Shown: in pieces, positions 1-64,000 of the stretch
Position numbering within the stretch: position 1 is the first letter of the stretch
How the letters are laid out: the number at the start of each line of letters is the position of its first letter
Origin: Escherichia virus TH32
Strand: one strand, 5' to 3'
DNA: 64,000 nt
Sequence record: MT446405.1
The notes under the pieces: generated by a model
Told to the model about the DNA's origin: nothing
Seen by the model: the letters and a program-made list of their open reading frames with translations, nothing else
The model's database searches: none
Program-made: the position numbers and the translations under genes

Positions 1-236
1 AGGCATATCTCATGAATGGTCTGGGTGGCACTTCTACCCTGACTGGCCCTTGCCCAAAGTTCAAAACGGCTATGTGACCAAATTCATTAAGTCGCGCGAC
101 TTCTGACACCAACATTCCTTCCCCACCAGTTTCTGAAGGGTATCTGGTAGAATCAAACCATCCTGCTTCAACAGTAAGACCCTTCATCGATTGAAGCGCC
201 TTTATCTGTTTTTCTATCATTTTTGATTTTGTCATA

Positions 237-818
237 TCACACCGGAATATCGCCTAAATCGTTATTAACAGCTCTTGCAACAGCAGGCGTGTCAATTGAA
301 ATTGCGTTTCTGTGAAGGATTACCAAATCAAAAGAAGGAAACGATTCAAACTGAGACATGTCGTCATAGAACTTTTCATTGTTGTTCATGTCGACTCTAT
401 ATACTGAAGCTTGATGCCTTTTAAACCAATCCCTCAAATTAGCCTTGTGGGTTATGAATCTTGCTAAATAAGTCAAAACGTCATTAGCCGTAGGCTTTTC
501 TGGATTGCCAGGAACTTCTGGAAATAAGCCGCTAATTTGAAAACGTGTTGCGTATATCTGATCTTCAATATCTTTAAATTTGCCATTAACGAATTGAGAT
601 TCATCATTGACAAATTCATTCTTTCTCATTGACCAACCGAATGGGACTGAGAATAAAAGGTTAAACCAAATCTGATCACCAGTCGGAATGCCCTGTTGAG
701 TCGGTTGGTATTTTTTCTGGACCGGAACAGCAGAAAGGTCTGCACGACTATACGCCGCCAGACCTTCTTCAATTCGCGTTGCCAGCATGTCAATCAGGTC
801 GACATCTGTCATATACAC
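237..818 (-). CDS. hypothetical virion protein (connector/neck region)
   Basis: Uncontested 193 aa ORF at distal end of minus-strand head module; no recognisable motif; position-based. Confidence 0.3.
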   Translation of the reverse strand: MYMTDVDLIDMLATRIEEGLAAYSRADLSAVPVQKKYQPTQQGIPTGDQIWFNLLFSVPFGWSMRKNEFVNDESQFVNGKFKDIEDQIYATRFQISGLFPEVPGNPEKPTANDVLTYLARFITHKANLRDWFKRHQASVYRVDMNNNEKFYDDMSQFESFPSFDLVILHRNAISIDTPAVARAVNNDLGDIPV

Positions 819-819
819 C

Positions 820-1206
820 TCAAGTAGACACTGGAAAGCTTTGTTTTACTTCCACGGCAAGGCAAGACGTCCAACCATCTTGGTCAAACCATGTCGTTTC
901 ATCTTCCATCTTGTACGTTTTGCCACCAAACACAAAATAGTCGCCGGAAGCGTCGCGGTCAAGGTCAACAATGTCTTTGTCCACCCAGATTTTGACATAG
1001 TTCTTTTGAAGCTCTAAACCAAGCTCAACGTATTGGTTTCGAAGTACAGCCTGCACCGAAGCAAGTAAGGTGATTGGTTCTTCATATGTAGTGACATAGT
1101 TGCGCATCTTATCAAGGGTGCGCCCCTTGTACATGTAATATTGAATCGGTTGGCGACCGATAACCTTTGTCGCAACTCGATATAAGTTTACGCCAGGAAT
1201 CCTCAC
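820..1206 (-). CDS. hypothetical head-tail connector protein
   Basis: 128 aa ORF, start overlaps stop of upstream gene (coupled); position in head module. Confidence 0.3.
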   Translation of the reverse strand: MRIPGVNLYRVATKVIGRQPIQYYMYKGRTLDKMRNYVTTYEEPITLLASVQAVLRNQYVELGLELQKNYVKIWVDKDIVDLDRDASGDYFVFGGKTYKMEDETTWFDQDGWTSCLAVEVKQSFPVST

Positions 1207-1667
1207 CAGAATACCCCACCAATTTTACGGAATCCTTCACGCTCTGGAAGGCCGCCGAATGACAAGCCGCCAACGGCCAGTGCTTGAAGAAGCGCCCACA
1301 GCGCCATGCCATATGGAGTGCTTGATAGCCAGTATTCCCAGCCATCACTCGCAGGCGGCGCGACTTTGTTCACTGTGATGTCACCAATTGTTGCTCCAGT
1401 CACGAAGCCGCCTTGTTCAACTCCGTCACCAGAAGACACAGACACTTGTTGGTCTGCGGCTATGCATAAAAGATGAGCCGTCATATATTCCAATGCCAGC
1501 TCCAATTTACTGCCATTTAAAACACGACAAGGACTGTCTTGTGATTCAATAAATTCACATGCCATGTCATAGAATACTTGAAGTGTTGTGTCAGGGAATT
1601 TAACCTGATCAGCAAACTGTGGAAATTTAATTCTGAACTTTTCGTAATCTAATGACATGGCATTCAC
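1203..1667 (-). CDS. hypothetical head-tail connector protein
   Basis: 154 aa ORF tightly packed after capsid-side genes; no motif. Confidence 0.3.
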   Translation of the reverse strand: MNAMSLDYEKFRIKFPQFADQVKFPDTTLQVFYDMACEFIESQDSPCRVLNGSKLELALEYMTAHLLCIAADQQVSVSSGDGVEQGGFVTGATIGDITVNKVAPPASDGWEYWLSSTPYGMALWALLQALAVGGLSFGGLPEREGFRKIGGVFW

Positions 1668-1672
1668 CTTAT

Positions 1673-2137
1673 TTAAACGCGGAACAAATCATCTTCTTGG
1701 TCGCCGCTCAATTTTACCTTGATGCGCTTGTCAGCAGTTTCGCGCGTCATAGGCGCAAACGGGTCGTCTGACATGCTGCGAACTTCTTTAGCGACGGCTT
1801 TGTGGTTGCCAACAATGTCGTGATTTACGACTTTCACCAAACCTTTTTCAAGATGCTGCTTAAACACGTGATGATCTTTCAGATGCTCAAAATCTGCATC
1901 GCTTACAACGGTGACGATTCCTTCAGGAGTCCACAAAGGTGCACCGTCAGCGCCTTTTGCCATTTCACCAAAGCCGGAAGTTGCTGAAGTAAGACCAGCG
2001 CCGCCCTTGATTAGAATCTGTTTGCGAATATTTGGAAGAGCGCCTGAACCAGCTTTTGCATTCGGGTTTTCTTTCACTTCCGTATAGAAAGTGTAGTTAA
2101 CTGACATAGACATAGTTGAAACGATGTATTTTGACAT
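1673..2137 (-). CDS. hypothetical virion protein
   Basis: 154 aa ORF immediately downstream of putative capsid gene; antisense ORF 1802..1987 judged spurious. Confidence 0.3.
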   Translation of the reverse strand: MSKYIVSTMSMSVNYTFYTEVKENPNAKAGSGALPNIRKQILIKGGAGLTSATSGFGEMAKGADGAPLWTPEGIVTVVSDADFEHLKDHHVFKQHLEKGLVKVVNHDIVGNHKAVAKEVRSMSDDPFAPMTRETADKRIKVKLSGDQEDDLFRV

Positions 2138-2252
2138 TTTGTAGTCCTATTTATATAAGCCTCAGATAAGCCCCTACAGCCCTTGAGGTCTATTGATATG
2201 GGGCGAAGCCTTTCGACCACGCCCCATGTGTTTTACTGTGTAATCACAGCAA

Positions 2253-3392
2253 TTAAATACCAGTCATACGGACGACTGCGAACGGACGCTTGAGCAGAAC
2301 GCCTGCTGTTGCGTTTGCGTAGTCTTCAACGTAGCTCTTAGCACGCTTTTCAACGCCCAGAGTCATGAACTTGGTTTGAACCAGCTGACTGAATACGGAA
2401 CCATCATCGCTTGAACCATCGATTGAGGAATCGATGTGATCGGCGTACAGGTATGCCACGTTCAAGAAAGTCGGGTCACTGCCAAGTGCGCCGTTGAGTT
2501 CCGGTGCAGATTTGATCTTCATCTTCGGATAAGTCTGGGTGATCCAGTCACGTACAGAAATACCGAAGTCAGTGGTGTTGGACAGCCAATCGATAGAGTT
2601 AGTCGGCAGCGCCAGAGTCATGTCAACTTTCTCTGGATCAATCTGGTCCTGAGAGTTCACACGAATTTGACGAACCATCAAACGGATGTCTGCAGTTACC
2701 TGTTGGAAAGTCGCAGTAGCCCAGCCGGAAGTGGTGTTGGAAGTCATCGCCGCTGGCAGGTTTGGATCATTCAGGAAGCCGAATGTGCGGTTGTTCCCGT
2801 TGTACCAGCCATAGAAGCCGATTGCGTTACGCATGATTTCCAGAGATACAGCAGCCTGCTGGCGCTTGGTTTCTGCGGAGTTCAGACGCATCGCAGACGC
2901 GCGGCCTTCTTCCAGCATACCAACTGCCATGCCCATTTCGCCACGAACGATAGAACGACGTTCAAAGTTTACGTTCCAGCTTGCCAGAGGAATAGAGGTG
3001 AAATCACCATATTCGACTGCGGTGCCAGCTGGTTCAACGATGCCCTGAACGATTTCTGCATCTTCCCACTGACCAACGGTATCAATACCAACCAGCTCGT
3101 CGATTTTACGAGCAGCGGTCATGATTTTGACGAAGCCAGGCAACCACTGCTGCAGGAACTGCAACGGGGTCGGGATTGACGGAGTGGTCTGCGGCGCAGT
3201 AAACGCGGCATCACCTACGCGGAAAGCGCCTGCACGGTTTAAGTGCTCAATCTGATCACGCACAATCGCGGAATCAAACACAATACCGATACGAGCAAGC
3301 TGGGAAACAGCCGCGTCGGTGACGGATTGCATATCAAAAGGTCGCACCTTGCTCGCTGGGAGGCGAGAGTGTGTTTGGCTAATGCGAGTCAT
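2253..3392 (-). CDS. major capsid protein (putative)
   Basis: 379 aa, size and position (terL-portal-morphogenesis-scaffold-X-capsid order); no motif verified. Confidence 0.5.
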
Positions 3393-3406
3393 TATTCACC
3401 TGCCTA

Positions 3407-4024
3407 TTAACGAGTCAATTGTACAATGGTATAAGTGGAAGACTGGACGCTTGGGCCGGAAAGGGCAATAGCAGTCGGGTCAATCACGATACCGCCTGGA
3501 ATGGCAACCATGCCAGTTGGCAGTGAGCCAGTATAGGCGATAATTGCACCGATAGGCAAGTTGTTCGGGTTGTTACCGCTGGAAATGCCTTTAGGTACAT
3601 AAGCGAGCAGGTCGCCGTAGTTCAGCGTCTGCGGACTGGTGCTTGGGTTGAATACTTCAACTACGAGGCCCGTGCACATATCGTAGAACTCGCCTTCGCT
3701 ATATTGAGGCAGAACCATGCTGGCACCCAAAGGACCAGTAGAGTTGCCATACAGAGCGTAACGCTTGCTGTTGCCAAGGATGCCATAGTAATTGGTGCCG
3801 CCCAGTTCAACTTCAAAGTCCTGCGCGCCCAAGGTTTTGGTCTGGCCAGTACCCATTAATGACACATCAGCCTTAAAACCAAACACACGGCTGATGGCGT
3901 TTACGTTTGCACCGTCGTTGGCGCTAACGATTCGGCCTGGCTTCCCACGCTGTGGGCCGTCGCGAACGATGTCGCCAGGAAAGCCAGTTGTATATTGACG
4001 GCCTACACTAGTTTGGAAAGTCAT
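3407..4024 (-). CDS. Gly/Ser-rich capsid-associated protein (possible decoration protein)
   Basis: Start moved to Met at 4024 preceded by AAGGGGA RBS; lies between scaffold and capsid genes. Confidence 0.3.
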   Translation of the reverse strand: MTFQTSVGRQYTTGFPGDIVRDGPQRGKPGRIVSANDGANVNAISRVFGFKADVSLMGTGQTKTLGAQDFEVELGGTNYYGILGNSKRYALYGNSTGPLGASMVLPQYSEGEFYDMCTGLVVEVFNPSTSPQTLNYGDLLAYVPKGISSGNNPNNLPIGAIIAYTGSLPTGMVAIPGGIVIDPTAIALSGPSVQSSTYTIVQLTR

Positions 4025-4026
4025 GT

Positions 4027-5448
4027 TTATTCCCCTTTCAACCAAGCTTCAAATGCTTCGTCAGTTGCTGCAGAATCCGCAGCGGCCTTTTGTTTTGCGA
4101 CTACACGCTGTTTTTGACCGTGCTCAACGCCGCGCAGATAATTATCCACCACGTCAAACTCAGCCCCATCAACGCACTTCAAGCCTAACTTTTTAGCGCC
4201 ATATTTCGCTACGGACTTGGAGTCCATAGTTGCATGATCAAAGGCACCAACAACTTTAGACAGGCGCTGGTAGAGGCTATTCTTACGAGCAGAATCAGCG
4301 TAGAAAGCAGCAACTGCTGAATCAGATGCCATTGAGTGTTCCCCTTTTGCTGGACCTGGCGACGCTTTCGCCGCTTTTGTCGGTTTGTCATCTTTTTCGA
4401 CCGAAGCCCCCTTTACGTTGCTGTTTTGCAGGCCGCTAACCACATCTTCAGCTTTGTCGCAAGGTGATACATCTTCAGCCTTGACTTCAACTTCTTCTTC
4501 GTCTTTGACTTCGGCTTCAACTTCTTCTTCATCACCTACCGCGCCACCTTTCAGTTTTGCAATAAGTGCTTCGATTTGGCTGATCAATTGCGGAAGTTCG
4601 CCGCCAGCGTGAGATTCAGCTTCAACTTCAAACTTCTCTTCACCTTCTGGGGTTTCTTCTGCTTCTGCCTTGACTTCTGGATCAACCATTACTTCTTCAC
4701 GATTTTCGGTTGAGTCCTTCTCTTCTGCTTTCACTTCAACTTCATCCTGATGAGCAGCTTCAGTACTCTCTTCGTTCAGAAATTGTTCGAGCGCAGGAAT
4801 CAGTGATTTCAGCTGTTCAACAGCATTATCACGCGCTTTACCTTTTAACGGTTTTGGCATGTCTAAATCCTCGTTGGATGGTGTTACAGTCGTCAAACAA
4901 AGATGGTCAAAGCAACGACCATCCAGCACCCGTGCACCTGGTACTCGACCAACGTCCACGAGAGCAATGTGGTTGCCGCGAAGAGTTGTCTGCACCACTT
5001 CATACGGCTGCCCGTCAAACTCTCCAGACTGTATGATGAATTCACAGTCATAGCCCAAAGACAAGTCAACCTTTCCAGAATCAATGGCCTTCTTAAGACG
5101 ACGGCTGAACACTTTAAGGTCGCCGCGCATCCATGGCTTGTCATAATAAACATTGCCAGTCAGAACGCCATCAACTCCATACTCTTCGGGTGCTGTGTTA
5201 TCCTCATCACCTTCAAATCCAGAAAGCATTTCGTGATTGTCGATGAAAGGGATATTTTTGAATGAATCTATCGCTTCGGGGTCTTTCACCGCTGACTCAG
5301 GGCGATAGACTTTTACGATGCGATTCGGATCACCATCAAGACCAACTTGACCAGCAGAATAATCAAAAATGCCAAATGACGAAATTGGACAACCCATAAT
5401 CGTCAAGAATCCATTTTTGTCAATTTCGCGTGCCGTTTGCATTCGCAT
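4027..5448 (-). CDS. scaffolding protein (possibly fused to prohead protease-like N-domain)
   Basis: 473 aa with long acidic Glu/Val/Ala/Lys-rich central stretch (EEEVEAEVKDEEEVEVKAED...), GAGGGTGG RBS; position between portal and capsid genes. Confidence 0.45.
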   Translation of the reverse strand: MRMQTAREIDKNGFLTIMGCPISSFGIFDYSAGQVGLDGDPNRIVKVYRPESAVKDPEAIDSFKNIPFIDNHEMLSGFEGDEDNTAPEEYGVDGVLTGNVYYDKPWMRGDLKVFSRRLKKAIDSGKVDLSLGYDCEFIIQSGEFDGQPYEVVQTTLRGNHIALVDVGRVPGARVLDGRCFDHLCLTTVTPSNEDLDMPKPLKGKARDNAVEQLKSLIPALEQFLNEESTEAAHQDEVEVKAEEKDSTENREEVMVDPEVKAEAEETPEGEEKFEVEAESHAGGELPQLISQIEALIAKLKGGAVGDEEEVEAEVKDEEEVEVKAEDVSPCDKAEDVVSGLQNSNVKGASVEKDDKPTKAAKASPGPAKGEHSMASDSAVAAFYADSARKNSLYQRLSKVVGAFDHATMDSKSVAKYGAKKLGLKCVDGAEFDVVDNYLRGVEHGQKQRVVAKQKAAADSAATDEAFEAWLKGE

Positions 5449-5471
5449 CCACCCTCAAATAAGTATTGTGT

Positions 5472-5500
5472 ATTATATCTAATGAAAAAAACTTAGGCAA
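5472..5500 (-). promoter_or_regulatory. sigma70-like promoter for scaffold/capsid genes
   Basis: Minus strand TTGCCT-N17-TATAAT about 25 nt upstream of start at 5448. Confidence 0.4.
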
Positions 5501-5558
5501 ACAATAATTATGGTTTGAATATGTATAACAACCGATATAGCCGCGCCTTTATTAGTGT

Positions 5559-5830
5559 GATACGGATGATACGGATAAAATGAGGCGTATTTTTATCCGT
5601 ATCGGTGTATAAGCCGCGCTATCACTGGTGTGCTACGGATGATACGGATGATACGGATACTTTTCATATATAAGAGTTTATAAAAAAATAAAATTAAATT
5701 AGATATATAATTTTAAATTAATTTATTTGAATTCCTATATAGTACTGCGGCAACGCGTATCATCCGTATCATCCGTAAGATTCTTTTGAAAACAACAACT
5801 TACTTGATACGGATGATACGTCATTATACG
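5559..5830. repeat. iteron cluster flanking AT-rich core (copy 1)
   Basis: GATACGGATGATACGG-type repeats in both orientations at 5559-5577, 5634-5660, 5756-5779, 5806-5820 around a >85% AT core at 5660-5745. Confidence 0.7.
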
Positions 5831-6011
5831 TATAAAACTCGCAGCAATCCTTTGCCGATGAATTCAGTGAATATTAAATAGCACTCCTGCCACTAAAACG
5901 CCAATCAACATCGAGTCATAAACAGCCCATTTCCAAGAAAGCAAAGAGTTGCAATTAATATTTCGCACTTTAACATAACGTGACTGAATAATCTTTTGCA
6001 TAACTTCCTCT

Positions 6012-6932
6012 TTAGTTCAGCTTAATTGCGGTGATCTGTCCGTAAACGGTAGATGTCAACGCGTCGGTGCACTGATAGTTTAAATACACATTACCAGGCG
6101 CGGCAAGAGTAATTACTTTTGTTGGGATGTTGCCGCCGAAGCGACCTGCAGCCCGAATGCCAGCTGACATGGCAAATGCATCATCCGTAATATCTGAATT
6201 GCTTGTTGACAATTTGACTGTAATTCCGGTATTCGCTTGAACGCCTGCTGTCGCGACAGTCAACTGACTTGCTGTTACAAGCCATTTCCCTGCAGGAAGG
6301 TTTAAGGTTGCCAGATTGACCAAAGTTGTTGGAGGATTGCTGACGCTATTAGTGGCATTCTGGACGGTACTTGCTGCTGCATTAAGCACACCAGACCCAT
6401 CAATTGATAGAGTTGTACCGACCTTTACGCCGCCTAAAGTAGATGCTGAGGCAATCGGCAATGAGTATTGGGTGACGCTGATTGTACCATCACCTGCTAC
6501 GCTTATTCCGGTGCCTATTTTGACGCCACCAAGAACGGAAGCTGTTGCCGCTGGTAACGTGTATTGGTTGCCGCTGGTTTTCACAACTTTGACTGCGACA
6601 GCGTTTTTCGACCCTCCAGACTCCATACCTATGATCACTGCTTCACCAAAAGCAATGGTGATTGTTGATGCAGTCAAGCCAGTTTGAACGTCTGTGATGT
6701 TCATCTTAGGCACAGACAATGTCAGGTTAGGCTTGCTGGTCGAATCGCCATCATTGCCAATCATAAAGAATTGACCTACTGAGTTATACCCTGATGCAAG
6801 CGGCGGGCTCAGTGGAACAATCAAGTTTTTATCAGAAGTGAATTCTGAGACAATTGCCAAGCCATTAGCATACACCGCAGGCAAGACTGGAGTTTGTCCA
6901 GATAGAGGGAATGTGTTGATTGGTATCGTCAT
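6012..6932 (-). CDS. fibre-like repeat protein (head fibre/decoration or receptor-binding candidate)
   Basis: Internal duplicated motif ASVLGGVKIGTGISVAGDGTISV / ASTLGGVKVGTTLSIDGSGVLNA typical of phage fibre repeats; start set to Met at 6932 with GAGGT RBS. Confidence 0.4.
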   Translation of the reverse strand: MTIPINTFPLSGQTPVLPAVYANGLAIVSEFTSDKNLIVPLSPPLASGYNSVGQFFMIGNDGDSTSKPNLTLSVPKMNITDVQTGLTASTITIAFGEAVIIGMESGGSKNAVAVKVVKTSGNQYTLPAATASVLGGVKIGTGISVAGDGTISVTQYSLPIASASTLGGVKVGTTLSIDGSGVLNAAASTVQNATNSVSNPPTTLVNLATLNLPAGKWLVTASQLTVATAGVQANTGITVKLSTSNSDITDDAFAMSAGIRAAGRFGGNIPTKVITLAAPGNVYLNYQCTDALTSTVYGQITAIKLN

Positions 6933-6939
6933 AATGACC

Positions 6940-7791
6940 TCAGATAATTGGTATTTTTCTGCACTTGCAGTGTATTGCCCATCCAGGAGGACCGATGTCA
7001 CCCTTTTTGAACTTAAGTTCTCCACCTACTTCCCATAAGCGTTTGTCATCAAGCTTGAATCTCATGCCGTCGACGTGCTCATGTGATATTCGCGGCTCTT
7101 TGCCTGCTCCTGAATGCGCCCACTCAAATTCCTCAACGCCATTCTGTCGCATCCTTTCATCACTTAATACGCAATAAAGTTTGCTCGTTTGGTCTTTGGC
7201 GATAAGGTCTACGCGTTTTGCAGAGAATTGTTTTACATTCCTTAGTGCCGCCTGAATGCCGGATGTGCCTTGCTGCGCTGGGTCTGGCGAAGTCAGCGAA
7301 AGCATCACCGCTTCGTACACCCTGTTGTGAATATCCTCGCCAACCTTAGTCACTAGAGTCGTGTTGAACGTCTCGCTTGTTTTAAGAGTGTTCTCAACGA
7401 ATTTATTATATGTGGCTTTTGGCGCTTCTATTCCTGCAGATTTAAGACTTGCGAATGTAGCAGAAGTCGCACCCTTTTCAACTGACTTGATGAAATCTGC
7501 GGCAATCTTTGACCCAACACGGGCGAATGCTTTTGCCCATTTCAGTTGAAGGCGCTTCATCAAGGTCTGAAAAGTTGAATCAGCAGAGTCTTGCGCAAAG
7601 AACTTTTTCACCTGCTTCTTTTCAAGCCACTCAGCAATGCCTGCCTGATAGTCATCAATCATCGCATAGCAAAGACCTTTCATCTCACGACGATAGGCCA
7701 TCGCAATAGCGTTGGATGGGATTATCGGACTGCCGCGCCCGATTCTATCGGGTGAGCGGCGTTCGCGTTTTTTCGAAGCTTTAAAAGCCAT
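6940..7791 (-). CDS. head morphogenesis / minor head protein (putative)
   Basis: Basic N-terminus, position directly downstream of portal gene; start chosen at Met abutting portal stop. Confidence 0.35.
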   Translation of the reverse strand: MAFKASKKRERRSPDRIGRGSPIIPSNAIAMAYRREMKGLCYAMIDDYQAGIAEWLEKKQVKKFFAQDSADSTFQTLMKRLQLKWAKAFARVGSKIAADFIKSVEKGATSATFASLKSAGIEAPKATYNKFVENTLKTSETFNTTLVTKVGEDIHNRVYEAVMLSLTSPDPAQQGTSGIQAALRNVKQFSAKRVDLIAKDQTSKLYCVLSDERMRQNGVEEFEWAHSGAGKEPRISHEHVDGMRFKLDDKRLWEVGGELKFKKGDIGPPGWAIHCKCRKIPII

Positions 7792-7792
7792 A

Positions 7793-10168
7793 TCAACCTT
7801 GCTTCGGTGAATTAGTAGGATTATTGAGTGCTCCATATGCTTGAGAGCAATCACCCTTCAACCACTCCTTGAATGAGTTTACATCCAATTCGTGGATTGA
7901 GTCAAATCCATTCCAACCGTTACCAAATGATGCTTGATAAGCTTCTTTCGCTTCTTCTGCTGAATCAAATCCAAGCATACACTTGTGTTCATCAAATTCG
8001 CCAGAATAATTATCATTTTGGTTAACGATAAAGACTTTCGGCGACTTCATATTTGGACCAACAAAGCAGTCGACTTCATCGTCGTCTGCACCCTTGGTGC
8101 CTTTGATGAATCCGTAGTGGTGCGACATCTTCACTGCCCATTCACCGTCAAGGCTGTTCCCTCTACGGATGCTGTTGCGAGGATTCTCAATACCAAGAAT
8201 CATCCCGTGCAACTTCATCTTAGGTAATGATGCTGCGTCCATTTTACCAACGTTATGGCGTAAGTTTACGACGTTCCCTTTGACGCTTGGAAGGGTAGAC
8301 GGTTGCACCGACCGTGAATCTTTTTGAGGGTCAAAATCCACATCCTGCCCTTCTTTCAGGTAGTAATCAGCAATGCCCTCCAGACCTTCTTTCAACTGCG
8401 TTAGGACATCAACCTGATGGCTTGATTCATCATCGGTATCGTCCATGTTGATTTCGACAGGTGCTCTGTCAGGGTTTTCCGCCAACTCACCACGCGCGGC
8501 ACCTTCTGGCATAATACCTGTTTCGCTATAGAACTGGCCGCCCATCTTAACGACATCAGCTTTCGCCTGCTCAATATCGGCCTTACCTTGCAGGACTTCA
8601 CCAGCAGACTTGCCAAGCAATGCCATATTCTCTGGAGACATTCCTGGGGTTTCTTCTGCTGCGTCTTCCGGCAGACGGTTGTAGCCGCTGTTTTTGTCGT
8701 CTTTGATGCGGTCGCGCTCTTCATCAGGAGAAATGACGCCAGCATCAATAAGAGTTTTGCCAGTGTTAGCTCGCTTGTCGTTGATTTCTGCAAGTTGAGT
8801 AGCAGTAAGTGAGCCAACTGGTTCCCATGCAACCTTAACGTCGACTTCCACCCCTTCTGATTTGAGAAGGATTTTATAATGGCGGTCGAGAATTTTTGTC
8901 AGGTCATGCTGCTGGCACGTTTCCAACTCTTCGTGATAGCTGACCATCTCGAATTCACCAGTGGCGTTAAAGCCTTTTGGCGAAGTACCAAGCAGTTTGG
9001 TCGACGGAACTTTTGCGATTGCGGCCACCAGCTGGTACTGGTTCATGATGATGCTGTCGAAGTCTGACAAGTTAATGTCGAACTGGTCCATCTCTTCTTT
9101 TTGGCCAAGCACTTTGACTGCATAGTTGTCGCGATACTTGATCCACATCATCAGACGTTCGGCAAAAGACCGCTCATTGGCAATCGCCTTGTCAACGTCG
9201 GTCCGCAGCGTGGTTGTACGCTTGGACATCGCCAGCAATGGCGCTTCGTTAGCGGTGCGTTCAGCGGCATAGATGCGTTCATAAATCTGCTGAGTCAGAG
9301 GAATGCCGCCGTAAATATAAGTCGGCTTTAGAATATCAGCTGGCTCATCGTTGCGCAAGATGATTAGGTGGCTGCGATGATAACGCTGGCCGCTGATCAC
9401 CCAGTATTCTGGATCATAGAAGTGCTGTGATGCAGGGTCGGCGGTGTTTTCAGACGTCAAGAATGGCATCATCCAATAAGGGTCAACCTGAATAATTCCC
9501 TTATAAGACCCTTTTGTCACACCATCGATGTTAAAAGGTTTGCTATAATATTCTGGGTCATCGCTGCGCACGTCAAATATGATGACGCGAATGCCAAAAA
9601 TATTCTTGAATCGTTCGGCTTCAACTAAGTGCTCTTTGATATTAAATTCTTTATCAATTTGCTTTAGGCGTTCGCTGGCCTGTACTGACAATTCCGACTC
9701 AGAACTGGATTTGACTTCCCAGCCTTTACGGACCGCATCGCGGCCTACCATGGAACAAGCCTTGTTCACCAGCCAGTGCTGCGCGATGATGGCGCAAGCT
9801 TGATATCCGATAAATGATTGCGATAAGTACCAGTTTTGCAACTGAATAGGTACTGTGTATGGATTAACCTGCCCTTCTGAACTGATGTTCTTCAAGGCAT
9901 TGTCCATAACTTTTTTGGATACGGTTGCTGAATCTACTGAGCGACCTTTGATGATTGCAACACCGTCCCCGTTGATATCAGGCTCATATAAAGGAAAGTC
10001 ATCAACGGTTTTAAAGGTCGGGCGGTTGCTTTCGGTCTTATCCCAGCGTTGACCGCTGCCGCGCCTTTCCAGGCGTTCAAACGGTGCCAATGGGTCGCCT
10101 GGCGGCATCTCCGCTTGTTCGGCTTCTGGTTGCGTCTTCTCCCAGAGTTTTATGCCAAGAATTTTCAT
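7793..10168 (-). CDS. portal protein (putative)
   Basis: 791 aa ORF immediately downstream of terL block; start at Met 10168 with AGGTGG RBS; no motif verified. Confidence 0.5.
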   Translation of the reverse strand: MKILGIKLWEKTQPEAEQAEMPPGDPLAPFERLERRGSGQRWDKTESNRPTFKTVDDFPLYEPDINGDGVAIIKGRSVDSATVSKKVMDNALKNISSEGQVNPYTVPIQLQNWYLSQSFIGYQACAIIAQHWLVNKACSMVGRDAVRKGWEVKSSSESELSVQASERLKQIDKEFNIKEHLVEAERFKNIFGIRVIIFDVRSDDPEYYSKPFNIDGVTKGSYKGIIQVDPYWMMPFLTSENTADPASQHFYDPEYWVISGQRYHRSHLIILRNDEPADILKPTYIYGGIPLTQQIYERIYAAERTANEAPLLAMSKRTTTLRTDVDKAIANERSFAERLMMWIKYRDNYAVKVLGQKEEMDQFDINLSDFDSIIMNQYQLVAAIAKVPSTKLLGTSPKGFNATGEFEMVSYHEELETCQQHDLTKILDRHYKILLKSEGVEVDVKVAWEPVGSLTATQLAEINDKRANTGKTLIDAGVISPDEERDRIKDDKNSGYNRLPEDAAEETPGMSPENMALLGKSAGEVLQGKADIEQAKADVVKMGGQFYSETGIMPEGAARGELAENPDRAPVEINMDDTDDESSHQVDVLTQLKEGLEGIADYYLKEGQDVDFDPQKDSRSVQPSTLPSVKGNVVNLRHNVGKMDAASLPKMKLHGMILGIENPRNSIRRGNSLDGEWAVKMSHHYGFIKGTKGADDDEVDCFVGPNMKSPKVFIVNQNDNYSGEFDEHKCMLGFDSAEEAKEAYQASFGNGWNGFDSIHELDVNSFKEWLKGDCSQAYGALNNPTNSPKQG

Positions 10169-10274
10169 TGTTAACGCCACCTGACAGTGAAAGGGAATCA
10201 ATCTATATTATAAATATTCATGTGTTTGTAAGCAAATGATATGTATAGTAATCATAAATAGTTCATAAAATATT

Positions 10275-10302
10275 TTGCTTTTGTATCATTTTGAGTTATA
10301 TT
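10275..10302 (+). promoter_or_regulatory. sigma70-like promoter of moron cassette
   Basis: TTGCTT-N16-TATATT in AT-rich region upstream of 10331. Confidence 0.4.
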
Positions 10303-10330
10303 TTAGTTAACCAAACGAAAGGAGATTGAA

Positions 10331-10747
10331 ATGAGCACAACAATTGTATTTGTCGTCCTTCATCAAGGCGAAGTGGTAAACGTATGCGAATATGAAGAGC
10401 TGGCAAAAGCCACTGCTGCGCGATATGAAGGTGCCACAGTTGACCCTTGGATTTTGGATGCGCGAAACGTGTTGCAGGCGACCATGGATGAGTGGCTTTT
10501 AGGTCGCAAGGTGTATCCGGTTGAAAACATCGAATCCATTCAAGGTGAAACAGTATACTTTGAAGATGAATGCGTTCGCGGCATTGGTAAATTTATTGGA
10601 TTGTGCCCATCTTCATCCAAAAATAAATTTTATCGTATTCAAGTTGAAGAGAACGATATGTTCGACAAAGTAACGCGCTCGATTGTTCCTGGCGGCGGCA
10701 CTCCAATCTTTATGGCAGAATCAGACATCAAGGGGATCATCAAATGA
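10331..10747 (+). CDS. hypothetical protein (moron gene 1)
   Basis: 138 aa, strong AAGGAG RBS 7 nt upstream; opposite strand to flanking terL/portal. Confidence 0.6.
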   Translation: MSTTIVFVVLHQGEVVNVCEYEELAKATAARYEGATVDPWILDARNVLQATMDEWLLGRKVYPVENIESIQGETVYFEDECVRGIGKFIGLCPSSSKNKFYRIQVEENDMFDKVTRSIVPGGGTPIFMAESDIKGIIK

Positions 10748-10983
10748 GAACGTTAACCGAACTCGATGTTTTGAAAGACGTTGCAGCCGCGCTGGGCGTA
10801 GAATTATCCGAAAAGGCGACACTAGGTGCTTTGCGTCGGGATTTACTCGAAGCCGTTGACCGCAACGATTTTGACCGTAAATGTATGCAAAAGAAGATTC
10901 GGCAGGCGGTGAGAGCGGGTAAGCGATTCCGTGCCAGGTCGTTTGCCGCAAGAAAGCTTGACCTTCAGCACGGAATGCTTTGA
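10744..10983 (+). CDS. hypothetical basic protein (moron gene 2)
   Basis: 79 aa, ATGA overlap with gene 1; Arg/Lys-rich C-terminus. Confidence 0.5.
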   Translation: MRTLTELDVLKDVAAALGVELSEKATLGALRRDLLEAVDRNDFDRKCMQKKIRQAVRAGKRFRARSFAARKLDLQHGML

Positions 10984-10986
10984 TTG

Positions 10987-12447
10987 TTAAAGGTTAGAGA
11001 AGAAGCCGGATGCTGCAACGATTGGTTTCATCAATGCCATGATTGCTGCGTCCGCTTTGTTAGGTGATTTGACTCCACGCTTTGCCATATCCTTTTTGGA
11101 TTCAACTTTGAACTTGCCAAGAACAGACGTATCTTTGCGCGGCGCTGACATCTCAAAAAGAAACGTCTCAATCTCTTCAGTAGTCCAAGCTGGAATCCCA
11201 AGTTCCGGTATACCATCGGTGTCGATTGAAATCAATTCATCAGTCGGATATACGGCTTGCCCAGTTGCATATTCGTATGTCTTTCTGAATCTCTCTGCAA
11301 TTTCAGTCCACTTTTGCGCTTTTATGTTTGCGAAATGGTCTTTATTGAGTATTTCAACGTGTGGTAGCTCAAGAAAAACGTCATCAGGATCATCAACAGA
11401 CCCTTGCGCGTTGAACGCATTAAATTCGATTCTTGGAAATGATGGATTTTCATGTATTGCATACTCGTTTAGTTCATCAAATTTTGAACCAGCAAAAGCG
11501 CCGACACCGATGGCGTCATAAGTTATAGAAGCGCCAAATGTAAGCGCATCTTTCCAAACTCCGCTTGCCGATTTCAACAATTCATCTTCCAGACCTTCCC
11601 ACGTCTTGATGCCGCGCAATACGTTTCCTGTAACGAATGCAGTGGCGTTAAGGTCGTCGCCATCGTCCGCTACGTCAAAGCCTATACGGTTAGACCCTGA
11701 CAAACTCCAGCCCAGCGTAGGGTGTTTGTGGAGATTAAGAGCGGCCTTAACGAATGCACGGTTGATTACAGATTTATCGCCGCCAGTCTTCGGCACGCCG
11801 CCATAAACGTGCTCTGCCTTTTTCGGGTCGCGCTCGTACATGCCTGCGATAACATCCAGCATTGTTTGCGACAAGAATGGGTTGTCTTGCCAGTTTATCT
11901 TTTTAACTATGGCATTCTTCGGCGGTCGCATAACAAAGTTTTGGTAGACGAAATCGGCCTCTTCATCAGGGTTAAAGATGATCCATATTTCTGACCCTTC
12001 TTTACGGATTGTCGGCTCAATAATGTCCCACTGTTCTTCAGTAAGTGCGTGCGCTTCTTCCAGCCAAAGAACATCAACACCTTCCGTTGATTTAATTTCA
12101 TCAACGTTACGTGCGATACCGTAAAATAGAAATTCAGATTTAGTTCTTTTATGCTCGATAGAGTTCTTTAATAAATTGAACTCATCTTTAAAATCAGAAA
12201 TCTCTATTTTATCTTTTAATAGAGTATATACAGATTCAGAAATCTTGTTCTGGAATTGTCGAACGCAAAGGAATTTTAATTTGAAGTTTGCCGCCAAATA
12301 AATAGCAAAACCAGCGGCATCATGCGATTTGGAAGATGCACGACCGCCGTATATTACTTTGTATCGCGCTTTTGTCTTCCAGACTTCTTTTAAAGCAGGA
12401 TTCAACTGGTACATGACTTTCCAATTATGTGTTAATATTTTATTCAT
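10987..12447 (-). CDS. terL: terminase large subunit
   Basis: N-terminal Walker A-like VIYGGRASSKSHD, terminase-like ATPase plus C-terminal nuclease-sized domain; 486 aa. Confidence 0.85.
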   Translation of the reverse strand: MNKILTHNWKVMYQLNPALKEVWKTKARYKVIYGGRASSKSHDAAGFAIYLAANFKLKFLCVRQFQNKISESVYTLLKDKIEISDFKDEFNLLKNSIEHKRTKSEFLFYGIARNVDEIKSTEGVDVLWLEEAHALTEEQWDIIEPTIRKEGSEIWIIFNPDEEADFVYQNFVMRPPKNAIVKKINWQDNPFLSQTMLDVIAGMYERDPKKAEHVYGGVPKTGGDKSVINRAFVKAALNLHKHPTLGWSLSGSNRIGFDVADDGDDLNATAFVTGNVLRGIKTWEGLEDELLKSASGVWKDALTFGASITYDAIGVGAFAGSKFDELNEYAIHENPSFPRIEFNAFNAQGSVDDPDDVFLELPHVEILNKDHFANIKAQKWTEIAERFRKTYEYATGQAVYPTDELISIDTDGIPELGIPAWTTEEIETFLFEMSAPRKDTSVLGKFKVESKKDMAKRGVKSPNKADAAIMALMKPIVAASGFFSNL

Positions 12448-12455
12448 ATTATAGT

Positions 12456-12484
12456 TTGCTTGTGCAAGCTATATCAAGTAAAAT
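12456..12484 (+). promoter_or_regulatory. sigma70-like promoter
   Basis: TTGCTT-N17-TAAAAT; a convergent TTGATA-N18-TATAAT exists on the minus strand at 12448-12477. Confidence 0.4.
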
Positions 12485-12523
12485 TATGATTCCAGCTTAG
12501 TAGTGGATAAAGGGTGATCTTTC

Positions 12524-12550
12524 GGCCAGATTCTTTCTGGCCATTTTTTT
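12524..12550 (+). terminator. hairpin + T7 tract in 5' leader (attenuator-like)
   Basis: GGCCAG-attcttt-CTGGCC followed by TTTTTTT, located between promoter and RBS of 12565 gene. Confidence 0.4.
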
Positions 12551-12564
12551 ATCAGGAGTAAACC

Positions 12565-12795
12565 ATGGCCCTAGTCAACATTCAACTCACTCCCTCTTAT
12601 ACTTCCGTAATCTCTGTTGCTGAAAACGTATCAGGAGCACTTATTCAAGTTCGCGGCGGTGCCGCTGAGATTTGTTTTGGGGAAAAGGCCGATGACAATT
12701 TGATCGGAATCGCAGTTGTTGGTACAGTCACAATCCCGCCAGGCGTTGAGATTTTCGCAAAGGGAAGTGGCACATTAATTGTGTCTTCACACTGA
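12565..12795 (+). CDS. hypothetical protein
   Basis: 76 aa, CAGGAG RBS. Confidence 0.45.
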   Translation: MALVNIQLTPSYTSVISVAENVSGALIQVRGGAAEICFGEKADDNLIGIAVVGTVTIPPGVEIFAKGSGTLIVSSH

Positions 12796-12883
12796 TACGA
12801 TGCCATGGACGGCATAATTCACAAAAAGTTTGCCTTTCTGAAACTCTGCGTTATAATCATATTAACTCAAAACCGGAGGTAAT

Positions 12884-13099
12884 ATGAAACTCATCGACCG
12901 CGCCATCAAAGCCATAGACAACCATTCCACGGCTATTGCATTTGTAATGGGATTCTGTTTTACTGCTGCGTTTGGCGACGTTCACACATTCAAGTCTGTC
13001 ATCTTGTGCTGGTCTATCTGGTCCCTCATTTCTCTGGTTTTGATTCTTCCGATGACGTGGCTTGTCCTTACTTGTCTGGAATCTCAAGGTGAAGACTGA
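12884..13099 (+). CDS. small membrane protein (two TMDs; holin-like candidate)
   Basis: 71 aa with two hydrophobic segments and charged C-terminus; GGAGG RBS. Confidence 0.45.
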   Translation: MKLIDRAIKAIDNHSTAIAFVMGFCFTAAFGDVHTFKSVILCWSIWSLISLVLILPMTWLVLTCLESQGED

Positions 13100-13320
13100 T
13101 GAGACTATCAATAAAAGAGCGGGCAAAACGTCCCAAAAGGAGTGAGCCAAAAGCGAAATATACATGCGTAGGCGGTCCATTCGACGGTCAAGCGATGTGG
13201 CTTTCAAAATCTAATCCATCGACGGTTGAGTTTAGCCTTCATGGAATGCGCGGCAGATACCTGCTAAACAGAGAAACAATCGGCAGCACATTTGTGGAGT
13301 GGAAAGAAAATGGCAAGTGA
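13099..13320 (+). CDS. hypothetical protein
   Basis: 73 aa, ATGA start/stop overlap with upstream gene. Confidence 0.4.
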   Translation: MRLSIKERAKRPKRSEPKAKYTCVGGPFDGQAMWLSKSNPSTVEFSLHGMRGRYLLNRETIGSTFVEWKENGK

Positions 13321-13543
13321 ATTAACTTTAAAAGTACCAAAAGAAGTGCTAGATAAGGCATATGCAGATTCTGTAAAAGAATTGGCCGTGGTGCTTGGGA
13401 TTGAAAATGAATTTAACGTTCAATTGCAATTCCTTAAGGACACGCTTCAAATTAAAGAGAATAGAGAGGCTGGAAGCGGTGCGCCTTTAGCTCTGGCAAT
13501 CCTCTATACAGGTCTGATTTTGCAATCTGGAGACGAACTGTGA
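13310..13543 (+). CDS. hypothetical protein
   Basis: ATG at 13310 in frame of listed ORF 13292..13543. Confidence 0.35.
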   Translation: MASELTLKVPKEVLDKAYADSVKELAVVLGIENEFNVQLQFLKDTLQIKENREAGSGAPLALAILYTGLILQSGDEL

Positions 13544-13739
13544 ATCGTTGGTGCAGTTGGAAGTTGAAACGTCTTGCCTGGGCCAATGCCGCCAATTCTG
13601 CTGGCGTCATCACCGCTGGCGTTGGGTCGGTATGGGATGGCGAAGGCCGTTGGGACTCGCTGTGTGGTACGCGCCTATTCTTTCGCGTAAAATAATTATC
13701 ACCCTTCCCACTTCGGGAAGGGAATTTAAAGAGGTTATC

Positions 13740-14081
13740 ATGAACAACACTTTATCACAACTGCTAATCTGGACTATCGCCGCTATCATCGGCACCGTTA
13801 TTATGATGTCAAGCGCAAAGGCTGAAACGGATATTTGCGGCAGACTGATTTCTGAAAACGGTGAAATTTACTATGGCAACTCAAAAGGCGATTACATATC
13901 ACCTGAAGTTTGCGCTCAGAAGAAAGCGGAAATGCAAAAGCAGTATCATGAAGATCAATCTATATCTCAAGCCGCGCTGATTGAATTAAGTATATCAGCC
14001 ATCATCTTTCTAATCGTTTTTATGCTCATTATTAAACCAAATAATGGCAGTAATCGTCATATTCCTCTCAAAAGAAATTAA
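13740..14081 (+). CDS. membrane protein with N-terminal signal/TMD and C-terminal TMD
   Basis: Internal Met 13740 with AAAGAGG RBS; the W/R/C-rich N-terminal extension of ORF 13548 judged non-coding. Confidence 0.45.
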   Translation: MNNTLSQLLIWTIAAIIGTVIMMSSAKAETDICGRLISENGEIYYGNSKGDYISPEVCAQKKAEMQKQYHEDQSISQAALIELSISAIIFLIVFMLIIKPNNGSNRHIPLKRN

Positions 14082-14119
14082 GGTTATAATACGGTTGTCG
14101 ACAAAAAGAGGACCGTAAA

Positions 14120-16423
14120 ATGCCAAGGCTAATATTCAAAAACAACTTTGAGGTCGCACTGGCTCAGCCAACGACGACTTCAGACACCACAATCACAATC
14201 CGCTCAGGGTCTGGCTTTCCGACCTTGGCCGCAAACGAGCGTGTAGTGGCGACAATCGTCGACGCTGCAACAGGCCTCCAATTCGAAATCGTCACAGTAA
14301 CAGCCGTGGTCGGAAACGTGTTGACTGTCCAGCGTGCACAGGAAGGTACTGCAGCGCGTGCATGGGCGGCTGGCGACATGCTCTCCATTCGAACTACTGC
14401 TGCGACTTTGACTAATACCGTCCGAAATTACGGCACAATTCCATCAGGGATGGATTTGAACGCATTAGATGGCACCTGGTTTGGGGAATATCAGCAACCA
14501 AGTGCAGGCGCGGCATCCAGTTCTTTACACTATCCTGTTTCACAAGCAGGGGTATTACTTGTCAAACAGGTGAACGAGCAAAATCCATCTCACTGCATTC
14601 AAATATACTATCCTACACTGGAAGGAATAGTATATGTCAGAAGGTACAGAGGTTCATGGACTGGATGGGTTCAAATGTTTGGTCAAGGCGATGTTATTCC
14701 AGTAGGGAATGGCGGTACAGGCCAAACAACCATTCAGGGGATGAAAGACGCTTTTGGATTTGGAACAGTTGCTGATCAGAATATAGTTCCGACTTCCATG
14801 GGCGGCACAGGTTCTGCTGATAATGCTCAAGCATGGCTCAACATTCGACCGCAAGGTTCAACGCCGCTGGCGGGTGACCCAGTAAACGATTATGACGCTA
14901 CGACTAAACGTTGGGTTGAGAACTTGATCAACACAGGCACCGTTGGCCCAAGCATGAACGGTGTCATGAATTATGGCGTTGGCGATTTCCATTTACGAGA
15001 TAGTCGTGCTTACATCCAACCGTATGAAGTTGTTGCAGACGGGCAATTGCTAAACCGTGCGGACTGGCCTGAGCTTTGGGCTTATGCGCAGATGCTGACG
15101 CCTATTGCTGATGCAGACTGGCTTGCAGACCCTTTGAAGCGCGGAAAATATTCGCTTGGTAACGGCACAACAACATTCCGTGTACCAGACCGTAACGGTG
15201 TGCAAACAGGGTCCATAGATTCATTGTATGCACGTGGCGACGGTGGAATATCAAGTTTAAACGGTAACGTGATCGAATCAGGCGCACCAAACATTACTGG
15301 ATCACTAAGGACTGTAACTTCTTATTCGGTCTTCGAGTCTGTATCAGGAGTCACAGGAGCATTTAACGGTTCAGAGTTGCAACAATACGCGGGGTTGACT
15401 GTAGCGCCTGGTTCTGCAAGTAACTATCCGAGAACGGTAACGTTCAACGCATCAAGGTCAAGTCCTGTTTACGGCAGAACTTCCACTGAAATCCGACCGA
15501 AATCATTCATCGGTGTTTGGGTGATTCGTGCATCTGGTGGATTTGTTGCTGCGAATACGCAGTGGAGTGTAATTACTGGTGACTCATCCCGTCCGTCATC
15601 AGGAGTAACAACGGACGGTGGCGAAATAATTTCAAGATATAATATTGGAACGGCACAGGAAGCCCAGATGAGCTGGCGCGTCCGAGCTTTAATCGGCGGG
15701 ACATATTATGCTCGACTTAATGTATCGAACGCAACAAAAGGCACCACCACTGTATTTGATTTTGACGACACTGGCGCAATGGCTGCTCCTGGTCCAATTT
15801 CTGCTGGTGCTGCTGGTTCCAATTTTAAAAGCACAATAGAAGTAAATAACGTTTCTTATCCAGGACTTTTGTTCAAGCCTACGTACACAAATGGAAGCGT
15901 GATACCTGATACTGTTGTTGGAGGGAATACATTTTTTGAATGCTCATTTATTCAGGGGCAAATATCAGGCGTGCAATTGTATCGTAGAAGGAAAGACGGG
16001 ATTGCCACAGGGCAAATAGCAATTTCCTTCCCTACCACTGCAGGAACGCTTGCACTTCAAGGCACATCAGGCATTGAATATAAAAAGGACGTTGTAGATG
16101 CAGATGCCAAGGAAGCTATGGAGCGAATCAATTCGCAGCGTCTTGTCAATTTCATTTATAAGGATGATGAGCAAGAGCGTGTGAGATTTGGTATAATCGC
16201 TGAAGAAGCAGAATTGATTGCGCCGCAATATATCAAGCACAATCAAGAAAACGTTTCCGACATTCTTGATGAAGAAGGAAACAAGATAGGCGAGGAAACG
16301 CGCGACCGACCTTCAGTTGACACCAACCCAATCGTAATGGACTTGATGGGTTGTGTGCAATATCTCAATAAGCAGATTGAGGATTTGAAGGCAGAGATAG
16401 CCGCGCTGAAAGCAGCGAAATAA
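14120..16423 (+). CDS. tail fibre/tailspike with C-terminal intramolecular chaperone (peptidase S74) domain
   Basis: C-terminus GIIAEEAELIAPQYI ... DLMGCVQYLNKQIEDLKAEIAALKAAK matches the auto-cleaving chaperone domain of endosialidase/L-shaped fibre proteins. Confidence 0.8.
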   Translation: MPRLIFKNNFEVALAQPTTTSDTTITIRSGSGFPTLAANERVVATIVDAATGLQFEIVTVTAVVGNVLTVQRAQEGTAARAWAAGDMLSIRTTAATLTNTVRNYGTIPSGMDLNALDGTWFGEYQQPSAGAASSSLHYPVSQAGVLLVKQVNEQNPSHCIQIYYPTLEGIVYVRRYRGSWTGWVQMFGQGDVIPVGNGGTGQTTIQGMKDAFGFGTVADQNIVPTSMGGTGSADNAQAWLNIRPQGSTPLAGDPVNDYDATTKRWVENLINTGTVGPSMNGVMNYGVGDFHLRDSRAYIQPYEVVADGQLLNRADWPELWAYAQMLTPIADADWLADPLKRGKYSLGNGTTTFRVPDRNGVQTGSIDSLYARGDGGISSLNGNVIESGAPNITGSLRTVTSYSVFESVSGVTGAFNGSELQQYAGLTVAPGSASNYPRTVTFNASRSSPVYGRTSTEIRPKSFIGVWVIRASGGFVAANTQWSVITGDSSRPSSGVTTDGGEIISRYNIGTAQEAQMSWRVRALIGGTYYARLNVSNATKGTTTVFDFDDTGAMAAPGPISAGAAGSNFKSTIEVNNVSYPGLLFKPTYTNGSVIPDTVVGGNTFFECSFIQGQISGVQLYRRRKDGIATGQIAISFPTTAGTLALQGTSGIEYKKDVVDADAKEAMERINSQRLVNFIYKDDEQERVRFGIIAEEAELIAPQYIKHNQENVSDILDEEGNKIGEETRDRPSVDTNPIVMDLMGCVQYLNKQIEDLKAEIAALKAAK

Positions 16424-16430
16424 TTCACTC

Positions 16431-16458
16431 AAGGCGCTGAAAAGCGCCTTTACTTTAT
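16431..16458 (+). terminator. rho-independent terminator
   Basis: GGCGCT-gaaa-AGCGCC hairpin followed by TTTACTTT. Confidence 0.6.
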
Positions 16459-16476
16459 GCGCTATTAAGTTATACT
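16449..16476 (+). promoter_or_regulatory. sigma70-like promoter
   Basis: TTTACT-N16-TATACT. Confidence 0.35.
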
Positions 16477-16504
16477 CATTATACGTTAACAGGTGAGGTG
16501 GTTT

Positions 16505-16792
16505 ATGAAATTCGAAGACATCGATAAGGCTCAAAAAGCAAAGGCTCTTCCAAAATATTTGATTTGCGGCATTGACCCTGCAGACAAGCGCCTTGTCTTT
16601 TTGAAAGCCGTCAAGGGTGATGAACATGGCAACGCAGTTGATTGGTGCATCCCGCTCTTTGAGACAAAGGGAGAAGCCGAACAGGCATTGTTAGAAAGCA
16701 AGATGCCTTCGCATTACAAAGTCAGGACTCAAGATGAAATTCCAACCTTGATTTTGGACAACATTAACAGCGGAGAAGACTCTAATGGATAA
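16505..16792 (+). CDS. hypothetical protein
   Basis: ATG at 16505 after AGGTGAGGTGG RBS. Confidence 0.45.
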   Translation: MKFEDIDKAQKAKALPKYLICGIDPADKRLVFLKAVKGDEHGNAVDWCIPLFETKGEAEQALLESKMPSHYKVRTQDEIPTLILDNINSGEDSNG

Positions 16793-16883
16793 AGAGGCAC
16801 GACGCTTTGCATTTTGGGGAACGGTTTGTGTTGTCGCCCTGTTTGGAATCGTTTACGCAATCATCCACGCTGCTGCGGCATAA
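16785..16883 (+). CDS. small hydrophobic peptide (single TMD), candidate
   Basis: 32 aa ORF MDKEARRFAFWGTVCVVALFGIVYAIIHAAAA bridging two genes, overlaps upstream stop. Confidence 0.25.
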   Translation: MDKEARRFAFWGTVCVVALFGIVYAIIHAAAA

Positions 16884-16885
16884 TT

Positions 16886-17281
16886 ATGATCATCGATATT
16901 GAAAAGGCGCTCAAGCGCGAATTGACGCCAGGTGCGACCCCTGGCGAGGAAGCCTACTACCGACCAAAAGCGCAGCGCACCAATGAGATTCCTGTTGTTA
17001 AGCGGACAGTGAATAAGAACGGTCAGCGGTCTAGGATGCGCTCTATCCGGTCCGGTGAAAGGCTGAAAACGATTCGCCAGTGTCTACAACGTCTCGAAAT
17101 CATGGGTTGTCGCGCTTATATCGACCCTGATGGAAAGGTTCTGGTGAGAATTGGCAATAGTACACAACTACAAGACGGATTGCCATGCGGTGAATCCAGA
17201 CCTATTACCAAGACCGACCGTGTGGCTACGGGTCGCGAGATTGAGGAAAGTTGGTTAGGTGCTTTCTTATTAAAATATTGA
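16886..17281 (+). CDS. hypothetical protein
   Basis: Internal Met of ORF 16814..17281; basic protein. Confidence 0.4.
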   Translation: MIIDIEKALKRELTPGATPGEEAYYRPKAQRTNEIPVVKRTVNKNGQRSRMRSIRSGERLKTIRQCLQRLEIMGCRAYIDPDGKVLVRIGNSTQLQDGLPCGESRPITKTDRVATGREIEESWLGAFLLKY

Positions 17282-17288
17282 GGTTGAA

Positions 17289-17537
17289 ATGAATCAAAAT
17301 GAATCAGTAGCATTCTTACAATGGCTGGAAGGTGTGGTGGAGTATTACGCTCCAAAAGACCGTTTCATCTTTCAAGGCAAAAGCTTCAAGCGCAAAGGTC
17401 AAGCACAGAAAGCAGCGCGTAAGTACTGGAAGGAAGTTTATTCAGAGTTCTTTCAGCAGATGGGCATTATCGGTGCGACCGTATCCGGCGACCCAGCACA
17501 GTTGGTATCGATTGATGAATCCAATCGTTACAATTAA
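17289..17537 (+). CDS. hypothetical protein
   Basis: 82 aa ORF. Confidence 0.4.
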   Translation: MNQNESVAFLQWLEGVVEYYAPKDRFIFQGKSFKRKGQAQKAARKYWKEVYSEFFQQMGIIGATVSGDPAQLVSIDESNRYN

Positions 17538-17552
17538 TAAACCGATTTGAAT

Positions 17553-17575
17553 GCCGCGCCATGCGGCTTTATTAT
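17553..17575 (+). terminator. terminator-like hairpin
   Basis: GCCGC-gccat-GCGGC followed by TTTATTAT. Confidence 0.4.
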
Positions 17576-17612
17576 AGTTATTGTTAATCACCCAAATATT
17601 AAAGGTAATGAT

Positions 17613-17993
17613 ATGTCAAATAAAAATGATTCTATGAGTCACACATATACTAAAGGCAGCGGCATTGCTTTTGGTTCCAGCATCAAAATTGACGCTCCAC
17701 CTTGCTATTCTGATGGATTGGAAGTTGGCAACCGTGACTTGACATGGGTTTTACGTCGCCAATCCGATTTAGAAGAGAAGTTGGAAAATATTGAGCGTTC
17801 TCTCGAAAGTTTGCGCGACCAGCTTTTTGGTTGTTCTGAAGATGATTCTAAATCTCCAGAGTATTGCGTTAATCATGGTTTGATTGATAATATGCTCGCC
17901 ACAACCGCTCGATCAATTGGTAAAACTGTGTCCATTGAGTCGTTGATCAGCCAGATTGCTGATGGATTTGGTGATGCCCATAAGAGTGAATAG
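17613..17993 (+). CDS. hypothetical protein
   Basis: Internal Met with AAAGG RBS. Confidence 0.4.
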   Translation: MSNKNDSMSHTYTKGSGIAFGSSIKIDAPPCYSDGLEVGNRDLTWVLRRQSDLEEKLENIERSLESLRDQLFGCSEDDSKSPEYCVNHGLIDNMLATTARSIGKTVSIESLISQIADGFGDAHKSE

Positions 17994-18023
17994 TGGGTGG
18001 ATGTTGCTTTAACCGTGAATCGT

Positions 18024-18050
18024 GGGTCGCTGTGGCGGCCCTTTCTTTTG
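18024..18050 (+). terminator. rho-independent terminator
   Basis: GGGTCGC-tgtg-GCGGCCC followed by TTTCTTTTG. Confidence 0.55.
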
Positions 18051-18054
18051 CCTG

Positions 18055-18640
18055 CCGCGCAGGAGTGTACTGCAAATTTCCTGTGGGTACAAAATAGTAC
18101 GGTACTGTCCAGGACTTTTTCTTTGAAAAGTTAGTGGACCAAATGTGTAGTATTTTGATTAGTGTACCGCAAATTCCATCAAGTACCAAAACGCACCAAA
18201 AGACCCATGCCATAAAAACCACACGAACGCAATAATCAATCGACGTTACAGTTTCCAGCGTTACAATTCGAAAGCGAATGATTCGACGCATAATAATATG
18301 AAGCATAATGATTCGAAAGCAAATGATTGCGTGTAGGATAATATCGGTGGGGATTATTCTAGATGCATGTAATTTCGCATGCGTACTATTTTCGGACGAA
18401 GGGTCGGCATATTCCTCGTTTTAGTTCGGAACGAAGGGAAAGTTTTGCGCCTTTATAAAACAACGACTTACGCGACCCGCCCTAACGGTCCGATATAGGT
18501 GTCTATATAAAACAAGGACTTACGCGATGTTCTCCATTTAACGTAATACCTGTTATGCGAACTAAGACGCATCTCGAAGAAGATTATGCGACGACGAAGG
18601 GAAGGATAAAGGAGTTTTCGCGTAGGAGCGCATCGAGATA
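18055..18640. repeat. repeat-rich non-coding region
   Basis: Approx. 600 bp without credible ORF; repeat families GTAC(T/C)GCAAATT(T)CC, AATGATTCGAAAGC, CGAAGGGA and TATAAAACAA(C/G)GACTTACGCGA. Confidence 0.6.
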
Positions 18641-18645
18641 GGGAC

Positions 18646-18671
18646 GAAGAAAAGCCGCGACTAAGCGCGGC
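18646..18671 (-). terminator. rho-independent terminator (minus strand)
   Basis: Minus-strand GCCGCG-cttagt-CGCGGC followed by UUUUCUUC, 20 nt after stop of 18692..18982. Confidence 0.55.
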
Positions 18672-18691
18672 CTATTAGTAACGGAAGGGTA

Positions 18692-18982
18692 TTATAAGGA
18701 GACGATTTTAAAATAAGTTACTTCGCCGCCGAGTTGCGGTACAGCGATATATTCGCCGCCGATTTCGGTAATCGTATAAACGAAGCCGTTAATCGTTACG
18801 CGATAGGATACGATGTCCTCGTCGCGATACTTGTAAAGGTCGAGGAAGTTGATCGGCTCATAAATAGACTCGATAATCGCGTCTACGTTAGAGAGATAAA
18901 CGCTCTCTAAGGTTTCGCCAAATACGTTAGAGTTTTCGGAAGTTTCGACGCGAGCGGAACGGATAGCGGCTAAAGTAATCAT
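18692..18982 (-). CDS. small acidic protein, paralog family A/C
   Basis: 96 aa, AGGAGA RBS; paralogous to 19617..19901. Confidence 0.6.
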   Translation of the reverse strand: MITLAAIRSARVETSENSNVFGETLESVYLSNVDAIIESIYEPINFLDLYKYRDEDIVSYRVTINGFVYTITEIGGEYIAVPQLGGEVTYFKIVSL

Positions 18983-19049
18983 AATAATCTCCTAGTTGGT
19001 CGGGCGGGTAGCGACCTATTCGCTACCTCATCCCCTCTCGATATAAAAC

Positions 19050-19078
19050 ATTATAGTCTTAGTGTACGAAGAAGTAAA
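19050..19078 (-). promoter_or_regulatory. sigma70-like promoter
   Basis: Minus strand TTTACT-N17-TATAAT. Confidence 0.5.
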
Positions 19079-19090
19079 GCACTTTTTTCG

Positions 19091-19393
19091 TTATTTTGCG
19101 ATAAAATATTTATAAGCTTTATCGCCTTCTACGTCGATATACTCGACGATAATTAATGCTTCGCCGCGAGGCGTAACCGTCTCGATAAGGGTAACGGCTT
19201 CGTCGTCGGTCTTCGCGAAGCGGATGGCGCTACGTTCGGCGTATTTAATTTCGTCGAAGGAAAGGCCGACGAAGGCGACGGCGCGCGCTTTAATAATGCT
19301 CGTTTCGAGTTCCGCGTTAACGGCAGCGATAAGAGAGCGAACGGTTAAGCGGTCTTCGTCGTAAGTAAGGATGGAAGAGATTAAAGTAGTCAT
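19091..19393 (-). CDS. small protein, distant member of the same family
   Basis: Start at Met 19393 with GGGAGC RBS. Confidence 0.5.
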   Translation of the reverse strand: MTTLISSILTYDEDRLTVRSLIAAVNAELETSIIKARAVAFVGLSFDEIKYAERSAIRFAKTDDEAVTLIETVTPRGEALIIVEYIDVEGDKAYKYFIAK

Positions 19394-19449
19394 AATAAAG
19401 CTCCCGATGCTAGTAGAAGGAAGGGCCATCGCCCGTCTCGATATAAACA

Positions 19450-19477
19450 AGTATACGCGAGTGTACGAAGAAGTAAA
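19450..19477 (-). promoter_or_regulatory. sigma70-like promoter
   Basis: Minus strand TTTACT-N16-TATACT. Confidence 0.5.
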
Positions 19478-19520
19478 GAAAAAGATAAAATAATTTATCG
19501 CATTTTTATCGAAAAAGTGC

Positions 19521-19549
19521 TTTACTTTTTTCTACACTATATTATAATG
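19521..19549 (+). promoter_or_regulatory. sigma70-like promoter (divergent partner)
   Basis: TTTACT-N17-TATAAT. Confidence 0.5.
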
Positions 19550-19616
19550 TACTCATATCGGGACGGGATGAGTTAACGAATAGGTCGTTAACGCCTCTCC
19601 CAACTAGGAGTTTAAA

Positions 19617-19901
19617 ATGGCTATTCTTAACGTTTCTTCTATCCGTAACGCCATCGTCGAGAACTACGGCGTAAAACAAAAATTATCCGAAGTCTACGCC
19701 GCGAACGTAGACCAAACTATCGAAGAGGGTGGGGTAACGGTCGCCGAGGCTTTTAAACTTTACGCGGCGTTACCGGAATCGGACCGCGAAGCCTTCGAAG
19801 TAAACGTTAACGGATACTTCTTCGAAGCGGTCGAAATCGGTAATATTTTACTCGTTATGGGCGAAGAAGAATTTGAGACCTTCTCCCTCGTCGAAGCGTA
19901 A
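19617..19901 (+). CDS. small acidic protein, paralog family A/C
   Basis: 94 aa, TAGGAG RBS; shares motifs with 18692..18982. Confidence 0.6.
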   Translation: MAILNVSSIRNAIVENYGVKQKLSEVYAANVDQTIEEGGVTVAEAFKLYAALPESDREAFEVNVNGYFFEAVEIGNILLVMGEEEFETFSLVEA

Positions 19902-19981
19902 GAGAGGATTTTTAGAGCGTCGTGCGCGGCGCTTTAATAAAATTCTTTCGCGCCTAGCGCCCTAACAAATAGGAGTTTATT

Positions 19982-20608
19982 ATGGTTAGCTTAAATCGCT
20001 TTTCTACTAGCGGCGACGTTATCGCAACTAAGACCGCCGACCTCGTTGCATTTTACAATGCAAATTCCGGTTCGAAGCCGATTAAAAAGTTCGCTGACCG
20101 CCGGACCGCCGAGACTCGCGTAATCGCGCTAATCGAGTCCTTAAACGCGCTCGATGAGCCGTCCAACGAATCGCCCATCCCAGACGCGAAGCCGCGCGAG
20201 GAAGTGTCCAGCGATGTAAAAACGCACAAGGCGCGTGCGGTCGTTAAAAAGGCCGAGCCGACCCAGGAAGAACTCGACGCGATGAGCGATGAAGAGTATG
20301 AAGCCTTCGTTAAGAGCGGCTTAAACGATAGTGCAAATTGCGTAGTGCAAAATGGAACTCCTTCCCATCGCCGTTCGAATAGCGAAGGTATTGCAAAAAG
20401 TTGGGATAATAAGGAAGTGGCGCAAAAGCGTCTTACCCGTAACGGCGTTATGGTCGAGGGTGTAGGCGAGTTCAAATCGGTCCGCGTAGCATTCGCCGCG
20501 CTGGGCTTACCGGATAGCAAACACATTCGCTTCCGTATGAAGCTTAAGGAAGCTGGGCGCTTGAACTTCGAGTTCGGCAACAAGTCCTACACATTCCAGA
20601 TTATCTAA
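19982..20608 (+). CDS. hypothetical protein
   Basis: 208 aa, TAGGAG RBS; CpG-rich coding; contains two copies of the ATAGTGCAAAT motif in frame. Confidence 0.5.
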   Translation: MVSLNRFSTSGDVIATKTADLVAFYNANSGSKPIKKFADRRTAETRVIALIESLNALDEPSNESPIPDAKPREEVSSDVKTHKARAVVKKAEPTQEELDAMSDEEYEAFVKSGLNDSANCVVQNGTPSHRRSNSEGIAKSWDNKEVAQKRLTRNGVMVEGVGEFKSVRVAFAALGLPDSKHIRFRMKLKEAGRLNFEFGNKSYTFQII

Positions 20609-20615
20609 TCGAATG

Positions 20616-20640
20616 GCGGCCCTTCGGGGTCGCTTTTCAT
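20616..20640 (+). terminator. rho-independent terminator
   Basis: GCGGCCC-ttcg-GGGTCGC followed by TTTTCAT. Confidence 0.55.
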
Positions 20641-20983
20641 AGTGCAAATTGGTGGCTTATGAATACGCTTATTCTCATCGCTACGTTGTCCATCGGAAGT
20701 GGTCGCACCTTATCCCTTTACGACCATAGTGCAAATTGCGCTTACCCTACGCGCGTTGCGGCAATAGTTAATAGTGCAAATCGAATGCTATTCGAAACTT
20801 GTTGGCGGGTCGATAACGAGAAAGGGCGCATCGTCTTAGGTTATAGTGCGAATCTGCTGGTGGAGTCGTTCGATTGGACGGTTGAAGGTCGTAAATTGTT
20901 ACGTAAGGTGACTAAAAGATGACTTATAATAATACACTTTCTAACGCGTTTATGGTTGTAACCTTCCCCGTCGTATTACCGAT

Positions 20984-21023
20984 GGCCCTAGAAGTGGAGA
21001 AAATGTGTTCTAGGGCCGTTTTA
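20984..21023 (+). terminator. long hairpin, terminator-like
   Basis: 10 bp inverted repeat GGCCCTAGAA / TTCTAGGGCC with 14 nt loop followed by GTTTTA. Confidence 0.35.
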
Positions 21024-21036
21024 TAGTGCAAATTGG

Positions 21037-21509
21037 CTAGTGGCGGGAGAATTGCTCGCCTTCTTTGGCCGCCTCTCCGAAATCCTTGTAGAAATCGTCC
21101 ATGGAACGGCCCATTTTACTATTGCCGTTTTCATCAATCATCGTGATGCCGTAGATGATATTCAGTTCACGAATAGCATTAAGTTTGGCTGACGCCGCGA
21201 CTTCTGGATCACGCACAAGCTTGACCAAATTGTGAATTGCACCTTTTACGCTCCACAAATCCTTGAGTGGCATCTCTTCCATACGCTTTTTGAAGCGCAT
21301 TTTGTAGTATGGGTTGCGTTGCGCGCAAAGGATTCGCTGGCCAGTGTAGCTATCCGTTGCAACTTCCATTCCAAATACTAGTGCAAAAGCTGCGCGCATG
21401 TCATGGCCCTGAATAACAAGGTCAATGAACTCATCGAATAAAGCCTGATTGTGCTCTGCAAATCGCGGGTCTTCAAAGTCTTCAGGCATCGCTACATAAT
21501 CTTGACTCA
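21037..21509 (-). CDS. hypothetical protein
   Basis: Start at Met (MSQDY...) whose ATG lies inside an ATTTGCACTATG motif copy. Confidence 0.45.
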
Positions 21510-21738
21510 TAGTGCAAAATCCCATAGTGCAAATTAATAGTGTGAATTATACAATGGATGGACATTATATTCAAGTGCAGATTGATGTTCATTATGGCTA
21601 TAAACGTACACAAATCACAGTGCTGAATGGATAACGGACCGTGGTGCGTGGTGTACTGTTTGATACGTATAAAAGAAATCCATCCCTTTTGCCGCTTGTT
21701 ATGCAAATCAATGACTTAGCCGCTGCTGGCTGGTCGAA

Positions 21739-22011
21739 GCGTATCATGACGTATCATCCGTATTGCCGCAAGTCTTTGTTTTTACTTATATCTTACGGAT
21801 AATACGTTAAATATATAAATTAACATAAGTATGAGGATGTAGAAAAAAATTAATTTAAATGATTTTAAAATGGAGTTAATTAATTTTTCAAATTATATAT
21901 ATAACGATGCCCAGTTTTATCCGTATCATCCGTAAGATTAATGTACAAGCCAGGCGCGGCAAGGGCTGTACACTGATACGGATAAAAAACCATGACGTAT
22001 CATGACGTAAG
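21739..22011. repeat. iteron cluster flanking AT-rich core (copy 2)
   Basis: Same (C)GTATCATCCGTA-type repeats and AT-rich core (21800-21905) as at 5559-5830. Confidence 0.7.
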
Positions 22012-22270
22012 GGTGTACCAATTTGGAAAGGATGAATCCAGGAACGGCGCGGCCTGTAGCCATGATACGCTTAATTTTTAACCGTATTTTAGGCGTATCA
22101 AATGTGTTCAAACACCAAGTTTCACGACACTAAAATTTCAATCCATAGACAATTCCTAACAAACACCACGGACTAATAGATACGCCCTATAAAATATATT
22201 TCTAAATATTTCCGCACAATCAATAAATAAAACACAACCTCATAATCATTCCATCGCAAAACACGACCCA

Positions 22271-22298
22271 AACAACAAAAGGCCGCATAAAGCGACCC
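22271..22298 (-). terminator. rho-independent terminator (minus strand)
   Basis: Minus-strand GGGUCGC-uuuau-GCGGCC followed by UUUUGUUGUUU. Confidence 0.45.
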
Positions 22299-22348
22299 AT
22301 TGCACACATTCCATTCTTCAAAACACGTAAACAGTGTTCGTTTATTCA

Positions 22349-22885
22349 CTATATCTTAGGCATTAATCCCTTTTCAGTTCTCCTTTTTATTTCTTCTTTT
22401 ATCATTTTATTGGTGACTTTATAGCCAATCCTCTCCAATTCCAGCAGCACTTCGTTTTGGTATTTTTTTATCTTCACAATATCGACTGTATCCCTCCAAT
22501 AAGAAAATACCTTCTGAATTACTGCTTCATCCATTTTATATCTTGCTGTCGTCCTGTATTTCGATTTGAAGATATAATTGATTGCATCAGTCTTTAACCA
22601 TTCGCTTCTCAACTCAGGGTGATCATCCCAAAGAGCTATGGCAAACTCTTGCGGGCTTTTACATCTTTTTCTAAGCTCCTTTATGTAATCAGTTATGCTG
22701 GTTTTGTCACAAAAACGTTTGCGGCAAACTTTGCATTCTTCCTTGAGTAACCATTCAGCCTTATTACTTTGCGACGCTGATTCATTATCCCTTCTGTACC
22801 TGCCGCATATACTTATTCCTTCATTATCCAAGAAGTAATGCAAGTCTTTAGAATACTTAGCTTTACGCCAAAAGCCGCCCATCAA
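22349..22885 (-). CDS. Cys-rich hypothetical protein (zinc-finger-like)
   Basis: 178 aa with CGRY...CKVCRKRFC cysteine cluster. Confidence 0.4.
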   Translation of the reverse strand: MMGGFWRKAKYSKDLHYFLDNEGISICGRYRRDNESASQSNKAEWLLKEECKVCRKRFCDKTSITDYIKELRKRCKSPQEFAIALWDDHPELRSEWLKTDAINYIFKSKYRTTARYKMDEAVIQKVFSYWRDTVDIVKIKKYQNEVLLELERIGYKVTNKMIKEEIKRRTEKGLMPKI

Positions 22886-23292
22886 CCCTCCTTAACGACC
22901 CGATAAGCAATAATCTTTGCACCAGTCGGGCTTGTGACTTTATCCCATGTCAAACTATCCGAAGGAACGGCCTCTTTTGATTTATAACCGTTGAGTAATT
23001 CAAACTCAACCATCTTCCCAGGCACCGGATTCGCGCCACCAAACCACACGGTCCACGCTTCCTCCTTCGGCGAATCCTTGCTACGGTTTATTGTTTCGCT
23101 GAAAAGTTTAACAACATCTTCAGCGGCTTTGATGCGCTCGCGGTATTGCTCAAGCTCTTCTGTTAATGACTCATTAAGTTTAAGCAGCGCGGCATAGTCC
23201 TCATATTCAACGTAGCCGCCTTCATCATCCTTTACAACTTCGCAAGTGCAAGCGTGCTGTGTGCAATAATCAACATCGTAACGTTGTATCAT
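22882..23292 (-). CDS. hypothetical protein with C-terminal domain shared with 24174..24683
   Basis: C-terminal NPVPGKMVEFELLNGY...SLTWDKV...IIAYRVV; start set to Met abutting upstream stop. Confidence 0.45.
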   Translation of the reverse strand: MIQRYDVDYCTQHACTCEVVKDDEGGYVEYEDYAALLKLNESLTEELEQYRERIKAAEDVVKLFSETINRSKDSPKEEAWTVWFGGANPVPGKMVEFELLNGYKSKEAVPSDSLTWDKVTSPTGAKIIAYRVVKEG

Positions 23293-23618
23293 AAATAGTC
23301 TGCCTTCTTCGTTTCTTTTATGCATTTGATCACTTGGCTTAAATTGACATCTACCGAAATATCGCTATACGTCATCTCTTCAATGTGTTGCTGTTCACAT
23401 CTGATCGGGTTGTGCATTGAGCTAATCTCGTAGACGTTTATTTCGCCGACAACGGGTAATAAATATTTTCTTACCAAGCTGATCAATACGTCGTGAGTAT
23501 CCTTGCCTTCTATTTCTGCTTTAAGATTATTCTCTTCACAAAAGTTCGCAATGATGTCACCGTCCATGAATCCGAATTTGCTGGCTAAATCTCTAGCTCT
23601 TAGTTTAATTGTTTTCAT
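23289..23618 (-). CDS. hypothetical protein
   Basis: 109 aa, coupled overlaps. Confidence 0.4.
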   Translation of the reverse strand: MKTIKLRARDLASKFGFMDGDIIANFCEENNLKAEIEGKDTHDVLISLVRKYLLPVVGEINVYEISSMHNPIRCEQQHIEEMTYSDISVDVNLSQVIKCIKETKKADYL

Positions 23619-23836
23619 TTCAATTTCTCCAAAATGCGAATAGCCGTTTCCGTTTGCTTCTCAAGAGCAAGAAGCAGGATGTTGATTTGCATATCACGGT
23701 AGGCCAATTCTGCGGCGATGTCGGACTTGCTGTGAAGCCCTTCATGAGTCATGGCATGGATGTGGCGCGTATAATAGCCGCCCTCGTCGAGTTGCTCGAT
23801 GTCACGTTGTCCGACTGCGTAGTATTTATTATTCAT
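23615..23836 (-). CDS. hypothetical protein
   Basis: 73 aa, coupled overlaps. Confidence 0.35.
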   Translation of the reverse strand: MNNKYYAVGQRDIEQLDEGGYYTRHIHAMTHEGLHSKSDIAAELAYRDMQINILLLALEKQTETAIRILEKLK

Positions 23837-24174
23837 TTAACCTTCTCCAGATTGAATCTTGTTTCAGGAAAGCCCGCAACAAACATGTCACGGCCCTCGA
23901 CATCACGCTTCACAAACCAACGCATTCCGCTGACTACCGTGAAGACAATTTGCCTTCCATCAATAATAAGTCCTTTTGCCTCATAAAGCAAATAGGTCTG
24001 ACCGACCTTGAAGCTTAACATATCCTTGCTTGCGCTGGTGCACTTGAGCCGCCACTTGGTGAGATTGGATTCGCTCGCCTCAATGTCAACAACCTTACCG
24101 CGCAGCGGCGATGTGCGCTGAATCTCTTTCATTTGCTCGTCGAACGTTAGCTCACGGCCTTCTTGCTCTTCCAT
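23833..24174 (-). CDS. hypothetical protein
   Basis: 113 aa; FKVGQTYLLYEA motif resembles FKIGETYELFHG in 25095..25400. Confidence 0.4.
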   Translation of the reverse strand: MEEQEGRELTFDEQMKEIQRTSPLRGKVVDIEASESNLTKWRLKCTSASKDMLSFKVGQTYLLYEAKGLIIDGRQIVFTVVSGMRWFVKRDVEGRDMFVAGFPETRFNLEKVK

Positions 24175-24683
24175 TATTCCTCCACGACGCGATAAGCAAT
24201 GATGTCTTCGCCAAAAGGTCTACCGACAATTTCCCATGTCATACTATCCGAAATTTTAGGCTTTCTTGATTCATAACCGTCTCGAAGCTTATACATAACT
24301 TTCTTACCTGGTACTGGATTCGAGTCGCTGCCGTCCCAATCAATCCAGCCGTCAGCAGTCTTTTGCTTATCCTTCAAATGCTCATGCTTCTCACCGATGT
24401 GGGCAATTGGCTGGTTGCTTTTGTAAAAGAATCCAAGCGCAACATCGTAGCACGGGTGGCTATGGGAAAGGCAAATGTCATCACACCAAAGCTCCATGGT
24501 GCGCGACTTAAGCGTCATGATGTTAGTATACCACTCGATGGTGTAGTGGTCGTTAAGGTTGCCAACGATATAGAAGTTGCGACAAAAGTGCGCGGCGTCA
24601 TCCGACTTCTCGCGATGCCAGCTTTTGATTGCGCCTGCCTTTACAGCCATTTCCAATACTGCTTCGAGTTGTTCGATTTTCAT
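24174..24683 (-). CDS. hypothetical protein with C-terminal domain shared with 22882..23292
   Basis: C-terminal NPVPGKKVMYKLRDGY...SMTWEIV...IIAYRVV. Confidence 0.45.
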   Translation of the reverse strand: MKIEQLEAVLEMAVKAGAIKSWHREKSDDAAHFCRNFYIVGNLNDHYTIEWYTNIMTLKSRTMELWCDDICLSHSHPCYDVALGFFYKSNQPIAHIGEKHEHLKDKQKTADGWIDWDGSDSNPVPGKKVMYKLRDGYESRKPKISDSMTWEIVGRPFGEDIIAYRVVEE

Positions 24684-24931
24684 TTCTTTACTCCGAGTTC
24701 AATTTGATAGCCGATTGACAATTCATTTTCGCCGATGTTGAATGCATCGACGGGTTGCGACATCACAGCCTTTAAATATACCTTCTTGCGTCGCTTCGCC
24801 TTGTACAAGCAACGGTCGCCGCTGCGGTTGTAGATGTTAAGCCAGGTGCGTTTACTAATCTTATAAGGCACATGCGGCTTGATGAATAACAAACGGGCTT
24901 TAAGATTGGATGTCATGGTTGTCTTCTCCAA
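24680..24931 (-). CDS. hypothetical basic protein
   Basis: 83 aa. Confidence 0.35.
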   Translation of the reverse strand: MEKTTMTSNLKARLLFIKPHVPYKISKRTWLNIYNRSGDRCLYKAKRRKKVYLKAVMSQPVDAFNIGENELSIGYQIELGVKK

Positions 24932-25098
24932 ACTGCGTGCAATGTTTTCTGGTCAAACTTGGAAAGCGTTTCACGCTCCGAAGCCTTAAGGAATCGCGTG
25001 CCAAAGAACAACATGCCTTGCGGCGTTTTAACTAGCGACACGCCTTTGTTTCGGTAAAAGCTTACCAGTACTGATGCGTTATGGACTTCGGTGCTCAT
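24913..25098 (-). CDS. hypothetical protein
   Basis: 61 aa. Confidence 0.3.
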   Translation of the reverse strand: MSTEVHNASVLVSFYRNKGVSLVKTPQGMLFFGTRFLKASERETLSKFDQKTLHAVWRRQP

Positions 25099-25400
25099 AA
25101 CTCACCCTCTTTAAATATGAAGCCGCTGATTATGGATTGGTAGTAAGTTACGCCTTGCAACTCTACCGCCTTGCAGCGATGAGCTTGGCCCTTGTATTCT
25201 ATCCACCAAACCTCCAGGTCAGGCAAATTGTCGCGACGTGTCAGCCATCCATGAAACAACTCGTATGTCTCACCGATTTTGAACGGCTTAAACACGCCGT
25301 TATAAGATTCATTCAACGCTACGCAGACGACATCATGGCTGTCCATCCAAACGCAGTCATGAAATAATCCGCTTCTGCCAAACCTTTCGTCGTAACTCAT
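25095..25400 (-). CDS. hypothetical protein
   Basis: Start at Met 25400 with AAGGAG RBS 9 nt upstream. Confidence 0.45.
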   Translation of the reverse strand: MSYDERFGRSGLFHDCVWMDSHDVVCVALNESYNGVFKPFKIGETYELFHGWLTRRDNLPDLEVWWIEYKGQAHRCKAVELQGVTYYQSIISGFIFKEGEL

Positions 25401-25478
25401 AATCAATTCTCCTTTGCTTGATGAATTAAGTATAATACAGACAGATAAAAAGGCAAGCACTTAGCTCACCTTTTTGAA

Positions 25479-25739
25479 TTAAATGTGATCGGCTTCTTCG
25501 TGTAGACCGACTGACCTTAACTTACGCCGCAAGTAAGCTTTCTTTTCGCACTCGCGCCCGGCTGGAGTGATGCGGTACTTTAATGTGTTCTCTCTATTCT
25601 TGCGTCGGTTGTTCTCGTCGAGTAGCTCTACCAGTGCCTTTGCGTCGTCGAGTGTTAACACCACGGGCCGCGACCCATTAACGGCCTGTCGAAGCTTCCG
25701 CGCGGCAAGGGCCAGTGGCGTCATCGGACCCTTATTCAA
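25479..25739 (-). CDS. hypothetical basic protein
   Basis: 86 aa. Confidence 0.35.
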   Translation of the reverse strand: MNKGPMTPLALAARKLRQAVNGSRPVVLTLDDAKALVELLDENNRRKNRENTLKYRITPAGRECEKKAYLRRKLRSVGLHEEADHI

Positions 25740-26128
25740 GCCAGCTCCTTATTCATCGGCGTGATAGACAACACCTTCACTTCAGTGATGTCACGGTTGT
25801 ATTCGCGCTTGATTTGTAGAATCTGAGATTGAATGCGCGCAATAAAGTGAGGCGTGATTCCTTCCTTAACGTTAATCCAGGCCGCAAGCTGAATTGAGTC
25901 GATGTCGCTTCTCATGCCTGTTGGGCGGTTAATGGTACTTGGTGCGCCGTTCGCGCCGTAAGCCAGTTGGAAATCATAAGCCGAATACTTGAACGCAACC
26001 AGAAACATGCGCTCTTCAAGTTGGCTTTCGCTTCTTGGATTCTTATCGCAACCAGACATGTGCTGCACAAACTCTTCATGAGGAAGGTGCATGACGTCGT
26101 GGCAATAAGGGCAACGTTTCATTCTCAT
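25736..26128 (-). CDS. hypothetical protein with zinc-ribbon-like CPYC...C motif
   Basis: Start moved to MRMKRCPYCHD Met abutting upstream stop. Confidence 0.4.
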   Translation of the reverse strand: MRMKRCPYCHDVMHLPHEEFVQHMSGCDKNPRSESQLEERMFLVAFKYSAYDFQLAYGANGAPSTINRPTGMRSDIDSIQLAAWINVKEGITPHFIARIQSQILQIKREYNRDITEVKVLSITPMNKELA

Positions 26129-26361
26129 TTTGCATACTCCATAGCATATTGCTGCAACTTGAATGCAGCCTTTTGTAATTGTTTGCGACGCTCGTTCAAC
26201 ACTTCCCATTCTTCTTTAGGGCAAGCTCGAGAGTCGGCCTTGTTTGTAATCTTGATTAATGATGAATATGTTTGTTGAAAACGAGACACCATGCGCAACT
26301 CATTGCGCTTATTGAATGACAACTTGCCCAGCGCGGCATTCATAATTGCACCTCGACACAC
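26125..26361 (-). CDS. hypothetical protein
   Basis: 78 aa. Confidence 0.35.
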   Translation of the reverse strand: MCRGAIMNAALGKLSFNKRNELRMVSRFQQTYSSLIKITNKADSRACPKEEWEVLNERRKQLQKAAFKLQQYAMEYAK

Positions 26362-26657
26362 GATTCACTAGCCTCGAAGCTCCAGCCATCCAGACCGACT
26401 TCGCCGCAACAGCGCACCTTTGCCCATCCAGTCATGAGCCATTCGCGGTGCATCTCGAAATACGTTGGCCTTTCTGAATAACAATGAACAAGGCCGTTAT
26501 TGTCAATGGCAACGTAACGCGTCCAAGGCGCAACTGGTACAACTACGTCGGGGTGGCCATCTGGCCAAGGCTTGATGTGTACAGCTGTGTTCAAGTCTAC
26601 GTTTAACACGCTTCCTAACCGCTCGTCTTGTTCCTTGTCGATGCCTAAGTAAATCAT
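26340..26657 (-). CDS. hypothetical protein
   Basis: 105 aa. Confidence 0.35.
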   Translation of the reverse strand: MIYLGIDKEQDERLGSVLNVDLNTAVHIKPWPDGHPDVVVPVAPWTRYVAIDNNGLVHCYSERPTYFEMHREWLMTGWAKVRCCGEVGLDGWSFEASESCVEVQL

Positions 26658-26742
26658 AATTCACCTCACTTGTTCGTCTTGATGAAAAGAGTATAAGTAT
26701 TGATAAAAGAAAAGGCAAGCATTTAGCTCACCTTTTTGATAT

Positions 26743-27075
26743 TCATTTTACATAGTGGAGTAGGTCAATCTCTATCTCGTGCCTTGTCCTTGTTATCTTT
26801 GTATCACCCGTCCGGTGGGAGAATTGATAGAAGAAAGAGTCTTTGTGAGCACCTCGTTCAAACGTCATGCTGGCAATTCTGCACCCGCATATTGCATCAA
26901 GCTTTGCTCCGTTAGACAAAAGGTTGAATGTCAATACAGTGTTATCCATCCTTGCGTTTTGTTTGATGCAAGACTTTAAGAATGCATAAGAGTCAGCAAA
27001 TAATGCGTGCCTTTTACAAATCTCTTTCACCTTCTCACGCTCATGCGCGGCGAGTATCTGATCACGGGTCATCAC
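26743..27075 (-). CDS. hypothetical protein
   Basis: 110 aa. Confidence 0.35.
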   Translation of the reverse strand: MMTRDQILAAHEREKVKEICKRHALFADSYAFLKSCIKQNARMDNTVLTFNLLSNGAKLDAICGCRIASMTFERGAHKDSFFYQFSHRTGDTKITRTRHEIEIDLLHYVK

Positions 27076-27311
27076 TGTACCTCTGTTATTCCGGTAATTC
27101 GAACGATGACTGTGTCATCCAAATTGAACTGCTGCCGCGCGACGCGTTTTATGTCGTCCTTAAGGTCCGCAATCAACTCCCTTGTTAACACTGTACGCTC
27201 TGAAACGTCATATTGAACGTCAAAGGTATACTCACCATAAAATACTGCGCCATTGGGGAGTTGCACGACATAGAATGCCATATACATAGCATTTATATAA
27301 TCTTCCATTAT
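27072..27311 (-). CDS. hypothetical protein
   Basis: Start moved to internal Met abutting stop of 27308..27655. Confidence 0.35.
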   Translation of the reverse strand: MMEDYINAMYMAFYVVQLPNGAVFYGEYTFDVQYDVSERTVLTRELIADLKDDIKRVARQQFNLDDTVIVRITGITEVQ

Positions 27312-27655
27312 ACATTCTCCACTGGTCGACGAATGAGTTTGCGTAATCCTTCGGGCCATACCTTCTTGATCACAGCTTTCGCTGGGCTGGATGAAAGCTT
27401 CTTCAGTTTCAATAGGACACATCCTTCATCATCGTTCGGTTGCACCTGGATAACGACTCGTGCTTGTCGGTCGATGACCATGACATCGCCAATGCGAATG
27501 TCTTTTACCAACACGCCCATCTCTTTCGTGCCGGATACGCCAATCACATGGTCGCATCGAACGCGCGGCGGTAGCAGCGTGCCACCGGAAGCCATCTCAC
27601 GCACGCGCTTCTTAATTTCTGCGCCATACAACGTTTCATCTTTAACATGAGCCAT
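27308..27655 (-). CDS. hypothetical protein
   Basis: 115 aa. Confidence 0.35.
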   Translation of the reverse strand: MAHVKDETLYGAEIKKRVREMASGGTLLPPRVRCDHVIGVSGTKEMGVLVKDIRIGDVMVIDRQARVVIQVQPNDDEGCVLLKLKKLSSSPAKAVIKKVWPEGLRKLIRRPVENV

Positions 27656-28136
27656 GGTCGAGTACCTTATAAAGAGTGCAAGAAGGACTGTTGAATTCCC
27701 TTAATGCATAAGCCACGTTCAAGCTGCCAGGTTCTTTCTTTGCGTTTGTCACTTCCATGTATTGGCAGCCGTTTATGCTGTATCGTCTTACTACAACAGC
27801 ATTGAAAATCTGACTGCCGTAATAGACGCAGACGATAACATCACCGACTTCTATTTTATCAGCCGGAACAGGCTTAAGGCGCGGCTTTTTATCAACATAA
27901 GTCTTGATAGGAACTTGTACGCAACGAGATTGATGGTAAATAGGTCTTGTTGCACCCTTGACGTTGCGCTTCAGCAATTCATCAATGGCATAGTCAACAT
28001 CATCACTTTCAAACTCCTTCATGATGAAGTCTCTTACCCTTACACGAAGGTTAACATCTGCTTCTGCACGTCTCAATGCGTGCAGGATTTCTTCACACTC
28101 TTCTTTCTTTAACATTAAAGGGCGATGAATGATCAT
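27642..28136 (-). CDS. hypothetical protein
   Basis: 164 aa. Confidence 0.4.
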   Translation of the reverse strand: MIIHRPLMLKKEECEEILHALRRAEADVNLRVRVRDFIMKEFESDDVDYAIDELLKRNVKGATRPIYHQSRCVQVPIKTYVDKKPRLKPVPADKIEVGDVIVCVYYGSQIFNAVVVRRYSINGCQYMEVTNAKKEPGSLNVAYALREFNSPSCTLYKVLDHGSC

Positions 28137-28138
28137 AA

Positions 28139-28294
28139 TTAACCTCTGATTTGTGACACAAAACGTTTATAATGTTCTTTTGCTAAGACGCGTGCACGCT
28201 CTTTCGTGTGGCCGCTGGCTTCAAGTACGCGGCGAAGCTGCTTGATTGCGTCTGCCTTACTGATTTTGTTATCGCTAAACTGAAATTTATTCAT
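28139..28294 (-). CDS. small hypothetical protein (51 aa)
   Basis: Unlisted short ORF filling the gap, ATGA coupled to upstream stop. Confidence 0.25.
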   Translation of the reverse strand: MNKFQFSDNKISKADAIKQLRRVLEASGHTKERARVLAKEHYKRFVSQIRG

Positions 28295-28509
28295 GCTTCA
28301 CAAGCCGCCTTAATTTGACGTGGAGTAACGATGACCACTTCACCAACAAGTGACTTGTCATCTTCTTTTACCGTATCGATTCGAACGCGGTAGTGATTGC
28401 GACCGCGCGAATCAGTAAGGTGTTGATCCAGCTCAAGGATGGTGCCTGCGCGCATATTCTGTCCTGACATCCAACGGATGCGGTCACCAGCCTTAAGAGT
28501 TTTCTTTCT
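28291..28509 (-). CDS. hypothetical protein
   Basis: Start moved to Met 28509 abutting stop of 28520..28798. Confidence 0.35.
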   Translation of the reverse strand, partial: RKKTLKAGDRIRWMSGQNMRAGTILELDQHLTDSRGRNHYRVRIDTVKEDDKSLVGEVVIVTPRQIKAACEA

Positions 28510-28519
28510 CATCTTCAAC

Positions 28520-28798
28520 TCACTTATAGTATTTAAACATAGCCGCGCAAAAGTCTTGCATGGCATTCTTAATTTGCTTCTTGAACAACGGATCATGCAT
28601 CGTCTCAACATTCGTCTTAATCCGAACGTGACCGATAACATCAAACGCAGTCGCTGGCATCGGCTCATAGATTTCATGATCGTTCAAGATTATATCTAGC
28701 TTTGACTCAGAAATCACGGGATAATTCTTGCCAGCAGTAAATTGGTCATCAATAGATGATGTGCATTTGACAAAGAATACTTTGTATGTAGTAATCAT
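28520..28798 (-). CDS. hypothetical protein
   Basis: 92 aa. Confidence 0.35.
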   Translation of the reverse strand: MITTYKVFFVKCTSSIDDQFTAGKNYPVISESKLDIILNDHEIYEPMPATAFDVIGHVRIKTNVETMHDPLFKKQIKNAMQDFCAAMFKYYK

Positions 28799-29004
28799 AG
28801 AGAATCCTTCGGGCCGCAGTAGCGCCCGTCCAGGTAGCGGTCGTATTGGATTAAAGCGAATGTTTTCAACGAAAGGTTACGGCGCTTAAACAGGTGACCC
28901 GTTGATGGATTCTGCTCGTGCGCCGTTGGATAAAGGCGTGAAAGGTAGTGAATGAGGACTTGTAAAGCCCTACGTTGATTTGTTATTCTCCCCTGTGTAT
29001 TCAT
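28795..29004 (-). CDS. hypothetical protein
   Basis: 69 aa. Confidence 0.3.
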   Translation of the reverse strand: MNTQGRITNQRRALQVLIHYLSRLYPTAHEQNPSTGHLFKRRNLSLKTFALIQYDRYLDGRYCGPKDSL

Positions 29005-29194
29005 GGCTGAATCTACCCTCTGTCAATATCCGGTCATGGATGACTATACCAGTGCAGCGCAGGCGGTTGGCATTGCTTCGCGCCTCTGCTGCTTGATGAG
29101 GATTGAACAAGCCGAACAAACTAGCCTTAAAAGCAAACTGGTAATATTTGATTAAGGTGCTAAGTGCTAACTCAATCCTGTCTAAATTAATCAT
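28970..29194 (-). CDS. hypothetical protein
   Basis: 74 aa; overlaps neighbour, start uncertain. Confidence 0.3.
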   Translation of the reverse strand: MINLDRIELALSTLIKYYQFAFKASLFGLFNPHQAAEARSNANRLRCTGIVIHDRILTEGRFSHEYTGENNKST

Positions 29195-29233
29195 AATATC
29201 ACCTCGTCAGAAAAGCAAATATTTTGATGATAA

Positions 29234-29881
29234 TTATCCTGTGGCCTGCATATTGCGTACATACTTCTGCTCTAATGAATAGATGAAGTCGGCGACAGTC
29301 AATCCCTTCGTGTGCCATTCATACATGGTGAAGCCTGTATTCAGGAAATAGCCGCGCACCTTGTCCATCGCTTCAGCTTCCTCCATTGAAGCCATCAGCG
29401 CCGCGACATTGTCATAAGAAGGCACAAATCCCTTCTTGCGTAGCGCATTGCGCAAATCCTTAGTTCGGAATCCAATCTTGCAGGGGTCATCACGACCCGT
29501 GGATGATGCGACCTTTGGAAGAGCAAGGAACTCTTTAAGGAACATTGCAATGTTCAAGTCGCCTGCGTCATCAAGCTTCTGGATTCGGTTGCGACCGCGA
29601 CCCTTGAATTCACTCGCACGAGGGTGAGAGCCAAAACAGTGCGCCCCTTCCAGTTTAGGGTCAATGATCATTACATCTTTCCCAATGCGCAACTCTACGT
29701 AGTAAAGATAAGACTCATCGACAAGCTTTGTGCGCTTGCAAGTGATTGAGTCCTTATCATAACCAAAGCCACGCAACACGGTTGAAATCATCCGGTTCAT
29801 TTCTTCGCCGTGAACATCACTTTCTTTGTTCAGTTCACCAAGATGTTGAAAGAATTTAGCGATGTTGATTGCTTTATTCAT
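29234..29881 (-). CDS. hypothetical protein
   Basis: 215 aa directly downstream of helicase gene. Confidence 0.4.
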   Translation of the reverse strand: MNKAINIAKFFQHLGELNKESDVHGEEMNRMISTVLRGFGYDKDSITCKRTKLVDESYLYYVELRIGKDVMIIDPKLEGAHCFGSHPRASEFKGRGRNRIQKLDDAGDLNIAMFLKEFLALPKVASSTGRDDPCKIGFRTKDLRNALRKKGFVPSYDNVAALMASMEEAEAMDKVRGYFLNTGFTMYEWHTKGLTVADFIYSLEQKYVRNMQATG

Positions 29882-31551
29882 CAGAATTCATCCTTATCTC
29901 TTCCCAAAGAACGTTTACGCTCAATAACCTTCTTCAAGAATTCAATATCTTCAGGGTCAGACTCATCGCGGATAAGATACGCTAAGATGGTCATCAAATC
30001 AGAAATGTATTCTCCTGCTTCATTCTTAATCAGCGGCGTAAAGTAACCGCGCTGGTTGCGATAGGTTGCAGGCTCAAAACCAAGCTTCGACATATGCGGC
30101 GCAAGGGTACGAGAGAAAGGCGACTTGCCGCACTTCGCTCTGAATCCCATAGCAATAGCACCACTGGTGATGTGCCAGCGTCCGCTGTGATGTCGGTCAT
30201 AAGGCGCGGTGATGACGACTTCAACAAGGTCGTTGTCCACCATCTCATCACGAATAACGCCGCGCGCACGTTCCATTTCGTTCTTACTAAACTCAGTAAG
30301 CATGCGAGATGTTTCACCAACAAACGCGTTGTAACCTGCTTCGCCGTGTTTTTCCATCCACGCAGCACACTCAGCCATCAACTGCCAAACGTCTTCTTTC
30401 AAAGTGGAAAGGTCAGCTTGGAAATCTTTCGACCAGTTCGGTTGCCCGTCCTTGTCAGCGAGTTGGCCAACAAAGATAGGGTACACACGACGGTTGCCCG
30501 TGTCGTCACGCTGCATGCCTGCGTATTCGTTGCCGTCCATGATCGCAATCCACTGGCGTGGTTTAACCTGAGTATCTTCAAATTTGAAGTCCAGGTCATC
30601 TTCCGTCTTAGTCAGGAATGCTTTCATGTTTTCGATGTCGGCCTTTTTAAAGCCTGTCATCTCGCCAACGTTCGCGATAATTGAGCGACCCGTAATAGCT
30701 CGCAAGAACGGGTTGAAGTTCTGCGCGGCTAAGTTCAACGGAATCGGTGTTGCGTGGCGGTCGTTCATAATAGCTTCGCAAAGCAGCTTGCTAAAATAAC
30801 TTTTCCCTGCGTTCTGGCCGCCGATGAGCGCGATAGAAATTGGCGCTTGACAGCCAGGGTTGGTCAGGCGGTTATAGAGCGATAGCCAAAAATACACACC
30901 GATTTGTCGGTTTAACTCTGTATCGAACGGTCGGAATAGCTCGATAAGGTATTTCTCGATGCGCGCAGTACCGTCCCATTCAGGCAGCTTCTTGTAGAAG
31001 AAGTCCATCAGGTCGTCGCGCTGATAACGCATGGCCCATTCCTTATAGGATTGAGCGACCTGACGTGAGTTTGGGTTAGACAGCCCTGCTGCGTCGACAG
31101 CGGCAACTATCTCTGTGACTTCCAAGGTACGGTCAGTGAATGTTTCGCCGCGATGGTCGACTAAGCGCCCACGAAAAGTATCTTTGTGAGGGAATGGAAC
31201 AATGCCACTTCCCTTATCAAACAACGCGTCGAAAACCGCATAACGGTTCATGTCACTCGTCCGGTCTGCCTGTAGAACGAAGTCATCTTTGGTAGGCTTG
31301 TAGTGAGGGAACTTGATTACCTGAAGTGAGGCGAGCAAGCGTGCTCTTTCAACCAAGTCTTCTTCACCGTAGCATTCCATGCGCTCTGAATCTTTTTCAA
31401 CAGCTTTATGTTGAAGGCTGATTTTAGCTCTGGTGCCTTGCTGCTCTGCTGCCTGCATTTCTTCCGAAACGCCTGCATCTTGAATTTCGTCAAAGATTGC
31501 ACCAAATTCATCACCTGTATCCTCTGGAAGATTGTCATTATTAATTGACAT
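29881..31551 (-). CDS. P-loop NTPase, D5/VirE-like primase-associated helicase (putative)
   Basis: Walker A IALIGGQNAGKSYF in C-terminal half, 556 aa; occurs with an AEP primase two genes upstream. Confidence 0.5.
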   Translation of the reverse strand: MSINNDNLPEDTGDEFGAIFDEIQDAGVSEEMQAAEQQGTRAKISLQHKAVEKDSERMECYGEEDLVERARLLASLQVIKFPHYKPTKDDFVLQADRTSDMNRYAVFDALFDKGSGIVPFPHKDTFRGRLVDHRGETFTDRTLEVTEIVAAVDAAGLSNPNSRQVAQSYKEWAMRYQRDDLMDFFYKKLPEWDGTARIEKYLIELFRPFDTELNRQIGVYFWLSLYNRLTNPGCQAPISIALIGGQNAGKSYFSKLLCEAIMNDRHATPIPLNLAAQNFNPFLRAITGRSIIANVGEMTGFKKADIENMKAFLTKTEDDLDFKFEDTQVKPRQWIAIMDGNEYAGMQRDDTGNRRVYPIFVGQLADKDGQPNWSKDFQADLSTLKEDVWQLMAECAAWMEKHGEAGYNAFVGETSRMLTEFSKNEMERARGVIRDEMVDNDLVEVVITAPYDRHHSGRWHITSGAIAMGFRAKCGKSPFSRTLAPHMSKLGFEPATYRNQRGYFTPLIKNEAGEYISDLMTILAYLIRDESDPEDIEFLKKVIERKRSLGRDKDEF

Positions 31552-31687
31552 TTAATCCTCCTGATACGGCTTTGTTATATTGTTGCATGGATATATCCTT
31601 TCAGGGTGCGGTAAATAAACGCCAGAAATCTGGCGTTGTATATTAATATAGTAAAACTCAATTTAAAGCAATATAACTGGTGAACTA

Positions 31688-31978
31688 TCAGCAAGGAAAT
31701 TGGTTGGCGTATGCCTTTCTCAATTTGTTTACTGATTGAACAGCATGAAGGTATTGGCAATCGGTGAAGATGCGGCGCAAATGATCCATAGAAGACAGGT
31801 CATCGTTAGTAACCACCAGAATCTCTTCCGAAGGACAGCCAGCCTCTTTGACAATCTCATTGAGATTTGCGCCACTAATTTCTTCAACACGTTTCACCTC
31901 ATCGATACCGTAAACATCAACGGCAACTTCGATGTCGTCATCGCTGATATTTTCACCATAAAGAATTACAATATTCAT
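31688..31978 (-). CDS. small acidic protein
   Basis: 96 aa, D/E-rich. Confidence 0.35.
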   Translation of the reverse strand: MNIVILYGENISDDDIEVAVDVYGIDEVKRVEEISGANLNEIVKEAGCPSEEILVVTNDDLSSMDHLRRIFTDCQYLHAVQSVNKLRKAYANQFPC

Positions 31979-32097
31979 CCACTCACCCCTGCCAAATAAT
32001 ATGCCATATCCAATACATATAATAGCCCCAGGATGATGACAAGGGAAATGATTAATGTGTATTTCTTTACGGCTTTCATAAGTATCTATACCTAAAT

Positions 32098-32361
32098 TTA
32101 CTGTTGAGGATCACCAATGGAGTCTGTTGCATCCCATTCAACGCGTGCTGTGCGTTCTGCTGGTGGGCAACCTTCGCCAGCGTAAAGCTCCACAACACCT
32201 TCATGAGAGCAGCACTGGCACTCTACAAGGTCGCCATCTTCCCAGGCACCTTCCTCCGCGTTGCGATGTTGCCGCACCTTGATAACATCGCTCGCACAGT
32301 TAGGACAAGTCGAGAGATTGCTGGTAACGTTCCAGATGAACTCGTTACGGAAAGCACCCAT
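32098..32361 (-). CDS. Cys-rich small protein (zinc-ribbon-like)
   Basis: CPNC...CQCC motif; start moved to Met abutting upstream stop. Confidence 0.35.
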   Translation of the reverse strand: MGAFRNEFIWNVTSNLSTCPNCASDVIKVRQHRNAEEGAWEDGDLVECQCCSHEGVVELYAGEGCPPAERTARVEWDATDSIGDPQQ

Positions 32362-32362
32362 G

Positions 32363-32653
32363 CTACACCTCTTGATCTCTTTGCTGTTGAATCGCGGCTG
32401 AAGCTTCGTCAAAATTGACTGGCTCAACGGTGAACGTTGCACTGACTGTAAGGTCTTTAATAGTCAGCAGCGTGTTGAATCGCTCGGCCTGAAGATTCAT
32501 AGCTACATGCGTGGATACGTTAAGGATTGCACCAACAACTTCCTCCACTGCGTAGCCTGCAAACAAGGGGAGAATCTGGTTGACAAGCTTAAGCTCGTTT
32601 TCAACACGAAGCTTTTGTGCTTCTTCAACGGTCATCATTTTTGGTTCGTTCAT
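32363..32653 (-). CDS. hypothetical protein
   Basis: 96 aa. Confidence 0.35.
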   Translation of the reverse strand: MNEPKMMTVEEAQKLRVENELKLVNQILPLFAGYAVEEVVGAILNVSTHVAMNLQAERFNTLLTIKDLTVSATFTVEPVNFDEASAAIQQQRDQEV

Positions 32654-32655
32654 CT

Positions 32656-32802
32656 TTATTCCTTAACAAATTCAGAGTAGTGTTTGGCCGCAGCCGCTTG
32701 ATGGTGAGCCATGACTCCTTGAAGGGTCGGAAGCTCTGCTGGTTTAGGTTCTAACGACTTTAACAGACATTCAACCTCGATGTTCAATTCTTCGCTTTGC
32801 AT
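32656..32802 (-). CDS. small hypothetical protein (48 aa)
   Basis: Unlisted short ORF with GAGGTG RBS. Confidence 0.25.
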   Translation of the reverse strand: MQSEELNIEVECLLKSLEPKPAELPTLQGVMAHHQAAAAKHYSEFVKE

Positions 32803-32860
32803 GAATCACCTCTGCTTCAGTTCATAAAATGATTATAGTTGCTATGAAAATAAAAGCAAA

Positions 32861-33943
32861 CTATTTTATGCCACCTGCACGACGATTTATCATGTCAAGT
32901 TGATTCTCAATATAAGGCATGACGATTGCTTCAACAAAAGCAGTCCAACCTTTCTTGCCTTCCCCTTTCCGGTGACAGTCGTGGGCGCAACCGAACACAA
33001 ACTCATGTTCTGCACCAGGGATAGGGCCGCGAAAGTAAGCGCCATACGGGTCGCCGTTGGTGTGTTCTTCACCCCAAGGACAGATTATGCGGCACTTGCC
33101 TGACATATTCTCGATGACGTCGCCATCAGACCCTTCACCCATCTTGTTGCGCGCTAGAATTTGCTGGGCTATTTTATACCAAACAGCATCATACTTGTAT
33201 TCATCGACGTCAATTTGAATCTCACGCTTTTGCGGCATGACGACGTGAAAGCCAAATGCCTGACAAATGTCTTCGATGGTGTAGCGCAAGGAGTAGTCTG
33301 CATGGACAAGTCGGCAGCGGAACGGGTTGCCGTTCTCATCGACATATTTATAGGGGCCGTCGTGAGTCACACGCTTGTTGTTGATGCACCCAGGAACACG
33401 GCCCACGCGCGTTACGTCTTTAATCGTGTTGTCGCCGCCCTTCTTGAGTACCATGTTTACGAAAGACCCAAGGAATGCTTTGAACTGAATAAGATGGTCA
33501 ATCGGTTCTTTAAAGAAGTACCAAAGCTGGTGGTTGTTCGGTGAAGTCTCGACGATGACAGTCGGCTTCAGTCGCTCAAAAAAGAATTCCAAATCTAAAT
33601 CGCCTTTGGACCCTTTACCGTGACCGATGTCGTCGACCATCATCGCCATGCCGTGACCAAAGGCCGACTCTGTACGCCAGTATCGCATCTCACCCGTCTT
33701 TGGGTTGGGAGACTTACGCATTGAACTGATGCACGCATAGCCGTTTTGGTGCTGCATGAGCGGCTTGCCCAGCTTCCAAGGCTTAGGCCAAAAGCTACTG
33801 TTAATCTTCTTGCCGCGCTCATCGGTCTGCACCGTTGCTTCAGGCGCAAACACCGTCATGACGCGTTCATCTTCTGGAATGCCTCTTTGGAGTTCTGTTA
33901 AAAACTCTTCGATTATTTTTGCTTCTTCTCTTAAACTAGCCAT
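32861..33943 (-). CDS. archaeo-eukaryotic-type primase (prim-pol) domain protein
   Basis: Motifs MAMMVDDIG (DxD), SPNNHQLWYFF (sxH) and RVPGCINNK resemble AEP motifs I-III; first gene of early operon. Confidence 0.55.
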   Translation of the reverse strand: MASLREEAKIIEEFLTELQRGIPEDERVMTVFAPEATVQTDERGKKINSSFWPKPWKLGKPLMQHQNGYACISSMRKSPNPKTGEMRYWRTESAFGHGMAMMVDDIGHGKGSKGDLDLEFFFERLKPTVIVETSPNNHQLWYFFKEPIDHLIQFKAFLGSFVNMVLKKGGDNTIKDVTRVGRVPGCINNKRVTHDGPYKYVDENGNPFRCRLVHADYSLRYTIEDICQAFGFHVVMPQKREIQIDVDEYKYDAVWYKIAQQILARNKMGEGSDGDVIENMSGKCRIICPWGEEHTNGDPYGAYFRGPIPGAEHEFVFGCAHDCHRKGEGKKGWTAFVEAIVMPYIENQLDMINRRAGGIK

Positions 33944-33972
33944 CTTTCTTTCCTTCGGTGATCAATACCTGC

Positions 33973-34000
33973 AGTATAATATTGAGTGATACAAAGTCAA
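33973..34000 (-). promoter_or_regulatory. sigma70-like early promoter (minus strand)
   Basis: Minus strand TTGACT-N16-TATACT, about 30 nt upstream of 33943 start. Confidence 0.45.
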
Positions 34001-34036
34001 CAATATTTACCATTTAGTTCACAATTTCGATTTACT

Positions 34037-34065
34037 TTGCTTTATACTATATCTGCAATTATACT
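34037..34065 (+). promoter_or_regulatory. sigma70-like promoter (plus strand, divergent)
   Basis: TTGCTT-N17-TATACT. Confidence 0.45.
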
Positions 34066-34103
34066 ATCAGAAAATATTTCCGCACTAACAAAGGTCGCCT
34101 GAA

Positions 34104-34430
34104 ATGAACGAAAAAGATACGAAGCAACGCGAACGTGCAACACACGTCGGCATCGTTGAGTCCTTCCTTAATACCCGAATGAACTCAAGCCTAACAATCA
34201 TGCGATTCCTGGGTCAACCAGACAGAATCAAATTTATTTTTGCCGCAAATCCGGTATCGCTGTACATCCCTGTTGAATCCATGGCGTACTTAGTGCGCGA
34301 CGAGAAAGGATGGAAGATACCAAACACAACTGTTTTCTTCAGCCATGTTGATGGTGAGATGTTTGAACGAAAAGAAGATTGCCATTTTATTCCAGTATAT
34401 CTGGACCTTGACAGCGTAGTGGAGTTATAA
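34104..34430 (+). CDS. hypothetical protein
   Basis: 108 aa. Confidence 0.4.
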   Translation: MNEKDTKQRERATHVGIVESFLNTRMNSSLTIMRFLGQPDRIKFIFAANPVSLYIPVESMAYLVRDEKGWKIPNTTVFFSHVDGEMFERKEDCHFIPVYLDLDSVVEL

Positions 34431-35614
34431 TGAACATTCCAGAATTTAATGATGAGCCAGTGATTCAGTTTAACGCGCAACAAATCGATGCCATCGAGAA
34501 GGCCGTTGCATGGTACAAGCGATTGCAGGACGGTAAAACGACGAAGCGTGTGTTTTTCATTGCTGGCTATGCAGGGACTGGTAAAACTTCTATTGCTCGC
34601 GAGATTGTGCGCCGCTGTGTCGGTGAGTACGGAGCTATCTATATTGCGCCGACCGGAAAGGCTGCAAGCCGATTAAAGCAAAAAGGCTGTCGTGGCGCTA
34701 AGACCCTTCACCAGTTCATCTATAACGTGCGCGGCGTAAATGACGACAATGAGCCAATCTTTTCGAGGAAGTCAAAGCTGGATGAAAGGCCGCACCTTGT
34801 TGTCCTCGATGAAGCGTCGATGGTTGGCGAGTGGGACACAGAGCGCCTTCTTGATCACCGCATCCCTGTGCTGGCATTAGGCGACATTGGACAAGTCCCT
34901 CCGGTAAAAGCCGCCGCCTACTTTACTGAAGATGCCGTTGACGTGCTGTTAACCGAAATCATGCGGCAAGGGAAAGAGTCCAATATAATCCGCGCCTCCT
35001 TCTTCGTGCGCCAAGGCAACCGCCTTCCTCCGCGTGAATACGATGACGTCAAAGTATTGGCAGAATCGCCGCGCGTTACTGCATTGAAGAAATTCATGGG
35101 CGAAGATGATCAAATTATTTGCTCCTATAATAGCACCAAAGATAAATGGAATTCATTATTACGGCAAGTGAGCGGACGTATAACGCCAATGCCAGGAATC
35201 GGCGAGAAAGTTATTTGCACCTTCAACCAGCACGGGCCAGGATTCTGTAATGGCGAGCAAGGGATTGTTATTAGCTATGAACCAGTGCCGGACTTTGAAA
35301 GGGATGAAGACGAGTCGAATGAAATAATGTATGTCAACTTGCGTTCATTAACTGATGGTAAAGATATAAAGGTGAAGATCAATCCTCTTTCCTTCTCTAC
35401 TGATCAGGAAGTGCGCAAAGAAGCGCAACGCGCTGTTGGCGGGATGGACTATGGCTATGTAATCACGGTGCACAAATCGCAAGGCAGCGAGTGGGACAAT
35501 GTGTGCGTGCTGGAAGAAATCTTGCGCGGCGTTCCGTACTCCAAGATGATGTACACCGCAATCACCCGCGCTAAGAAGAATCTGACCGTGTACCGTGATT
35601 TGAAAGCGCGTTAA
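34430..35614 (+). CDS. RecD/Dda-like superfamily 1 DNA helicase
   Basis: Walker A GYAGTGKTS, Walker B VVLDEASMV, motif VI VITVHKSQGSEWDNV. Confidence 0.85.
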   Translation: MNIPEFNDEPVIQFNAQQIDAIEKAVAWYKRLQDGKTTKRVFFIAGYAGTGKTSIAREIVRRCVGEYGAIYIAPTGKAASRLKQKGCRGAKTLHQFIYNVRGVNDDNEPIFSRKSKLDERPHLVVLDEASMVGEWDTERLLDHRIPVLALGDIGQVPPVKAAAYFTEDAVDVLLTEIMRQGKESNIIRASFFVRQGNRLPPREYDDVKVLAESPRVTALKKFMGEDDQIICSYNSTKDKWNSLLRQVSGRITPMPGIGEKVICTFNQHGPGFCNGEQGIVISYEPVPDFERDEDESNEIMYVNLRSLTDGKDIKVKINPLSFSTDQEVRKEAQRAVGGMDYGYVITVHKSQGSEWDNVCVLEEILRGVPYSKMMYTAITRAKKNLTVYRDLKAR

Positions 35615-35774
35615 TGTTGACGTAAATTTACGAAAAATAAAACTGAAAATCAGTTTAATTAAAGTGGCATTGCCGCCATAGTTTTTAGTTGCTACTGGCG
35701 GCGACTGAAGGCATAATTAAGTTATCCCAAACGGGGGAATATAAAATAAACTAATTTATTTAAGGACTGTGAAC

Positions 35775-36614
35775 ATGGCCGAAGCAATCAAAGTATTATC
35801 TAAAGAAGAAAAACAAGCAGCTGCAGCAGAACGTCGTCGCGTGGCTGAAGAGAAACGCCTGGCTAAAAAGAAAGAAGCCGAAGAAAAACGCCAGAAGCGT
35901 GAGCAGGAAAAACAAGCCAAGCGTGAAGAAGCTGCGCTGAAACGCAAGCAGGCTGCTGATGAGAAGGCTCAGAAGCGTGCTGAAGAAGCGGCTAAGAAAG
36001 CTAAAGAGCGTGCAGAAAAGGCTGCTGCTAAGAAAGCAGAGCGTGAAGCCGCTAAAGCAGCAAAAGAAATCGAAAAGGCAAAGGCTAAAGAAGAAGCCAA
36101 GCGCCTGAAAGCTGAACAAGCTGCTGCTAAGAAAGCAGAGCGTGATCAAGCCCGTGCTGCAGCGAAGGCCGAAAAAGAAAAGGCCAAAGAAGAAGCTAAA
36201 GCGAAACGCAAGGCAGAGCGTGAAGCTGCTAAGATTGCGGCGAAAGAAGCTGCAGAACAGCAGAAAGAACAGCGCAAGAAAGAAGCTGAAGAGCGTCGCA
36301 AAGCGATTGCAGAGCGTAAAGCCGCCAAGAAAGCTAACGGTCAGCGTCGCGCTAAAGCAACTCACTTTGTTTACACCGGAAACGGCCTGAGCCAGCCGCA
36401 AGAGCATTCCACCCGTGGACGCGTTCTGGCGGCGATCAAAGAAGGCGAAATCGGTCAGCCGCAGTCTATCGACGAGCTGGGTGAAAAAGTTAAAGATCAG
36501 CTGTTTGGCGCTTCCGTTCGCTCTTACCTGAGCAAGCTGGAAGAGATGGGCCACATCGAGTTCATCGATGTTGAATCCAATGACGATGCCGAAGACGGTG
36601 ATCAAGCGGAATAA
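35775..36614 (+). CDS. Lys/Ala/Glu-rich repeat protein with globular C-terminal domain
   Basis: About 190 aa of KEEAEEKRQKREQEKQAKREEAALKRKQ...-type low complexity, then a 90 aa non-repetitive tail; antisense ORF 35796..36605 judged an artefact. Confidence 0.6.
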   Translation: MAEAIKVLSKEEKQAAAAERRRVAEEKRLAKKKEAEEKRQKREQEKQAKREEAALKRKQAADEKAQKRAEEAAKKAKERAEKAAAKKAEREAAKAAKEIEKAKAKEEAKRLKAEQAAAKKAERDQARAAAKAEKEKAKEEAKAKRKAEREAAKIAAKEAAEQQKEQRKKEAEERRKAIAERKAAKKANGQRRAKATHFVYTGNGLSQPQEHSTRGRVLAAIKEGEIGQPQSIDELGEKVKDQLFGASVRSYLSKLEEMGHIEFIDVESNDDAEDGDQAE

Positions 36615-36642
36615 CCTGTAGGACGGTTATGTAGCGGTAATT

Positions 36643-36669
36643 GACCCACACTTGTTGTGGGTCTTTTTT
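36643..36669 (+). terminator. rho-independent terminator
   Basis: GACCCACA-cttgt-TGTGGGTC followed by TTTTTT. Confidence 0.7.
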
Positions 36670-36748
36670 CGTCTGTACTAAATAAAAATGACTTGTTGCT
36701 GTAAGATAATTTAGCTATTATACTTCTCATATCACCCACAAAGGACAA

Positions 36749-37744
36749 ATGAACATGAAACAACCTGTAATGATTATCGGCGGCGGACTGGCAGGACTTA
36801 TCACCGCTTGCCACTTCCCAAACTCCATTGTGTACGAAGCAGGGGAACGAGCGCCACAGCACAAGGCGCTACTACGCTTTCGCGGCGAAGAAGTAAGCCG
36901 TATTACCGGAATCCCTTTTAAGGCCGTGACAGTTGACAAGGCTGTGTATTTTCGCGGCAACTACTACCACGACCATTGCCCAATCAACCTTGCCAATATG
37001 TATTCCATGAAGGTCACCAATCAGTTTGGCAGCCGTTCAATCATGAAGCTTAAAACTGCAACGCGTTATATTGCGCCTGATGACTTTTATGATCAACTTG
37101 TCGATAAGCTTGGCGACCGTATATTCTTCAATACTCCGGTCGACACCCTCTGCGGCTATAGCGAGACGCCAATCATCAATACATCGCCGCTGCCCGTCAT
37201 GATGAAGCTTGCTGGTATTGATCAAAAGCTCGACTTCTCGTTTGATAAGGCAAATATACGCGTTTATCGTTTTAAGATTAAGCGCAAGTGTGAACTGTAT
37301 CAAACAATTTACTTCCCTGACTATTCTGTAAGGACTTACCGCGCATCAATTACTGGTGACACGCTGATTATCGAAACAATTCCATTGGTAAGCGTCAGCG
37401 CGGCAGCAGTTGAAGCCGCTGGCGGCATTACCCGTTATCGCGACATGAAGTTGCGTGCAGAAGTGGACGAAGTTCTGACCGCTTTTGGTCTTTCATGGAA
37501 TGACATCTCTTTGGAAGAAGTTGAAAAGGTTGACCAGAAGTATGGCAAGATTGTCGACATTCCTAAAGACTTGCGCCACGCCTTACTGCTCCAGCTGACC
37601 ATGGATTTGAACGTATTTAGTGTCGGTCGCTTTGCTACTTGGCGAAACATTTTGCTTGATGACGTTGCTCATGACCTTGTTGAAGTTGAAAAACTCATCA
37701 AAGCAAATAACTATCAAAAATTTGCTTATATTGCTAATAAATAA
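36749..37744 (+). CDS. FAD/NAD(P)-binding Rossmann-fold protein
   Basis: N-terminal VMIIGGGLAGLITA (GxGxxG dinucleotide-binding motif); 331 aa. Confidence 0.5.
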   Translation: MNMKQPVMIIGGGLAGLITACHFPNSIVYEAGERAPQHKALLRFRGEEVSRITGIPFKAVTVDKAVYFRGNYYHDHCPINLANMYSMKVTNQFGSRSIMKLKTATRYIAPDDFYDQLVDKLGDRIFFNTPVDTLCGYSETPIINTSPLPVMMKLAGIDQKLDFSFDKANIRVYRFKIKRKCELYQTIYFPDYSVRTYRASITGDTLIIETIPLVSVSAAAVEAAGGITRYRDMKLRAEVDEVLTAFGLSWNDISLEEVEKVDQKYGKIVDIPKDLRHALLLQLTMDLNVFSVGRFATWRNILLDDVAHDLVEVEKLIKANNYQKFAYIANK

Positions 37745-37745
37745 T

Positions 37746-37773
37746 TTGCTTTCTGCTTCAATGGGCGTATACT
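37746..37773 (+). promoter_or_regulatory. sigma70-like promoter with dyad symmetry around -10
   Basis: TTGCTT-N16-TATACT; 12 bp inverted repeat arms 37752-37763 / 37779-37790. Confidence 0.4.
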
Positions 37774-37809
37774 TTAATCATTGAAGCAGAACTCATAGAG
37801 GAAACGAAA

Positions 37810-38256
37810 ATGAAACGAATCACTGGAATCGCGCTTGCCGCGACTGCTATTCTCGGAACCATGTATATGGAAGCGACTGAAGCCGCTGTCCGTACTTCCG
37901 ATTCAATCGCCGTGTATGATTGCGAAGCGATGGACGGTAAAACCGCAGCAACCACTGGCGCAACTATCACAGCTTACATCGGCGTGAACGAGCAAGAAGG
38001 TTTGAACATTCAGATTCAAGGATTCACAGGGAAAGGTGCCAACCGTACTCCGTGGATGCAACGTTTCACTTTCGTTCAGCCTCGTTCAACTGGCGGCTTC
38101 ATCAACCTCATTGGTGAAAACCGTTCTGGTGCAGAAATCTTTACATCAATGAGTTCTAATGATGAACCAAAGAAAAGTTTTCAGTTGCTTTATAACGCAC
38201 AATTCGTTTATCATTGCACCTTCTCTGGTGATCAGCAACTAGTGAATTACCGTTAA
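37810..38256 (+). CDS. secreted/periplasmic protein (signal peptide)
   Basis: N-terminal MKRITGIALAATAILGT... signal-like sequence; AGAGGA RBS. Confidence 0.45.
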   Translation: MKRITGIALAATAILGTMYMEATEAAVRTSDSIAVYDCEAMDGKTAATTGATITAYIGVNEQEGLNIQIQGFTGKGANRTPWMQRFTFVQPRSTGGFINLIGENRSGAEIFTSMSSNDEPKKSFQLLYNAQFVYHCTFSGDQQLVNYR

Positions 38257-38269
38257 TAGGATAATTAAA

Positions 38270-39100
38270 ATGAAAGTTGAATTAATTCGATACACCCAAA
38301 ATGCACTTGACCTTTTGCTGGAAACAAAGAACACGCGCATGACTGGCAAGCCCGTCTCTGAGATGACAGAATCAGAGAAGCAAGAGCACTGGCGCTACAT
38401 GCTTGACACCATCAAGTCACCTTTCGACTTTGTTGACTATATCTTTGACATCACTGATGTATCAAAGAATATGACTCATCAAATGGTGCGCACACGAACA
38501 GGTGCATATCAAGAACGAACAAGCCGCGCTCAGGAGTCTTCTGCCTTTGATGCGATTCGTCCGAAGGCATTTTCACACCAAAATCCAGAGTTGATTGATC
38601 ACTGTGAAGCATTTGGAACTGATGAAGAGCAACAATCTTTACTTCAAAAGCAATACTTAGCAGAGAAGTGGGATGACGCAATGGCGACTATCGATGCTTT
38701 GTATCAAGAACTTCGCGCGGCTGGCGCAGAGATTCAAGATGCACGTGCCGTGTTGCCTTCTAATATGCAAACGCATATCATGGCAAAGTTCAACTTGCGC
38801 ACCCTGCAGCAAATGGCCTCTAACCGCTTGTGCACGCGCACTCAAGGCGAGTATCAAGAAGTATTCCGTGCAATGGTTGCGGAAGTCCTTAAGGTGCACC
38901 CGTGGGCTAATCCTTTACTACAGCCGCAGTGCATCGGTATGGGTAAGTGCGCATTTCCTCGTCACGGTAAGGCCCATTGCCCTTGGTATCGTGATTGGAT
39001 GGATACCACGGCACAGCAAGAAGAGTTGCGCATCCAGTTTTGGAGTGCAATGCCAATCACCAACAATCCAGTTGCTAAAGATGGAGTATCAAAAGGATGA
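38270..39100 (+). CDS. ThyX-like (flavin-dependent thymidylate synthase family) protein, divergent
   Basis: VRTRTGAYQERTSR aligns with the ThyX signature RHRxxSYNExSxR but with His replaced by Thr. Confidence 0.4.
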   Translation: MKVELIRYTQNALDLLLETKNTRMTGKPVSEMTESEKQEHWRYMLDTIKSPFDFVDYIFDITDVSKNMTHQMVRTRTGAYQERTSRAQESSAFDAIRPKAFSHQNPELIDHCEAFGTDEEQQSLLQKQYLAEKWDDAMATIDALYQELRAAGAEIQDARAVLPSNMQTHIMAKFNLRTLQQMASNRLCTRTQGEYQEVFRAMVAEVLKVHPWANPLLQPQCIGMGKCAFPRHGKAHCPWYRDWMDTTAQQEELRIQFWSAMPITNNPVAKDGVSKG

Positions 39101-39969
39101 GCATTAAAAACAGCGAAATCTTAAACGTATTCGACCTTGACGGAACGCTGTTTGATGACCGTTGGCGCTTAGACCGCATCAAGGTGGCAGGTCCGTTGTC
39201 AGACTATGATGACTATCACAGCGGTATTGGTTATGATCAGTTCTATCCTCACATTGCATCAGCAGTAGAGGCTGCATCTCTTCGCGGTGAGGCGGTTGAA
39301 TATTGGACTGCAAGACCAGAAAAATACAGACAAGTGACTTTTGAGCGTCTGGACAATGTTTTCCCTTTTGATGAATTTACAATCAAGATGAGAGACTCTG
39401 GCGACAAACGTCCATCAACTATTATGAAATCTGCATGGCTATCGCACGCTTTGCGGCACGGCGATTATCGAATCATCAATGTATTCGACGACCGACAAGA
39501 CGTACTCGCGCGGATGCAAGATGAAGCATTGTATTATAACTCCGTTGCTCAAAATAAAATCGCTTTTACATTTAATCTTTGCAAAGCAGGTGAAGTGGTG
39601 CAACAATTAGCAATTGATCCAAGCGCAACAGGGCAAGAAGATACTAAGGCTGTGGAAGTTGAACAATCTCCGGCAACTGCCGCCGATATTCTTGATGCGA
39701 TGGCCGCGACCTTCCGTGAGCGCAACGCCGTTTATGGCGATAACGCTGTGATGGTGGGCCAGGTGATGCAAGTTCTCTTCCCTAATGGCGTCACGTTGAA
39801 AACGCCGGAAGACTACCACATGTGGCACCTCTTCGAGCTTAAGATTGTCAAGCTTACACGCTTCGCAATCAGCGGCCTGAAGCACGAAGACTCTATACAC
39901 GATGATGGTGTTTACAGCGCCATGTGTGAACGTCTTGTGAACACCCATAATATTAATTTCAATAAATAG
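39097..39969 (+). CDS. HAD-superfamily phosphatase domain protein (nucleotidase candidate)
   Basis: Motif I VFDLDGTLFDD; motif IV-like INVFDDRQD; extra C-terminal domain of about 120 aa. Confidence 0.6.
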   Translation: MSIKNSEILNVFDLDGTLFDDRWRLDRIKVAGPLSDYDDYHSGIGYDQFYPHIASAVEAASLRGEAVEYWTARPEKYRQVTFERLDNVFPFDEFTIKMRDSGDKRPSTIMKSAWLSHALRHGDYRIINVFDDRQDVLARMQDEALYYNSVAQNKIAFTFNLCKAGEVVQQLAIDPSATGQEDTKAVEVEQSPATAADILDAMAATFRERNAVYGDNAVMVGQVMQVLFPNGVTLKTPEDYHMWHLFELKIVKLTRFAISGLKHEDSIHDDGVYSAMCERLVNTHNINFNK

Positions 39970-39970
39970 T

Positions 39971-39998
39971 TTACTTGTGCGTTTCGATGAGTTATATT
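39971..39998 (+). promoter_or_regulatory. sigma70-like promoter with dyad symmetry around -10
   Basis: TTACTT-N16-TATATT; inverted repeat arms 39980-39991 / 40002-40013; downstream TCATCGAAACGAA box. Confidence 0.4.
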
Positions 39999-40034
39999 TA
40001 TCTCATCGAAACGAAGTCCAAAAAGGATAAATAA

Positions 40035-40718
40035 ATGAAAAAGGTAATTGTTGTAACAGGTGCCAATTCCGGTCTTGGTAAATCTATTTTTGACACCCTT
40101 GGCGCTTACGGTCACGAAGTCGTCGGAATCGATTTAGAGAACGGCTATGACATTCGTAACGCAAAACAGATGAAAGAACTTCTTAGCGGTTACGACGTAG
40201 AAGGCTTGATCAACTGTGCTGGCGTAAACTCTAACAACTGGTTTGAAGACGTCGATTATGAAGAGTTTAATCGCGTTATGCATACTAACGCATTCTCTTT
40301 CGTCAACACAACACAGGCTGCGTTGAAAAGTCTTGTCGATAATAAAGGCTTTGTTATTAACATTGTCTCTAACGCCGCGCATATTCCTATGACGTCCAGT
40401 TTGTGCTATAATGCATCCAAGGCCGCTGCGCTTATGATCACTAAGCAGATGGCGCACGAGCTTACGCCTAAATACGGTATTACGGTATTCTCTATTAGTC
40501 CGAACAAGTTGCGCGGCACTGGCATGTCTAAACAGATTGAAGATGCTGTTTGTGCAACTCGCGGGTGGACCCCTGAGTATGCCGCTGAATACCAGAAAAA
40601 GGCATTGATGAACGGATTGGAGACTGAGCCGCAAGTAATTGCTGACTTCATTCGCCATATCTTAATTACGGGCGCATGGCGCTTTATGTCTGGTACTGAT
40701 ATTCCATTTGGGAAATAA
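40035..40718 (+). CDS. short-chain dehydrogenase/reductase (SDR)
   Basis: TGANSGLGKS cofactor motif, NAG-like segment, catalytic YNASK (YxxxK). Confidence 0.8.
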   Translation: MKKVIVVTGANSGLGKSIFDTLGAYGHEVVGIDLENGYDIRNAKQMKELLSGYDVEGLINCAGVNSNNWFEDVDYEEFNRVMHTNAFSFVNTTQAALKSLVDNKGFVINIVSNAAHIPMTSSLCYNASKAAALMITKQMAHELTPKYGITVFSISPNKLRGTGMSKQIEDAVCATRGWTPEYAAEYQKKALMNGLETEPQVIADFIRHILITGAWRFMSGTDIPFGK

Positions 40719-40721
40719 ATC

Positions 40722-40937
40722 ATGAACAAAGCCTGGTTAGCGGTGATTGGTCTGGTCCTTCTGGTTGTATTGGGATACACTATCAAATTTGAAGTTCCAA
40801 ATCCTGCTGAGCCTGACAAAAAGATTGTCGTTGAAGTACCAGGCGCGAAAGGGGAATTACCAAAACCTAAATTCGAAGTGGTAACGCCTGCGCCTGAAAA
40901 ACCGCAGGACTCTGATAACACCGTAATCAATAAGTGA
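40722..40937 (+). CDS. small membrane-anchored Pro-rich protein
   Basis: N-terminal TMD (AWLAVIGLVLLVVLGY) then Pro/Lys-rich tail. Confidence 0.4.
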   Translation: MNKAWLAVIGLVLLVVLGYTIKFEVPNPAEPDKKIVVEVPGAKGELPKPKFEVVTPAPEKPQDSDNTVINK

Positions 40938-41070
40938 GATTATGGAAGAAGAATTTAACATCCCTGGTCTGGATGAAGAAAAAGACTATGCTGCTGAAGT
41001 AGTCAGCAAAGAAGAAACTCATGAAGCCGACAACGTTTGCGGCGATGCTTGTAAAATCTAAGGAAACAAA

Positions 41071-41622
41071 ATGCCACATTTTAAAATTGAACAAATCGCC
41101 CTGTCAATTCCAGATGCTCAGCGCGCACAGGATTTCTTGGCTAAAATCGGCCTGACAGAATGGTTCCATGATCATGTTGTTGCTACTGGTCGCGTATTTG
41201 AAGCTGATGACTTTAAAGGTCGTCGCGACGATTGCACCAATGAAGCTGACTTGCGCTTCAACTATCAGGCTGGCAACGGTACTGATGGCAGAGCTGGTAA
41301 GCCTCTTGAGCTTGAAATCCTTGACTACACAATGGGCTGCAACTGGATTAACGAAAACATCGAATATATCGATGCGCATGACAATCAGGTCAGCCACCTT
41401 GGCATGCACGTGACTGCCGCTGAACTTGCTGAATGGCGTAAGTTCTTTAAAGAAGAAGGTATTCAGGTTGCACAGGAAGTTGTAACTGACTCTCATACCA
41501 ACCCGAACATTGCTGGTCAACGTCGTTACAACTATGTGATCTTTGATACGCGTGAAATCATCGGCGTTGATTTGAAGTTTATCGTGCGCTTGAATCAAGA
41601 CGGTACTCCGTACACCGTATAA
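41071..41622 (+). CDS. VOC/glyoxalase-like fold protein (putative)
   Basis: N-terminal IEQIALSIPDAQRAQDFLAKIGL resembles the first beta-alpha-beta unit of glyoxalase/bleomycin-resistance proteins; weak. Confidence 0.3.
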   Translation: MPHFKIEQIALSIPDAQRAQDFLAKIGLTEWFHDHVVATGRVFEADDFKGRRDDCTNEADLRFNYQAGNGTDGRAGKPLELEILDYTMGCNWINENIEYIDAHDNQVSHLGMHVTAAELAEWRKFFKEEGIQVAQEVVTDSHTNPNIAGQRRYNYVIFDTREIIGVDLKFIVRLNQDGTPYTV

Positions 41623-41638
41623 CGAATCGTGAATCTGT

Positions 41639-41663
41639 GGCCGTCCTAATGGGCGGCCTTTTT
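41639..41663 (+). terminator. rho-independent terminator
   Basis: GGCCG-tcctaatgg-GCGGCC followed by TTTTT. Confidence 0.55.
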
Positions 41664-41676
41664 GTAGGAGGCTAAT

Positions 41677-42219
41677 GTGTTATTTCTCCCTTATGACTTC
41701 GAAACAACCGGATTGACCGTGCACCCGAAAGCGCCGCTTGGGATGCAGCCGCGCCCTATTGAATTTGCAGGTCTGTTGACAGACGGCAAAGAGATTCTTG
41801 AAACGTTTGAATTCATAATTAATCCTGAAATCGTGATTGAAGAAATTATCACAAAGATTACCGGATTAACAAATGAAGATATTGAGTGCAATCCACCGTT
41901 CATCAATTTCGTCCCGCAGCTAAAAGAAATATTCAAGAAGACTGATGCAACTATCGCGCATAACCATGCGTTCGATAAAAACATTCTTGATTATGCACTA
42001 CAGCGCGAAGGACTTACGCTTGATGATGTTAATTTTCCAGAAATAAACATATGTACAGTTGAGCAAACCTTGCCTATTTTTGGCCGAAGAGTTAAGCTTC
42101 AAGAGCTGTATGAATTATATTTCGGAAAATATGAACAGAAGCACCGTGCATTAGACGACGTAATATTACTGCACAAAGTCTGCCAACAAATTGGTGTATA
42201 TGACATCTGGAGTAAATAA
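41677..42219 (+). CDS. DnaQ-like 3'-5' exonuclease (DEDDh)
   Basis: GTG start; Exo I YDFETTGL, Exo II IAHNHAFDKNIL, Exo III HRALDDVILL. Confidence 0.75.
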   Translation: MLFLPYDFETTGLTVHPKAPLGMQPRPIEFAGLLTDGKEILETFEFIINPEIVIEEIITKITGLTNEDIECNPPFINFVPQLKEIFKKTDATIAHNHAFDKNILDYALQREGLTLDDVNFPEINICTVEQTLPIFGRRVKLQELYELYFGKYEQKHRALDDVILLHKVCQQIGVYDIWSK

Positions 42220-45116
42220 TGTTTCCACAATTGAGAGTTCGCAGCGGTTACACGTTCAAAGAAGTTTATGGACGGCACCCTGAAATTATAGCACGGCTCA
42301 AAGAGTTGGGCTGCGAAGTCGCGGCATTAGTTGATAACAACACATGGGGTCATGTCCGCTGGGAAAAGGAATGCCAGAAAAATTATATTAAGCCTATGTT
42401 TGGGATGGAGATTCCAATCATCGACCCTGATGCGGACCCGAAAAAGGGATTCAAACCGAAGGCTTGGATTCTTGCGCTTGATTTAAAATCTTTCTACAAC
42501 GCAACCACGCTTGCAACCAAAAAGGGCGGCTTAACCCGTGCAGAGTTCGGTGCGCTTGATGGCGTAGTTAAATTCTGTGGCGGTGCCGTGGAGCTGTTGC
42601 GGCCAGAGGACTATGACTATATAGACGTCAACCCATCATCGTTCCTTTTGGCAAAGCGCCAGGTATTGGCTCATCGCGCAGGAGGAAGGCCGCTGGTTTT
42701 AACCGGATACAATCACATGCCTTCACCTGAGCACGTTGACTTTGCTTATGCTTGGGAAGTGCGCGACACGGTTAAGCCGCACTGCATCGTAAGCGATGAA
42801 GAGTTGCGGAGTCAACTAAAAGGTATTCTTACAGAAGACGAGCTTGCACAGGCAACTTCAAATGCCATTGACATCGCAAATGGCATAGTCGGGCTTGACC
42901 TTAAACTGCGCAAGGCTCCGATTATTCACCTTGCAGGCGACATGGTAAAACTTGCTCGTGAGGGGATGGAGTACCGTCTAAAAGCAGGTCACATCAAAGA
43001 ATGGACTCAGGAATATGAGGACCGCTTCAACGAAGAAATTCATCAGATTCAGCTGAAAGATTTCGACTCATACTTTCTGGTGGTAGCGGACCTTGTACGA
43101 TTCGCAAAAACAAAAATGCTCGTCGGTCCTGCGCGCGGCTCATCGGCTGGTTCACTGGTTTGTTATTGCTTAGGCATCACGGAAGTGGACCCAATCCCGT
43201 ATAAGCTGCTGTTTGCCCGATTCATCGACGTAAGCCGCGCCGACCTTCCTGACATCGACATCGACTTTGAAGATACCAAACGCTATATGGTGTTTGATTA
43301 TCTTAAAGAGAAATACGGCGAAATGAACGTTGCAAAGCTTGGCAACATCAACACGCTTAAGGCCAACTCAGTAATGGCTCAAGTTGGTAAGAAGTTCAAC
43401 ATTGGATACCACGAAACAGCCAACATTAAAAACGCACTGCTTGAATACTCATCCGGTGACGCCCGTTATGGTCACGGCCTGGAGGATACCTTTGCAACAA
43501 CGACCACGGGTCAAGAGTTCGTGGCTAAATATCCTGATGCCGCGCGTTGCATGGGTGACCTTGAGATTCACCCGTCCCACACAGGTGTTCACGCAGCGGG
43601 AATCATTGTGTGTAATGACCCAATCTCTGATTACTGTACTGTAACTGCAGAAGGGATTGCGCAAATCGATAAGCCTGACAGCGAATACCTCAACCTTTTG
43701 AAGCTTGATGCGCTGGGCCTTCGTACTCTCGGCATTATTTCTGATACAGGCGTTATTGATGCTGAAACGCTCTACGGAATCAAGCTTGATGATCAAAGCG
43801 TCCTTGACATTCTTAACGAAAACAAGATGTCAGGCATCTTCCAGTTTGAAGGTGATGCTGTACGTTCAGTAACAAACTTTGTGCACGTCGACAACTTTAA
43901 CAAAATCGACAACCTGACGGCTTTGGGTCGACCTGGCCCGTTGTCATCCGGTATGGCCCAGAAATACATTGAACGCGCGGCAGGGCGTGCGCCGATTGAA
44001 TACGACGTGCCGCAGCTTGAGCCGTACTTAAAAGAGACTTACGGCGTGTTTCTTTACCAAGAGCAAATCATGGCCGTGGTTAAAGAGATTGGTTCATTTG
44101 ACTGGGCGAAAACGTCAGCTGTACGTAAGGCGATGTCAGGCCGTAAGGGTGAGGAATACTTTAACAAGCTTGGCGAGGACTTTGTTGCAGGCGCAATCAA
44201 TAACGGCGTACCGGAAGCGGATGCAAGAAAGCTTTGGCAAGCGATGGCTACGTTCGGGTCATGGGGCTTTAACAAGTCACACTCCGTGTCATACGCGGTC
44301 GTGACCTACTGGACCTTGTGGCTTAAGCGACACTACCCGTTGGAATTTGCCGCTGCCTGCTTACGCGCTGCTAAGGACGAAGACCAGACGATTGCGATAT
44401 TACGTGAACTTGCAAAGGAAGGCGTGGATTATGTGCCAATCGACCCTGATCACTCTTCGATGAACTGGACCATCGCGAACGGAAAGCTAATCGGCGGCAT
44501 CATGAACGCGAAAGGGTACGGCATGGTGAAGGCGATGAAGTACATCGAAGCGCGTGAAGCCGGAACCTTAACGCAGAAACAAAAGGACGCATTGGCCAAT
44601 GCTGAAGTAAAATACGGCGACCTTACAGAGATGCACACAAAGTTCGGCTGGGCGTATAATGACCCGTATCTGATTGGGGTGACGTCCGGCGCTTCAATAC
44701 GCCAGATGAAGGAAGTCGGTGATGACGAGCGCGCAATAGTAATCGGCAAGTTGACAAAGAAGGTGCTTGCGGACGAGAACGAAGCAACACGCATCCGTAA
44801 ACGACTTGAGCGCGGCATCTATACAAAGCACGGCAAGCTTAAAAAGGGTCTTCAAGCTGATGGCCGCTACGCAGAGTTTGACCAGTACGGGAACAAGCTT
44901 GAGACTCAGTTCATCGACCTTATGTGCAAAGACGACTCGACCGACTCGCCAATGCGCTTCAGGATTCGTCCAGAGAAGTTCCAGAAGTACGGGAAGTACA
45001 TCGCTGAAAACGTCGGGAACGGCGCATTCTTCCTGATGAAAGGTCGTAAGCTTGAAGGCATTGACATGTTCATCGTTGACGTGATCAAACAGGTGTATCC
45101 AGATGGCAACAAATAA
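42219..45116 (+). CDS. DNA polymerase III alpha-type (C-family, DnaE-like) catalytic subunit
   Basis: GPARGSSAGSLVCYCLGITEVDP...PDIDIDF matches the DnaE palm signature GPGRGSxAGSLVAY...PDxDxDF; degenerate N-terminal PHP-like region; 965 aa. Confidence 0.9.
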   Translation: MFPQLRVRSGYTFKEVYGRHPEIIARLKELGCEVAALVDNNTWGHVRWEKECQKNYIKPMFGMEIPIIDPDADPKKGFKPKAWILALDLKSFYNATTLATKKGGLTRAEFGALDGVVKFCGGAVELLRPEDYDYIDVNPSSFLLAKRQVLAHRAGGRPLVLTGYNHMPSPEHVDFAYAWEVRDTVKPHCIVSDEELRSQLKGILTEDELAQATSNAIDIANGIVGLDLKLRKAPIIHLAGDMVKLAREGMEYRLKAGHIKEWTQEYEDRFNEEIHQIQLKDFDSYFLVVADLVRFAKTKMLVGPARGSSAGSLVCYCLGITEVDPIPYKLLFARFIDVSRADLPDIDIDFEDTKRYMVFDYLKEKYGEMNVAKLGNINTLKANSVMAQVGKKFNIGYHETANIKNALLEYSSGDARYGHGLEDTFATTTTGQEFVAKYPDAARCMGDLEIHPSHTGVHAAGIIVCNDPISDYCTVTAEGIAQIDKPDSEYLNLLKLDALGLRTLGIISDTGVIDAETLYGIKLDDQSVLDILNENKMSGIFQFEGDAVRSVTNFVHVDNFNKIDNLTALGRPGPLSSGMAQKYIERAAGRAPIEYDVPQLEPYLKETYGVFLYQEQIMAVVKEIGSFDWAKTSAVRKAMSGRKGEEYFNKLGEDFVAGAINNGVPEADARKLWQAMATFGSWGFNKSHSVSYAVVTYWTLWLKRHYPLEFAAACLRAAKDEDQTIAILRELAKEGVDYVPIDPDHSSMNWTIANGKLIGGIMNAKGYGMVKAMKYIEAREAGTLTQKQKDALANAEVKYGDLTEMHTKFGWAYNDPYLIGVTSGASIRQMKEVGDDERAIVIGKLTKKVLADENEATRIRKRLERGIYTKHGKLKKGLQADGRYAEFDQYGNKLETQFIDLMCKDDSTDSPMRFRIRPEKFQKYGKYIAENVGNGAFFLMKGRKLEGIDMFIVDVIKQVYPDGNK

Positions 45117-45525
45117 CCGTGAGCAGAAATACATATTCGTGCCTTTGAAGAAGCATTCAGAATCGGTATTGAAGCTTCAACGAATCGAGTCGATGACTGG
45201 TGATGGCGTGCCGGACGTAATCGGCACCAACCGGAAAGGGCGCGGCTTTTGGCTTGAAATGAAGTTCTTTGAATCGTGGCCTGCAAGGGCCACCACTGCA
45301 CCTTTCAGAAATGCATTTGAGAAAGGCCAATGCAGCTTCCTTTCTTCGTGGAATGATTGGCGATACCCATCATTCGTTTTGCTTAAGGTTGATTCTGAGA
45401 AGATGTTTTATTTAGTCCACCCTTCTATTGAATTAAAGCGTTATAATACTGCAGACGTTCAACGTGAGATAATCGTGAAGGGAACTATTCATCACATCAT
45501 CAAGTATTTAGAGGAATTGTCATGA
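45103..45525 (+). CDS. VRR-NUC domain nuclease
   Basis: GVPDVIGTNRKGRGFWLEMK (PD-(D/E)xK-like) plus downstream QCSFLSSW pattern. Confidence 0.6.
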   Translation: MATNNREQKYIFVPLKKHSESVLKLQRIESMTGDGVPDVIGTNRKGRGFWLEMKFFESWPARATTAPFRNAFEKGQCSFLSSWNDWRYPSFVLLKVDSEKMFYLVHPSIELKRYNTADVQREIIVKGTIHHIIKYLEELS

Positions 45526-47045
45526 AAACACAAGGAATGCGCCACCAATTATTGGCGCTTGATAAAGCAGGCCGCAGAAAATACTTTGCTTATTTTATGG
45601 AACAGGGTCTTGGTAAAACCTGGACTGCTTTGGCAGAGTTTGAAAAACACTTCGCCGCTGGCGCATTTGATGCCATGGTTGTCATCGCTCCTAACGGTGT
45701 CCACTCGAACTGGATTCGTCGTGAAGCACCAGAACACCTTTCCATTAAATGGATTGGTCATTACTGGCGCGGAAATGACAAGATGAAAACTAAAAAGGGT
45801 AAAGCCATTTGGGAGAAGATGTTTGCTGATCACTATCCTGAAGGTGAAGTGCCTGCGCGCATCTTCTCATTCAACATCGATACTGTCAACACACCAGTCG
45901 GTTATCAACACATCGAGTCTGTCCTGAAGAAGTACCGCTGTTTGATGATCATTGACGAATCGACGCGTATCAAAAATAACACAGCCAAACGCTCCATCAA
46001 GGTTGTAGAATTGGGACGGCTGGCAAAGGCCCGTCGCATACTTTCCGGCACGCCGCTGCCGCGCTCGCCTGCTGATATTTACATGCAGTATCACTTCCTT
46101 GAAGCTGGCTTGCTCGGCACCAAATCGTTCCGTGCATTCAACTCTGAATTCACAGTGCTGCTTGAAGCGCACGACCCAGAGATGCAGGCCATTCTCAAGA
46201 AAATCGGCGGCAACGGTTATGGCATTCCGCAAGTGCCGCGCAAAGACCAGTTTGGCCGACCGATGTACAAGAACCTTGACAAGCTTATCCGGCTGATGGA
46301 ACCGCACTATTTTCGTGCAACAAAAGCAGAATACTTGCCTGACCTTCCAGAGAAGGTGTACAAGTTTATTGACTTCGAGTTGTCGCCTAAGCAGCGCGAT
46401 GTATACGATGAACTCAAGAATGAGTACAACTATTTGATGGAATACAAGGGCGAAGAAGAAAACGTCAAGTTTGAGATGATCGCGTCGCGCACCAAGATGA
46501 AGCAGGTTACATCCGGCTTTGTCAAGGTGTATGATGAGATGGTCTACATGGAAGACAACCCACGCTTCACGGCCTTTAAGGATTATGTGGAAGGGGTGTT
46601 GGAAGACGACCCAGAGCGCAAATTCATCGTTTGGGCCATCTTTAAGGAAGAGATGAACCAGATTAAGGAATGGCTTGAGTCTGAAGGCGTGGTCACTGGT
46701 GTATACAACGGTGAAACATCAAAAGAGCAGCGCGAGTTCTTGATTGATGACTTCCAGAAAAACACAGTCGCGAATGGTGGAACACAGGTATTGGTTTGCC
46801 ACGCTGCAGCGGCAGGCATCGGCATCACACTTACCGCTGCTGACTTGGCAATCTATTATTCTTGCAACTATGACAATGAGTTGCGCAAGCAATCCGAAGA
46901 CCGAAATCACCGCATCGGCACCAAATCAAGCGTGTTGTATGTTGATTTTATTGGGGTTGATACCATCGACGAAGAAATTCAGCGTTCATTGAGTATGAAG
47001 TCTATGCTTGCTGATCACATCCTCGACGGCAAAAAGATGAATTAA
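45522..47045 (+). CDS. SNF2-family helicase
   Basis: Motif I EQGLGKTWT, motif II LMIIDESTRIKN, C-terminal helicase domain. Confidence 0.85.
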   Translation: MKTQGMRHQLLALDKAGRRKYFAYFMEQGLGKTWTALAEFEKHFAAGAFDAMVVIAPNGVHSNWIRREAPEHLSIKWIGHYWRGNDKMKTKKGKAIWEKMFADHYPEGEVPARIFSFNIDTVNTPVGYQHIESVLKKYRCLMIIDESTRIKNNTAKRSIKVVELGRLAKARRILSGTPLPRSPADIYMQYHFLEAGLLGTKSFRAFNSEFTVLLEAHDPEMQAILKKIGGNGYGIPQVPRKDQFGRPMYKNLDKLIRLMEPHYFRATKAEYLPDLPEKVYKFIDFELSPKQRDVYDELKNEYNYLMEYKGEEENVKFEMIASRTKMKQVTSGFVKVYDEMVYMEDNPRFTAFKDYVEGVLEDDPERKFIVWAIFKEEMNQIKEWLESEGVVTGVYNGETSKEQREFLIDDFQKNTVANGGTQVLVCHAAAAGIGITLTAADLAIYYSCNYDNELRKQSEDRNHRIGTKSSVLYVDFIGVDTIDEEIQRSLSMKSMLADHILDGKKMN

Positions 47046-47058
47046 TATCAAAAATAAT

Positions 47059-47087
47059 TTGACTTGTCACGGAAGATGAGTCATAAT
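47059..47087 (+). promoter_or_regulatory. sigma70-like promoter
   Basis: TTGACT-N17-CATAAT followed by conserved TCATCGAAACGAA. Confidence 0.5.
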
Positions 47088-47119
47088 TACTTCATCGAAA
47101 CGAAACAGAGGAATACAAA

Positions 47120-47383
47120 ATGGTACGCATCCTTGAACGTTACAAAAATGAAGCTACTGGCGCAATCGCTTTCAAACGTCTTTTGGTCAAAGAAATTGAC
47201 GGAATGTTTCGCATTGTTAAAGAGTTTGATTATGGCAACGGTGCTGGGGTGAATACCGTTATCATGCCTGGCATCAAGGCGTATAAAACCTTAAAAGGCG
47301 CTGAGAAGGCTTTGGCGGCTTGGAAACCTGAACGTTATCAAATGACCCGTGTTGAAGGGCTAATGCAAGAAGGTAAAATTTAA
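47120..47383 (+). CDS. hypothetical protein
   Basis: 87 aa, AGAGGA RBS. Confidence 0.45.
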   Translation: MVRILERYKNEATGAIAFKRLLVKEIDGMFRIVKEFDYGNGAGVNTVIMPGIKAYKTLKGAEKALAAWKPERYQMTRVEGLMQEGKI

Positions 47384-47631
47384 TGAGTAAAAAAGTTCTG
47401 TTAATTGGGCCGCGTAACTCCGGCAAGACTACCAGTGCAAATAAAATTGCCGAAGTCATGGGACTTGCAGAAATATTTGAGCTTGACGGATTCAAAGTGC
47501 CAAACGGTTATAAGTTGCGCGATGACGTTGATGCCCTGTTTATAGCATCAAAACTTCCTCGCGGAATCCGTCGAGAACATTTTGACATAGTCATTGAAAT
47601 TAATAAGGGGTACATAAATGTCAACTATTAA
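47383..47631 (+). CDS. small P-loop protein
   Basis: Walker A-like LLIGPRNSGKTT. Confidence 0.45.
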   Translation: MSKKVLLIGPRNSGKTTSANKIAEVMGLAEIFELDGFKVPNGYKLRDDVDALFIASKLPRGIRREHFDIVIEINKGYINVNY

Positions 47632-48175
47632 CTGGGAAGATGATCTGCCGCAAGTAGCTCCTGAAAGTATTCAAGAGCGCCTTGCGCGCTTAGTATCTGA
47701 ACTGGCAGAACGCCAAGAAGCTTTGACAGAGCTTGAAGATGAAGCTGATATGCAAAAGCAGCGCATCAGTGAAATCAAAACTGTTCTGCTTCCTGGCGTT
47801 ATGGATGAGCTTGGTGTGTCCGAAATCAAGCTTGAGGACAAGACCAAAATCAAGGTCGAGTCCAAGGTGAACGCTTCAATCAAGAAAGAAAACGAATTAA
47901 AAGTTTTCGATTGGCTTGTAAACAACGGTTACGGCGGCTTGATCAAGTCCAGCGTCACGGCTGAGTTCGGTCGCGAAGAAATTGAACAGGCGCAAGAGAT
48001 TGTTGCCGCGCTGCGTGAAGATGGTGTTGAAGCCACGTTGAAACAAGGCGTTCATTCTGCTACACTGAAGTCGTTTGTAAAAGAACAGCTGGAAGCAGGC
48101 AATCCAGTTAGTGAAGATATTAGCGTTTTTGAATACAAAGAAGCTAAAATAACCTTGCCTAAAAGCAAAAAGTAA
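47618..48175 (+). CDS. hypothetical acidic coiled-coil protein
   Basis: 185 aa, AAGGGG RBS. Confidence 0.45.
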   Translation: MSTINWEDDLPQVAPESIQERLARLVSELAERQEALTELEDEADMQKQRISEIKTVLLPGVMDELGVSEIKLEDKTKIKVESKVNASIKKENELKVFDWLVNNGYGGLIKSSVTAEFGREEIEQAQEIVAALREDGVEATLKQGVHSATLKSFVKEQLEAGNPVSEDISVFEYKEAKITLPKSKK

Positions 48176-48234
48176 TTTAACCTTTATCTTGAAATCAGGT
48201 TGCCACGAAACTTGATACTATAGGAAAATATCAA

Positions 48235-49095
48235 ATGTCTAAGAAAGAAACTACCGAAGTTGCAGTGAAAAACACCCAGATGTCCGCTATGGCTGATTTT
48301 GTCGACATGACCGATTTTGGCGCTGGTTTTGAAGGTGCCGATGCCGATGCGTATGCCATTCCTTTTATCGTCGTCCTGCAGAAGATGTCTCCTATGGTCG
48401 ACGAAGATGATCCAAAACACGTTCCTGGCGCAAAAGCCGGAATGCTTTACAACACCGTTACTGGTGAGTTGTATGACGGTAAGAAAGGCGTGCAGATCAT
48501 CCCTTGCGCATTCAAACGCACCTTCATTCTTTGGGGCGGTCGCGAGTCCGACGATAAAGGCTTTAAAGGTGAATTTACCAAAGAGCACGTTGATGCAGAA
48601 GTCGCGGCAGGCCGCGCTGTTGAGATCAACGGTAAGGTATTCGTGCCTGACGAAAACGGCAAGGTGCACGAGAAGAAATCGCCTTACTACGCAGATACAC
48701 GCAACCACTTTGTGATTCTGTTGAACGAAGAAACTGGTGAATTTGGTAGCGCAATGCTGTCTCTGACTTCTTCCATGATCAAGCCGTCTCGCATGCTGAT
48801 GACCGCTCTGCAGCAGAAGAAAGTTCAGACTCCGCAGGGTCTGAAAACGCCGCCGACCTTTATGAACATCGTTCGCATGGGTACTGCATCCCAGTCCAAA
48901 GACGGCAACACATGGTCAGTTCTGAAGTTTGAGCTGGAAGGTCTGGTGCAGGACAAAGGTCTGTACGAAGTCGCCAAGGCATTCCACAACGACGTGGTTG
49001 GCGGCAACGTTAACATTGACCGCAGCAAGCAGGAAGAAGCAAGCGGTGCCGCTGGTCCTGTCAATGAAACTCCGACCGACGCAGAAGAGTTTTAA
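48235..49095 (+). CDS. single-stranded DNA-binding protein candidate (gp2.5-like)
   Basis: 286 aa ending in acidic tail with terminal aromatic residue (...ETPTDAEEF), located in replication block; inferred. Confidence 0.35.
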   Translation: MSKKETTEVAVKNTQMSAMADFVDMTDFGAGFEGADADAYAIPFIVVLQKMSPMVDEDDPKHVPGAKAGMLYNTVTGELYDGKKGVQIIPCAFKRTFILWGGRESDDKGFKGEFTKEHVDAEVAAGRAVEINGKVFVPDENGKVHEKKSPYYADTRNHFVILLNEETGEFGSAMLSLTSSMIKPSRMLMTALQQKKVQTPQGLKTPPTFMNIVRMGTASQSKDGNTWSVLKFELEGLVQDKGLYEVAKAFHNDVVGGNVNIDRSKQEEASGAAGPVNETPTDAEEF

Positions 49096-49114
49096 TCGAC
49101 AATCAAATCAACAA

Positions 49115-49140
49115 GGCTGCCGATTGGCGGCCTTTTATTT
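49115..49140 (+). terminator. terminator-like hairpin
   Basis: GGCTGCC-gatt-GGCGGCC followed by TTTTATTT. Confidence 0.45.
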
Positions 49141-49152
49141 ATCTGGTGCATC

Positions 49153-49671
49153 ATGATAGAAAGAATTGTACCGCTCCTGAAGATTCTTGCCCTTGTTGGC
49201 GCGTTTGCCGCTGGATCATACGTTGAAGACCTGCAGCAAACCAACGCATCACTGACCAAGGATAATCAATATCTGAAATCGCTTAATGAGCGTAAGGACA
49301 AGATAAATGCACTCGAAGAGCAAATTGCATCTTTACAGGTTGAATCGGCATCGGCATATGAGAAAGGTCGCCAGGAAGCGCAACTGGTTGCTGATGACAC
49401 TATTGCTCGTTACAAGTCTGGGAATATCAAGCTGCGCGCGCAACTCAGCTGCTCCCGTGAGTTACTCAGGCGTGTGCCCGACTCTGCGACCACTGGACGC
49501 CTCTCTATCCCAGAAGGAAACTGTGGACTATCAGAAGATGATGTCAGATTTCTTGTTCAGTTCGCCGCAGAAACAAATCGATTAAAAGAGAAAGTTAATA
49601 GCTTGATTGATACTTATAATCAGGCTAAAATAAAAATCGATCAATTCAATGCATCAAAGGAAAATAAATGA
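49153..49671 (+). CDS. Rz: i-spanin (Rz-like)
   Basis: N-terminal TMD (IVPLLKILALVGAFAAGSYV) followed by coiled-coil periplasmic domain; contains embedded out-of-frame lipoprotein ORF. Confidence 0.6.
   Translation: MIERIVPLLKILALVGAFAAGSYVEDLQQTNASLTKDNQYLKSLNERKDKINALEEQIASLQVESASAYEKGRQEAQLVADDTIARYKSGNIKLRAQLSCSRELLRRVPDSATTGRLSIPEGNCGLSEDDVRFLVQFAAETNRLKEKVNSLIDTYNQAKIKIDQFNASKENK
49358..49585 (+). CDS. Rz1: o-spanin (Rz1-like lipoprotein), embedded
   Basis: In +1 frame inside Rz: MRKVARKRNWLLMTLLLVTSLGISS-C lipoprotein signal with lipobox, Pro-containing mature part with second Cys; alternative start 49394. Confidence 0.6.
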   Translation: MRKVARKRNWLLMTLLLVTSLGISSCARNSAAPVSYSGVCPTLRPLDASLSQKETVDYQKMMSDFLFSSPQKQID

Positions 49672-50261
49672 AACAGATTTATGCAAACATTCGCCAGTGG
49701 GCTTCTGACCGTAACATCATCCAAGGTTGCGACCTTAAGGACCAATACCCGAAGCTTATCAGCGAGTTTGGGGAGTTAACCGACCACGTTGATCAACTCC
49801 ATGACCTTGTGTTCTTTGACCCTGAAATTGGATATACAGAGCAGGCCATCTGTGACCTGCAGGCCGCAATCAAGGACGACATTGGTGATTGTCTTGTTGT
49901 GTTAACCATCCTGGCAGCGCAAAACGGTGCTGAAATCGAAAGCATCAATGGCGGCGGTTGTGCCGATAAAGGGGCGCACCCTCATTCATTCATTCTGCGT
50001 TTGGCAAAGACCCTTGGCCGACTTGGTGATGCGGTCGCTAAGAATCAGACCATGGATATTGATGTCACTATCATGGCCGCAGTCGATTATCTTTCTGGTG
50101 TTGCTCACGATTACGGCCTGCGCCTTTCGGACTGTGCCCAGGCGGCTTATGAAGACATCAAGGACCGTAAAGGCGTGATGTATAACGGAACGTTCATCAA
50201 GTCGACTGATTCAACCTATGCTTATGCCATGGAACAAGTAATGAATGAGGGGAAAGAGTGA
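49668..50261 (+). CDS. MazG-like nucleoside triphosphate pyrophosphohydrolase (putative)
   Basis: EFGELTDHV and DIGDCLVVLTILA resemble MazG ExxE / DxxD metal-binding helices. Confidence 0.5.
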   Translation: MKQIYANIRQWASDRNIIQGCDLKDQYPKLISEFGELTDHVDQLHDLVFFDPEIGYTEQAICDLQAAIKDDIGDCLVVLTILAAQNGAEIESINGGGCADKGAHPHSFILRLAKTLGRLGDAVAKNQTMDIDVTIMAAVDYLSGVAHDYGLRLSDCAQAAYEDIKDRKGVMYNGTFIKSTDSTYAYAMEQVMNEGKE

Positions 50262-51235
50262 TGGCAGGAGAGATCAAAGCGCTTAAGCCAATGAAAGGCT
50301 GTCAACGTAAGCAAATCATCGAACGCGGTGAAGACGTTCCGTTACCTTGCGGATTGTCATTTAAGGTTGATGGCATACGTGCTATGGCTTATGACAAGCT
50401 TCCTATGGGTACGTCTGGAATGCCGCTGCGAAACGTTCAAATCAAGAAAGAGTTCCTTTTCTTGGGCGATTTGATTTACGGCCTTGATGGTGAACTCATC
50501 GACGGCAATCCTAATGACAAGAACGTCATGCAGCAGGCATATACTGCGTGCATGAATACTGATGCAATAACTAACTTTACATGGTGGGTGTTTGATGACT
50601 TCAGCGACCCCGATTTACCTTTTGAAAAGCGTTATGCGAACTATCGGGCTAGAGTTGCTGAGGTCAATCAGTATCTCTTGGGCCATGGCCACAGACCATT
50701 CCTTCGCGCCCTTGAATACCGAAACATTGAGAATATGGATCAATACGCGGCAATGCAAGTCGAAGCGGACCAGCTTGGATATGAAGGCTTATACGGCAAA
50801 TCGTGGACGGGCAAATACAAGCATGGCCGCGCAACGCCGAAGTCGCGTGATGTATGGAAAGACAAGCCGTGGACCGACGAAGAAGGACAGATCATAGATT
50901 TCGTCGAGATGATGGAGAATAACAACGAAGCGTTCATTGATGAGCTTGGTCGCACAAAACGATCAAAGGAAGCTGAAGGACTCGTTGCCAAGGGTTGTCT
51001 CGGATCATTTGTCGTAGTCAATCCAAAGTATGTAGATGAGAAGGGTGAGATGATTCCTTTCCGTGTGTCCGCAGGTTCAATGCCTATGGCAGAGCGGAAG
51101 ATGCTTTGGGATAATCGCGAAAATTATCGCCACAAATACTTGACGTATAAATTCTTTAACTTTGGCATCGTTGACGTGCCGCGCTCTGCGCTTTATAAAT
51201 GCTTCCGTGATATTACTGATATGGAGTATTTTTAA
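50261..51235 (+). CDS. ATP-dependent DNA ligase
   Basis: Motif I FKVDGIR (KxDGxR), motif III GLDGELI, motif IV EGLYGK, motif V LVAKG; ATG at 50261 overlaps MazG stop. Confidence 0.8.
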   Translation: MAGEIKALKPMKGCQRKQIIERGEDVPLPCGLSFKVDGIRAMAYDKLPMGTSGMPLRNVQIKKEFLFLGDLIYGLDGELIDGNPNDKNVMQQAYTACMNTDAITNFTWWVFDDFSDPDLPFEKRYANYRARVAEVNQYLLGHGHRPFLRALEYRNIENMDQYAAMQVEADQLGYEGLYGKSWTGKYKHGRATPKSRDVWKDKPWTDEEGQIIDFVEMMENNNEAFIDELGRTKRSKEAEGLVAKGCLGSFVVVNPKYVDEKGEMIPFRVSAGSMPMAERKMLWDNRENYRHKYLTYKFFNFGIVDVPRSALYKCFRDITDMEYF

Positions 51236-51307
51236 CACACTGAATAAATAATTGGCGCGGATAATCTATCCAGCCGTTTTATAGAATTTAATATACAGTG
51301 TGTACAT

Positions 51308-51338
51308 AAAGCCGGTTAATCCGGCTTTTCTTTTATTT
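51308..51338 (+). terminator. rho-independent terminator
   Basis: AGCCGG-ttaa-TCCGGCT followed by TTTCTTTTATTT. Confidence 0.65.
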
Positions 51339-51351
51339 ACCTTTCGTCGTA

Positions 51352-51379
51352 TTTACTTTCAAAACCTTCGGCCTATACT
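51352..51379 (+). promoter_or_regulatory. sigma70-like promoter
   Basis: TTTACT-N16-TATACT. Confidence 0.4.
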
Positions 51380-51410
51380 ATTACTATTCATAATCAAAAG
51401 GTGAATTATA

Positions 51411-51953
51411 ATGAAAGCTAACAAATTAAAGATTGTTTTGATCATCATCATGGCCATGCTGACAGTAATATTCTTCACCAAAACTGCATCTGCTGAAAAT
51501 ATGTTTACGCCGCCGAATAGTAATGCAAAGGTGCTGACAAGATACTTTAACAACGGTCAATCTTTTGAGTTCTGCTGGAATAAATATGACGTTGTAAAGA
51601 GCAAGTTCGGCAAAGAAAAGATGTGTGTAATGAATGATCGCGGTCGACAGGTCGTGTCATTTGTTTTCGGAATGTCCATGGCAAAAGTTGATGCCCCTGA
51701 AATCGTTGTCAGGTATAATACATTGGACAGCGGCCTTGTCGACAAGACATACCCTGTTGCAGTAGACAGCAGGACAGGCGGCGCACTCATACTTACTCCA
51801 GAAGATAAATCAGATGTCGTTAACATGCTCATCAACAGCAAAGACGTAATCGTGTTTTATCATGTTGAAGGCGTATCAGACTACCAAATGGCCTACTATC
51901 CACTGCCCTTAAGAGATGCTTCAGGTAATGTTAAGACACAGGACGTGCGTTGA
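51411..51953 (+). CDS. secreted protein (Sec signal peptide)
   Basis: MKANKLKIVLIIIMAMLTVIFFTKTASA then ENMF: n/h/c regions with AxA cleavage site. Confidence 0.55.
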   Translation: MKANKLKIVLIIIMAMLTVIFFTKTASAENMFTPPNSNAKVLTRYFNNGQSFEFCWNKYDVVKSKFGKEKMCVMNDRGRQVVSFVFGMSMAKVDAPEIVVRYNTLDSGLVDKTYPVAVDSRTGGALILTPEDKSDVVNMLINSKDVIVFYHVEGVSDYQMAYYPLPLRDASGNVKTQDVR

Positions 51954-52180
51954 CATGGGTGGTAGTTATGCAGAAAGATTTGGAAGAAAACAAAAGGCTG
52001 AAAAAGGCTTTGACGTCTCAAATCTTGTCCCTGTTGGTAAAGCTTATTGGGGAGTCAATTAGCAACAAGGTGGCACGGGCCGCGATTGTTGGCGTGATTG
52101 GCATGGCGGGGTATTACTTCGACTTGCCAGACATTGATACAAGCTCCGCGCCGCCCGTCCAGGTTGAAGCCGTAAAATAA
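51950..52180 (+). CDS. small protein with C-terminal hydrophobic segment
   Basis: 76 aa; AAIVGVIGMAGYYF hydrophobic stretch. Confidence 0.35.
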   Translation: MTWVVVMQKDLEENKRLKKALTSQILSLLVKLIGESISNKVARAAIVGVIGMAGYYFDLPDIDTSSAPPVQVEAVK

Positions 52181-52183
52181 ACA

Positions 52184-52207
52184 AAGGCCCATATGGGCCT
52201 TTTCTTA
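52184..52207. terminator. bidirectional rho-independent terminator
   Basis: Perfect palindrome GGCCCATATGGGCC flanked by A-run and T-run between convergent genes. Confidence 0.7.
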
Positions 52208-52849
52208 CATAACTGCTAGTGCATCCTTGTAACGCTTCCGTCGCAAATCCCCATGGTTAGCCGTATTCGGCGCGGCCCCGTTAATCCGCTTAACAGTCGA
52301 ATCAAATGCACCCGCATCGGCAAGAGGAATACAGCCGCTATTCTTAAAGAACCATGCCGCGCTGTCAGCGATGTATTTTGGTTCAGTCAGAATATCAGGA
52401 TTGTTCAATGCGTCATAGCCTGATTGCTTTGAATAATCTGCATAGTTATCCTTTCCAGTCAGCTGAATGGCACCACGGCCACGGTACTTCCAACCGTCTC
52501 CCGATGCTACCGAACCGTTGCCCATGCGGTTTGCATATGTATTATTGGCGATTTCCATTGGTTTACGGGCAATCGACAATGCCAAGGAGTTGGGTGCACC
52601 GCCGAAACGACCGCTGGCGCTGTAACGGCTAGGCCATGTATTAGCAAGACCTTGAGCGGAATAATTCAAGTTTTCCACAAATGTCTTCAGACTGCCTGTT
52701 TCCACTCCTACGTTTGCAAGCAACGCCGCGATGGCGTTCTTGCTTTTGATTCCGTAGTGCTCACAAGCCTTCTTGAAAGGGTCCACCCATTTCTCTGCGA
52801 CATCCATGCTGCATCCGGTCCCTTTAGATATTACGTTTGCATTAATCAT
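52205..52849 (-). CDS. endolysin, glycoside hydrolase family 19 (chitinase-like)
   Basis: GH19 signature GRGAIQLTGKDNY and upstream ANVGVETG; AAGGTGA RBS. Confidence 0.8.
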   Translation of the reverse strand: MINANVISKGTGCSMDVAEKWVDPFKKACEHYGIKSKNAIAALLANVGVETGSLKTFVENLNYSAQGLANTWPSRYSASGRFGGAPNSLALSIARKPMEIANNTYANRMGNGSVASGDGWKYRGRGAIQLTGKDNYADYSKQSGYDALNNPDILTEPKYIADSAAWFFKNSGCIPLADAGAFDSTVKRINGAAPNTANHGDLRRKRYKDALAVM

Positions 52850-52857
52850 AAATCACC

Positions 52858-54645
52858 TTATGCGCTTCTGTACCAGCCGTTCAAGACGACATATCGCGGC
52901 AGGGTTGAGACAGCCGTTGGAACAGACTGCCCTGCGTTGCCAGTGTTACCGACCACATCGTGAGTGTGAGCGGGAAGGGTATAGCTATGGCTGTGATTGC
53001 CAGCGTAATTTATATTCAACCCATGGGTGTGTGACCCAGAAGATTGGATATTGTGGACGTGGTTGCCGTTAGTCGAGGTGTTGTATTTGTAGTTATCCCA
53101 GTCGCCGCCCTTTCGACTGCCGAAGTTGTTGTGCGTATTGTCATACACGCCATACCGCGCATCATTCGTATTCGCCTCACCCCAGCTACTGTCATGGTGG
53201 TGGTTGCCTGCCGAATCCATTCCGTGCACGTGAGCACCGTTTTGACTGGTATCGCCTGTGTGGTTATGGCTGCCCGCATCTCCAGTGGTATTTGACCATG
53301 GACCGCTTTGTCGCGTAGTAATGTTCACGCTGTGATTGTGCAGAGGAAGCATGGCGGCGGTAAGGGTGACGGAGTCCGCGCCGCCAGTGGCAAGACCGTT
53401 TCGTGCCGTGCCGGATGTTCTGATGACCATGTTATCAGGCAATCTGGTCCACACCTGTCCATAAGCGCCAAGCTTGGTGTTTGGGTTGGTGCCATTAGTC
53501 AAGAATCGAGTCTCACCGACTTCGAATACATCACCCATAGTGATCAACTTAGAAGCCAAATCATCGAGTTGACGCTTTGTCACAAACTGTTGCGGCTCAC
53601 TAGCATCAACACCGATTTGCGCCGCGCCGAATGCTTGAAGAAGACGCCAGACTGTTCCGTCATAAATAATGGTGAAAGGCAGCAGACCGACGATGGACCC
53701 TGCTGGCAACTCGCCGCCGTCGAATCCAAGGACGGCAACCTTGTTTGCACCAATGGTCACGGTGACAGGCCCAGTGGTCGTGACATCATTGACGATGGTC
53801 AGGCGACTACCTGCTGACGGAGGCCATGAATAACCTGCTGGAACGGTAAGGATTATATCTTGTGCGCCTTTACCTGATGCAAGATTCGGCGTTCCAATTT
53901 GCACGTCTTGAACAGTAGCATTTTGAATCCAGGCACTCCAAGCACCAGAAGTATAAGAGCGGGTGAAAACATATCCGTTCATTGACGTGTATTGTTGCAG
54001 GGCGAAAGTCTGCGCATCAACCTGCCAAGCGCAAACCTGGAGGCGACCTGCAGCCTTCGTCGCACCAACCGCGTTCGGGATGTTAGAGCAGAGAGCGGCA
54101 ACGGCGTCAGATTGAATGACAATAGTTGTGGAAGTCGTGATATTATCAAAGTCCACAAAGTTTGAAATCAGTCCGCGAACAAAATACGGGTTTTGCGCAT
54201 CGCCGCCAGCAGGCATAGGAATATACTTTCGCGCTTCGCTAGGCAGCGTTAATTCCTGCCAAGATTCCGTTTCGCCGTTGGCTGGTACGGCGCTGGTGTT
54301 GCCGTCAACCACGCTCTGGAAAATGCGCCACTCAGGCGCTGAAGGAGTTCCAGAGTTGCTTACCACGATGGCGTTTTTCGGGTATCCATCTGGCTTCAAG
54401 TCAGACGAGAAATACTGTTGAGCGCCGTGGTCCTGGATGAACATCAGGTTGTCGGTGATCAGATTCAACAACCAGTTCATCGACTCACGTTCAACCGCTT
54501 TCGCGGCGACGTTTCCAGCTTCCAGAGCAAGTGCATAGTCAGGGGTGTAGCCGCGCTGGAAGTTCACATAACCGCTTGGGCTTGCATCCGGCACCACGGA
54601 TACATCACCGCTTTGCGCGAAAGGTCTGTTAATAAGTGTTGGCAT
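52858..54645 (-). CDS. tail fibre protein with His-x-His repeat tip (gp37-like distal fibre)
   Basis: C-terminal cluster of HxH motifs (HNHSVN, GSHNHTG, AHVHG, NHHHD, NHVHN, SHTHG, NHSHS, AHTHD); start at Met 54645 with GAGGAA RBS. Confidence 0.65.
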   Translation of the reverse strand: MPTLINRPFAQSGDVSVVPDASPSGYVNFQRGYTPDYALALEAGNVAAKAVERESMNWLLNLITDNLMFIQDHGAQQYFSSDLKPDGYPKNAIVVSNSGTPSAPEWRIFQSVVDGNTSAVPANGETESWQELTLPSEARKYIPMPAGGDAQNPYFVRGLISNFVDFDNITTSTTIVIQSDAVAALCSNIPNAVGATKAAGRLQVCAWQVDAQTFALQQYTSMNGYVFTRSYTSGAWSAWIQNATVQDVQIGTPNLASGKGAQDIILTVPAGYSWPPSAGSRLTIVNDVTTTGPVTVTIGANKVAVLGFDGGELPAGSIVGLLPFTIIYDGTVWRLLQAFGAAQIGVDASEPQQFVTKRQLDDLASKLITMGDVFEVGETRFLTNGTNPNTKLGAYGQVWTRLPDNMVIRTSGTARNGLATGGADSVTLTAAMLPLHNHSVNITTRQSGPWSNTTGDAGSHNHTGDTSQNGAHVHGMDSAGNHHHDSSWGEANTNDARYGVYDNTHNNFGSRKGGDWDNYKYNTSTNGNHVHNIQSSGSHTHGLNINYAGNHSHSYTLPAHTHDVVGNTGNAGQSVPTAVSTLPRYVVLNGWYRSA

Positions 54646-54655
54646 TGCCGTTCCT

Positions 54656-57394
54656 CTACACGATGTATTTAATTTTTGATAAAAGGGTCGATGCCCAATC
54701 ACCAGTTAAGTCAGTTATGTTCATGCTTGAAACATAACCACCAGCAGCACTTCTCGGAAAGTTTACTGTTGCTACAACATCACCATTAGAAGCAATCAAT
54801 TGAACTCCAGTGGCAAGTGATCCTGGGTTTTTGATGTATATAGAAGTCGCAGTTTTCTTTGCGAAATCTTCGCTTGTTGAAATTGCAAGCGCATTCATCG
54901 TATCGCCAGACACAAGCATTAAGCTCAAAATATCAAGGTCAAGAGTCGTACCAACTTCGGTCGGCAAATCTTTTCCTGATATCAAGCCGATGCTGATGCC
55001 GCCAGTTGATCCATCCCAGGTAGCGCCTTCAACAATCTCAGCGGCAAGGTCAATTTCGATACGTTGCAAATCACCTGCGCCTATGTTGTAGAATTTAGGG
55101 ATATAGCCACCCATCCCATCCGGTACAGTTACAAAAAGTTTTTGACCGTTAACCGTGTTGTTTTTGACTATTGCGATAAATGACAAAGGGCCAGTCAGGG
55201 TGCCAGTGTATTTAGTAGCAAGTACAGCACGTGCATAACCGGATGCTGGCACAGTCCCTATTGTAGCGGAAAGCTTGAATGATGGGAACTGGTTGGGCAC
55301 ACCGCTGATTGGCGTCGCTGTGACAGTGTTTGCGCCGTCCTTAACGATATTGCCAAATGAAGTTCCATCATTAGGCCGAGTATATCGCCAATAGTTAGTG
55401 ATTGCCGCGCGTGGTATTTCACGACCAAAGTCATCTCTTGATGCTTTTGAGATTGAATAGTCGTTGACGAGCGCGCCGTCGACGACCTGGTTTACACCTT
55501 TCAAAGATTCAAGCTGGCGTATCACACCGTTGAAGTTGTTCAGCGGCCACTCGTTAATGCCGCCAACTCTGATGATACCGTCAGTGTTAATCCACGCAAC
55601 ACCTTCCGTTTCAAATCCTACGCGCGTGTCTGTTATGTCGCTGACAGTCAAATCGATATCAGATAAGTCTGCGACTTCTTGGTAAAGCTGCCAGCGTATT
55701 CCGGCATTTGCTGGCAAGAATCCTTCATTCCTGTCGCCAACTAGCGTCTTAAAGTTGTCAGACAGGTTGTTGGCGAAATAAGGTCCGATGACGTATTCCA
55801 TGTAATAGTCGGCGGTCGGCGGCGGCGGTACTCCATCAAGCCTGCTAACGTTCCATGAGCGTCTGATGCCGTCAGTCTCTGCAATCAATGTGGCGTTCCC
55901 TGGGTACGGGTAGCCGCCGATTGAGCCAGAGTATGCAAGTGATGAGCCAGGTTGCATGAATGACTCGCCAACCACACCGTTTCTTGTCGTCAGCGGTCCG
56001 TTTGCACAGGAGATGTTGTTGAGCGTTCCCGCCGTTACAGACAGTATTGCTGTTCCGTCAGAAGGAGGGTTTTGCGTTCCATAAAAATAAGGCTCAGGTC
56101 CATTTGGATTCTGAACAGGGTCGCAGACGCAAATCGAGTATCCAAAAAGAAGTGCATCAGACCCTTCAGGCAATTCACGAGTTTGAGTTGATCCAGCGGC
56201 AGTCGCCTTCAACTCTATTGAAAAGCTGGTACTTACTCCAGACGCAGCGGTTGCCGTCTGCTCTACAATCCAGATTCGATACCAATCGCCGCCGATTGCT
56301 TTGATGCCACCACGGCTTGATTCCCTTCTTACTCCATCGAATTTGCCTTTGATGAAATAGCTCAATGACGGGTCCAAGTTGAACTGGCCAGTGACGGGGT
56401 CAAACAACTTTCCATTGCTCGATGCATCACTATTCTCTGTAACAGAAACAGAAGCGACGTTTTCAGAAAGCACCTTTATGTAGAAGCTATAGCAAACGTT
56501 AACGCCAGCCTGCGAAGGAAGGGCAATTGACTGTGCGCTTGGATTATTGGCCAAAGAATACACAGGCTCACCGCTTGAAGCCGTCTTGACGACCCTTACT
56601 GCGTTGGCAAAATTCTCTATTGCCTCACCTGGGTAATCGCCACACAACTGCCCATAGTAATCAGGACCACCATACTGTCTGGTGTCGCCGCCGACAAGCC
56701 CTGTGCCGGAACCATTTCCCCATGAGTACCAATCTGGGTGCGCCATCCGTGACACGGTGCCTGATACTCCGCTGATGGTCAGTCCGGCGTTGTTGCCATG
56801 GCTTAAAAGTATCTGCTTATAATCGTGCTGAATCTCAGTTGACCCCTGCCAGTCGTACAGAAGGAATGAGCCATTGGTTGATTCAGACGAAGACACCGCG
56901 CCTTGAGTATTGTCGGTCACATATGCGTAGCGTGATGAAGAGTAATCCCAAGCCTCTCCACGGTTGAAAATCCACTTAAGCATGCGGTTGATACTTTCGA
57001 TGCGGCCATCACTTGTAAGCGTCAGATAACGAAGCTTAAGAAGTATGCGCGCTTCTTCGATATTCTTTACAACCTTACCGCCAGCACCAAAGAAGTTGCC
57101 GCCGATGTTGTCCGCACCTTCAAAGTTGTCACGCGTCGGTCCAAACGCCCAGTTGTGCTCATAATTGCTTAAGTCCACAAAGTCTCTTGGTATGCAAAGA
57201 ATGTCGCACCAAATATAAATGCCCATTGCATCACAAGTGTCAATGTTGAAAATGTTGTTGTACCAGTCAGTCCAAAACTGATCTTGGTATCTTTCATACC
57301 AGTCACTTTTCTTTTGCACCAAAGACGTGATGTTTGGTGCATTGTTCTGCATCCACTTAAGGTTTTGCAACAGGTTTGTGTCAAACTTTTGCAT
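54656..57394 (-). CDS. large tail fibre/baseplate protein
   Basis: 912 aa between baseplate and fibre genes; position-based. Confidence 0.4.
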   Translation of the reverse strand: MQKFDTNLLQNLKWMQNNAPNITSLVQKKSDWYERYQDQFWTDWYNNIFNIDTCDAMGIYIWCDILCIPRDFVDLSNYEHNWAFGPTRDNFEGADNIGGNFFGAGGKVVKNIEEARILLKLRYLTLTSDGRIESINRMLKWIFNRGEAWDYSSSRYAYVTDNTQGAVSSSESTNGSFLLYDWQGSTEIQHDYKQILLSHGNNAGLTISGVSGTVSRMAHPDWYSWGNGSGTGLVGGDTRQYGGPDYYGQLCGDYPGEAIENFANAVRVVKTASSGEPVYSLANNPSAQSIALPSQAGVNVCYSFYIKVLSENVASVSVTENSDASSNGKLFDPVTGQFNLDPSLSYFIKGKFDGVRRESSRGGIKAIGGDWYRIWIVEQTATAASGVSTSFSIELKATAAGSTQTRELPEGSDALLFGYSICVCDPVQNPNGPEPYFYGTQNPPSDGTAILSVTAGTLNNISCANGPLTTRNGVVGESFMQPGSSLAYSGSIGGYPYPGNATLIAETDGIRRSWNVSRLDGVPPPPTADYYMEYVIGPYFANNLSDNFKTLVGDRNEGFLPANAGIRWQLYQEVADLSDIDLTVSDITDTRVGFETEGVAWINTDGIIRVGGINEWPLNNFNGVIRQLESLKGVNQVVDGALVNDYSISKASRDDFGREIPRAAITNYWRYTRPNDGTSFGNIVKDGANTVTATPISGVPNQFPSFKLSATIGTVPASGYARAVLATKYTGTLTGPLSFIAIVKNNTVNGQKLFVTVPDGMGGYIPKFYNIGAGDLQRIEIDLAAEIVEGATWDGSTGGISIGLISGKDLPTEVGTTLDLDILSLMLVSGDTMNALAISTSEDFAKKTATSIYIKNPGSLATGVQLIASNGDVVATVNFPRSAAGGYVSSMNITDLTGDWASTLLSKIKYIV

Positions 57395-57400
57395 AGTTCC

Positions 57401-58672
57401 TCACACAAATTTAACGTTGATGAAGCCGCGCATAGTATTCGCCTTATCCCAAGGATTGGCAATCCACTCGCTGCCGTAATCGGATGGATAATTTGGCGCT
57501 GCCTGTCCGCTTTTCACTGCTGCAATTTTGCAATCTTTAATATACAAGCCTGGATACTCGCAAGACACTGCTGAAGCAATTTCAAAAGAAGATTGAGATT
57601 GACCTACTGTATATCCTTGCTCACCGTTAAAATTGCCATTGCCGTAATTCAACACAGCGGCAATAATAGATTCCGCATCGGCGGTTGCTGTGCCTCTTGA
57701 AACAGTAATGTCAACATACAAGTCATATATTACTGCAGTGTTGAACTTCACAAAATAAGACAGTTGTGATTCTTCGTCTACAACTTCTATTCCATCAGGC
57801 GAGTTGACTGGATTGCCCTGATTTGTCGCACCAAAGTCCCACGGCTGGCCGCCCATTTTCGCTTTGAAAATAGTCTCAGCAAAAACTTGCTTATCGAAAG
57901 TTCCGCTTGCGCACACCCAAACACCGTTAGGCGTTGAAAAGGTGATGCCGCGTACCGTTCCAGGCAATCCCGTGTCGTTCTCCACGACCATCACAGATTC
58001 CACGCCGTCGACCGACATGGCGCGAGCGCGAATGGCACCAAGCGATGCAATGCCCTGCTGGTAAAGACGCTTAACGCGAGCGGCCTTTAATGCTCCGTCG
58101 CCCATGTATTGCGTTCCTGGCACAGTCGTCGTTGCTGATGTTGAATACGTTCTTGACCATCCGATGACGCCATAACCTTGCACCACTGTAAACTCTTCAT
58201 CAGGGGCAACAGTAAATGAGCCATAATCTTTTGATGCAAGAGTCATGTTGCTTGTCTTGCCAGTCGAAGTGATTTGAACGTCTTCAAGAACATACCAGTA
58301 TGTGCCGTTTGAATCCGTCAGCAAACTTCCAGCAGGAATTTCCAACAGCGGCGTTCCTTCTGCGGTAATTCCTTTCAACATCGTGCTGATGTTTTTCGTT
58401 CGCTCAATACCAAGCAATGCCGCGATGGCATCAAGGTATACGCCATATGAATAATTAGGGTTGATGAGACTTCCCAGCTCGGCGTTGTTCTTCATGACTG
58501 AAGTTCTTGCCAAAGTCTCTGTCGCGATTAGGGTGCCTTGCGGTGTCGATGCATCAACGTCAAGCCCGACCCCTAATGACTCAATCCATTCATTCTGAAC
58601 GTCAGCCAGCAAATCGGCTGTGTCGATGGTTATTACACCAGTGCTTACTATGTAAGAATATTGTGCACTCAT
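57401..58672 (-). CDS. baseplate wedge protein (J-like), putative
   Basis: 423 aa, position after spike-like gene; ATGA overlap with upstream gene. Confidence 0.35.
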   Translation of the reverse strand: MSAQYSYIVSTGVITIDTADLLADVQNEWIESLGVGLDVDASTPQGTLIATETLARTSVMKNNAELGSLINPNYSYGVYLDAIAALLGIERTKNISTMLKGITAEGTPLLEIPAGSLLTDSNGTYWYVLEDVQITSTGKTSNMTLASKDYGSFTVAPDEEFTVVQGYGVIGWSRTYSTSATTTVPGTQYMGDGALKAARVKRLYQQGIASLGAIRARAMSVDGVESVMVVENDTGLPGTVRGITFSTPNGVWVCASGTFDKQVFAETIFKAKMGGQPWDFGATNQGNPVNSPDGIEVVDEESQLSYFVKFNTAVIYDLYVDITVSRGTATADAESIIAAVLNYGNGNFNGEQGYTVGQSQSSFEIASAVSCEYPGLYIKDCKIAAVKSGQAAPNYPSDYGSEWIANPWDKANTMRGFINVKFV

Positions 58673-59397
58673 TCTATCATATCCCCAGTTCTGTTTCCAG
58701 GTCCGTTACCTATGTGACCGTGAGTGGATACATTTGTGCCGCCGATTGTTGTGCCAGTCGGAAGCGTTGCCGTCGTTCCTTCTTTCCCTTCTATACCACC
58801 ATTGAACGTTGCCTTTCCATTCACTATCAATTGTTGGTCGATAGTGGTTATTGGTGTTTTCACATTTACTCCAGCCGATGCAGTTATGTTTATCGAGTCA
58901 TCACTTAATGCAATGCGGACAGCGCCGCTGAGTGACTGGATTACCATTGAGCCTGCATCCTCTCCGCTTATGGTGTATTTTCGAAATACATCCGGTATGA
59001 ACAGTCCATCAGCGAAAGTTTTCGCGCGACCATTGGTAGGCGCGGTCGGCTTCAATTCTTCAAGGAATGTCGACAACTCGCGGTCGCCAGCGAATATCCA
59101 GCCCAAATCACCCTCTTTCAGAGGAAAGTTGATTACGAAGCCGCCGCCGCCGATTGCCAATACAGGAATTGACACCAAAGGTTGACGCTCCACTGGTTTA
59201 TCATCAAGACTTACGAAGTGAATAACAGGCTTTATGACTGCTAAATTCTGTTTGCGGTCATAAGATATTACTTGTGCAGGAATCATGCCGTCAGTGGTAT
59301 ACTTGCCACGGTCCAGCATTCCCTGCAGCGCGGCAAACATACTTGATTTGTCAGTTTGGTTGGGGCTTGTAAGTTGGGTTAACTTTTCTGCCATCAT
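58669..59397 (-). CDS. baseplate spike/assembly protein (V-like), putative
   Basis: Start at MMAEK with AAGGAG RBS; Gly-rich C-terminal beta-strand-like repeats; position-based. Confidence 0.35.
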   Translation of the reverse strand: MMAEKLTQLTSPNQTDKSSMFAALQGMLDRGKYTTDGMIPAQVISYDRKQNLAVIKPVIHFVSLDDKPVERQPLVSIPVLAIGGGGFVINFPLKEGDLGWIFAGDRELSTFLEELKPTAPTNGRAKTFADGLFIPDVFRKYTISGEDAGSMVIQSLSGAVRIALSDDSINITASAGVNVKTPITTIDQQLIVNGKATFNGGIEGKEGTTATLPTGTTIGGTNVSTHGHIGNGPGNRTGDMIE

Positions 59398-59454
59398 AGA
59401 CTCCTTATATCTGATCAACAAATTATAATCTATAAGGAGTCTATAAGCAATATT

Positions 59455-59976
59455 TTAGCGATTTGACTTTGATTCTTTAATGGCAGCTTCGTTTGAGTAG
59501 GCTTCATTAAGTGATTTTGCTATTAGTCCATCAAACATAGCGAATGCATCACGCAATGAATAATATTCTTCCAATTCTTTTAACGAAGCAAGACCATTGT
59601 TTATTAGGCTTGCAACCATCGGCTCAAGATAATTAGGCTCTACGGTCGGAACGTCAGCCAAGAATCTATTTGGAATCTTAGTCCCTTTCCAATCGCTGAG
59701 GAATCCAAAATTGTGCTTCTTTACCGCTTCCATTAGAACTTTCAATACAAGGTTGGGCGGCAAGTGATTTGGCACACTTTTCACTTCTTCACTTATTGCC
59801 TTCTCAGAGTTTAACCTGACTTTAGTTCCGTCATATTTGATAACATGACATTCACTTAATAATTCAAGTGGAGTTAATATGCTTATCGCATCAACCATTT
59901 CAAACGCATCTATTGCGCTGAATTGATGTATTTCATAAGTGACTCCAAACAGATCAATTACTTTATTCTTTCTCAT
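59455..59976 (-). CDS. tail/baseplate protein, hypothetical
   Basis: 173 aa in tail module. Confidence 0.3.
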   Translation of the reverse strand: MRKNKVIDLFGVTYEIHQFSAIDAFEMVDAISILTPLELLSECHVIKYDGTKVRLNSEKAISEEVKSVPNHLPPNLVLKVLMEAVKKHNFGFLSDWKGTKIPNRFLADVPTVEPNYLEPMVASLINNGLASLKELEEYYSLRDAFAMFDGLIAKSLNEAYSNEAAIKESKSNR

Positions 59977-59978
59977 AT

Positions 59979-60851
59979 TTAGGCCGATGGTGCAACGCCG
60001 CCCGTCACCGTAAATATGTCATCACGACTTGCTAAATCATATTCAAGTTGCATGATGACGAATGTGGTGTCGTTCAAGCTTGGGTTTAAGACTGATTTGA
60101 ATTTCACACCTTGGGCAAGCTTCAAATCCGCGTTATACATGCAAGTGAAGTCAGCGCCCCACTCGTTCCACATCGGTATTCCGACAAATTCCTCAATCAC
60201 CGTTATCTGTTCTGGATTCAGAATTTTGTCTTTATCCTTGACGATTAGCGTATCATCATCAATATATGCCGCAATAGAGTTCCTTTGATAGTTCTGAATC
60301 TCAAGCAGCAAGGCAGCTGCAACATATGTTGTTCGGCCTGGGTTCACAAGACGTTGATTGTTAATCGACGTATCGCATATAACAGTATCAATATCCATTT
60401 GCTTTGCTGACCACTCCACAAACTCTTTGAAGGTTGGGTTTGACGGTGCAGCTTGAGTGATAAACTTAGTCCTGTTTATCTGGTTGGTGTAGCAAGTGAT
60501 GCGTATGACGATGTTCGGCGGCGGCGCTGTTATCTCGACCGTTGTGACTTGCCCCTTGTAGACTAAGTTGCTACTAACAACGTTGCCTTCTCTATATCCA
60601 GCTTCAATTGTTACGTTGACATAATTCGCCGCCAATTGGCCTTGATCACGCAGACGTTTGTTGAATGCGGTGAAGTTGGAAAGCAGGTACTCTCTCAAGT
60701 ACCCTGTCAATCCTGCGACTTCGATTGTGGCCTTATTTTGCACGGAAAGTGCTGCCTTTTTGATTCGGCATCTAAGCATCAATCCTTCATCAAGCACTTG
60801 GCTTGTGCCATCCGGCATAGATAAGGTGACTTTAAGGATTCTCTTTTTCAA
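59979..60851 (-). CDS. baseplate hub / distal tail protein, putative
   Basis: 290 aa immediately downstream of tape measure gene. Confidence 0.35.
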   Translation of the reverse strand: MKKRILKVTLSMPDGTSQVLDEGLMLRCRIKKAALSVQNKATIEVAGLTGYLREYLLSNFTAFNKRLRDQGQLAANYVNVTIEAGYREGNVVSSNLVYKGQVTTVEITAPPPNIVIRITCYTNQINRTKFITQAAPSNPTFKEFVEWSAKQMDIDTVICDTSINNQRLVNPGRTTYVAAALLLEIQNYQRNSIAAYIDDDTLIVKDKDKILNPEQITVIEEFVGIPMWNEWGADFTCMYNADLKLAQGVKFKSVLNPSLNDTTFVIMQLEYDLASRDDIFTVTGGVAPSA

Positions 60852-60855
60852 ATTA

Positions 60856-63036
60856 TCACCACTTCAAAGGTGTAGCAGTAAGGTTGTTTATGTCGTTTAT
60901 ATCATCTTGTTCAAGCACTCGTTTCGTTTCGAATGCCGTGCTGCGTGGGTCTTGAGCGCCGTTGACGTTGATGACAACGTTTTTCTGACCCATAGTAATA
61001 TCACGCCCACCAGGTCGACTATTCGCGGAAAGGTCGCCGCCGTATTTCTGGAATGCTTCAAGTTGGAATGCAGCAAGACGAGCGTTTTTCATAGCTTCGG
61101 CTTGAATGTTCGGTCTTACACCTGGAGTTGAAGCCAGTTGCATGTTTTTAATATAATCCCTTTGCGTGCCAAGCTTAAGGTAAGTTTGAGCAAAGTCAAT
61201 ATCACCTTTGTTGACTTGTCCCTGCATCAACTGCTCAACTGGTACGTTCAGGTATCCTGCAATGGCTTCTTGCAATTGCCTGTATTGCACCGTTTGGCGC
61301 GATTGACCTTGTACTGGTGCATAACGGCCCTTTGGCGCTTCCGCTCCGCTACCGCTAAGTACTGGAGTAACTGGTGCACCTTGCGGCGCTGCCGTGGCAT
61401 ACTCACCATTGGATTGTCGGTCGAGAGCGGCCATGACCTTTCCAGGATACGCGCGTGTGTTCTTGCCCCAGCCGCTTCGGTCGTAGCCGCCGTGATACAT
61501 CGTCAGCGCAAGATTCCAATCGCCGTTGGCGGCGTTCAGATACTCTTTCAAAAGTTGAGCGCCGCCCATAATGTTTTGTCGAGGATCATTACCATCTGTT
61601 ATTCCAAGACCCTTGAAGTTAGAAGGCATGATTTGCATCAAGCCAGTCGCGCCTGCTCCGCTCACAGCATTTGGATTGAATCCAGATTCGACTTCAGTTA
61701 CAGCCTTCATCATTGCTACAGGTATGCCATAGCGTTTTGAAGCTTCCTCATATATTGAGTCATATGCTGTCGGATTCCCTGACCCAAGATTATTCCCTAC
61801 GGTCGCGCCAGTATTCAATGCTGGTGTTCCAGGCATCGCGGATTGCCCTGCGCTGCGCCCGATTTCACCTGCCCATGCCGCCCAAGCTTGACGCTCATCA
61901 ATCACGCCAGCAAAGGTTGACACAGCACTTGAAAAAAGATTTATGTCACGAGTAAAAAGAGCCTGTGCAGAACGTTGTTCAGCGGCGTTCTGTTCTTGAT
62001 TCCTTTGGCGTTTAACATCGCCATCAGCCATTTGGGTGATCCATCGGTCAACCGCTCTTTCGTGACGTTCGTTGACAGCGGCCTGCTTGTCGAACGGATG
62101 TTTCAAGTCAGCGATGAAGTTGTCGACAAATTCGCTCCATCCGTCAGACATTCTCTGAAACATCATCTGGAATCCTTCGACTGTATCAGCAGTTTTGCTG
62201 ACAAGAGTCGAGAATGCAGGCATGACATTTTCACCAATTACCAACTCAATACGCCGCCAATCTTCTTGAATTTGCCCCATACTATTTCGTATAGTCTCAA
62301 GAGCAGCTTGCTGTCTTTGCAGCTTCGCGGTTTCTTCGTCGCTTATGCGCGTGCTTTCTTTCACAGACTGGTTGCGCTCACGAAGGGCGCGGACTTCATC
62401 AGCGGTAAAACCTGCCAGGGCACCAATAGCACGAGCGGTTTGCTCATTCACACTTCTCAGCTTTGTTCCAATTTCATCAAGCAGCTGGTTTGTGTCTTTG
62501 ATGCCGCCGTTACTGTTGAAAGGACTTGTCCCCATCTTGTTCAGCAACAAGTTGTCCTTGTTCATCACATCAGGGTTGGTGTATGCATTGAATGCCAAAT
62601 TAGAAGCTTTACTGATTAAATCGCGCGACCCCTGTGCGCCAAGGATGCCGCCTGAACTTTCATTCAACTGTCGTTGTAGTTGCTCGACACCCATTGGAGA
62701 GAGTCCGGCTTCAAAACCAAGCTTTCTTTGCGCTTCGTATTCTTTTCGAACATCAACGATGGATTTGACGACGACGGCCAATCCTGCGACAACAGGAACG
62801 AGCGCGGCAAAACGATATGTCAGTCGCGCAAGTATTCCGTCAATTGACCCTAGCTCACCAGTAAGCGGCTTTAGCTCGCCAAAAACATCTTTGAATGCTC
62901 CAGAGAAATCTTTGCCAGCGGATTTCGCCTTTTTGTTTGTCTGATCAACCTTATCTTGCAATTGCTCAAGACGATTGATGGACTCTTTCAAGTCCACCGT
63001 ATATTGAAGCACAAATTTTTCTAATGAGTCAGACAC
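60856..63036 (-). CDS. tail tape measure protein with lytic transglycosylase (SLT) domain
   Basis: N-terminal coiled coil + hydrophobic segment; SLT signature TEVESGFNPNAVSGAGATGLMQIMP in C-terminal third. Confidence 0.75.
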   Translation of the reverse strand: MSDSLEKFVLQYTVDLKESINRLEQLQDKVDQTNKKAKSAGKDFSGAFKDVFGELKPLTGELGSIDGILARLTYRFAALVPVVAGLAVVVKSIVDVRKEYEAQRKLGFEAGLSPMGVEQLQRQLNESSGGILGAQGSRDLISKASNLAFNAYTNPDVMNKDNLLLNKMGTSPFNSNGGIKDTNQLLDEIGTKLRSVNEQTARAIGALAGFTADEVRALRERNQSVKESTRISDEETAKLQRQQAALETIRNSMGQIQEDWRRIELVIGENVMPAFSTLVSKTADTVEGFQMMFQRMSDGWSEFVDNFIADLKHPFDKQAAVNERHERAVDRWITQMADGDVKRQRNQEQNAAEQRSAQALFTRDINLFSSAVSTFAGVIDERQAWAAWAGEIGRSAGQSAMPGTPALNTGATVGNNLGSGNPTAYDSIYEEASKRYGIPVAMMKAVTEVESGFNPNAVSGAGATGLMQIMPSNFKGLGITDGNDPRQNIMGGAQLLKEYLNAANGDWNLALTMYHGGYDRSGWGKNTRAYPGKVMAALDRQSNGEYATAAPQGAPVTPVLSGSGAEAPKGRYAPVQGQSRQTVQYRQLQEAIAGYLNVPVEQLMQGQVNKGDIDFAQTYLKLGTQRDYIKNMQLASTPGVRPNIQAEAMKNARLAAFQLEAFQKYGGDLSANSRPGGRDITMGQKNVVINVNGAQDPRSTAFETKRVLEQDDINDINNLTATPLKW

Positions 63037-63039
63037 AGT

Positions 63040-63456
63040 TTACCCCTTGTTTGGAGTCTCGCCGCTGAGGAATGGCGCGATTAATCGCATCGATTCGCCG
63101 ATGAATGCTGCAGCCATTTCGCCGCCAGCTTGTTCCCAGTAGCCTTCACGCTCGGCGTGGGTGTCTGGGTTTATACCGTTCTCCATGAGAACTGCTTCAA
63201 ATACTTCTTTAAGGTTTTCCCAGTCACCAAGATGGTTGTCAATTAGTGCACCAGTGCTTAATGGGATTTCTTGTCCCACGTCAAGCTCGACTTTTGCAAA
63301 GCTCAACACTTCCATCGTATACTCTGAACGAAAAGCAGGGTCTTTCGACATTGCAAATTCTACGAATCGACGCTGAATATTCCAGCCTTCCATCGCAGTC
63401 ATTTTGCTGATTTTAATTTCTACTGTACGACCAGTTTGTTTGTTGGTGATCTTCAT
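63040..63456 (-). CDS. tail assembly chaperone, putative
   Basis: 138 aa gene immediately upstream of tape measure gene. Confidence 0.4.
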   Translation of the reverse strand: MKITNKQTGRTVEIKISKMTAMEGWNIQRRFVEFAMSKDPAFRSEYTMEVLSFAKVELDVGQEIPLSTGALIDNHLGDWENLKEVFEAVLMENGINPDTHAEREGYWEQAGGEMAAAFIGESMRLIAPFLSGETPNKG

Positions 63457-63457
63457 T

Positions 63458-63982
63458 TTATATTCCTACTGTTGATTTTATTTTATTATATAACGAACTC
63501 ACAGTCGTAGTCAAACTGACTGGTTCTTTAATGGCAACACCATTTGATGATTCGTCTGCAGATTGTTTAGGGTCGAAGCTTCCTTGAATGCTAAATGACG
63601 TTTGCTCGAAAGTTATTACTATTGAGACTCCATTCAAGTTTTCTTCTGACTGGGTTATTTCAACGTCGGACATCGACATTTTACTGGCAATGATGCTTCG
63701 AGAAGTTATTGAAAATGTGACTTCGTCATCATCAAATGAATTTATGATATTTTCAATTGTAGACTGGTCATTGCAAATTACGTTTAACGCCATATGGGCT
63801 GGCATTACAACCTTTGCCGCCTGTAAATTGCTTACTGATGACGTGCTTGATACTTCTACAACCTGCATGGCTGTACCAGCAAGAGGGAATTGAGTTGTTT
63901 CTGCTGGGGATGTTATTTCTGCAGAAACAGGTGAAAGCCTTGTCCAGACAGGAAGGCCTGTTGACTCATTCGTTATGGTCAA
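63458..63982 (-). CDS. tail tube protein, putative
   Basis: 174 aa gene upstream of chaperone/TMP; position-based. Confidence 0.35.
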   Translation of the reverse strand: MTITNESTGLPVWTRLSPVSAEITSPAETTQFPLAGTAMQVVEVSSTSSVSNLQAAKVVMPAHMALNVICNDQSTIENIINSFDDDEVTFSITSRSIIASKMSMSDVEITQSEENLNGVSIVITFEQTSFSIQGSFDPKQSADESSNGVAIKEPVSLTTTVSSLYNKIKSTVGI

Positions 63983-64000
63983 AGATTGACCAGAAAGCAG

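Follow-up and report, generated by a model that had tools for sequence, protein, structure and literature searches.

The closest described systems are the replication modules of Pbunavirus (PB1-like) phages and of other Wifcevirus phages (such as Bas98-101, WFC, vB_Eco4M-7 and FEC19), which have the same gene content and order, from ligase to helicase, as the locus analyzed here. This order is ligase, MazG, Pam3_gp34-like, DUF7307, SNF2, small nuclease, DnaE, DnaQ, PNKP-like, ThyX, oxidoreductase-like, K/A/E-rich protein and Dda-like, followed by the divergent primase and VapE helicase genes. The module has been described with the same functional reading for the Pbunavirus phage Banzai in a 2025 paper (PMC12390725), and it is documented that phages commonly pair an archaeo-eukaryotic primase (AEP) with an SF3 helicase and mix bacterial with archaeo-eukaryotic components (PMC4889955). 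The cluster D mycobacteriophage WaldoWhy shares DnaE, an AEP (Prim-Pol), a D5_N/DUF5906 SF3 helicase, SNF2, SDR, ThyX, an “oxidoreductase” and a resolvase with the phage studied here, and reached its mix of DnaE, Prim-Pol/D5_N/DUF5906 fusion and SNF2 independently. Its primase-helicase is fused and of the Prim-Pol/D5 type, whereas the RepB' and VapE types are separate here; its resolvase is RuvC-like, and the two polymerases agree in only about 37% of the core residues.

Positions 29881 to 47045 of the window (the whole stretch analyzed, 64,000 nucleotides of Escherichia virus TH32, MT446405.1) make up the module of DNA-replication genes in a Wifcevirus phage of E. coli, delimited by the stop codons of the VapE/VirE-like SF3 helicase gene on the minus strand and of the SNF2 gene on the plus strand (Table 1). 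The window is about 96% identical in sequence to Wifcevirus genomes already published. About 30 genomes of this genus, at 93-96% nucleotide identity, have the module annotated, the primase is present in 364 phage records, and the whole module is syntenic with that of Pbunavirus PB1 and with FoX7, MTx and Kyle. Compared to PB1, with 58-64% amino acid identity for polymerase and primase, there was no difference of kind: in Wifcevirus, additional small open reading frames separate the primase gene from the helicase gene, a further 7.5 kb or so of such frames follows downstream of the helicase, and there are SDR and glyoxalase-like genes, which are absent from PB1, while the PB1 DnaE is interrupted by a coiled-coil insert of some 60 aa. 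Every gene in the title of a sequence-only reading of this DNA was found where that reading had placed it, with profile support far above chance. That reading had left out the ThyX, HAD/PNKP-like phosphatase, SDR, glyoxalase-like and Rossmann oxidoreductase-like genes.

Table 1. Features of the replication module and the adjacent genes (positions in the window)
Feature	Position	Strand	Remarks
VapE/VirE-like SF3 (D5-type) helicase	29881..31551	-	556 aa; P-loop core at about residues 189-407
RepB'-type archaeo-eukaryotic primase (AEP)	32861..33943	-	360 aa; catalytic domain residues 40-237
Divergent intergenic region	33944..34103		160 nt, AT-rich; between primase operon (-) and Dda/polymerase operons (+)
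Dda/RecD2-like SF1B helicase	34430..35614	+	394 aa; annotated as Dda-like in relatives
Lys/Ala/Glu-rich low-complexity protein	35769..36614	+	281 aa; small C-terminal globular region, acidic tail
Rossmann (GxGxxG) flavin/NAD oxidoreductase-like protein	36749..37744	+	331 aa; conserved core gene; N-terminus MIIGGGLAGL
Nucleotide-metabolism block	38270..41622	+	
ThyX	38270-39100	+	Pfam Thy1 1.8e-29
HAD/PNKP-type phosphatase-like	39097-39969	+	HAD_PNKP 1.4e-8
Short-chain dehydrogenase (SDR)	40035-40718	+	adh_short 4e-32
71-aa open reading frame		+	in the block, between SDR and glyoxalase-like genes
Weak glyoxalase-like protein	41071-41622	+	Glyoxalase_4 2.3e-3
DnaQ/epsilon-like DEDDh 3'-5' exonuclease	41677..42219	+	180 aa; catalytic domain only
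C-family (DnaE-type) DNA polymerase	42219..45116	+	965 aa; degenerate PHP, palm, fingers, about 170 C-terminal residues
PD-(D/E)xK nuclease	45103..45525	+	140 aa; overlaps dnaE by 14 nt, SNF2 gene by 4 nt
SNF2-family ATPase/translocase	45522..47045	+	507 aa; SNF2-rel_dom 6e-22, Helicase_C 3.7e-11
DUF7307 (Pam3 gp33-like) protein	47618..48175	+	185 aa; coiled-coil N-terminus; PF23984 2.6e-37
Candidate single-stranded-DNA-binding protein	48235..49095	+	286 aa; disordered termini, OB-containing core, acidic tail
MazG-like gene	49668-50261		precedes ligase
ATP-dependent DNA ligase	50258..51235	+	325 aa; phrog_114 1.9e-41; annotated ligase in relatives

The intergenic region is likely a divergent promoter region. 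It contains the promoter-like sequence TTGACT-16-TATACT on the minus strand (34000-33973), and the minimum of the cumulative GC skew falls into it. No iterons were found in 33944..34103. On the plus strand, terminators were predicted at 36643-36663, following the Lys/Ala/Glu-rich gene, and at 41639-41658, where the nucleotide-metabolism block ends. The Lys/Ala/Glu-rich protein belongs to phrog_4765 (1.9e-84, unknown function) with counterparts in PB1, FoX7, MTx and Kyle. The oxidoreductase-like protein matched phrog_4828 (2e-148); none of its 1912 homologues has a Pfam domain, and a profile search against the PDB aligned only the dinucleotide-binding motif of amine oxidases (E about 0.2).

The profile searches that could have failed for the AEP and DnaE labels were run, and both labels passed strongly, the primase with 3.2e-36 to Pfam RepB_primase (PF16793). 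Its invariant motifs are D104-D105, ETSPxNxQxW and GGDNTxKD..R..R.P..NNK. The C-terminal part had no Pfam match and no demonstrable helix bundle but carries a conserved C288-x5-H294-x24-C319-x-H321(+C323/324) pattern (nt 32975-33082), a putative Cys/His motif that appears to be new. RepB' of RSF1010 (3H20/3H25) is in the same Pfam family and shares the acidic and ETSPxNYQxW motifs; it is a monomeric AEP whose primers are taken up by a C-family polymerase, as would also hold for the phage enzyme. In RSF1010 this polymerase is the host Pol III, and the partners of RepB' are RepA/RepC and this host enzyme; those of the phage primase are the SF3 helicase and the phage DnaE.

This kinship raises the question of whether the phage replicates by RSF1010-like strand displacement, with the primase, which might lay down DNA primers, acting only at particular origin hairpins (ssi-like sites). 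In such a scheme, synthesis would be continuous on both strands and no Okazaki fragments would arise, leaving the ligase to nick repair and recombination instead of lagging-strand joining. The passage on RSF1010 in PMC10250227, citing Geibel 2009, has RepB' priming downstream of a hairpin and replication in a leading-strand mode only. The closely related Bas101 genome has no annotated RNase H or flap nuclease, as this model would have it, and the window contains, away from the replication module, two homologous dyad elements of the type “iteron / AT-rich core / hairpin,” the cores of which are enclosed by inverted repeats forming 13- to 16-bp hairpins as single-stranded DNA (z scores -3 to -4.8). 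These elements appear to be new. One of them, however, coincides with the predicted physical genome end beside a putative small-terminase gene and may therefore be a packaging site. The direct similarity between the phage primase and the RepB' structures was confined to the ETSPxNYQxW motif (E 0.16-0.7), the C-terminal part is unlike RepB', and copying a 68-kb genome by displacement alone would put a very high demand on SSB. Strand displacement is considered unlikely.

The D5/VirE-like helicase proposed before was recovered with Pfam VapE-like_dom (1.6e-28) and DUF5906 (2.6e-4), and matched the SaPI VapE-like hexameric helicase 7PDS with 4e-11. The Walker A sequence GGQNAGKS and a GNRR motif were invariant in the homologue alignment; the N-terminal 188 or so and C-terminal 150 or so residues matched no known families. 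The phage protein and the self-loading SaPI Rep/VapE-like SF3 helicases have the P-loop core in common, but their N- and C-terminal domains are unrelated in sequence, and the phage primase is a separate RepB'-type gene. In SaPI, the origin is made up of iterons on either side of an AT-rich stretch.

Likewise predicted before, the RecD-like helicase had matches to AAA_30 (1.9e-22), AAA_19 and UvrD_C_2 (6e-13) and, under the cutoff of the model, to RecD2 (TIGR01448, 1.9e-34). This Dda-like SF1B enzyme, helped by SNF2, might move with the fork, leaving the VapE-like protein as origin-melting initiator and primase partner only. Both helicases are kept in every relative examined, and the Dda-like gene is transcribed in the same direction as the polymerase block. 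T4 Dda, however, is by textbook knowledge an accessory and not a replicative helicase. SaPI Rep proteins of the VapE type themselves act as replicative helicases in hexameric form (7PDS; PMC12390725), and an SF3 helicase beside an AEP primase is the usual phage replicative pair (PMC4889955), so that such a division of labor seems quite improbable.

The polymerase scored 3e-63 with DNA_pol3_alpha, 1e-37 with the finger domain and 474 bits with TIGR00594 (cutoff 434). The PDIDIDF motif reported earlier is encoded at nt 43248-43268, the catalytic residues D345, D347 and D497 are present, and residues 241-798 align to the Taq and E. coli alpha subunits (E 1e-84/-85). The PHP match was borderline (25-28 bits, cutoff 26.4); as the sequence-only reading had it, the domain is degenerate, an invariant RVR (PQLRVR unchanged in five genera) replacing the HxH motif, and it looks inactive. 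Residues 781-965 had no Pfam match, although the sequence pattern of the last 170 or so residues looks OB-like. The separate DEDDh proofreader was also verified (RNase_T 2.1e-21; several epsilon/PolC-exo NCBIfam models 1e-14 to 1e-19), with visible DxE, NxxFD and Hx4D motifs. The dnaQ stop and the dnaE start share 1 nt (TAATG), as in PB1, FoX7 and MTx, and overlapping stop and start codons and the order dnaQ-dnaE-nuclease-SNF2 are kept in five genera. DnaQ is predicted to be translationally coupled to DnaE, and SNF2 is likewise coupled to the nuclease.

With the E. coli Pol III core, the phage pair shares the inactive-type PHP, the three catalytic palm Asp residues, the fingers and a separate DEDDh proofreader, the gene of which adjoins the polymerase gene. 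Equivalog NCBIfam scores in this comparison were all far under cutoff, the polymerase is about 200 aa shorter than alpha with an unrecognizable C-terminus, and theta, tau, clamp and clamp-loader genes are missing. Lacking a clamp, DnaE should be poorly processive, which argues against an autonomous replisome; alternatively, an unrecognized phage processivity factor may exist. DnaE and DnaQ could borrow the host beta clamp and its loader, or act in repair or recombination-dependent synthesis, with most of the genome left to the host Pol III. No clamp or clamp loader is annotated in Bas101, the last 170 or so polymerase residues match no known domain, the tau-binding domain is absent, and the phage exonuclease has no counterpart of the C-terminal tether with which E. 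coli epsilon binds alpha. Against host dependence, the polymerase contains no convincing clamp-binding motif, since the QFIDLM stretch, which has no invariant Q, falls within what is probably an OB strand. That the polymerase is accompanied by a complete complement of helicase, primase, SSB and ligase argues for autonomy, and the polymerase is strictly conserved across genera (58-69% identity). Host dependence is therefore judged very unlikely.

Two further components lie outside 29881-47045. The “gp2.5-like SSB” holds as an SSB candidate, but its OB fold is closest to the phiC31/TG1 RDF-type phage SSB, a family for which single-stranded DNA binding was shown by experiment (PMC11795197); the DUF7307 gene always adjoins it in relatives. 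The ATP-dependent ligase was supported by its phrog match and a KVDG (KxDG) motif, with weak Pfam matches to OB_2 and A_M under cutoff. The T7 replisome (gp4, gp2.5, gp5) is similarly minimal and clamp-less. Its helicase-primase and its SSB each contact the polymerase through an acidic C-terminal tail that ends in Phe (PMC12339929). In the phage, the helicase ends in ...DKDEF, with the terminal Phe in about 41 of 43 complete homologues, and the acidic tail of the SSB candidate in ...DAEEF with an invariant Phe. This strictly conserved residue on both proteins appears to be a new feature and suggests, in view of the gp4/gp2.5 precedent, a shared docking partner for the two, probably the polymerase. 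The putative resemblance is one of organization, not of homology: the polymerases are of the A and C family, the helicases SF4 and SF3, the primases Toprim and AEP.

The SNF2 helicase was likewise found as proposed. The small nuclease had been labeled VRR-NUC, which is imprecise. There was no Pfam match even at E<=10; its predicted structure is that of a PD-(D/E)xK nuclease closest to the RecU/Hjc Holliday-junction resolvases (pLDDT 75, five sequences, medium confidence). The product is a probable Holliday-junction or branched-DNA resolvase.

By homology, the parts list comprises a helicase, a primase, DnaE, a DEDDh proofreader, a Dda-like helicase, SNF2 with nuclease, and a ligase. In an autonomous replisome, the VapE-like helicase would load itself at the origin and unwind it, as SaPI Rep proteins do, the AEP primase would make primers, and the DnaE-DnaQ pair would extend and proofread them without a phage-encoded clamp or clamp loader. 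The OB-fold protein would coat single-stranded DNA, and the ligase would seal nicks. The Dda-like helicase, SNF2 ATPase and resolvase-like nuclease may act ahead of packaging, remodeling and resolving intermediates that are branched or concatemeric.

The mixture of polymerase and primase lineages, called noteworthy in the sequence-only reading, is real but already annotated, already in print and common to hundreds of sequenced relatives. Given the identity to Wifcevirus genomes, the synteny with PB1, the 2025 paper and a mycobacteriophage with the same mix, the finding is therefore ordinary. The replication and recombination module, organized as two divergent transcription units, is likely the phage's own, vertically inherited within the Wifcevirus/Pbunavirus-like myophage group.

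The span 29881-47045, for which the sequence-only reading had proposed a composite replisome, is bounded exactly by two stop codons, that of the VapE-like helicase gene and that of the SNF2 gene. All genes named in the heading of that proposal, namely an AEP primase and a D5-like helicase on one strand and a DnaE-type polymerase with a separate DnaQ exonuclease plus RecD-like and SNF2 helicases on the other, were confirmed by Pfam, NCBIfam and PDB searches. Two more of its listed genes, the SSB candidate and the ligase, are located beyond this range.

Positions of the predicted genes and non-coding features; coordinates are those of the window unless another genome is named
Feature	Position	Strand	Remark
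First dyad element	5540-5840		non-coding gap
Non-coding region	18000-18690		about 700 nt
15-nt tandem array	18277-18328		in the preceding region
Terminal repeat	about 18200-21871		probable
ATAGTGCAAAT array	20329-21535	+	1.2 kb
Putative small terminase gene	21037-21525	-	
Second dyad element	21730-22110		non-coding gap
AT-rich palindrome	21845-21888		in second dyad element
VapE-like helicase	29881-31551	-	predicted SF3 helicase
Primase	32861-33943	-	predicted RepB'-family AEP
Primase/Dda intergenic region	33944-34103		divergent genes
Dda/RecD2-like helicase	34430-35614	+	
Lys/Ala/Glu-rich protein	35769-36614		281 aa
Metabolic genes	36749-41622, 49668-50261		
Rossmann oxidoreductase-like protein	36749-37744		
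Signal peptide ORF	37810-38256		inside replication module
DnaQ	41677-42219	+	predicted DEDDh exonuclease
DnaE	42219-45116	+	predicted C-family polymerase
PDIDIDF motif	43248-43268		in DnaE
Nuclease	45103-45525	+	140 aa
SNF2	45522-47045	+	
Walker A ORF	47383-47631		82 aa
SSB candidate	48235-49095	+	
Ligase	50258-51235	+	
Signal peptide ORF	51411-51953		near lysis genes
PB1 (L004) dnaE gene	12058-15165		PB1 coordinates
PB1 (L004) non-coding region	28594-29511		PB1 coordinates
FoX7 (L005) iteron region	27579-27890		FoX7 coordinates

The DnaE protein matched DNA_pol3_alpha (PF07733, 3e-63) and the finger domain PF17657 (1e-37), its TIGR00594 score was 474.5 bits at an NCBIfam cutoff of 434, and its residues 241-798 aligned with the alpha subunits of Taq and E. 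coli at about 1e-85 in the PDB search. The catalytic residues D345 and D347 of PDIDIDF and D497 of KLDALGL line up with those of both alpha subunits. The product is predicted to be a DnaE-type polymerase with fingers and a Pol-beta-like palm containing the three catalytic aspartates, as in the proposed bacterial-type C-family enzyme. The N-terminal PHP match was borderline in Pfam, with 25.3 bits for the whole protein and 27.9 bits for the N-terminus alone at a cutoff of 26.4. The proposed designation of this part as degenerate PHP-like is appropriate because RVR takes the place of the canonical first HxH in each of the five genera that were compared; the domain is very probably present in a form that does not bind metal. 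Beyond about residue 798, no alignment to any solved alpha subunit was obtained, residues 781-965 had no Pfam match, and a tau-binding domain is absent. A C-terminal OB fold, a tau-binding domain and a clamp-binding motif define the alpha subunits of bacterial holoenzymes, not the polymerase family as such. The last 170 residues or so match no profile and contain the pattern F-x-D-L-M-x-DDS-x-D-x-P-x-RFRI...G-x-F/W-F-L-x-K-G...DMF, which resembles the OB domain of bacterial alpha subunits. A QFIDLM stretch (residues 896-901) was considered as a binding motif for the host beta clamp and dropped, since its Q varies and the stretch resembles an OB strand. The DnaE of Pseudomonas phage PB1 differs by an insertion of about 60 aa with coiled-coil character, which is absent from the protein in the window. 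The proposed separate proofreader was recovered as well: DnaQ matched RNase_T (PF00929, 2.1e-21) and contains YDFETTG (DxE), HNHAFDKNIL (NxxxFD) and HRALDD (Hx4D), which predicts an epsilon-like DEDDh exonuclease with Exo I to III on an RNase_T fold.

The primase is encoded by a gene separate from that of the VapE-like helicase, not by a fusion. It matched RepB_primase (PF16793) at 3.2e-36, with 125 bits compared to a cutoff of 24.3; the acidic DD, SPxNYQxW and D...R...RxPG..N.K motifs are invariant in the five genera, and the SPxNYQxW motif aligns with the RepB' structures 3H20 and 3H25. The protein is predicted to be a RepB'-family primase with a PriS-like catalytic domain, and the label AEP was correct because RepB' is recognised as a monomeric primase of the archaeo-eukaryotic type (PMC10250227). 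Its C-terminal 120 aa, which gave neither a Pfam nor a PDB sequence match, contain an invariant C288-x5-H294-x24-C319-x-H321 pattern plus C323/324 that looks like a zinc-binding element; the corresponding region of RepB' is a helix bundle.

For the VapE-like helicase, the match to PF05272 (1.6e-28, 100 bits, cutoff 25), the match to the hexameric SaPI helicase 7PDS (4e-11, PDB search) and the invariant GxQxxGKS, VGEM and GNRR motifs argue for a VapE/VirE-type SF3 helicase with a P-loop NTPase core (Walker A and B, arginine finger), in line with the VirE/D5-like P-loop helicase proposed. DUF5906 remained under its cutoff of 27.6 with 22 bits. D5_N, Prim-Pol and Toprim were not detected at an E value of 0.01 or below in the whole protein or of 10 or below in the N-terminal 190 aa, and the N- and C-termini had no match in Pfam. 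The helicase encoded on the other strand, which had been called RecD-like, has an AAA_30/AAA_19 motor and UvrD_C_2; it is a member of the SF1B RecD/Dda family but not a RecD2 orthologue, because its score of 119 bits in the RecD2 model is under the equivalog cutoff of 500 (NCBIfam). The SNF2 protein is predicted to be an ATPase with both lobes, as indicated by Pfam scores of 78.5 bits for the SNF2-related N lobe (cutoff 24.9) and 43.7 bits for Helicase_C (cutoff 23.5). The putative ATP-dependent ligase is supported by phrog_114 (1.9e-41) and the nucleotidyltransferase motif I sequence KVDG (KxDG); both Pfam ligase domains gave weak matches under their cutoffs, at 21 and 18 bits, and the gene is outside the range proposed for the module.

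The label VRR-NUC for the 140-aa nuclease could not be maintained. This ORF had no Pfam match even at an E value of 10, and solved VRR-NUC structures were matched neither by phmmer in the PDB nor by a profile of nine sequences against the PDB; the sole profile match, the FLI1 PNT domain, was spurious. Relatives of the ORF retain a PD-(D/E)xK signature as E29, D38, E52-x-K54 and Q76. When 1.8 billion representatives were scanned in full with HMMER, 319 relatives were obtained. Among 142 relatives scanned with Pfam, VRR_NUC appeared weakly in five, and RecU and Hjc in one each. Membership in VRR-NUC (PF08774) is ruled out by these negative searches, with weak matches only in 5 of 142 relatives. 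Comparison of an AlphaFold2 model (pLDDT 75, pTM 0.73) with known structures placed RecU nearest (10.6), followed by archaeal Hjc (9.3, 8.7 and 8.6), Hje (8.0) and the phage VRR-NUC structures 4QBN and 4QBO (6.2 and 6.1). In this model, the E...D...ExK signature is located on a restriction-endonuclease-like fold of the PD-(D/E)xK superfamily. A relationship to VRR-NUC is retained at superfamily level. The protein is best called a PD-(D/E)xK nuclease with a predicted junction-resolvase-like fold and no assigned family, and the label "Holliday junction resolvase" of its Pbunavirus homologue (PMC12390725) agrees with this reading of the fold.

The designation of the SSB candidate as gp2.5-like likewise does not hold as homology, since neither a sequence nor a fold match to T7 gp2.5 was found; a functional analogy is kept. 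The C-terminal ends are ...DAEEF in the SSB candidate and ...DKDEF in the VapE-like helicase. The terminal Phe is present in all 39 diverse homologues of the SSB candidate, also in PB1, Xanthomonas phage FoX7, Serratia phage MTx and Pantoea phage Kyle, and in about 41 of the 43 complete homologues of the helicase from IMG/VR and phage genomes, where the preceding residues vary freely (...GGF, ...EDF, ...DAF, ...GSF). The T7 helicase-primase gp4 binds the polymerase by an acidic tail ending in Phe. The same is true for the T7 SSB gp2.5 (PMC12339929), and the parallel with both T7 tails suggests that the helicase and the SSB candidate share one docking site. The ligase tail ...DMEYF was dropped as a third docking tail because conservation of its Phe does not extend to PB1, FoX7, MTx or Kyle.

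Other genes are found in and near the module. The metabolic genes within it encode a Rossmann oxidoreductase-like protein, ThyX, a HAD/PNKP-like phosphatase, an SDR, a glyoxalase-like protein and MazG. None of 1912 homologues of the oxidoreductase-like protein has a Pfam domain, and Pfam, NCBIfam and PDB searches with single sequences and profiles revealed for its function only a dinucleotide-binding motif. An "oxidoreductase" and ThyX, partly with an SDR, also adjoin DnaE in the actinophages WaldoWhy and Poultress, and the N-terminus of the Poultress oxidoreductase matched the profile of the protein from the window with 91% hhalign probability. A role of this metabolic block in nucleotide or DNA modification is worth considering because Wifcevirus phages are reported to be considerably resistant to restriction (PMC11990801). 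The gene of a protein in which Lys/Ala/Glu repeats predominate over a small domain at the C-terminus and an acidic tail is located between those of the Dda-like helicase and the oxidoreductase-like protein in all relatives examined; its product is possibly a DNA-coating or scaffold protein. Two ORFs without a family match have clear N-terminal signal peptides and are predicted to be secreted or periplasmic. Another ORF contains the Walker A sequence GPRNSGKTT, is weakly similar to the N-termini of thymidylate kinases or AAA proteins and is too short for a complete NTPase.

The polymerase gene and the entire 19-kb stretch match about 30 published Wifcevirus myophages of E. coli and Shigella, among them Bas98-101, WFC, WFH, SP13, vB_Eco4M-7, FEC19, ECML-117 and Mansfield, with 93-96% nucleotide identity over 97-98% of the length. 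The annotation of Bas101 shows this gene set with its order unchanged, and the window is a Wifcevirus genome because of both observations. Full-length relatives of the primase were counted in 364 phage records; Pseudomonas phages account for 294 of these, with about 64% identity. The corresponding number of phage records for DnaE-like polymerases is 1374. The order of the module is the same in PB1, FoX7, MTx and Kyle, including the overlapping dnaQ/dnaE/nuclease/SNF2 junctions. A 2025 paper on the Pbunavirus Banzai describes an equivalent set, with homologues of Pol III alpha and epsilon, a primase, a ligase, a SaPI-like self-loading helicase, a Dda-like helicase, an SNF2-like translocase and a resolvase (PMC12390725). 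According to a survey of viral replication proteins, AEP primases usually go with SF3 helicases, phages include a VirE-like group within SF3, and bacterial-type and archaeo-eukaryotic-type parts are often intermixed (PMC4889955). The mixture of lineages, which had been regarded as noteworthy, had been described before and is ordinary in this group of phages. The unrelated mycobacteriophage WaldoWhy also combines DnaE with a Prim-Pol/D5_N/DUF5906 fusion, SNF2, an SDR, ThyX and a resolvase; Microbacterium phage Poultress was dropped as a second case of DnaE plus AEP because its primase is of the Toprim type.

An origin of replication was sought in the divergent primase/Dda intergenic region, which contains promoter-like hexamers only and no iterons or hairpins, so that this candidate was dropped; the minimum of the GC skew at this site is uninformative because transcription changes direction at the same place. 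Two non-coding gaps contain homologous dyad elements, each about 300 nt long. Both elements have inverted ATCCGTATC/GATACGGAT arrays around a core of 96-116 nt with 82% A+T, and the 10 copies of ATACGGAT in the window, compared to about 2 expected, are all within these elements. The flanking inverted repeats fold as single-stranded DNA into hairpins of 13-16 bp (z of -3 to -4.8), with hairpins at 5756-5822 and 21915-21987, and Bas101 has both elements in the same two gaps. This layout would fit a SaPI-like or RSF1010-like origin. In FoX7, iterons with a different sequence, GGCGTTATTTAA, occur in both orientations with interspersed AT-rich stretches immediately downstream of the VapE-like helicase gene. 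Such a position is typical of an origin, and SaPI origins are situated likewise with respect to rep. Downstream of the VapE helicase gene, PB1 has about 900 nt of non-coding DNA, in which a G/T-rich part gives way abruptly to a C/A-rich one around an AT-rich centre (about 28900-29010).

The second dyad element is at least a predicted genome-end site, as follows from three observations. The first nucleotide of the Mansfield record corresponds to window position 21871, in the centre of the AT-rich palindrome; the Mansfield annotation makes this position the left end of a direct terminal repeat of 3673 bp, a PhageTerm prediction; and the adjacent ORF is annotated in Mansfield as small terminase subunit, although PHROG places it only in a family of unknown function. 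The ECO71P1 record ends at about 21861. The second element may be a terminase site, and the window probably spans the physical genome end. The first element is 16 kb away, upstream of the gene for the head-maturation protease. Inside the putative terminal repeat, 10 copies of ATAGTGCAAAT, one of them as ATAGTGCGAAT, extend across coding ORFs, among them the putative small-terminase gene, and could be a protein-binding array, for instance a pac-like site or an operator. The non-coding region at the other predicted boundary of the repeat contains three copies of ACGAAGGG and two of the 25-nt repeat CTTTATAAAACAACGACTTACGCGA besides a tandem array.

Homology provides the catalytic equipment of the module, from which the following order of events is the most likely. 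The VapE-like helicase would load itself and open the origin like SaPI Rep proteins, the RepB'-type primase would lay primers, and DnaE with the translationally coupled DnaQ would elongate and proofread. RepB' of RSF1010 gives its primers to the host Pol III, also a C-family enzyme. The SSB candidate, as an OB-fold protein, would cover single-stranded DNA and the ligase close the nicks. The Dda-like helicase, SNF2 and the coupled resolvase-like nuclease could deal with stalled forks, recombination-dependent replication and the branched concatemers that a genome with terminal repeats should produce. The annotation of the closely related Bas101 genome names neither a clamp or clamp loader nor an RNase H or flap nuclease. 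A joint reading, tentative and rather doubtful as a whole, assumes a clamp-less DnaE replisome with T7-style Phe docking that starts at the dyad elements and connects initiation with the genome end. The conserved C-terminal Phe residues of the SF3 helicase and the OB-fold SSB may then dock on one common partner, and the VapE-like helicase may melt the dyad DNA, with the primase acting at the hairpins as at ssiA/ssiB of RSF1010. If true, the dyad element at the genome end would link replication initiation to the formation of the terminal repeat.

As a finding, the module adds little, with gene set, order and functional reading already public for Wifcevirus and Pbunavirus. Its value is that of a pointer to an unstudied DnaE/AEP/SF3 replisome, none of whose proteins has been characterised. 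Relatives in Pbunavirus belong to the phages that are used most in therapy against P. aeruginosa. For Wifcevirus phages, an exceptionally short latent period has been reported (PMC11990801). The conserved tails with a terminal Phe, the primase Cys/His motif and both dyad elements are starting points from which one could learn how a C-family polymerase manages without a clamp, where replication begins in these phages and where their genome ends are cut.

Follow-up and report, generated by a model that had tools for sequence, protein, structure and literature searches.

The window, a stretch of 64,000 nucleotides from Escherichia virus TH32 (MT446405.1), belongs to a Wifcevirus, an E. coli myovirus, and includes a gene for a protein with a very long lysine-, alanine- and glutamate-rich segment (Table 1). 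The listed open reading frame opens at a GTG at position 35769, but in all relatives the annotated start corresponds to the ATG at 35775; the record of phage Mansfield also places a ribosome-binding site at the equivalent position. As the first-pass annotation of the window had stated, the gene comes after that of a RecD-like helicase, from which it is separated by a 160-nt spacer, and a strong terminator lies at its 3′ side. The spacer (35615-35774) is 98-99% identical in phages Bas101 and Mansfield, compared with 94-95% for the coding sequence, and it includes a sigma-70-like sequence that, judged from its match to the consensus, may act as a promoter. The terminator consists of a hairpin with an 8-bp stem followed by a T-run, with a minimum free energy of -17.9 kcal/mol (z -4.6), and none of 200 shuffled sequences folded as stably. 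An equivalent terminator is annotated in Mansfield and XcP1 and is predicted 3′ of the "TolA" ORF of phiLCL12.

Table 1. Features of the locus. Positions are those of the window; residue numbers refer to the 279-aa protein.
Feature	Position	Strand	Remarks
Dda/RecD-like SF1B helicase, upstream neighbour	34430..35614	+	Pfam AAA_30 and UvrD_C_2; phrog_325
Candidate sigma-70-like promoter, TTGCTA-17 nt-CATAAT	35689..35717	+	consensus scan, 9/12 matches
Ribosome-binding site, AAGGA	35762..35766	+	8 nt 5′ of ATG 35775; read from sequence
CDS, phrog_4765 member	35775..36614	+	279 aa plus stop; 31.2 kDa; pI 9.6
Antisense ORF, 269 aa	35796..36605	-	artefact
Predicted uninterrupted alpha-helix with hendecad basic stripe, residues 10-186	35802..36332	+	177 aa, about 26.5 nm; AF2, periodicity
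Linker with conserved basic motif G-x-R-R-x-(K/R)-(A/S)-T-H, residues 187-196	36333..36362	+	alignments
Predicted winged-helix-like globular domain, residues 197-264	36363..36566	+	AF2 model
Predicted disordered acidic tail VESNDDAEDGDQAE, residues 265-279	36567..36611	+	pLDDT < 50; pI 4.05
Intrinsic terminator, GACCCACA-CTTGT-TGTGGGTC then TTTTTT	36643..36669	+	scan and fold
FAD-type Rossmann flavoprotein, downstream neighbour	36749..37744	+	phrog_4828, E 2.4e-148

The antisense ORF that runs across the gene had been taken for an artefact of the repeats, and the comparison with other phages confirmed this. Its codons are aligned with those of the sense frame, in which only one TTA, CTA or TCA codon occurs, and its composition is dominated by phenylalanine (24%) and leucine (19%). 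Among Wifcevirus isolates 37-43 residues change in the antisense frame versus 5-7 in the sense frame, and in phage Mansfield the antisense ORF is broken by a stop codon. The alignment with the sense codons, the divergence and the Mansfield stop rule it out as a real gene.

Residues 11-190 of the protein include no proline and are 31% Ala, 24% Lys, 21% Glu, 11% Arg and 7% Gln (94% in sum), which agrees with the initial description of a segment rich in these five amino acids followed by a non-repetitive C-terminal part. The composition of residues 191-279 is ordinary, with Asp or Glu at nine of the last 18 positions. Within the segment, the 177-residue predicted helix is 59% charged, has a net charge of +27 and holds seven hydrophobic residues, which show no periodicity. 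The repeats had been called heptad-like, a description that had to be abandoned: neither charged nor hydrophobic residues have power at a period of 3.5 or 7, and a heptad coiled coil was rejected on these grounds. Instead, Lys and Arg recur with a period of 3.67-3.68, that is, 11/3 (a hendecad), with z values of 13-17 against shuffled sequences, and Asp and Glu are periodic in the opposite phase (z 8-10). Register positions 0, 3, 7 and 10 hold 43 of the 65 Lys and Arg residues and only two acidic ones, and the phase is coherent over the entire helix. Since Lys and Arg are phased every 11/3 residues, they should form a single, nearly straight basic stripe. With few exceptions among the divergent homologues analysed, the best Lys/Arg period was 3.66-3.71 (z 5-28); the helix sequences that conserve this phasing cannot be aligned with each other. 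The homologous helices are net positive in every case (+5 to +28), and the net charge of the whole proteins ranges from -7 to +17. Opposite-charge pairs at i/i+4 were marginally enriched (36 versus 28.3 +/- 4.1 in shuffles), those at i/i+3 numbered 35 versus 28.9 +/- 4.0, and the strongest enrichment was found at i/i+5 (41). The 3.67 periodicity was not found in the controls E. coli TolA domain II (z 0.1), HflK/C and alpha-synuclein. A helical barrel of the HflK/C type is unsupported by these controls. At the DNA level the repeats are imperfect only, including a 99-nt (33-aa) internal duplication, and a tandem DNA-repeat array was rejected for that reason.

Structural models were built with AF2 from a shallow alignment of 10 sequences. 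In these models the block-mean pLDDT of the helix is 83-96 at residues 11-140 and 69-82 towards residue 180. The linker, which reads RRAKATH in the window protein and in which R191 and R192 are near-invariant in the family alignments, is probably flexible, as suggested by its low pLDDT. The small globular C-terminal domain noticed in the first-pass annotation is predicted to have a fold of the wHTH superfamily, a three-helix bundle with a small beta-sheet (H1-S-H2-H3-S); the model runs strand, H1, strand, H2, H3, strand, with a core pLDDT of 86-89. H3 bears the most conserved motif of the family, VRSYLSKLEEMGH, and the invariant residues of the domain are G227, I232, L243, G245, R249, S250, L252, S253, K254, L255, E256 and M258. 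From their sequence, R249, S250, S253 and K254 of H3 together with the basic arm in the linker are compatible with a putative DNA contact. The tail is acidic and variable in length in most homologues examined, reaching about 45 aa in JG024. Searches with Foldseek against the PDB gave nothing significant for the winged-helix domain, and those against BFVD gave strong matches (E <= 1e-8) solely to "TolA protein" or "putative structural protein" annotations of the same family. The structural matches include the protein-binding winged helices of RPA32C, Scc1, ScpB and ORC2, as well as peptide-binding RiPP leader-peptide recognition domains such as that of McbB. The best match among H1 structures, the yeast H1 globular domain (1uss), was weak (TMq 0.35).

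The protein matched the profile of phrog_4765, a family of unknown function, over residues 1-279 with an E value of 3.6e-84, and its C-terminal 94 aa alone did so at 1.8e-46. Sequence searches of Pfam (cut-off E <= 0.1), NCBIfam and the PDB, including curated H-NS-like and nucleoid-associated families, gave nothing significant. A word-indexed homology search recovered only 5-10 proteins, mostly fragments, and the family was therefore sized by an exhaustive HMM search. It comprises 44 clusters among 1.84 billion representatives, all from phages and metagenomes, and no relative turned up when 185,579 bacterial species genomes were scanned with a pattern. The family is a core gene of Wifcevirus, of Pbunavirus (Pseudomonas PB1-like phages) and of related phages. 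In two distant metagenomic relatives, P0043 and P0036, the N-terminus is not a K/A/E helix, and no match to P0043 was found in the plasmid or isolated-phage collections.

Several GenBank records label members of the family "TolA protein", as if they were TolA-like proteins spanning the cell envelope. The likeness is confined to the K/A/E-rich helical composition that the phage segment has in common with E. coli TolA domain II, and the public mis-annotation stems from this composition. A transmembrane anchor is missing: there are 14 hydrophobic residues among the first 200, and only M1, I5, V7 and L8 are N-terminal. The C-terminal domain of TolA (PF06519) is not matched, whereas the control, E. 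coli TolA itself, matches it at 2e-38. BLASTP against E. coli TolA gave an E value of 0.18 through low-complexity segments alone and, as seen above, TolA domain II does not share the Lys/Arg periodicity. These results refuted homology, and the probability that the label is right is negligible.

Codon usage suggests that the gene is probably among the most highly expressed in these phages. Its fraction of optimal codons (Fop) is 0.76, the highest of 66 ORFs, and that of the major head protein is 0.75; all of its Arg codons are CGT or CGC, and 90% of its Leu codons are CTG. The gene is under strong purifying selection. In the K/A/E part, 17 of 17 nucleotide differences from Bas101 and 21 of 22 from Mansfield fall at third codon positions. 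The doubt raised at the outset, that the region might not be translated in this frame, is dispelled by LC-MS/MS detection of peptides of a 96%-identical orthologue, gp83 of vB_Eco4M-7 and gp81 of ECML-117 (PMC7048862). In CsCl-purified particles of vB_Eco4M-7 this orthologue ranked seventh among 33 proteins, with seven peptides and a score of 1197.6, above the major capsid and portal proteins (PMC7048862). Seven is also the number of peptides of at least 7 aa that a complete digest yields.

Its recovery from purified particles could mean that the protein truly belongs inside the virion, packaged with the genome to neutralise or space the DNA and co-injected as a shield against nucleases. In JG024, SMP, XcP1 and other phages the orthologues carry the label "putative structural protein", and such a role could bear on the resistance of Wifcevirus phages to restriction-modification systems, for which the protection mechanism is not known (PMC11990801). 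For the list of virion proteins of Pbunavirus SCUT-S1 the DNA had been released with LiCl and digested with DNase; the orthologue is absent from this list, as would be expected of a DNA-bound passenger. However, the protein does not figure among the 19 gene products modelled in the cryo-EM structure of E217, as given in its abstract. The vB_Eco4M-7 preparation also contained abundant non-structural proteins, namely glyoxalase-like and Pam3_Gp34-like proteins, helicase and endolysin, and the signal of the ECML-117 orthologue was weak, with two peptides and a score of 3.2 (PMC7048862). Since other abundant non-structural proteins co-purified, detection by mass spectrometry tracks abundance. The gene is part of the replication module and not of the head module, and in the RefSeq entries of PB1 and 14-1 its product is called a "hypothetical protein". 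The idea of a T4-style N-terminal capsid-targeting sequence was rejected because the N-termini are not conserved, but vary freely among homologues. Moreover, restriction resistance is already explained by DNA hypermodification. We consider an internal virion protein distinctly unlikely.

Another possibility is a protein that assists capsid assembly in the manner of P22 gp8, with a charged helical rod and a C-terminal helix-turn-helix-type domain binding the coat protein. The elongated, highly charged, helical shape, the length of about 300 aa, the small C-terminal helical domain and the codon optimisation, level with that of the major head protein, are in keeping with such a scaffold. Nonetheless, the scaffold of Pbunavirus Pa193 has been assigned to gp24, which is encoded in the head module and stays inside the capsid at the five-fold vertices (PMC11456595). 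The gene described here is found inside the replication/nucleotide-metabolism module at every locus examined, and known scaffolds have nothing that corresponds to its predicted winged-helix fold and basic arm. A scaffolding role is very improbable.

The surroundings of the gene are well conserved. The helicase gene lies upstream in 33 of 33 loci with enough upstream sequence, and the flavoprotein gene lies downstream in 33 of 33 loci with enough downstream sequence. The gene order helicase, winged-helix gene, flavoprotein, ThyX, HAD-phosphatase and SDR is kept at all 33 loci with sufficient flanking sequence, and ThyX is nearby in most loci. The phrog_4828 flavoprotein was found by others to be UDP-galactopyranose-mutase-like by HHpred. 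Pbunavirus DNA carries hypermodified thymidine, and the pathway by which these phages make it has yet to be described (PMC12191111). The flavoprotein/ThyX module probably encodes this pathway. A Snf2/Ino80-like translocase is also encoded by these phages (PMC12390725).

Given this synteny, the protein might serve the thymidine-hypermodification or replication machinery as an adaptor or scaffold. The partner of the winged helix would then be the flavoprotein or the Dda-like helicase and not DNA, and the charged rod would be a spacer, or a platform for assembly, by which enzymes are concentrated on nascent DNA. The constant adjacency of the flavoprotein gene and the proximity of ThyX point in this direction. 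In the loci of P0043 and P0036 (L009 and L013), whose flavoproteins are 40-46% identical to that of the window, the start of the flavoprotein gene overlaps the stop of the winged-helix gene (ATGA), which suggests co-translation. Furthermore, the winged-helix domain is not basic, and its structural neighbours RPA32C, Scc1, ScpB and McbB bind proteins or peptides. On the other hand, in most loci of the PB1-like group the two genes are 117-231 nt apart (more than 660 nt in two), and they are separated by a strong terminator in the window and by annotated or predicted terminators in three relatives. The codon optimisation of the flavoprotein gene is sharply different from that of the winged-helix gene, which argues against a 1:1 stoichiometry with the enzyme. 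In Rhizobium phage Y65, where the flavoprotein and ThyX are both present, no homologue of the winged-helix protein was found within 5 kb of them, and an obligatory linkage of the two genes was rejected on this evidence. In addition, synteny within a single phage lineage may be mere common descent. An adaptor function is unlikely, although it deserves to be kept in mind.

The reading that we prefer, to which we would give a probability of about 40%, is that the product of the gene is an architectural protein, made in abundance, whose task is to bind phage DNA and organise it. This reading builds on the translation of the gene, the purifying selection on it, the predicted domain architecture, the conserved phasing of charges, the codon optimisation and the synteny; from these we infer the DNA binding and the roles of the stripe, of the tail and in packaging. 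According to this proposal, the C-terminal winged helix and the conserved basic arm (RRxKATH) would anchor the protein on DNA. The helix would be a rigid 26-nm rod with its Lys/Arg stripe lying along DNA duplexes or bridging them, and its opposite Glu/Ala face would be exposed to the solvent or paired with neighbouring rods. The short acidic tail may compete with DNA for the basic surfaces or recruit partner proteins. With its own putative promoter and terminator, the gene could be expressed at levels like those of capsid proteins from inside the replication/thymidine-hypermodification module. Such high-level production within this module would mean that the protein may organise or mark new (modified) phage DNA, and a fraction of it may enter the capsids along with the DNA.

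The first-pass annotation had compared the composition with that of histone H1 or nucleoid-associated tails and had suggested a protein that coats DNA or sequesters host factors. None of the present findings bears on sequestration. Part of the DNA-coating suggestion stands, as the predicted winged helix belongs to the fold class of the H1 globular domain, and the basic stripe, the net charge of the helix, the location in the replication/modification module and the very high codon optimisation are in line with DNA coating. The closer resemblance to H1 does not: the segment is 21% Glu, the predicted helix is rigid, Linker_histone is not matched, the best structural match is weak, and the charge of the homologues extends to negative values. 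Other points count against the preferred reading. With a pI of 7.1, the winged-helix domain has no net charge, and winged helices also bind proteins or peptides. A straight alpha-helix cannot follow the DNA groove. The evidence for association with the virion is weak, and the alignment behind the structural models is shallow.

A bolder form of the preferred reading would make the protein the founding component of a phage "chromatin". Its helix would be an inside-out hendecad, the basic stripe taking the place of the hydrophobic core of coiled coils. The stripe would zipper along or between sugar-hypermodified duplexes, the winged helix would read modified thymidine in a TG context, and the coat would be packaged and injected, shielding the genome from nucleases, and be remodelled during replication by the Snf2/Ino80-like translocase. 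This is speculative, and we would give it little credence.

Several known systems share part of the architecture. KfrA of the IncP-1 and IncU plasmids oligomerises and forms DNA-dependent filaments (PMC7821693, PMC7783346). Like the phage protein, it combines a small helix-turn-helix-type head with a very long, almost 100% alpha-helical tail rich in Ala and charged residues, the sequence of the tail is little conserved while the architecture is kept, and the genes reside on mobile elements. However, the head of KfrA is N-terminal and the phage winged helix is C-terminal, and the Pfam search of the phage protein gave no match to KfrA_N (PF11740). The KfrA tail is a heptad dimeric coiled coil with a hydrophobic core, whereas the phage helix phases Lys and Arg at 11/3, and KfrA, an autoregulator and accessory of partition, is of low abundance, in contrast to a gene optimised for capsid-level expression. 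H1/H5 and the bacterial H1-like proteins share the winged-helix globular domain, the long Lys/Ala-rich extension and the abundance. Their tails differ in being disordered, rich in Lys, Ala, Pro and Ser and almost devoid of acidic residues, and the Pfam search of the phage protein did not match Linker_histone (PF00538).

Other similarities concern the helix. The single alpha-helices of the ER/K type (myosin VI/X, caldesmon) are also long and isolated, with about 60% charged residues, Ala and Gln, and few hydrophobic residues, but their stability comes from closely set Glu-Lys pairs at i/i+4, with charge on every side, while the phage helix gathers its like charges into one basic stripe and one acidic/Ala face, which is atypical of this class. 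The 11/3 periodicity is shared with hendecad helices such as right-handed coiled coils, group 3 LEA proteins and helices of the apolipoprotein type, and, judging from the register, the Lys/Arg positions 0, 3, 7 and 10 of the phage helix are spaced cyclically like an a/d/e/h core. The stripe of those proteins is hydrophobic and causes them to bundle or to bind lipid, whereas in the phage protein it is made of Lys and Arg and the hydrophobic a/d/e/h core is absent. As the stripe is basic, the helix would not be expected to self-associate without a polyanion. We know of no described precedent for a basic hendecad stripe. With regard to function, TF1 of phage SPO1 is an abundant architectural protein of the HU type that prefers hydroxymethyluracil DNA. 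The two cases would be analogous in that an abundant architectural protein, here presumed to bind DNA, occurs in a phage with replaced or modified thymine; they differ in that TF1 has an HU fold instead of a winged helix plus a rod.

A search of the literature found no discussion of the function of this protein, and the family has spread through the databases as "TolA" or "structural protein" without an assigned function. Should the protein prove to be no more than an abundant DNA binder of a general kind, what is gained in practice is a corrected annotation. The phages that carry the family include the PB1-like phages, which are widely used for Pseudomonas phage therapy. An 11/3 basic stripe on a single 26-nm helix is a motif that, to our knowledge, fits no described class, and if its purpose is to bind DNA, it would represent a new mode by which an alpha-helix engages DNA. 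The position of the gene beside the probable thymidine-hypermodification genes bears on how hypermodified DNA is handled, protected and packaged, and also on the restriction resistance of Wifcevirus phages.

The gene under study encodes a 279-amino acid product (31.2 kDa, pI 9.6). AAGGA lies 8 nt ahead of its ATG, and the same start is found in all annotated relatives. The region 34400-37800 shares 93-97% DNA identity with about 28 Wifcevirus myoviruses of E. coli and Shigella, including TH35, vB_EcoM_WFC, vB_Eco4M-7, ECML-117, Mansfield and the BASEL phages Bas98-101. Database records label the gene "hypothetical protein" or "TolA protein", and "putative structural protein" in remoter relatives. 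The first-pass annotation described a K/A/E-rich repeat and a nonrepetitive C-terminal part, located between a helicase and a terminator. Both flanking elements are present, and the composition agrees: residues 11-190 contain 31% A, 24% K, 21% E, 11% R and 7% Q, while residues 191-279 have an ordinary composition with an acidic tail at the end.

In the K/A/E part, nucleotide differences fall at third codon positions in 17/17 cases with respect to Bas101 and 21/22 with respect to Mansfield, and only 5-7 amino acids change in the whole protein. This pattern points to strong purifying selection on the sense frame. The antisense ORF across the gene, which is codon-aligned with the sense frame, has changed at 37-43 residues between these phages and is interrupted by a stop in Mansfield. 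Its existence is due solely to the rarity of TTA/CTA/TCA codons in the sense frame, which has just one, and it is, as previously proposed, an artefact. Real antisense genes do exist nearby, though not across this ORF; the anti-defense gene DadIII-1 of Pbunavirus relatives is antisense to the gene adjoining the Dda-like helicase (PMC12390725). Concerns that the sense frame might not be translated were dispelled by LC-MS/MS detection of the orthologues from vB_Eco4M-7 (gp83, "TolA protein", 31.1 kDa; 7 peptides, 25.8% coverage, score 1197.6) and ECML-117 (2 peptides) (PMC7048862). When digestion of the window protein by trypsin is computed to completion, exactly 7 peptides reach a length of 7 residues or more, and coverage can be no higher than 32.6%. 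Therefore, detection in vB_Eco4M-7 was near saturation.

The structure of the full protein was predicted with AlphaFold2 using a shallow alignment of 10 sequences, and its strand pairing and electrostatics hold at the level of a model. Residues 10-186 are predicted to form an uninterrupted helix of 177 amino acids (~26.5 nm), with block-mean pLDDT values of 83-96 over residues 11-140 that drop to 69-82 nearer its C-terminus. The helix is followed by a linker predicted with low confidence (187-196), a compact domain (197-264) and a disordered tail (265-279). The protein matched phrog_4765 (E 3.6e-84) and had no match in Pfam, NCBIfam or PDB sequences. Searching with the C-terminal domain (tblastn) identified 356 phage records, 293 from Pseudomonas (Pbunavirus/PB1-like, ~52% identity), 26 from Escherichia and others from Serratia, Burkholderia, Xanthomonas, Pantoea, Aeromonas and Salmonella phages. 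Only 44 clusters emerged when 1.84 billion representatives were searched exhaustively with an HMM, and no relative was found when 185,579 bacterial species genomes were scanned with a pattern. Homologues occur in related phages, where the first-pass annotation suggested looking for them and for length variation. Their length is constant inside genera (279 amino acids for the Wifcevirus isolates covered and 294-296 for Pbunavirus) and ranges from 177 to 354 between genera. A few weak relatives (P0036, P0038, P0040-45) keep the winged-helix domain, with the K/A/E helix replaced by an unrelated N-terminal domain of ~100 amino acids. Burkholderia-type homologues (locus L006 3416-4297; proteins P0013, P0014, P0018) have His-rich N-termini, e.g., MSHSHHDHHHEH, that the window protein lacks and that may bind metal.

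The architecture, a winged helix joined to a long helical extension, is of an already known kind. The nearest analogue is the plasmid KfrA family, which combines a helix-turn-helix head with a long Ala-rich helical tail and forms DNA-dependent filaments (PMC7821693). However, the domain order is reversed, the KfrA coiled coil is heptad-based and hydrophobic while the window helix is not, and the two proteins have no sequence relationship. The resemblance to histone H1 noted earlier extends to fold class and Lys/Ala richness but to nothing else.

Fourier analysis of the helix showed a very sharp K/R peak at 3.67 (11/3) residues (z 16.8 versus composition-matched shuffles) and a D/E peak that coincides with it in period (z 8.9) but is opposite in phase. 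There was no signal at 3.5, 3.6 or 7, so the repeat is hendecad rather than "heptad-like" as first described. In the 11-residue register, positions 0, 3, 7 and 10 account for 43/65 K/R but for just 2 acidic residues, 28/40 D/E lie at positions 2, 5, 8 and 9, and the phase is coherent along the entire helix. The basic residues appear to take the places that the a/d/e/h core has in hendecad coiled coils, with the same cyclic 3-4-3-1 spacing; the seven hydrophobic residues showed no periodicity. Opposite charges at i/i+4 were marginally enriched (36 versus 28 +/- 4), so the helix is similar in composition to ER/K single alpha-helices, whereas its charge pattern differs from theirs. To our knowledge, such a charge-phased helix is unusual and has not been described. 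The K/A/E segments of JG024, SMP, Gekk3-15, WTB, XcP1, metagenomic proteins and IMG/VR loci cannot be aligned and range from ~80 to 208 residues. Nonetheless, K/R phasing is conserved: nearly all have a best period of 3.66-3.71 (z 5 to 28), the clearest exceptions being L042-L044 (z ~3) and P0039/L022 (3.55), and net charge is positive in all (+5 to +28). The controls E. coli TolA domain II, HflK, HflC and alpha-synuclein showed no comparable K/R periodicity. A TolA-like reading was refuted by this result for TolA and the lack of a Pfam match.

Two pairs of imperfect direct repeats, each exactly 99 nt apart (87-91% identity), show that a unit of 33 residues (three hendecads) has been duplicated inside the helix. 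A different phage family has this same K/A/E helix with a hendecad K/R stripe (L021 2176-2721; P0037, phrog_18634; period 3.68, z ~13-15), fused to an unrelated small C-terminal domain. The striped helix may be a reusable module.

The Fop of the gene (E. coli-optimal codons), 0.76, is the highest of 66 nonoverlapping window ORFs (major head protein 0.75, median 0.52). All its Arg codons are CGT/CGC, and 90% of Leu codons are CTG, compared with 20% elsewhere in the phage. The 160-nt upstream spacer includes a promoter-like site, TTGCTA-17-CATAAT. Between isolates, identity in the spacer is 98-99%, compared with 94-95% in the coding sequences, which suggests that a promoter or 5' leader here is under constraint. 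Annotation or prediction places terminators 3' of the Mansfield, XcP1 and phiLCL12 orthologues. Taken together, codon optimization, spacer and terminators point to a monocistronic unit probably expressed at structural-protein levels. The vB_Eco4M-7 orthologue was detected in CsCl-purified phage, and this, with the "structural protein" labels, would fit true packaging in the virion. However, the same preparation also held glyoxalase-like, Pam3_Gp34-like and DUF7307 proteins (PMC7048862). The window's counterparts, exactly its other codon-optimized nonstructural genes, have masses that fit the 'unknown' and 'glyoxalase' proteins reported; these are either abundant contaminants or a packaged nonstructural set, and detection may reflect no more than abundance. 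The winged-helix protein was also absent from SCUT-S1 virion proteins after DNA removal and is not one of the 19 products modelled in the E217 structure. Packaging is improbable, and a scaffold-like protein is unlikely as well.

The order Dda-like helicase, gene under study, flavoprotein, ThyX was found in 33/33 loci with enough flanking sequence, from at least six genera. A HAD-type phosphatase, SDR reductase, glyoxalase-like protein, exonuclease and DNA polymerase lie further downstream.

Features of the window in and around the winged-helix gene
Feature	Coordinates	Remarks
Helicase	34430-35614	AAA_30 + UvrD_C_2; phrog_325, Dda-like
Upstream spacer	35615-35774	
Gene under study	35775-36614 (+)	
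Antisense ORF	35796-36605	
Direct repeat, first pair	36012-36046 / 36111-36145	
Direct repeat, second pair	36071-36100 / 36170-36199	
Terminator	36643-36669	-17.9 kcal/mol, z -4.6
UGM-like flavoprotein	36749-37744	phrog_4828; N-terminal GGGLAGL Rossmann motif
148-aa ORF	37810-38256	starts with signal-peptide-like segment MKRITGIALAATAILG
ThyX-like gene	38270-39100	79.5 bits vs TIGR02170 (curated cut-off 87.9)
HAD/PNKP-type phosphatase	39097-39969	
SDR/epimerase-like reductase	40035-40718	
Glyoxalase-like protein	41071-41622	20.9 kDa; nonstructural, high codon optimization
DUF7307	47618-48175	20.7 kDa; nonstructural, high codon optimization
Pam3_Gp34-like	48235-49095	31.2 kDa; nonstructural, high codon optimization

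The flavoprotein had no match in Pfam, NCBIfam or PDB sequences, and the 148-amino acid ORF had none in PHROG, Pfam or NCBIfam. The ThyX-like protein is divergent, and instead of a plain thymidylate synthase it might be an enzyme of the dUMP hydroxymethylase type. In Pbunavirus DNA, ~1/4 of T positions, in TG context, are occupied by a sugar-type hypermodified thymidine whose biosynthetic genes are unidentified (2025 preprint, PMC12191111), and Wifcevirus phages resist restriction systems by a mechanism not known (PMC11990801). Judging from gene content, the genes at 36749-41622 are the obvious candidate for a sugar-type thymidine-hypermodification pathway. The flavoprotein was found in 361 phage records; these nearly coincide with those of the winged-helix family, with Rhizobium and Vibrio phages in addition. 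In two metagenomic loci (L009 972-2437, L013 2130-3079), a DUF932 gene precedes a winged-helix relative with the alternative N-terminal domain that overlaps, and is probably translationally coupled to, the start of a flavoprotein 40-46% identical to that of the window; ThyX is close by in one of the two. These relatives had no match among isolated phages or plasmids. Their pairing with the flavoprotein implies that this association predates the K/A/E helix, but it is not obligatory, since Rhizobium phage Y65 has flavoprotein and ThyX with no winged-helix homologue nearby. As a less likely alternative to a DNA anchor, the winged helix could be a protein-interaction module connecting the rod with either the flavoprotein or the helicase. 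Pbunavirus relatives also encode a 'helicase' with a predicted structure like Snf2/Ino80-type chromatin remodelers (PMC12390725).

The best-supported reading, to which we assign a probability of roughly 0.4, is an abundant architectural protein putatively associated with DNA. Acidic tails are found in SSB, T4 gp32 and HMGB1, and by analogy that of the window protein may be autoinhibitory or recruit partners. As a DNA-associated architectural protein, it would be anchored by the winged helix and the basic arm, the RRxKATH linker, and the basic-striped rod would act as a long-range DNA-contacting or bridging element.

What the first reader, a model, noticed from the sequence alone, without database searches (positions are those of the whole stretch)
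37746..40013. Promoter family with inverted repeats bracketing the -10 element and a conserved downstream box
At 37746-37790 and 39971-40013 a sigma70-like -35/-10 pair is embedded in a perfect 12 bp inverted repeat whose arms flank the -10 hexamer (TCTGCTTCAATG ... TATACT ... CATTGAAGCAGA and GCGTTTCGATGAG ... TATATT ... CTCATCGAAACG). The arms differ between promoters, so the symmetry rather than the sequence is conserved. The promoters at 39971 and 47059 further share ACTTGT...GATGAGT...TCATCGAAACGAA. This could be operator sites, cruciform-prone promoters or RNase III processing hairpins if read through from upstream.
Basis: seen in the sequence. Interest (0 to 1): 0.5.

Follow-up and report, generated by a model that had tools for sequence, protein, structure and literature searches.

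The report
Phage promoters built inside RNA hairpins
In this E. coli phage (a Wifcevirus), several internal promoters sit inside inverted repeats, so RNA reading through from the upstream gene should fold into a hairpin that RNA started at the promoter cannot form; this layout is already known from T4-type phages and is seen here in a different phage lineage.

Summary
S1 is a perfect 13-bp inverted repeat (37751-37763 / 37779-37791). S2 is a perfect 12-bp repeat (39980-39991 / 40002-40013). Each encloses the -10 hexamer of a sigma70-like promoter with a 17-bp spacer. The window holds five perfect repeats of at least 12 bp, against 0.07 expected.

A third site of the same design lies on the minus strand (59396-59450). 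Its right arm carries the Shine-Dalgarno sequence of the baseplate-spike gene.

S2 and S3 (47059) are paralogues. Their shared box TCATCGAAAC sits four bases after the -10 and recurs in Pseudomonas phage 14-1.

In distant relatives, the orthologous promoters keep a hairpin while the arm sequences are replaced, and compensatory changes are seen. Hairpins occur at internal promoters that upstream transcription reads through. They are absent at promoters that follow terminators or face divergently (p=0.0006; replicated in relatives, p=0.035).

Best reading: these are promoter/stem-loop cassettes like the PeSLs of T4-type phages, plus one T4 gene-e-type site that hides a ribosome-binding site. The hairpin exists only in read-through RNA. 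What the S1 and S2 hairpins do is inferred, not shown; they hide no ribosome-binding site and have no U-tract.

Verdict: new member of a known kind, moderate interest.

The parts
37745..37750 (+). S1 -35 hexamer TTTGCT (alternatively TTGCTT 37746-37751). The stop codon TAA of the upstream gene is at 37742-37744.
   Evidence: 17-bp spacer to TATACT.
37751..37763 (+). S1 left arm TTCTGCTTCAATG, lying in the promoter spacer.
   Evidence: perfect 13-bp inverted repeat. Invariant in 9 Wifcevirus genomes.
37768..37773 (+). S1 -10 hexamer TATACT, inside the 15-nt loop.
37779..37791 (+). S1 right arm CATTGAAGCAGAA, which covers the predicted transcription start (A at 37780) and the first 12 nt of the leader. 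It is a variant (TCATTGAAGC) of the conserved box. The ATG of the downstream gene is at 37810.
39970..39975 (+). S2 -35 hexamer TTTACT. The stop codon TAG of the upstream gene is at 39967-39969.
39980..39991 (+). S2 left arm CGTTTCGATGAG in the spacer. Its GATGAG part is also the 3' arm of the older S3-type hairpin.
   Evidence: A homologous left arm GTTTCGATGAGTTG occurs in distant relative L032.
39993..39998 (+). S2 -10 hexamer TATATT, inside the 10-nt loop.
40002..40013 (+). S2 right arm CTCATCGAAACG. It contains the conserved box TCATCGAAAC and the predicted start (A at 40005). The ATG of the FabG-like gene is at 40035.
47055..47089 (+). S3 promoter: -35 TTGACT 47059-47064 and -10 CATAAT 47082-47087. 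It carries a hairpin of another type that bridges the -35 to the -10 (TAATTTGACTTGTC / GATGAGTCA-AATTA, two G.U pairs, loop ACGGAA).
   Evidence: The hairpin is conserved with compensatory changes at the orthologous post-helicase junction in six other lineages; the five that align without gaps were counted.
47092..47104 (+). S3 copy of the conserved start-region and leader box TCATCGAAACGAA. Predicted start is the A at 47094.
59396..59450 (-). S4, a third site with the same design, read on the minus strand: -35 TTGCTT 59450-59445; left arm ATAGACTCCTTATA 59444-59431; -10 TATAAT 59427-59422 in a 21-nt loop; right arm TATAAGGAGTCTAT 59409-59396. The right arm holds the Shine-Dalgarno AGGAG and the first ATG of the baseplate-spike gene.
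   Evidence: dG -26.7, z -6.2; SD unpaired 0.72 in local RNA, 0.00 in read-through RNA. Orthologues with different arms occur in L014/L015 and phage 14-1.
35681..35717 (+). Another internal promoter with an embedded hairpin of the S3 type: -35 TTGCTA 35689-35694, -10 CATAAT 35712-35717, stem GTTTTTAGTTGCT / GGCGACTGAAGGC with five G.U pairs.
   Evidence: sense -21.2 against antisense -7.0 kcal/mol; z -3.6.

Best explanation
S1 and S2 are composite promoter/stem-loop cassettes. Each is a sigma70-type internal promoter whose two sequence-free parts have been made complementary: the 17-bp spacer and the first dozen transcribed bases. Using those two parts as arms necessarily puts the -10 hexamer in the loop.

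Consequence. RNA that reads through from the upstream gene carries both arms. No terminator precedes S1, S2 or S3, so such RNA is expected. It should fold into a stable hairpin starting 6-10 nt after the upstream stop codon. RNA started at the promoter begins inside or just before the right arm (predicted starts 37780 and 40005). It lacks the left arm and stays open. The two kinds of mRNA for the same downstream gene are therefore structurally different.

At the sister site 59396-59450 the right arm is the ribosome-binding site. Read-through RNA should be translationally silent or dependent on coupling, while locally started RNA is open. This is the mechanism described for T4 genes e, soc, 49 and I-TevI.

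At S1 and S2 the hairpin hides the conserved 5' leader box, not the ribosome-binding site, and no U-tract follows it. I infer that it marks and insulates the 3' end of the upstream message. It could act as an attenuator, as a barrier to 3' exonucleases, or as a processing site, as proposed and partly shown for the PeSL cassettes of T4-type phages.

Shown here: the repeats, their non-randomness, their conservation as structure, and their link to read-through context.
Inferred: that the promoters fire, where they start, and what the S1/S2 hairpin does to the RNA.
For: 1. Non-random repeats with the -10 in the loop.

2. Structure is kept while sequence is replaced.
- At the S1-orthologous spot, just after the homologue of gene 36749-37744, relatives with 36-48% protein identity carry repeats that bracket or overlap the -10, with unrelated arms: L024, L025, L026, L029, L032, L062.
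- L006 and L007 differ by a compensated GGG/CCC to GGGG/CCCC change.
- The S4 orthologue in L014/L015 has different 12-bp arms, but still has TATAAT in the loop and the Shine-Dalgarno in the right arm.
- Phage 14-1 has a hairpin with TATACT in the loop and the start codon in the stem at the same junction.

3. Within the genus, S1-S4 are almost invariant while the flanks are 90-96% identical.
- Substitutions fall in the loops.
- The single arm change is G-C to G.U.

4. Context.
- In the window, 7 internal promoters have mean folding z -3.4.
- 4 promoters after canonical terminators have mean z +0.4, and 10 divergent or first promoters have mean z -0.5.
- Mann-Whitney p=0.0006.
- In relatives, 30 internal promoters have mean z -1.7 (15 with z<=-2) against 9 divergent at -0.45 (1 with z<=-2), p=0.035.
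- Canonical terminators exist elsewhere in the window at 36643, 41639, 49113 and 51308. They are also annotated at matching places in phage Mansfield, which annotates none at S1 or S2.

5. RNA-level signal.
- The S3-type hairpin aligned without gaps across seven promoter sequences (six lineages): 91% of cells paired against 68% in shuffles (0/500).
- 5 of 8 pairs changed on both sides.
- One pair is U.G in four sequences and U-A in three.
- The hairpin at 35681-35717 folds at -21.2 kcal/mol in sense against -7.0 in antisense.

6. Shine-Dalgarno accessibility at S4 is 0.72 in local RNA and 0.00 in read-through RNA.

7. Precedents.
- PeSLs are sigma70-like promoters with a stem-loop most often between the -35 and -10 or overlapping the -10. 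They lie between a stop codon and a Shine-Dalgarno, are associated with accessory genes, and their stem-loops were active as terminators (PMC2839356; PMC4122927).
- In T4, late promoters sit within RBS-sequestering hairpins (PMC3014915; PMC2988022).
- S1, S2 and S3 all precede accessory genes. Genes 37810 and 47120 have no homologue in L006-L008. The FabG-like gene is absent from L008 and 14-1 and is annotated as a moron in the BASEL phage records.
Against: - No transcript data exist for any Wifcevirus. Promoter activity, start sites and read-through are all predicted.
- S1 and S2 do not sequester the ribosome-binding site. Shine-Dalgarno accessibility is 0.67 against 0.42 at S1 and 0.50 against 0.50 at S2.
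- They lack a U-tract, so neither of the two documented functions (RBS masking, intrinsic termination) is demonstrated for them.
- The S1, S2 and S4 stems are perfect Watson-Crick pairs. That says nothing for RNA over DNA and is what a DNA-level constraint would give.
- Global strand-asymmetry tests were not significant: sense against antisense dG p=0.13, and G.U against A.C stem extension p=0.10.
- In phage 14-1, the promoters carrying the same box have no bracketing repeat, so the repeat is not obligatory for this promoter type.
- The internal/other classification rests on my own gene calls and small numbers.
Confidence: 0.55

Rival explanations
1. RNase III (or other double-strand-specific) processing site. 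The read-through hairpin is cut. This separates upstream and downstream cistrons and leaves a protective stem on the upstream 3' end, as at the T7 early RNase III sites. It is a special case of the read-through-RNA reading.
For: - The hairpins lie between cistrons, 6-10 nt after stop codons and 19-22 nt before the next ATG.
- No U-tract follows, so they are not classical terminators.
- They occur at read-through junctions.
Against: - The stems are only 12-14 bp. From general knowledge, E. coli RNase III substrates are usually about two helical turns.
- Related promoters carry much shorter stems of 5-8 bp that could not be substrates.
- Nothing here tests cleavage.
Confidence: 0.12
2. DNA operator. 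A dimeric phage or host regulator binds the two arms and occludes the -10, switching these promoters off or on at a set time.
For: - The palindromes are perfect and overlap the core promoter.
- The S1 and S2 arms share the core CATYGAARC.
- The box TCATCGAAAC is conserved as far as Pbunavirus 14-1 at a fixed position after the -10, which would suit a protein site.
Against: - Orthologous promoters have unrelated arms (GGATGGATTGAT, ATCAGCAGG, GGTCTGATT, CGTGTACGTTTG and others).
- The gap between arms ranges from 9 to 27 nt; it is 10 at S2 and 15 at S1, half a helical turn apart.
- S3 and the four 14-1 promoters have the box only once, with no second half-site.
- S4 has arms made of anti-SD and SD sequence.
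- The association with read-through context is not predicted.
Confidence: 0.1
3. Supercoil-dependent cruciform or hairpin promoter. Extrusion of the repeat places the -10 in a single-stranded loop. This either blocks or pre-melts the promoter and couples its activity to DNA topology or to passing polymerases.
For: - Perfect 12-14 bp arms and A+T-rich loops that contain the -10.
- Precedents recalled from memory, not checked here: the synthetic cruciform-regulated promoter of Horwitz and Loeb (1988), and the hairpin early promoters of phage N4.
Against: - From general knowledge, loops of 10-27 nt make extrusion energetically and kinetically unfavourable.
- Related promoter hairpins contain G.U pairs, which would be mismatches in DNA and are conserved as such.
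- The hairpin position relative to the hexamers varies among orthologues.
- Hairpins are absent from divergent promoters, which experience the strongest negative supercoiling.
Confidence: 0.08
4. No function of its own. The perfect repeats are by-products of mutation (template-switch 'correction' of quasi-palindromes) or of recombination between repeated promoter cassettes, and are tolerated because spacer and leader are unconstrained.
For: - The perfection of the arms.
- S2/S3 paralogy shows that promoter cassettes duplicate.
- S3 and the 14-1 promoters work, presumably, without a bracketing repeat.
Against: - The arms are invariant within the genus while the loops and flanks vary.
- The same architecture recurs at orthologous junctions in lineages with 36-48% protein identity.
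- The S2 left arm is recognisably conserved in L032 even though it lies in a normally free spacer.
- There is an association with read-through context.
Confidence: 0.07

Closest known systems
PeSLs (promoter-early stem-loops) of T4-type phages RB49/phi1, PST and nt-1 (Arbiol et al. 2010, PMC2839356; Comeau et al. 2014, PMC4122927)
   Same: - A sigma70-like promoter with 17-bp spacing fused to a stem-loop.
- The stem-loop lies between the -35 and -10 or overlaps the -10.
- An A+T-rich stretch holding the upstream stop codon lies 5' of the -35.
- A Shine-Dalgarno and start codon lie at the 3' end.
- Copies are repeated in the genome and are paralogous.
- They sit in front of accessory genes.
   Different: - The phage lineage is different (Wifcevirus/Pbunavirus-like, not T4-type).
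- Stems are not G-run/C-run.
- S1 and S2 stems are long perfect repeats that use the spacer and the initial transcribed region, so the whole -10 is in the loop.
- No U-rich tail follows.
- Terminator activity and PeSL-mediated recombination or mini-circles are untested here.
T4 genes e, soc, 49 and I-TevI (and Aeh1 mobE): a late promoter placed inside a hairpin that sequesters the ribosome-binding site (reviewed in PMC3014915 and PMC2988022)
   Same: The site at 59396-59450:
- The promoter -10 is in the loop and the Shine-Dalgarno is in the 3' arm.
- Transcripts from upstream can fold.
- Transcripts from the embedded promoter lack the 5' arm.
- The arrangement is conserved in relatives with different stems.
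   Different: - The embedded promoter looks sigma70-like (TTGCTT-17-TATAAT) rather than like a T4 late TATAAATA promoter.
- S1, S2 and S3 use the same geometry but do not include the ribosome-binding site.
- Nothing has been tested experimentally.
Conserved transcribed-region ('downstream') homology of strong phage T5 promoters (Gentz and Bujard 1985; Kammerer et al. 1986; recalled from memory, not checked here)
   Same: A block of conserved sequence from about -2 to +10 or further is shared by several strong sigma70 promoters of one phage. Here it is TCATCGAAACG(C)GAAAC, four bases after the -10.
   Different: - The sequence is different.
- Here the block is conserved between phages of E. coli and Pseudomonas.
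- In some copies it is paired with the spacer.
Intercistronic RNase III sites of T7/T3 early RNA, and 3' stabiliser hairpins (general knowledge)
   Same: A stable hairpin between cistrons of a polycistronic phage RNA, close behind a stop codon and without a U-tract.
   Different: - Much shorter, with a perfect stem and no internal loop.
- Superimposed on a promoter.
- Cleavage is untested.

Membership tests
PeSL-type promoter/stem-loop cassette | Sigma70-like -35 and -10 hexamers with about 17-bp spacing, in an intergenic gap just upstream of a gene | tested here: met
   - S1: TTTGCT-17-TATACT.
- S2: TTTACT-17-TATATT.
- S3: TTGACT-17-CATAAT.
- S4: TTGCTT-17-TATAAT.
This is a sequence match only; activity was not measured.
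PeSL-type promoter/stem-loop cassette | A stable stem-loop overlapping or adjacent to the promoter (between the -35 and -10, overlapping either box, or just outside) | tested here: met
   S1 dG -19.1 (z -3.4), S2 -22.1 (z -5.8), S4 -26.7 (z -6.2), S3 -12.2 (z -2.0). Enrichment over shuffled promoters.
PeSL-type promoter/stem-loop cassette | A+T-rich region with the upstream stop codon 5' of the -35, and a Shine-Dalgarno plus start codon 3' of the element | tested here: met
   - S1: TAATAAATAA then TTTGCT.
- S2: CAATAAATAG then TTTACT.
- The Shine-Dalgarno and ATG lie within 37 nt of the -10.

PeSL-type promoter/stem-loop cassette | The stem-loop terminates or attenuates transcription coming from upstream | not testable with these tools
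   No U-tract follows the S1 or S2 stems, and the terminator scan did not list them. Reporter or in vitro transcription assays are needed.
PeSL-type promoter/stem-loop cassette | Repeated copies associated with accessory genes (ORFans) and with insertions/deletions between relatives; recombination between copies | tested here: inconclusive
   - S2 and S3 are paralogous over about 65 bp.
- The genes after S1 and S3 have no homologue in L006-L008.
- The FabG-like gene after S2 is absent from L008 and 14-1.
- Recombination between copies was not examined.
T4 gene e-type translational control (promoter inside an RBS-sequestering hairpin) | The Shine-Dalgarno and/or start codon is paired in the hairpin formed by upstream-initiated RNA | tested here: met
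   This holds for S4 only. The Shine-Dalgarno AGGAG is in the right arm, with unpaired probability 0.00 in read-through RNA against 0.72 in local RNA. The arrangement is conserved in L014/L015 and 14-1.
T4 gene e-type translational control (promoter inside an RBS-sequestering hairpin) | The same feature at S1, S2 and S3, the sites of the original finding | tested here: not met
   - Shine-Dalgarno unpaired probability, local against read-through: S1 0.67/0.42, S2 0.50/0.50, S3 0.21/0.22.
- The S1 stem ends 19 nt and the S2 stem 22 nt before the ATG.
T4 gene e-type translational control (promoter inside an RBS-sequestering hairpin) | The embedded promoter starts transcription inside the hairpin, so its RNA lacks the 5' arm | not testable with these tools
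   The geometry predicts starts at 37780, 40005 and 59415, all 3' of the left arms. 5' end mapping is needed.
Intrinsic (Rho-independent) terminator | G+C-rich stem with a short loop, followed at once by a U-tract | tested here: not met
   - S1 is followed by CTCATAGAGG and S2 by AAGTCCAAAA.
- The loops are 15 and 10 nt.
- Genuine terminators in the same window at 36643, 41639, 49113 and 51308 do have the U-tract.
Palindromic operator for a dimeric DNA-binding protein | Conserved half-site sequence at a fixed centre-to-centre spacing | tested here: not met
   Arms are unrelated among orthologues, and loop lengths range from 9 to 27 nt (10 at S2, 15 at S1).
Known RNA families (Rfam 15) | A match at gathering score | tested here: not met
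   No family matched anywhere in the window.
RNase III processing site | Cleavage of the stem by RNase III | not testable with these tools
   Only the stem lengths (12-14 bp, perfect) can be stated.

The most novel reading that the evidence does not exclude
The bracketing repeats are a conserved switch acting on the 5' leader. The box TCATCGAAACG(C)GAAAC is conserved from Pseudomonas Pbunavirus to E. coli Wifcevirus at a fixed place after the -10. On this reading it is a functional 5'-terminal RNA signal, for example for a phage or host factor that controls stability or translation. The spacer-encoded left arm exists to mask that signal in read-through RNA. The phage could then treat 'locally started' and 'read-through' copies of the same gene differently without using terminators. 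This would be a mode of transcript-isoform control not described for PeSLs or for T4.
Probability: 0.12. Interest if true: 0.65.

Novelty: new member of a known kind. Interest (0 to 1): 0.4.

Why it matters
Wifcevirus phages are little studied. They are reported to replicate unusually fast, and they are relatives of Pbunavirus phages used in therapy (BASEL preprint).

The analysis shows that their internal promoters are built into hairpins at junctions where there is no terminator. That gives a concrete map of where transcript isoforms should differ: predicted starts at 37780, 40005, 47094 and 59415.

It also extends the PeSL idea and the T4 'promoter inside a hairpin' idea beyond T4-type phages.

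Finally, it identifies a start-region and leader box conserved across phages of different hosts. The practical uses are better annotation of regulatory elements in this phage group and compact promoter/insulator parts for engineering.

Tried and rejected
- **Ribosome-binding-site sequestration at S1-S3.** Computed and not supported.
- **Intrinsic terminator.** No U-tract follows the stems, and the terminator scan did not list them.
- **Rfam.** No hits in the window.
- **Strand-asymmetry tests.** These were meant to separate RNA-level from DNA-level pairing over all 60 promoters. Sense against antisense MFE gave p=0.13. G.U-allowed against A.C-allowed stem length gave p=0.10. Both lean towards sense RNA but are not significant.
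- **Scan of viral contigs** with TANNNTNNNNTCATCGAAACG. It said nothing about the distribution of the box.
- **Experimental start and termination sites of Pbunavirus 14-1** (Putzeys et al. 2024, PMC10914365). These could have tested the model at orthologous junctions, but the supplementary tables are not held.
- **Close Wifcevirus genomes.** They are too similar at these sites to give covariation.
- **Bidirectional promoter.** I considered that the repeat might reflect one, but no -35/-10 pair is present on the opposite strand at S1.
- **Literature on Wifcevirus**. The title/abstract lists and the one paper searched in full text (the BASEL preprint) contain no transcription mapping and no mention of these elements.


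Full report
**What the window is.** A 4-kb stretch around the finding (window 37000-41000) is 91-95% identical to E. coli myophages of the genus Wifcevirus, such as FEC19, WFC/WFH, ECML-117, Mansfield and Bas98-101. Their genomes are about 68 kb, so the 64-kb window would span most of one. The finding lies in the rightward block of replication and nucleotide-metabolism genes, 34104-52180.

**The observation.**
- S1 and S2 are as described, with small corrections. S1 is a perfect 13-bp inverted repeat (37751-37763 / 37779-37791) with a 15-nt loop holding TATACT (37768-37773). The -35 TTTGCT abuts the left arm.
- S2 is a perfect 12-bp repeat (39980-39991 / 40002-40013) with a 10-nt loop holding TATATT (39993-39998). 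Its -35 is TTTACT, 17 bp upstream.
- S3 (TTGACT-17-CATAAT, 47059-47087) shares about 65 bp with S2 at 77-78% identity, including TCATCGAAACGAA.
- Only 13 perfect repeats of at least 9 bp (loop 3-30) exist in the window. Five have stems of at least 12 bp, against 0.07 expected.
- As RNA, S1 folds at -19.1 kcal/mol (z -3.4) and S2 at -22.1 (z -5.8).

**More members in the same window.**
- A promoter scan found a third site of identical design on the minus strand. Read 5' to 3' it is: TTGCTT (59450-59445), left arm ATAGACTCCTTATA (59444-59431), loop with TATAAT (59427-59422), right arm TATAAGGAGTCTAT (59409-59396).
- Its right arm contains the Shine-Dalgarno and first ATG of the baseplate-spike gene (dG -26.7, z -6.2).
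- S3 and the promoter at 35689-35717 carry a second kind of embedded hairpin. It pairs the -35 region with the bases just 5' of the -10 and contains G.U pairs.

**Comparative evidence.**
- Nine Wifcevirus genomes are almost invariant across S1-S4 although the flanks are 90-96% identical.
- The substitutions that do occur fall in the loops: S1 GGGCG to GAGAG; two changes in the S2 loop; three alleles at one S3 loop position.
- The single arm change, in Bas99, converts a G-C pair to G.U.
- A metagenome scan anchored on the gene upstream of S1 gave 48 distant relatives.
- At the spot orthologous to S1, those with a recognisable sigma70-type promoter have a hairpin built into it.
- In L024, L025, L026, L029, L032 and L062 it brackets or overlaps the -10. 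The arms are unrelated: CGTGTACGTTTG, ATCAGCAGG, GGATGGATTGAT, GGTCTGATT, GATGAGTTG, ATTCGACGGGTC.
- L032's arms are homologous to those of S2. A spacer sequence has therefore been kept across about 43% protein identity.
- The S4 junction in L014/L015 (47% protein identity) has different 12-bp arms, TATAAT in the loop and the Shine-Dalgarno in the right arm.
- Phage 14-1 has a comparable hairpin at that junction.
- Over 60 promoters, stems of at least 9 bp with the -10 in the loop number 5 against 0.16 expected.

**The S3-type hairpin covaries.**
- The junction after the helicase gene carries a -35-to-(-10) hairpin in the window, 14-1, L006, L007, L025, L032 and L008.
- The 17-bp spacing is constant, so seven 29-nt promoters align without gaps: those of the window (S3), 14-1, L006, L007, L025 and L032, plus S2.
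- On that alignment, 91% of cells pair against 68% in shuffles (0/500), and 5 of 8 pairs change on both sides.
- Sliding the partners drops pairing to 50% or less.
- One pair is U.G in four sequences and U-A in three.
- A retained U.G on the sense strand argues for an RNA structure.

**The downstream box.**
- TCATCGAAAC lies four bases after the -10 in S2 and S3. S1 has TCATTGAAGC.
- The box recurs after GATAAT in L024 and, as TCATCAAAAC, in L032.
- It occurs downstream of four sigma70-like promoters of Pseudomonas phage 14-1 (AGTGCTTTACT-N17-TAtAaT-N4-TCATCGAAACGCGAAAC). One of these is at the S1-orthologous junction.
- It is therefore an old, conserved start-region and leader element, and it is independent of the bracketing repeat.
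- The BASEL preprint states that Wifcevirus and Pbunavirus are distant relatives.

**Where hairpins occur.**
- Canonical terminators (G+C stem plus T-run) stand at 36643, 41639, 49113 and 51308. Mansfield's annotation has terminators at matching places and none at S1 or S2.
- Promoters that follow terminators show no embedded hairpin (mean z +0.4, n=4). Divergent or first promoters show none either (mean z -0.5, n=10).
- Internal promoters with a co-directional gene upstream and no terminator do have one (mean z -3.4, n=7). The Mann-Whitney p is 0.0006.
- An automated repeat on relatives alone gave -1.7 (n=30; 15 with z<=-2) against -0.45 (n=9; 1 with z<=-2), p=0.035.
- This link is what a hairpin acting in read-through RNA predicts. 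An operator or a cruciform would not predict it.

**Mechanism.**
- The spacer and the initial transcribed region are the two parts of a promoter that can change freely. Making them complementary creates a hairpin across the promoter without touching the hexamers, and it puts the -10 in the loop.
- RNA from upstream has both arms. RNA from the embedded promoter (predicted starts 37780, 40005, 59415) has only the right arm.
- At S4 this changes Shine-Dalgarno accessibility from 0.72 to 0.00. That is the arrangement described for T4 e, soc, 49 and I-TevI (PMC3014915, PMC2988022).
- At S1-S3 the ribosome-binding site is not affected and no U-tract follows. Their role is inferred by analogy with PeSLs: attenuation, a 3' end barrier, or processing of the upstream message.
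- PeSL stem-loops sit mostly between the -35 and -10 or over the -10, precede accessory genes, and acted as terminators in reporters (PMC2839356, PMC4122927).
- S1, S2 and S3 also precede accessory genes.

**Rivals.**
- An operator is unlikely, because the arms are unrelated and the arm spacing varies from 9 to 27 nt.
- A cruciform is unlikely, because the loops are long and related hairpins contain G.U pairs. It cannot be excluded for the perfect repeats.
- RNase III is possible but the stems are short.
- A neutral by-product is unlikely given the conservation.
- Two global strand-asymmetry tests were not significant.

**Verdict.** It fits known kinds: PeSL-like cassettes, plus one T4 gene-e-type site, in a phage lineage where I found no description of them. 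The searches were limited: three searches of the paper library, with one paper searched in full text. The function of the S1 and S2 hairpins remains an inference.

Noticed in passing
window 5449-5863 and 21707-21937 (related repeats in 18135-18691): Arrays of ATCCGTATC / CGTATCATCCGTA repeats occur in both orientations: 9 and 8 exact copies respectively. They include 13-bp perfect inverted repeats at 5568-5603 and 5765-5820 and flank very A+T-rich cores. They look like iterons of an origin or a terminal/packaging region. The phage encodes RepB'-like primases according to Mansfield's annotation, and from memory primases of that kind recognise hairpin initiation sites.
   Followed up: partly
window 19007-19027 (-) and 19572-19592 (+): Two early-type promoters (AGTGCTTTACT...TATAAT at 19073-19083 on the minus strand and 19516-19526 on the plus strand) are each followed by a 5' leader hairpin. 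The loop CGAATAGGTCG is identical in the two, and the stems covary (GGTAGC/GCTACC against GTTAAC/GTTAAC). This may be a protein-binding leader element.
   Followed up: no
window 12448-12564: Two face-to-face divergent promoters overlap on an imperfect palindrome TATAGCTTGCACAAGCAAACTATA. They are TTGATA-18-TATAAT on the minus strand and TTTGCT-18-TAAAAT on the plus strand.
   Followed up: no
window 32803-32860 (-): The promoter ATAGTTTGCTTT...TATAAT CATT...TGAAGCAGAGG is a paralogue of S1, sharing the -35 context and TGAAGCAGA. It has no bracketing repeat. S1's left arm therefore looks like a later adaptation of the spacer to the leader.
   Followed up: partly
phage 14-1 (L070) 28270-28342: The hairpin CUGGGAAGGC...GCUUUCCCAUG lies at the gp41/gp42 (baseplate spike) junction. 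It contains CTGGG, the core of the non-sigma70 promoter motif that Putzeys et al. 2024 report about 5 bp upstream of eleven 14-1 start sites. A phage-specific promoter may sit inside this hairpin, which sequesters the start codon.
   Followed up: partly
window 2148-2155 (-): TATAAATA, the T4 late-promoter consensus, lies just upstream of the start of the 379-aa gene at 2253-3392, which may be the major head gene. It follows two strong hairpins in the 2138-2252 gap. How this phage transcribes its late genes is unknown.
   Followed up: no
L036 4730-4782: A distant relative has a 13-bp perfect repeat TTGCGTTTCGTTT ... AAACGAAACGCAA with TATAAT in the loop on the reverse strand. The arms are built from the same CGAAAC leader motif as S2.
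   Followed up: no
L006/L007/L008/L023/L027, promoters upstream of the FabG-like gene and of the gene that follows the 36749 homologue: Several relatives share a spacer hairpin with variable stems and a conserved loop and junction, (C)AAGGATG, directly 5' of the -10. Examples are GGCCAAGGATGGCC, GCTCAAGGATGAGC and GCGCAAGGATGCGC. S3 (GGAAGATGAGTC) and 14-1 (AAGGAAGATGCGGC) look like the same element.
   Followed up: partly
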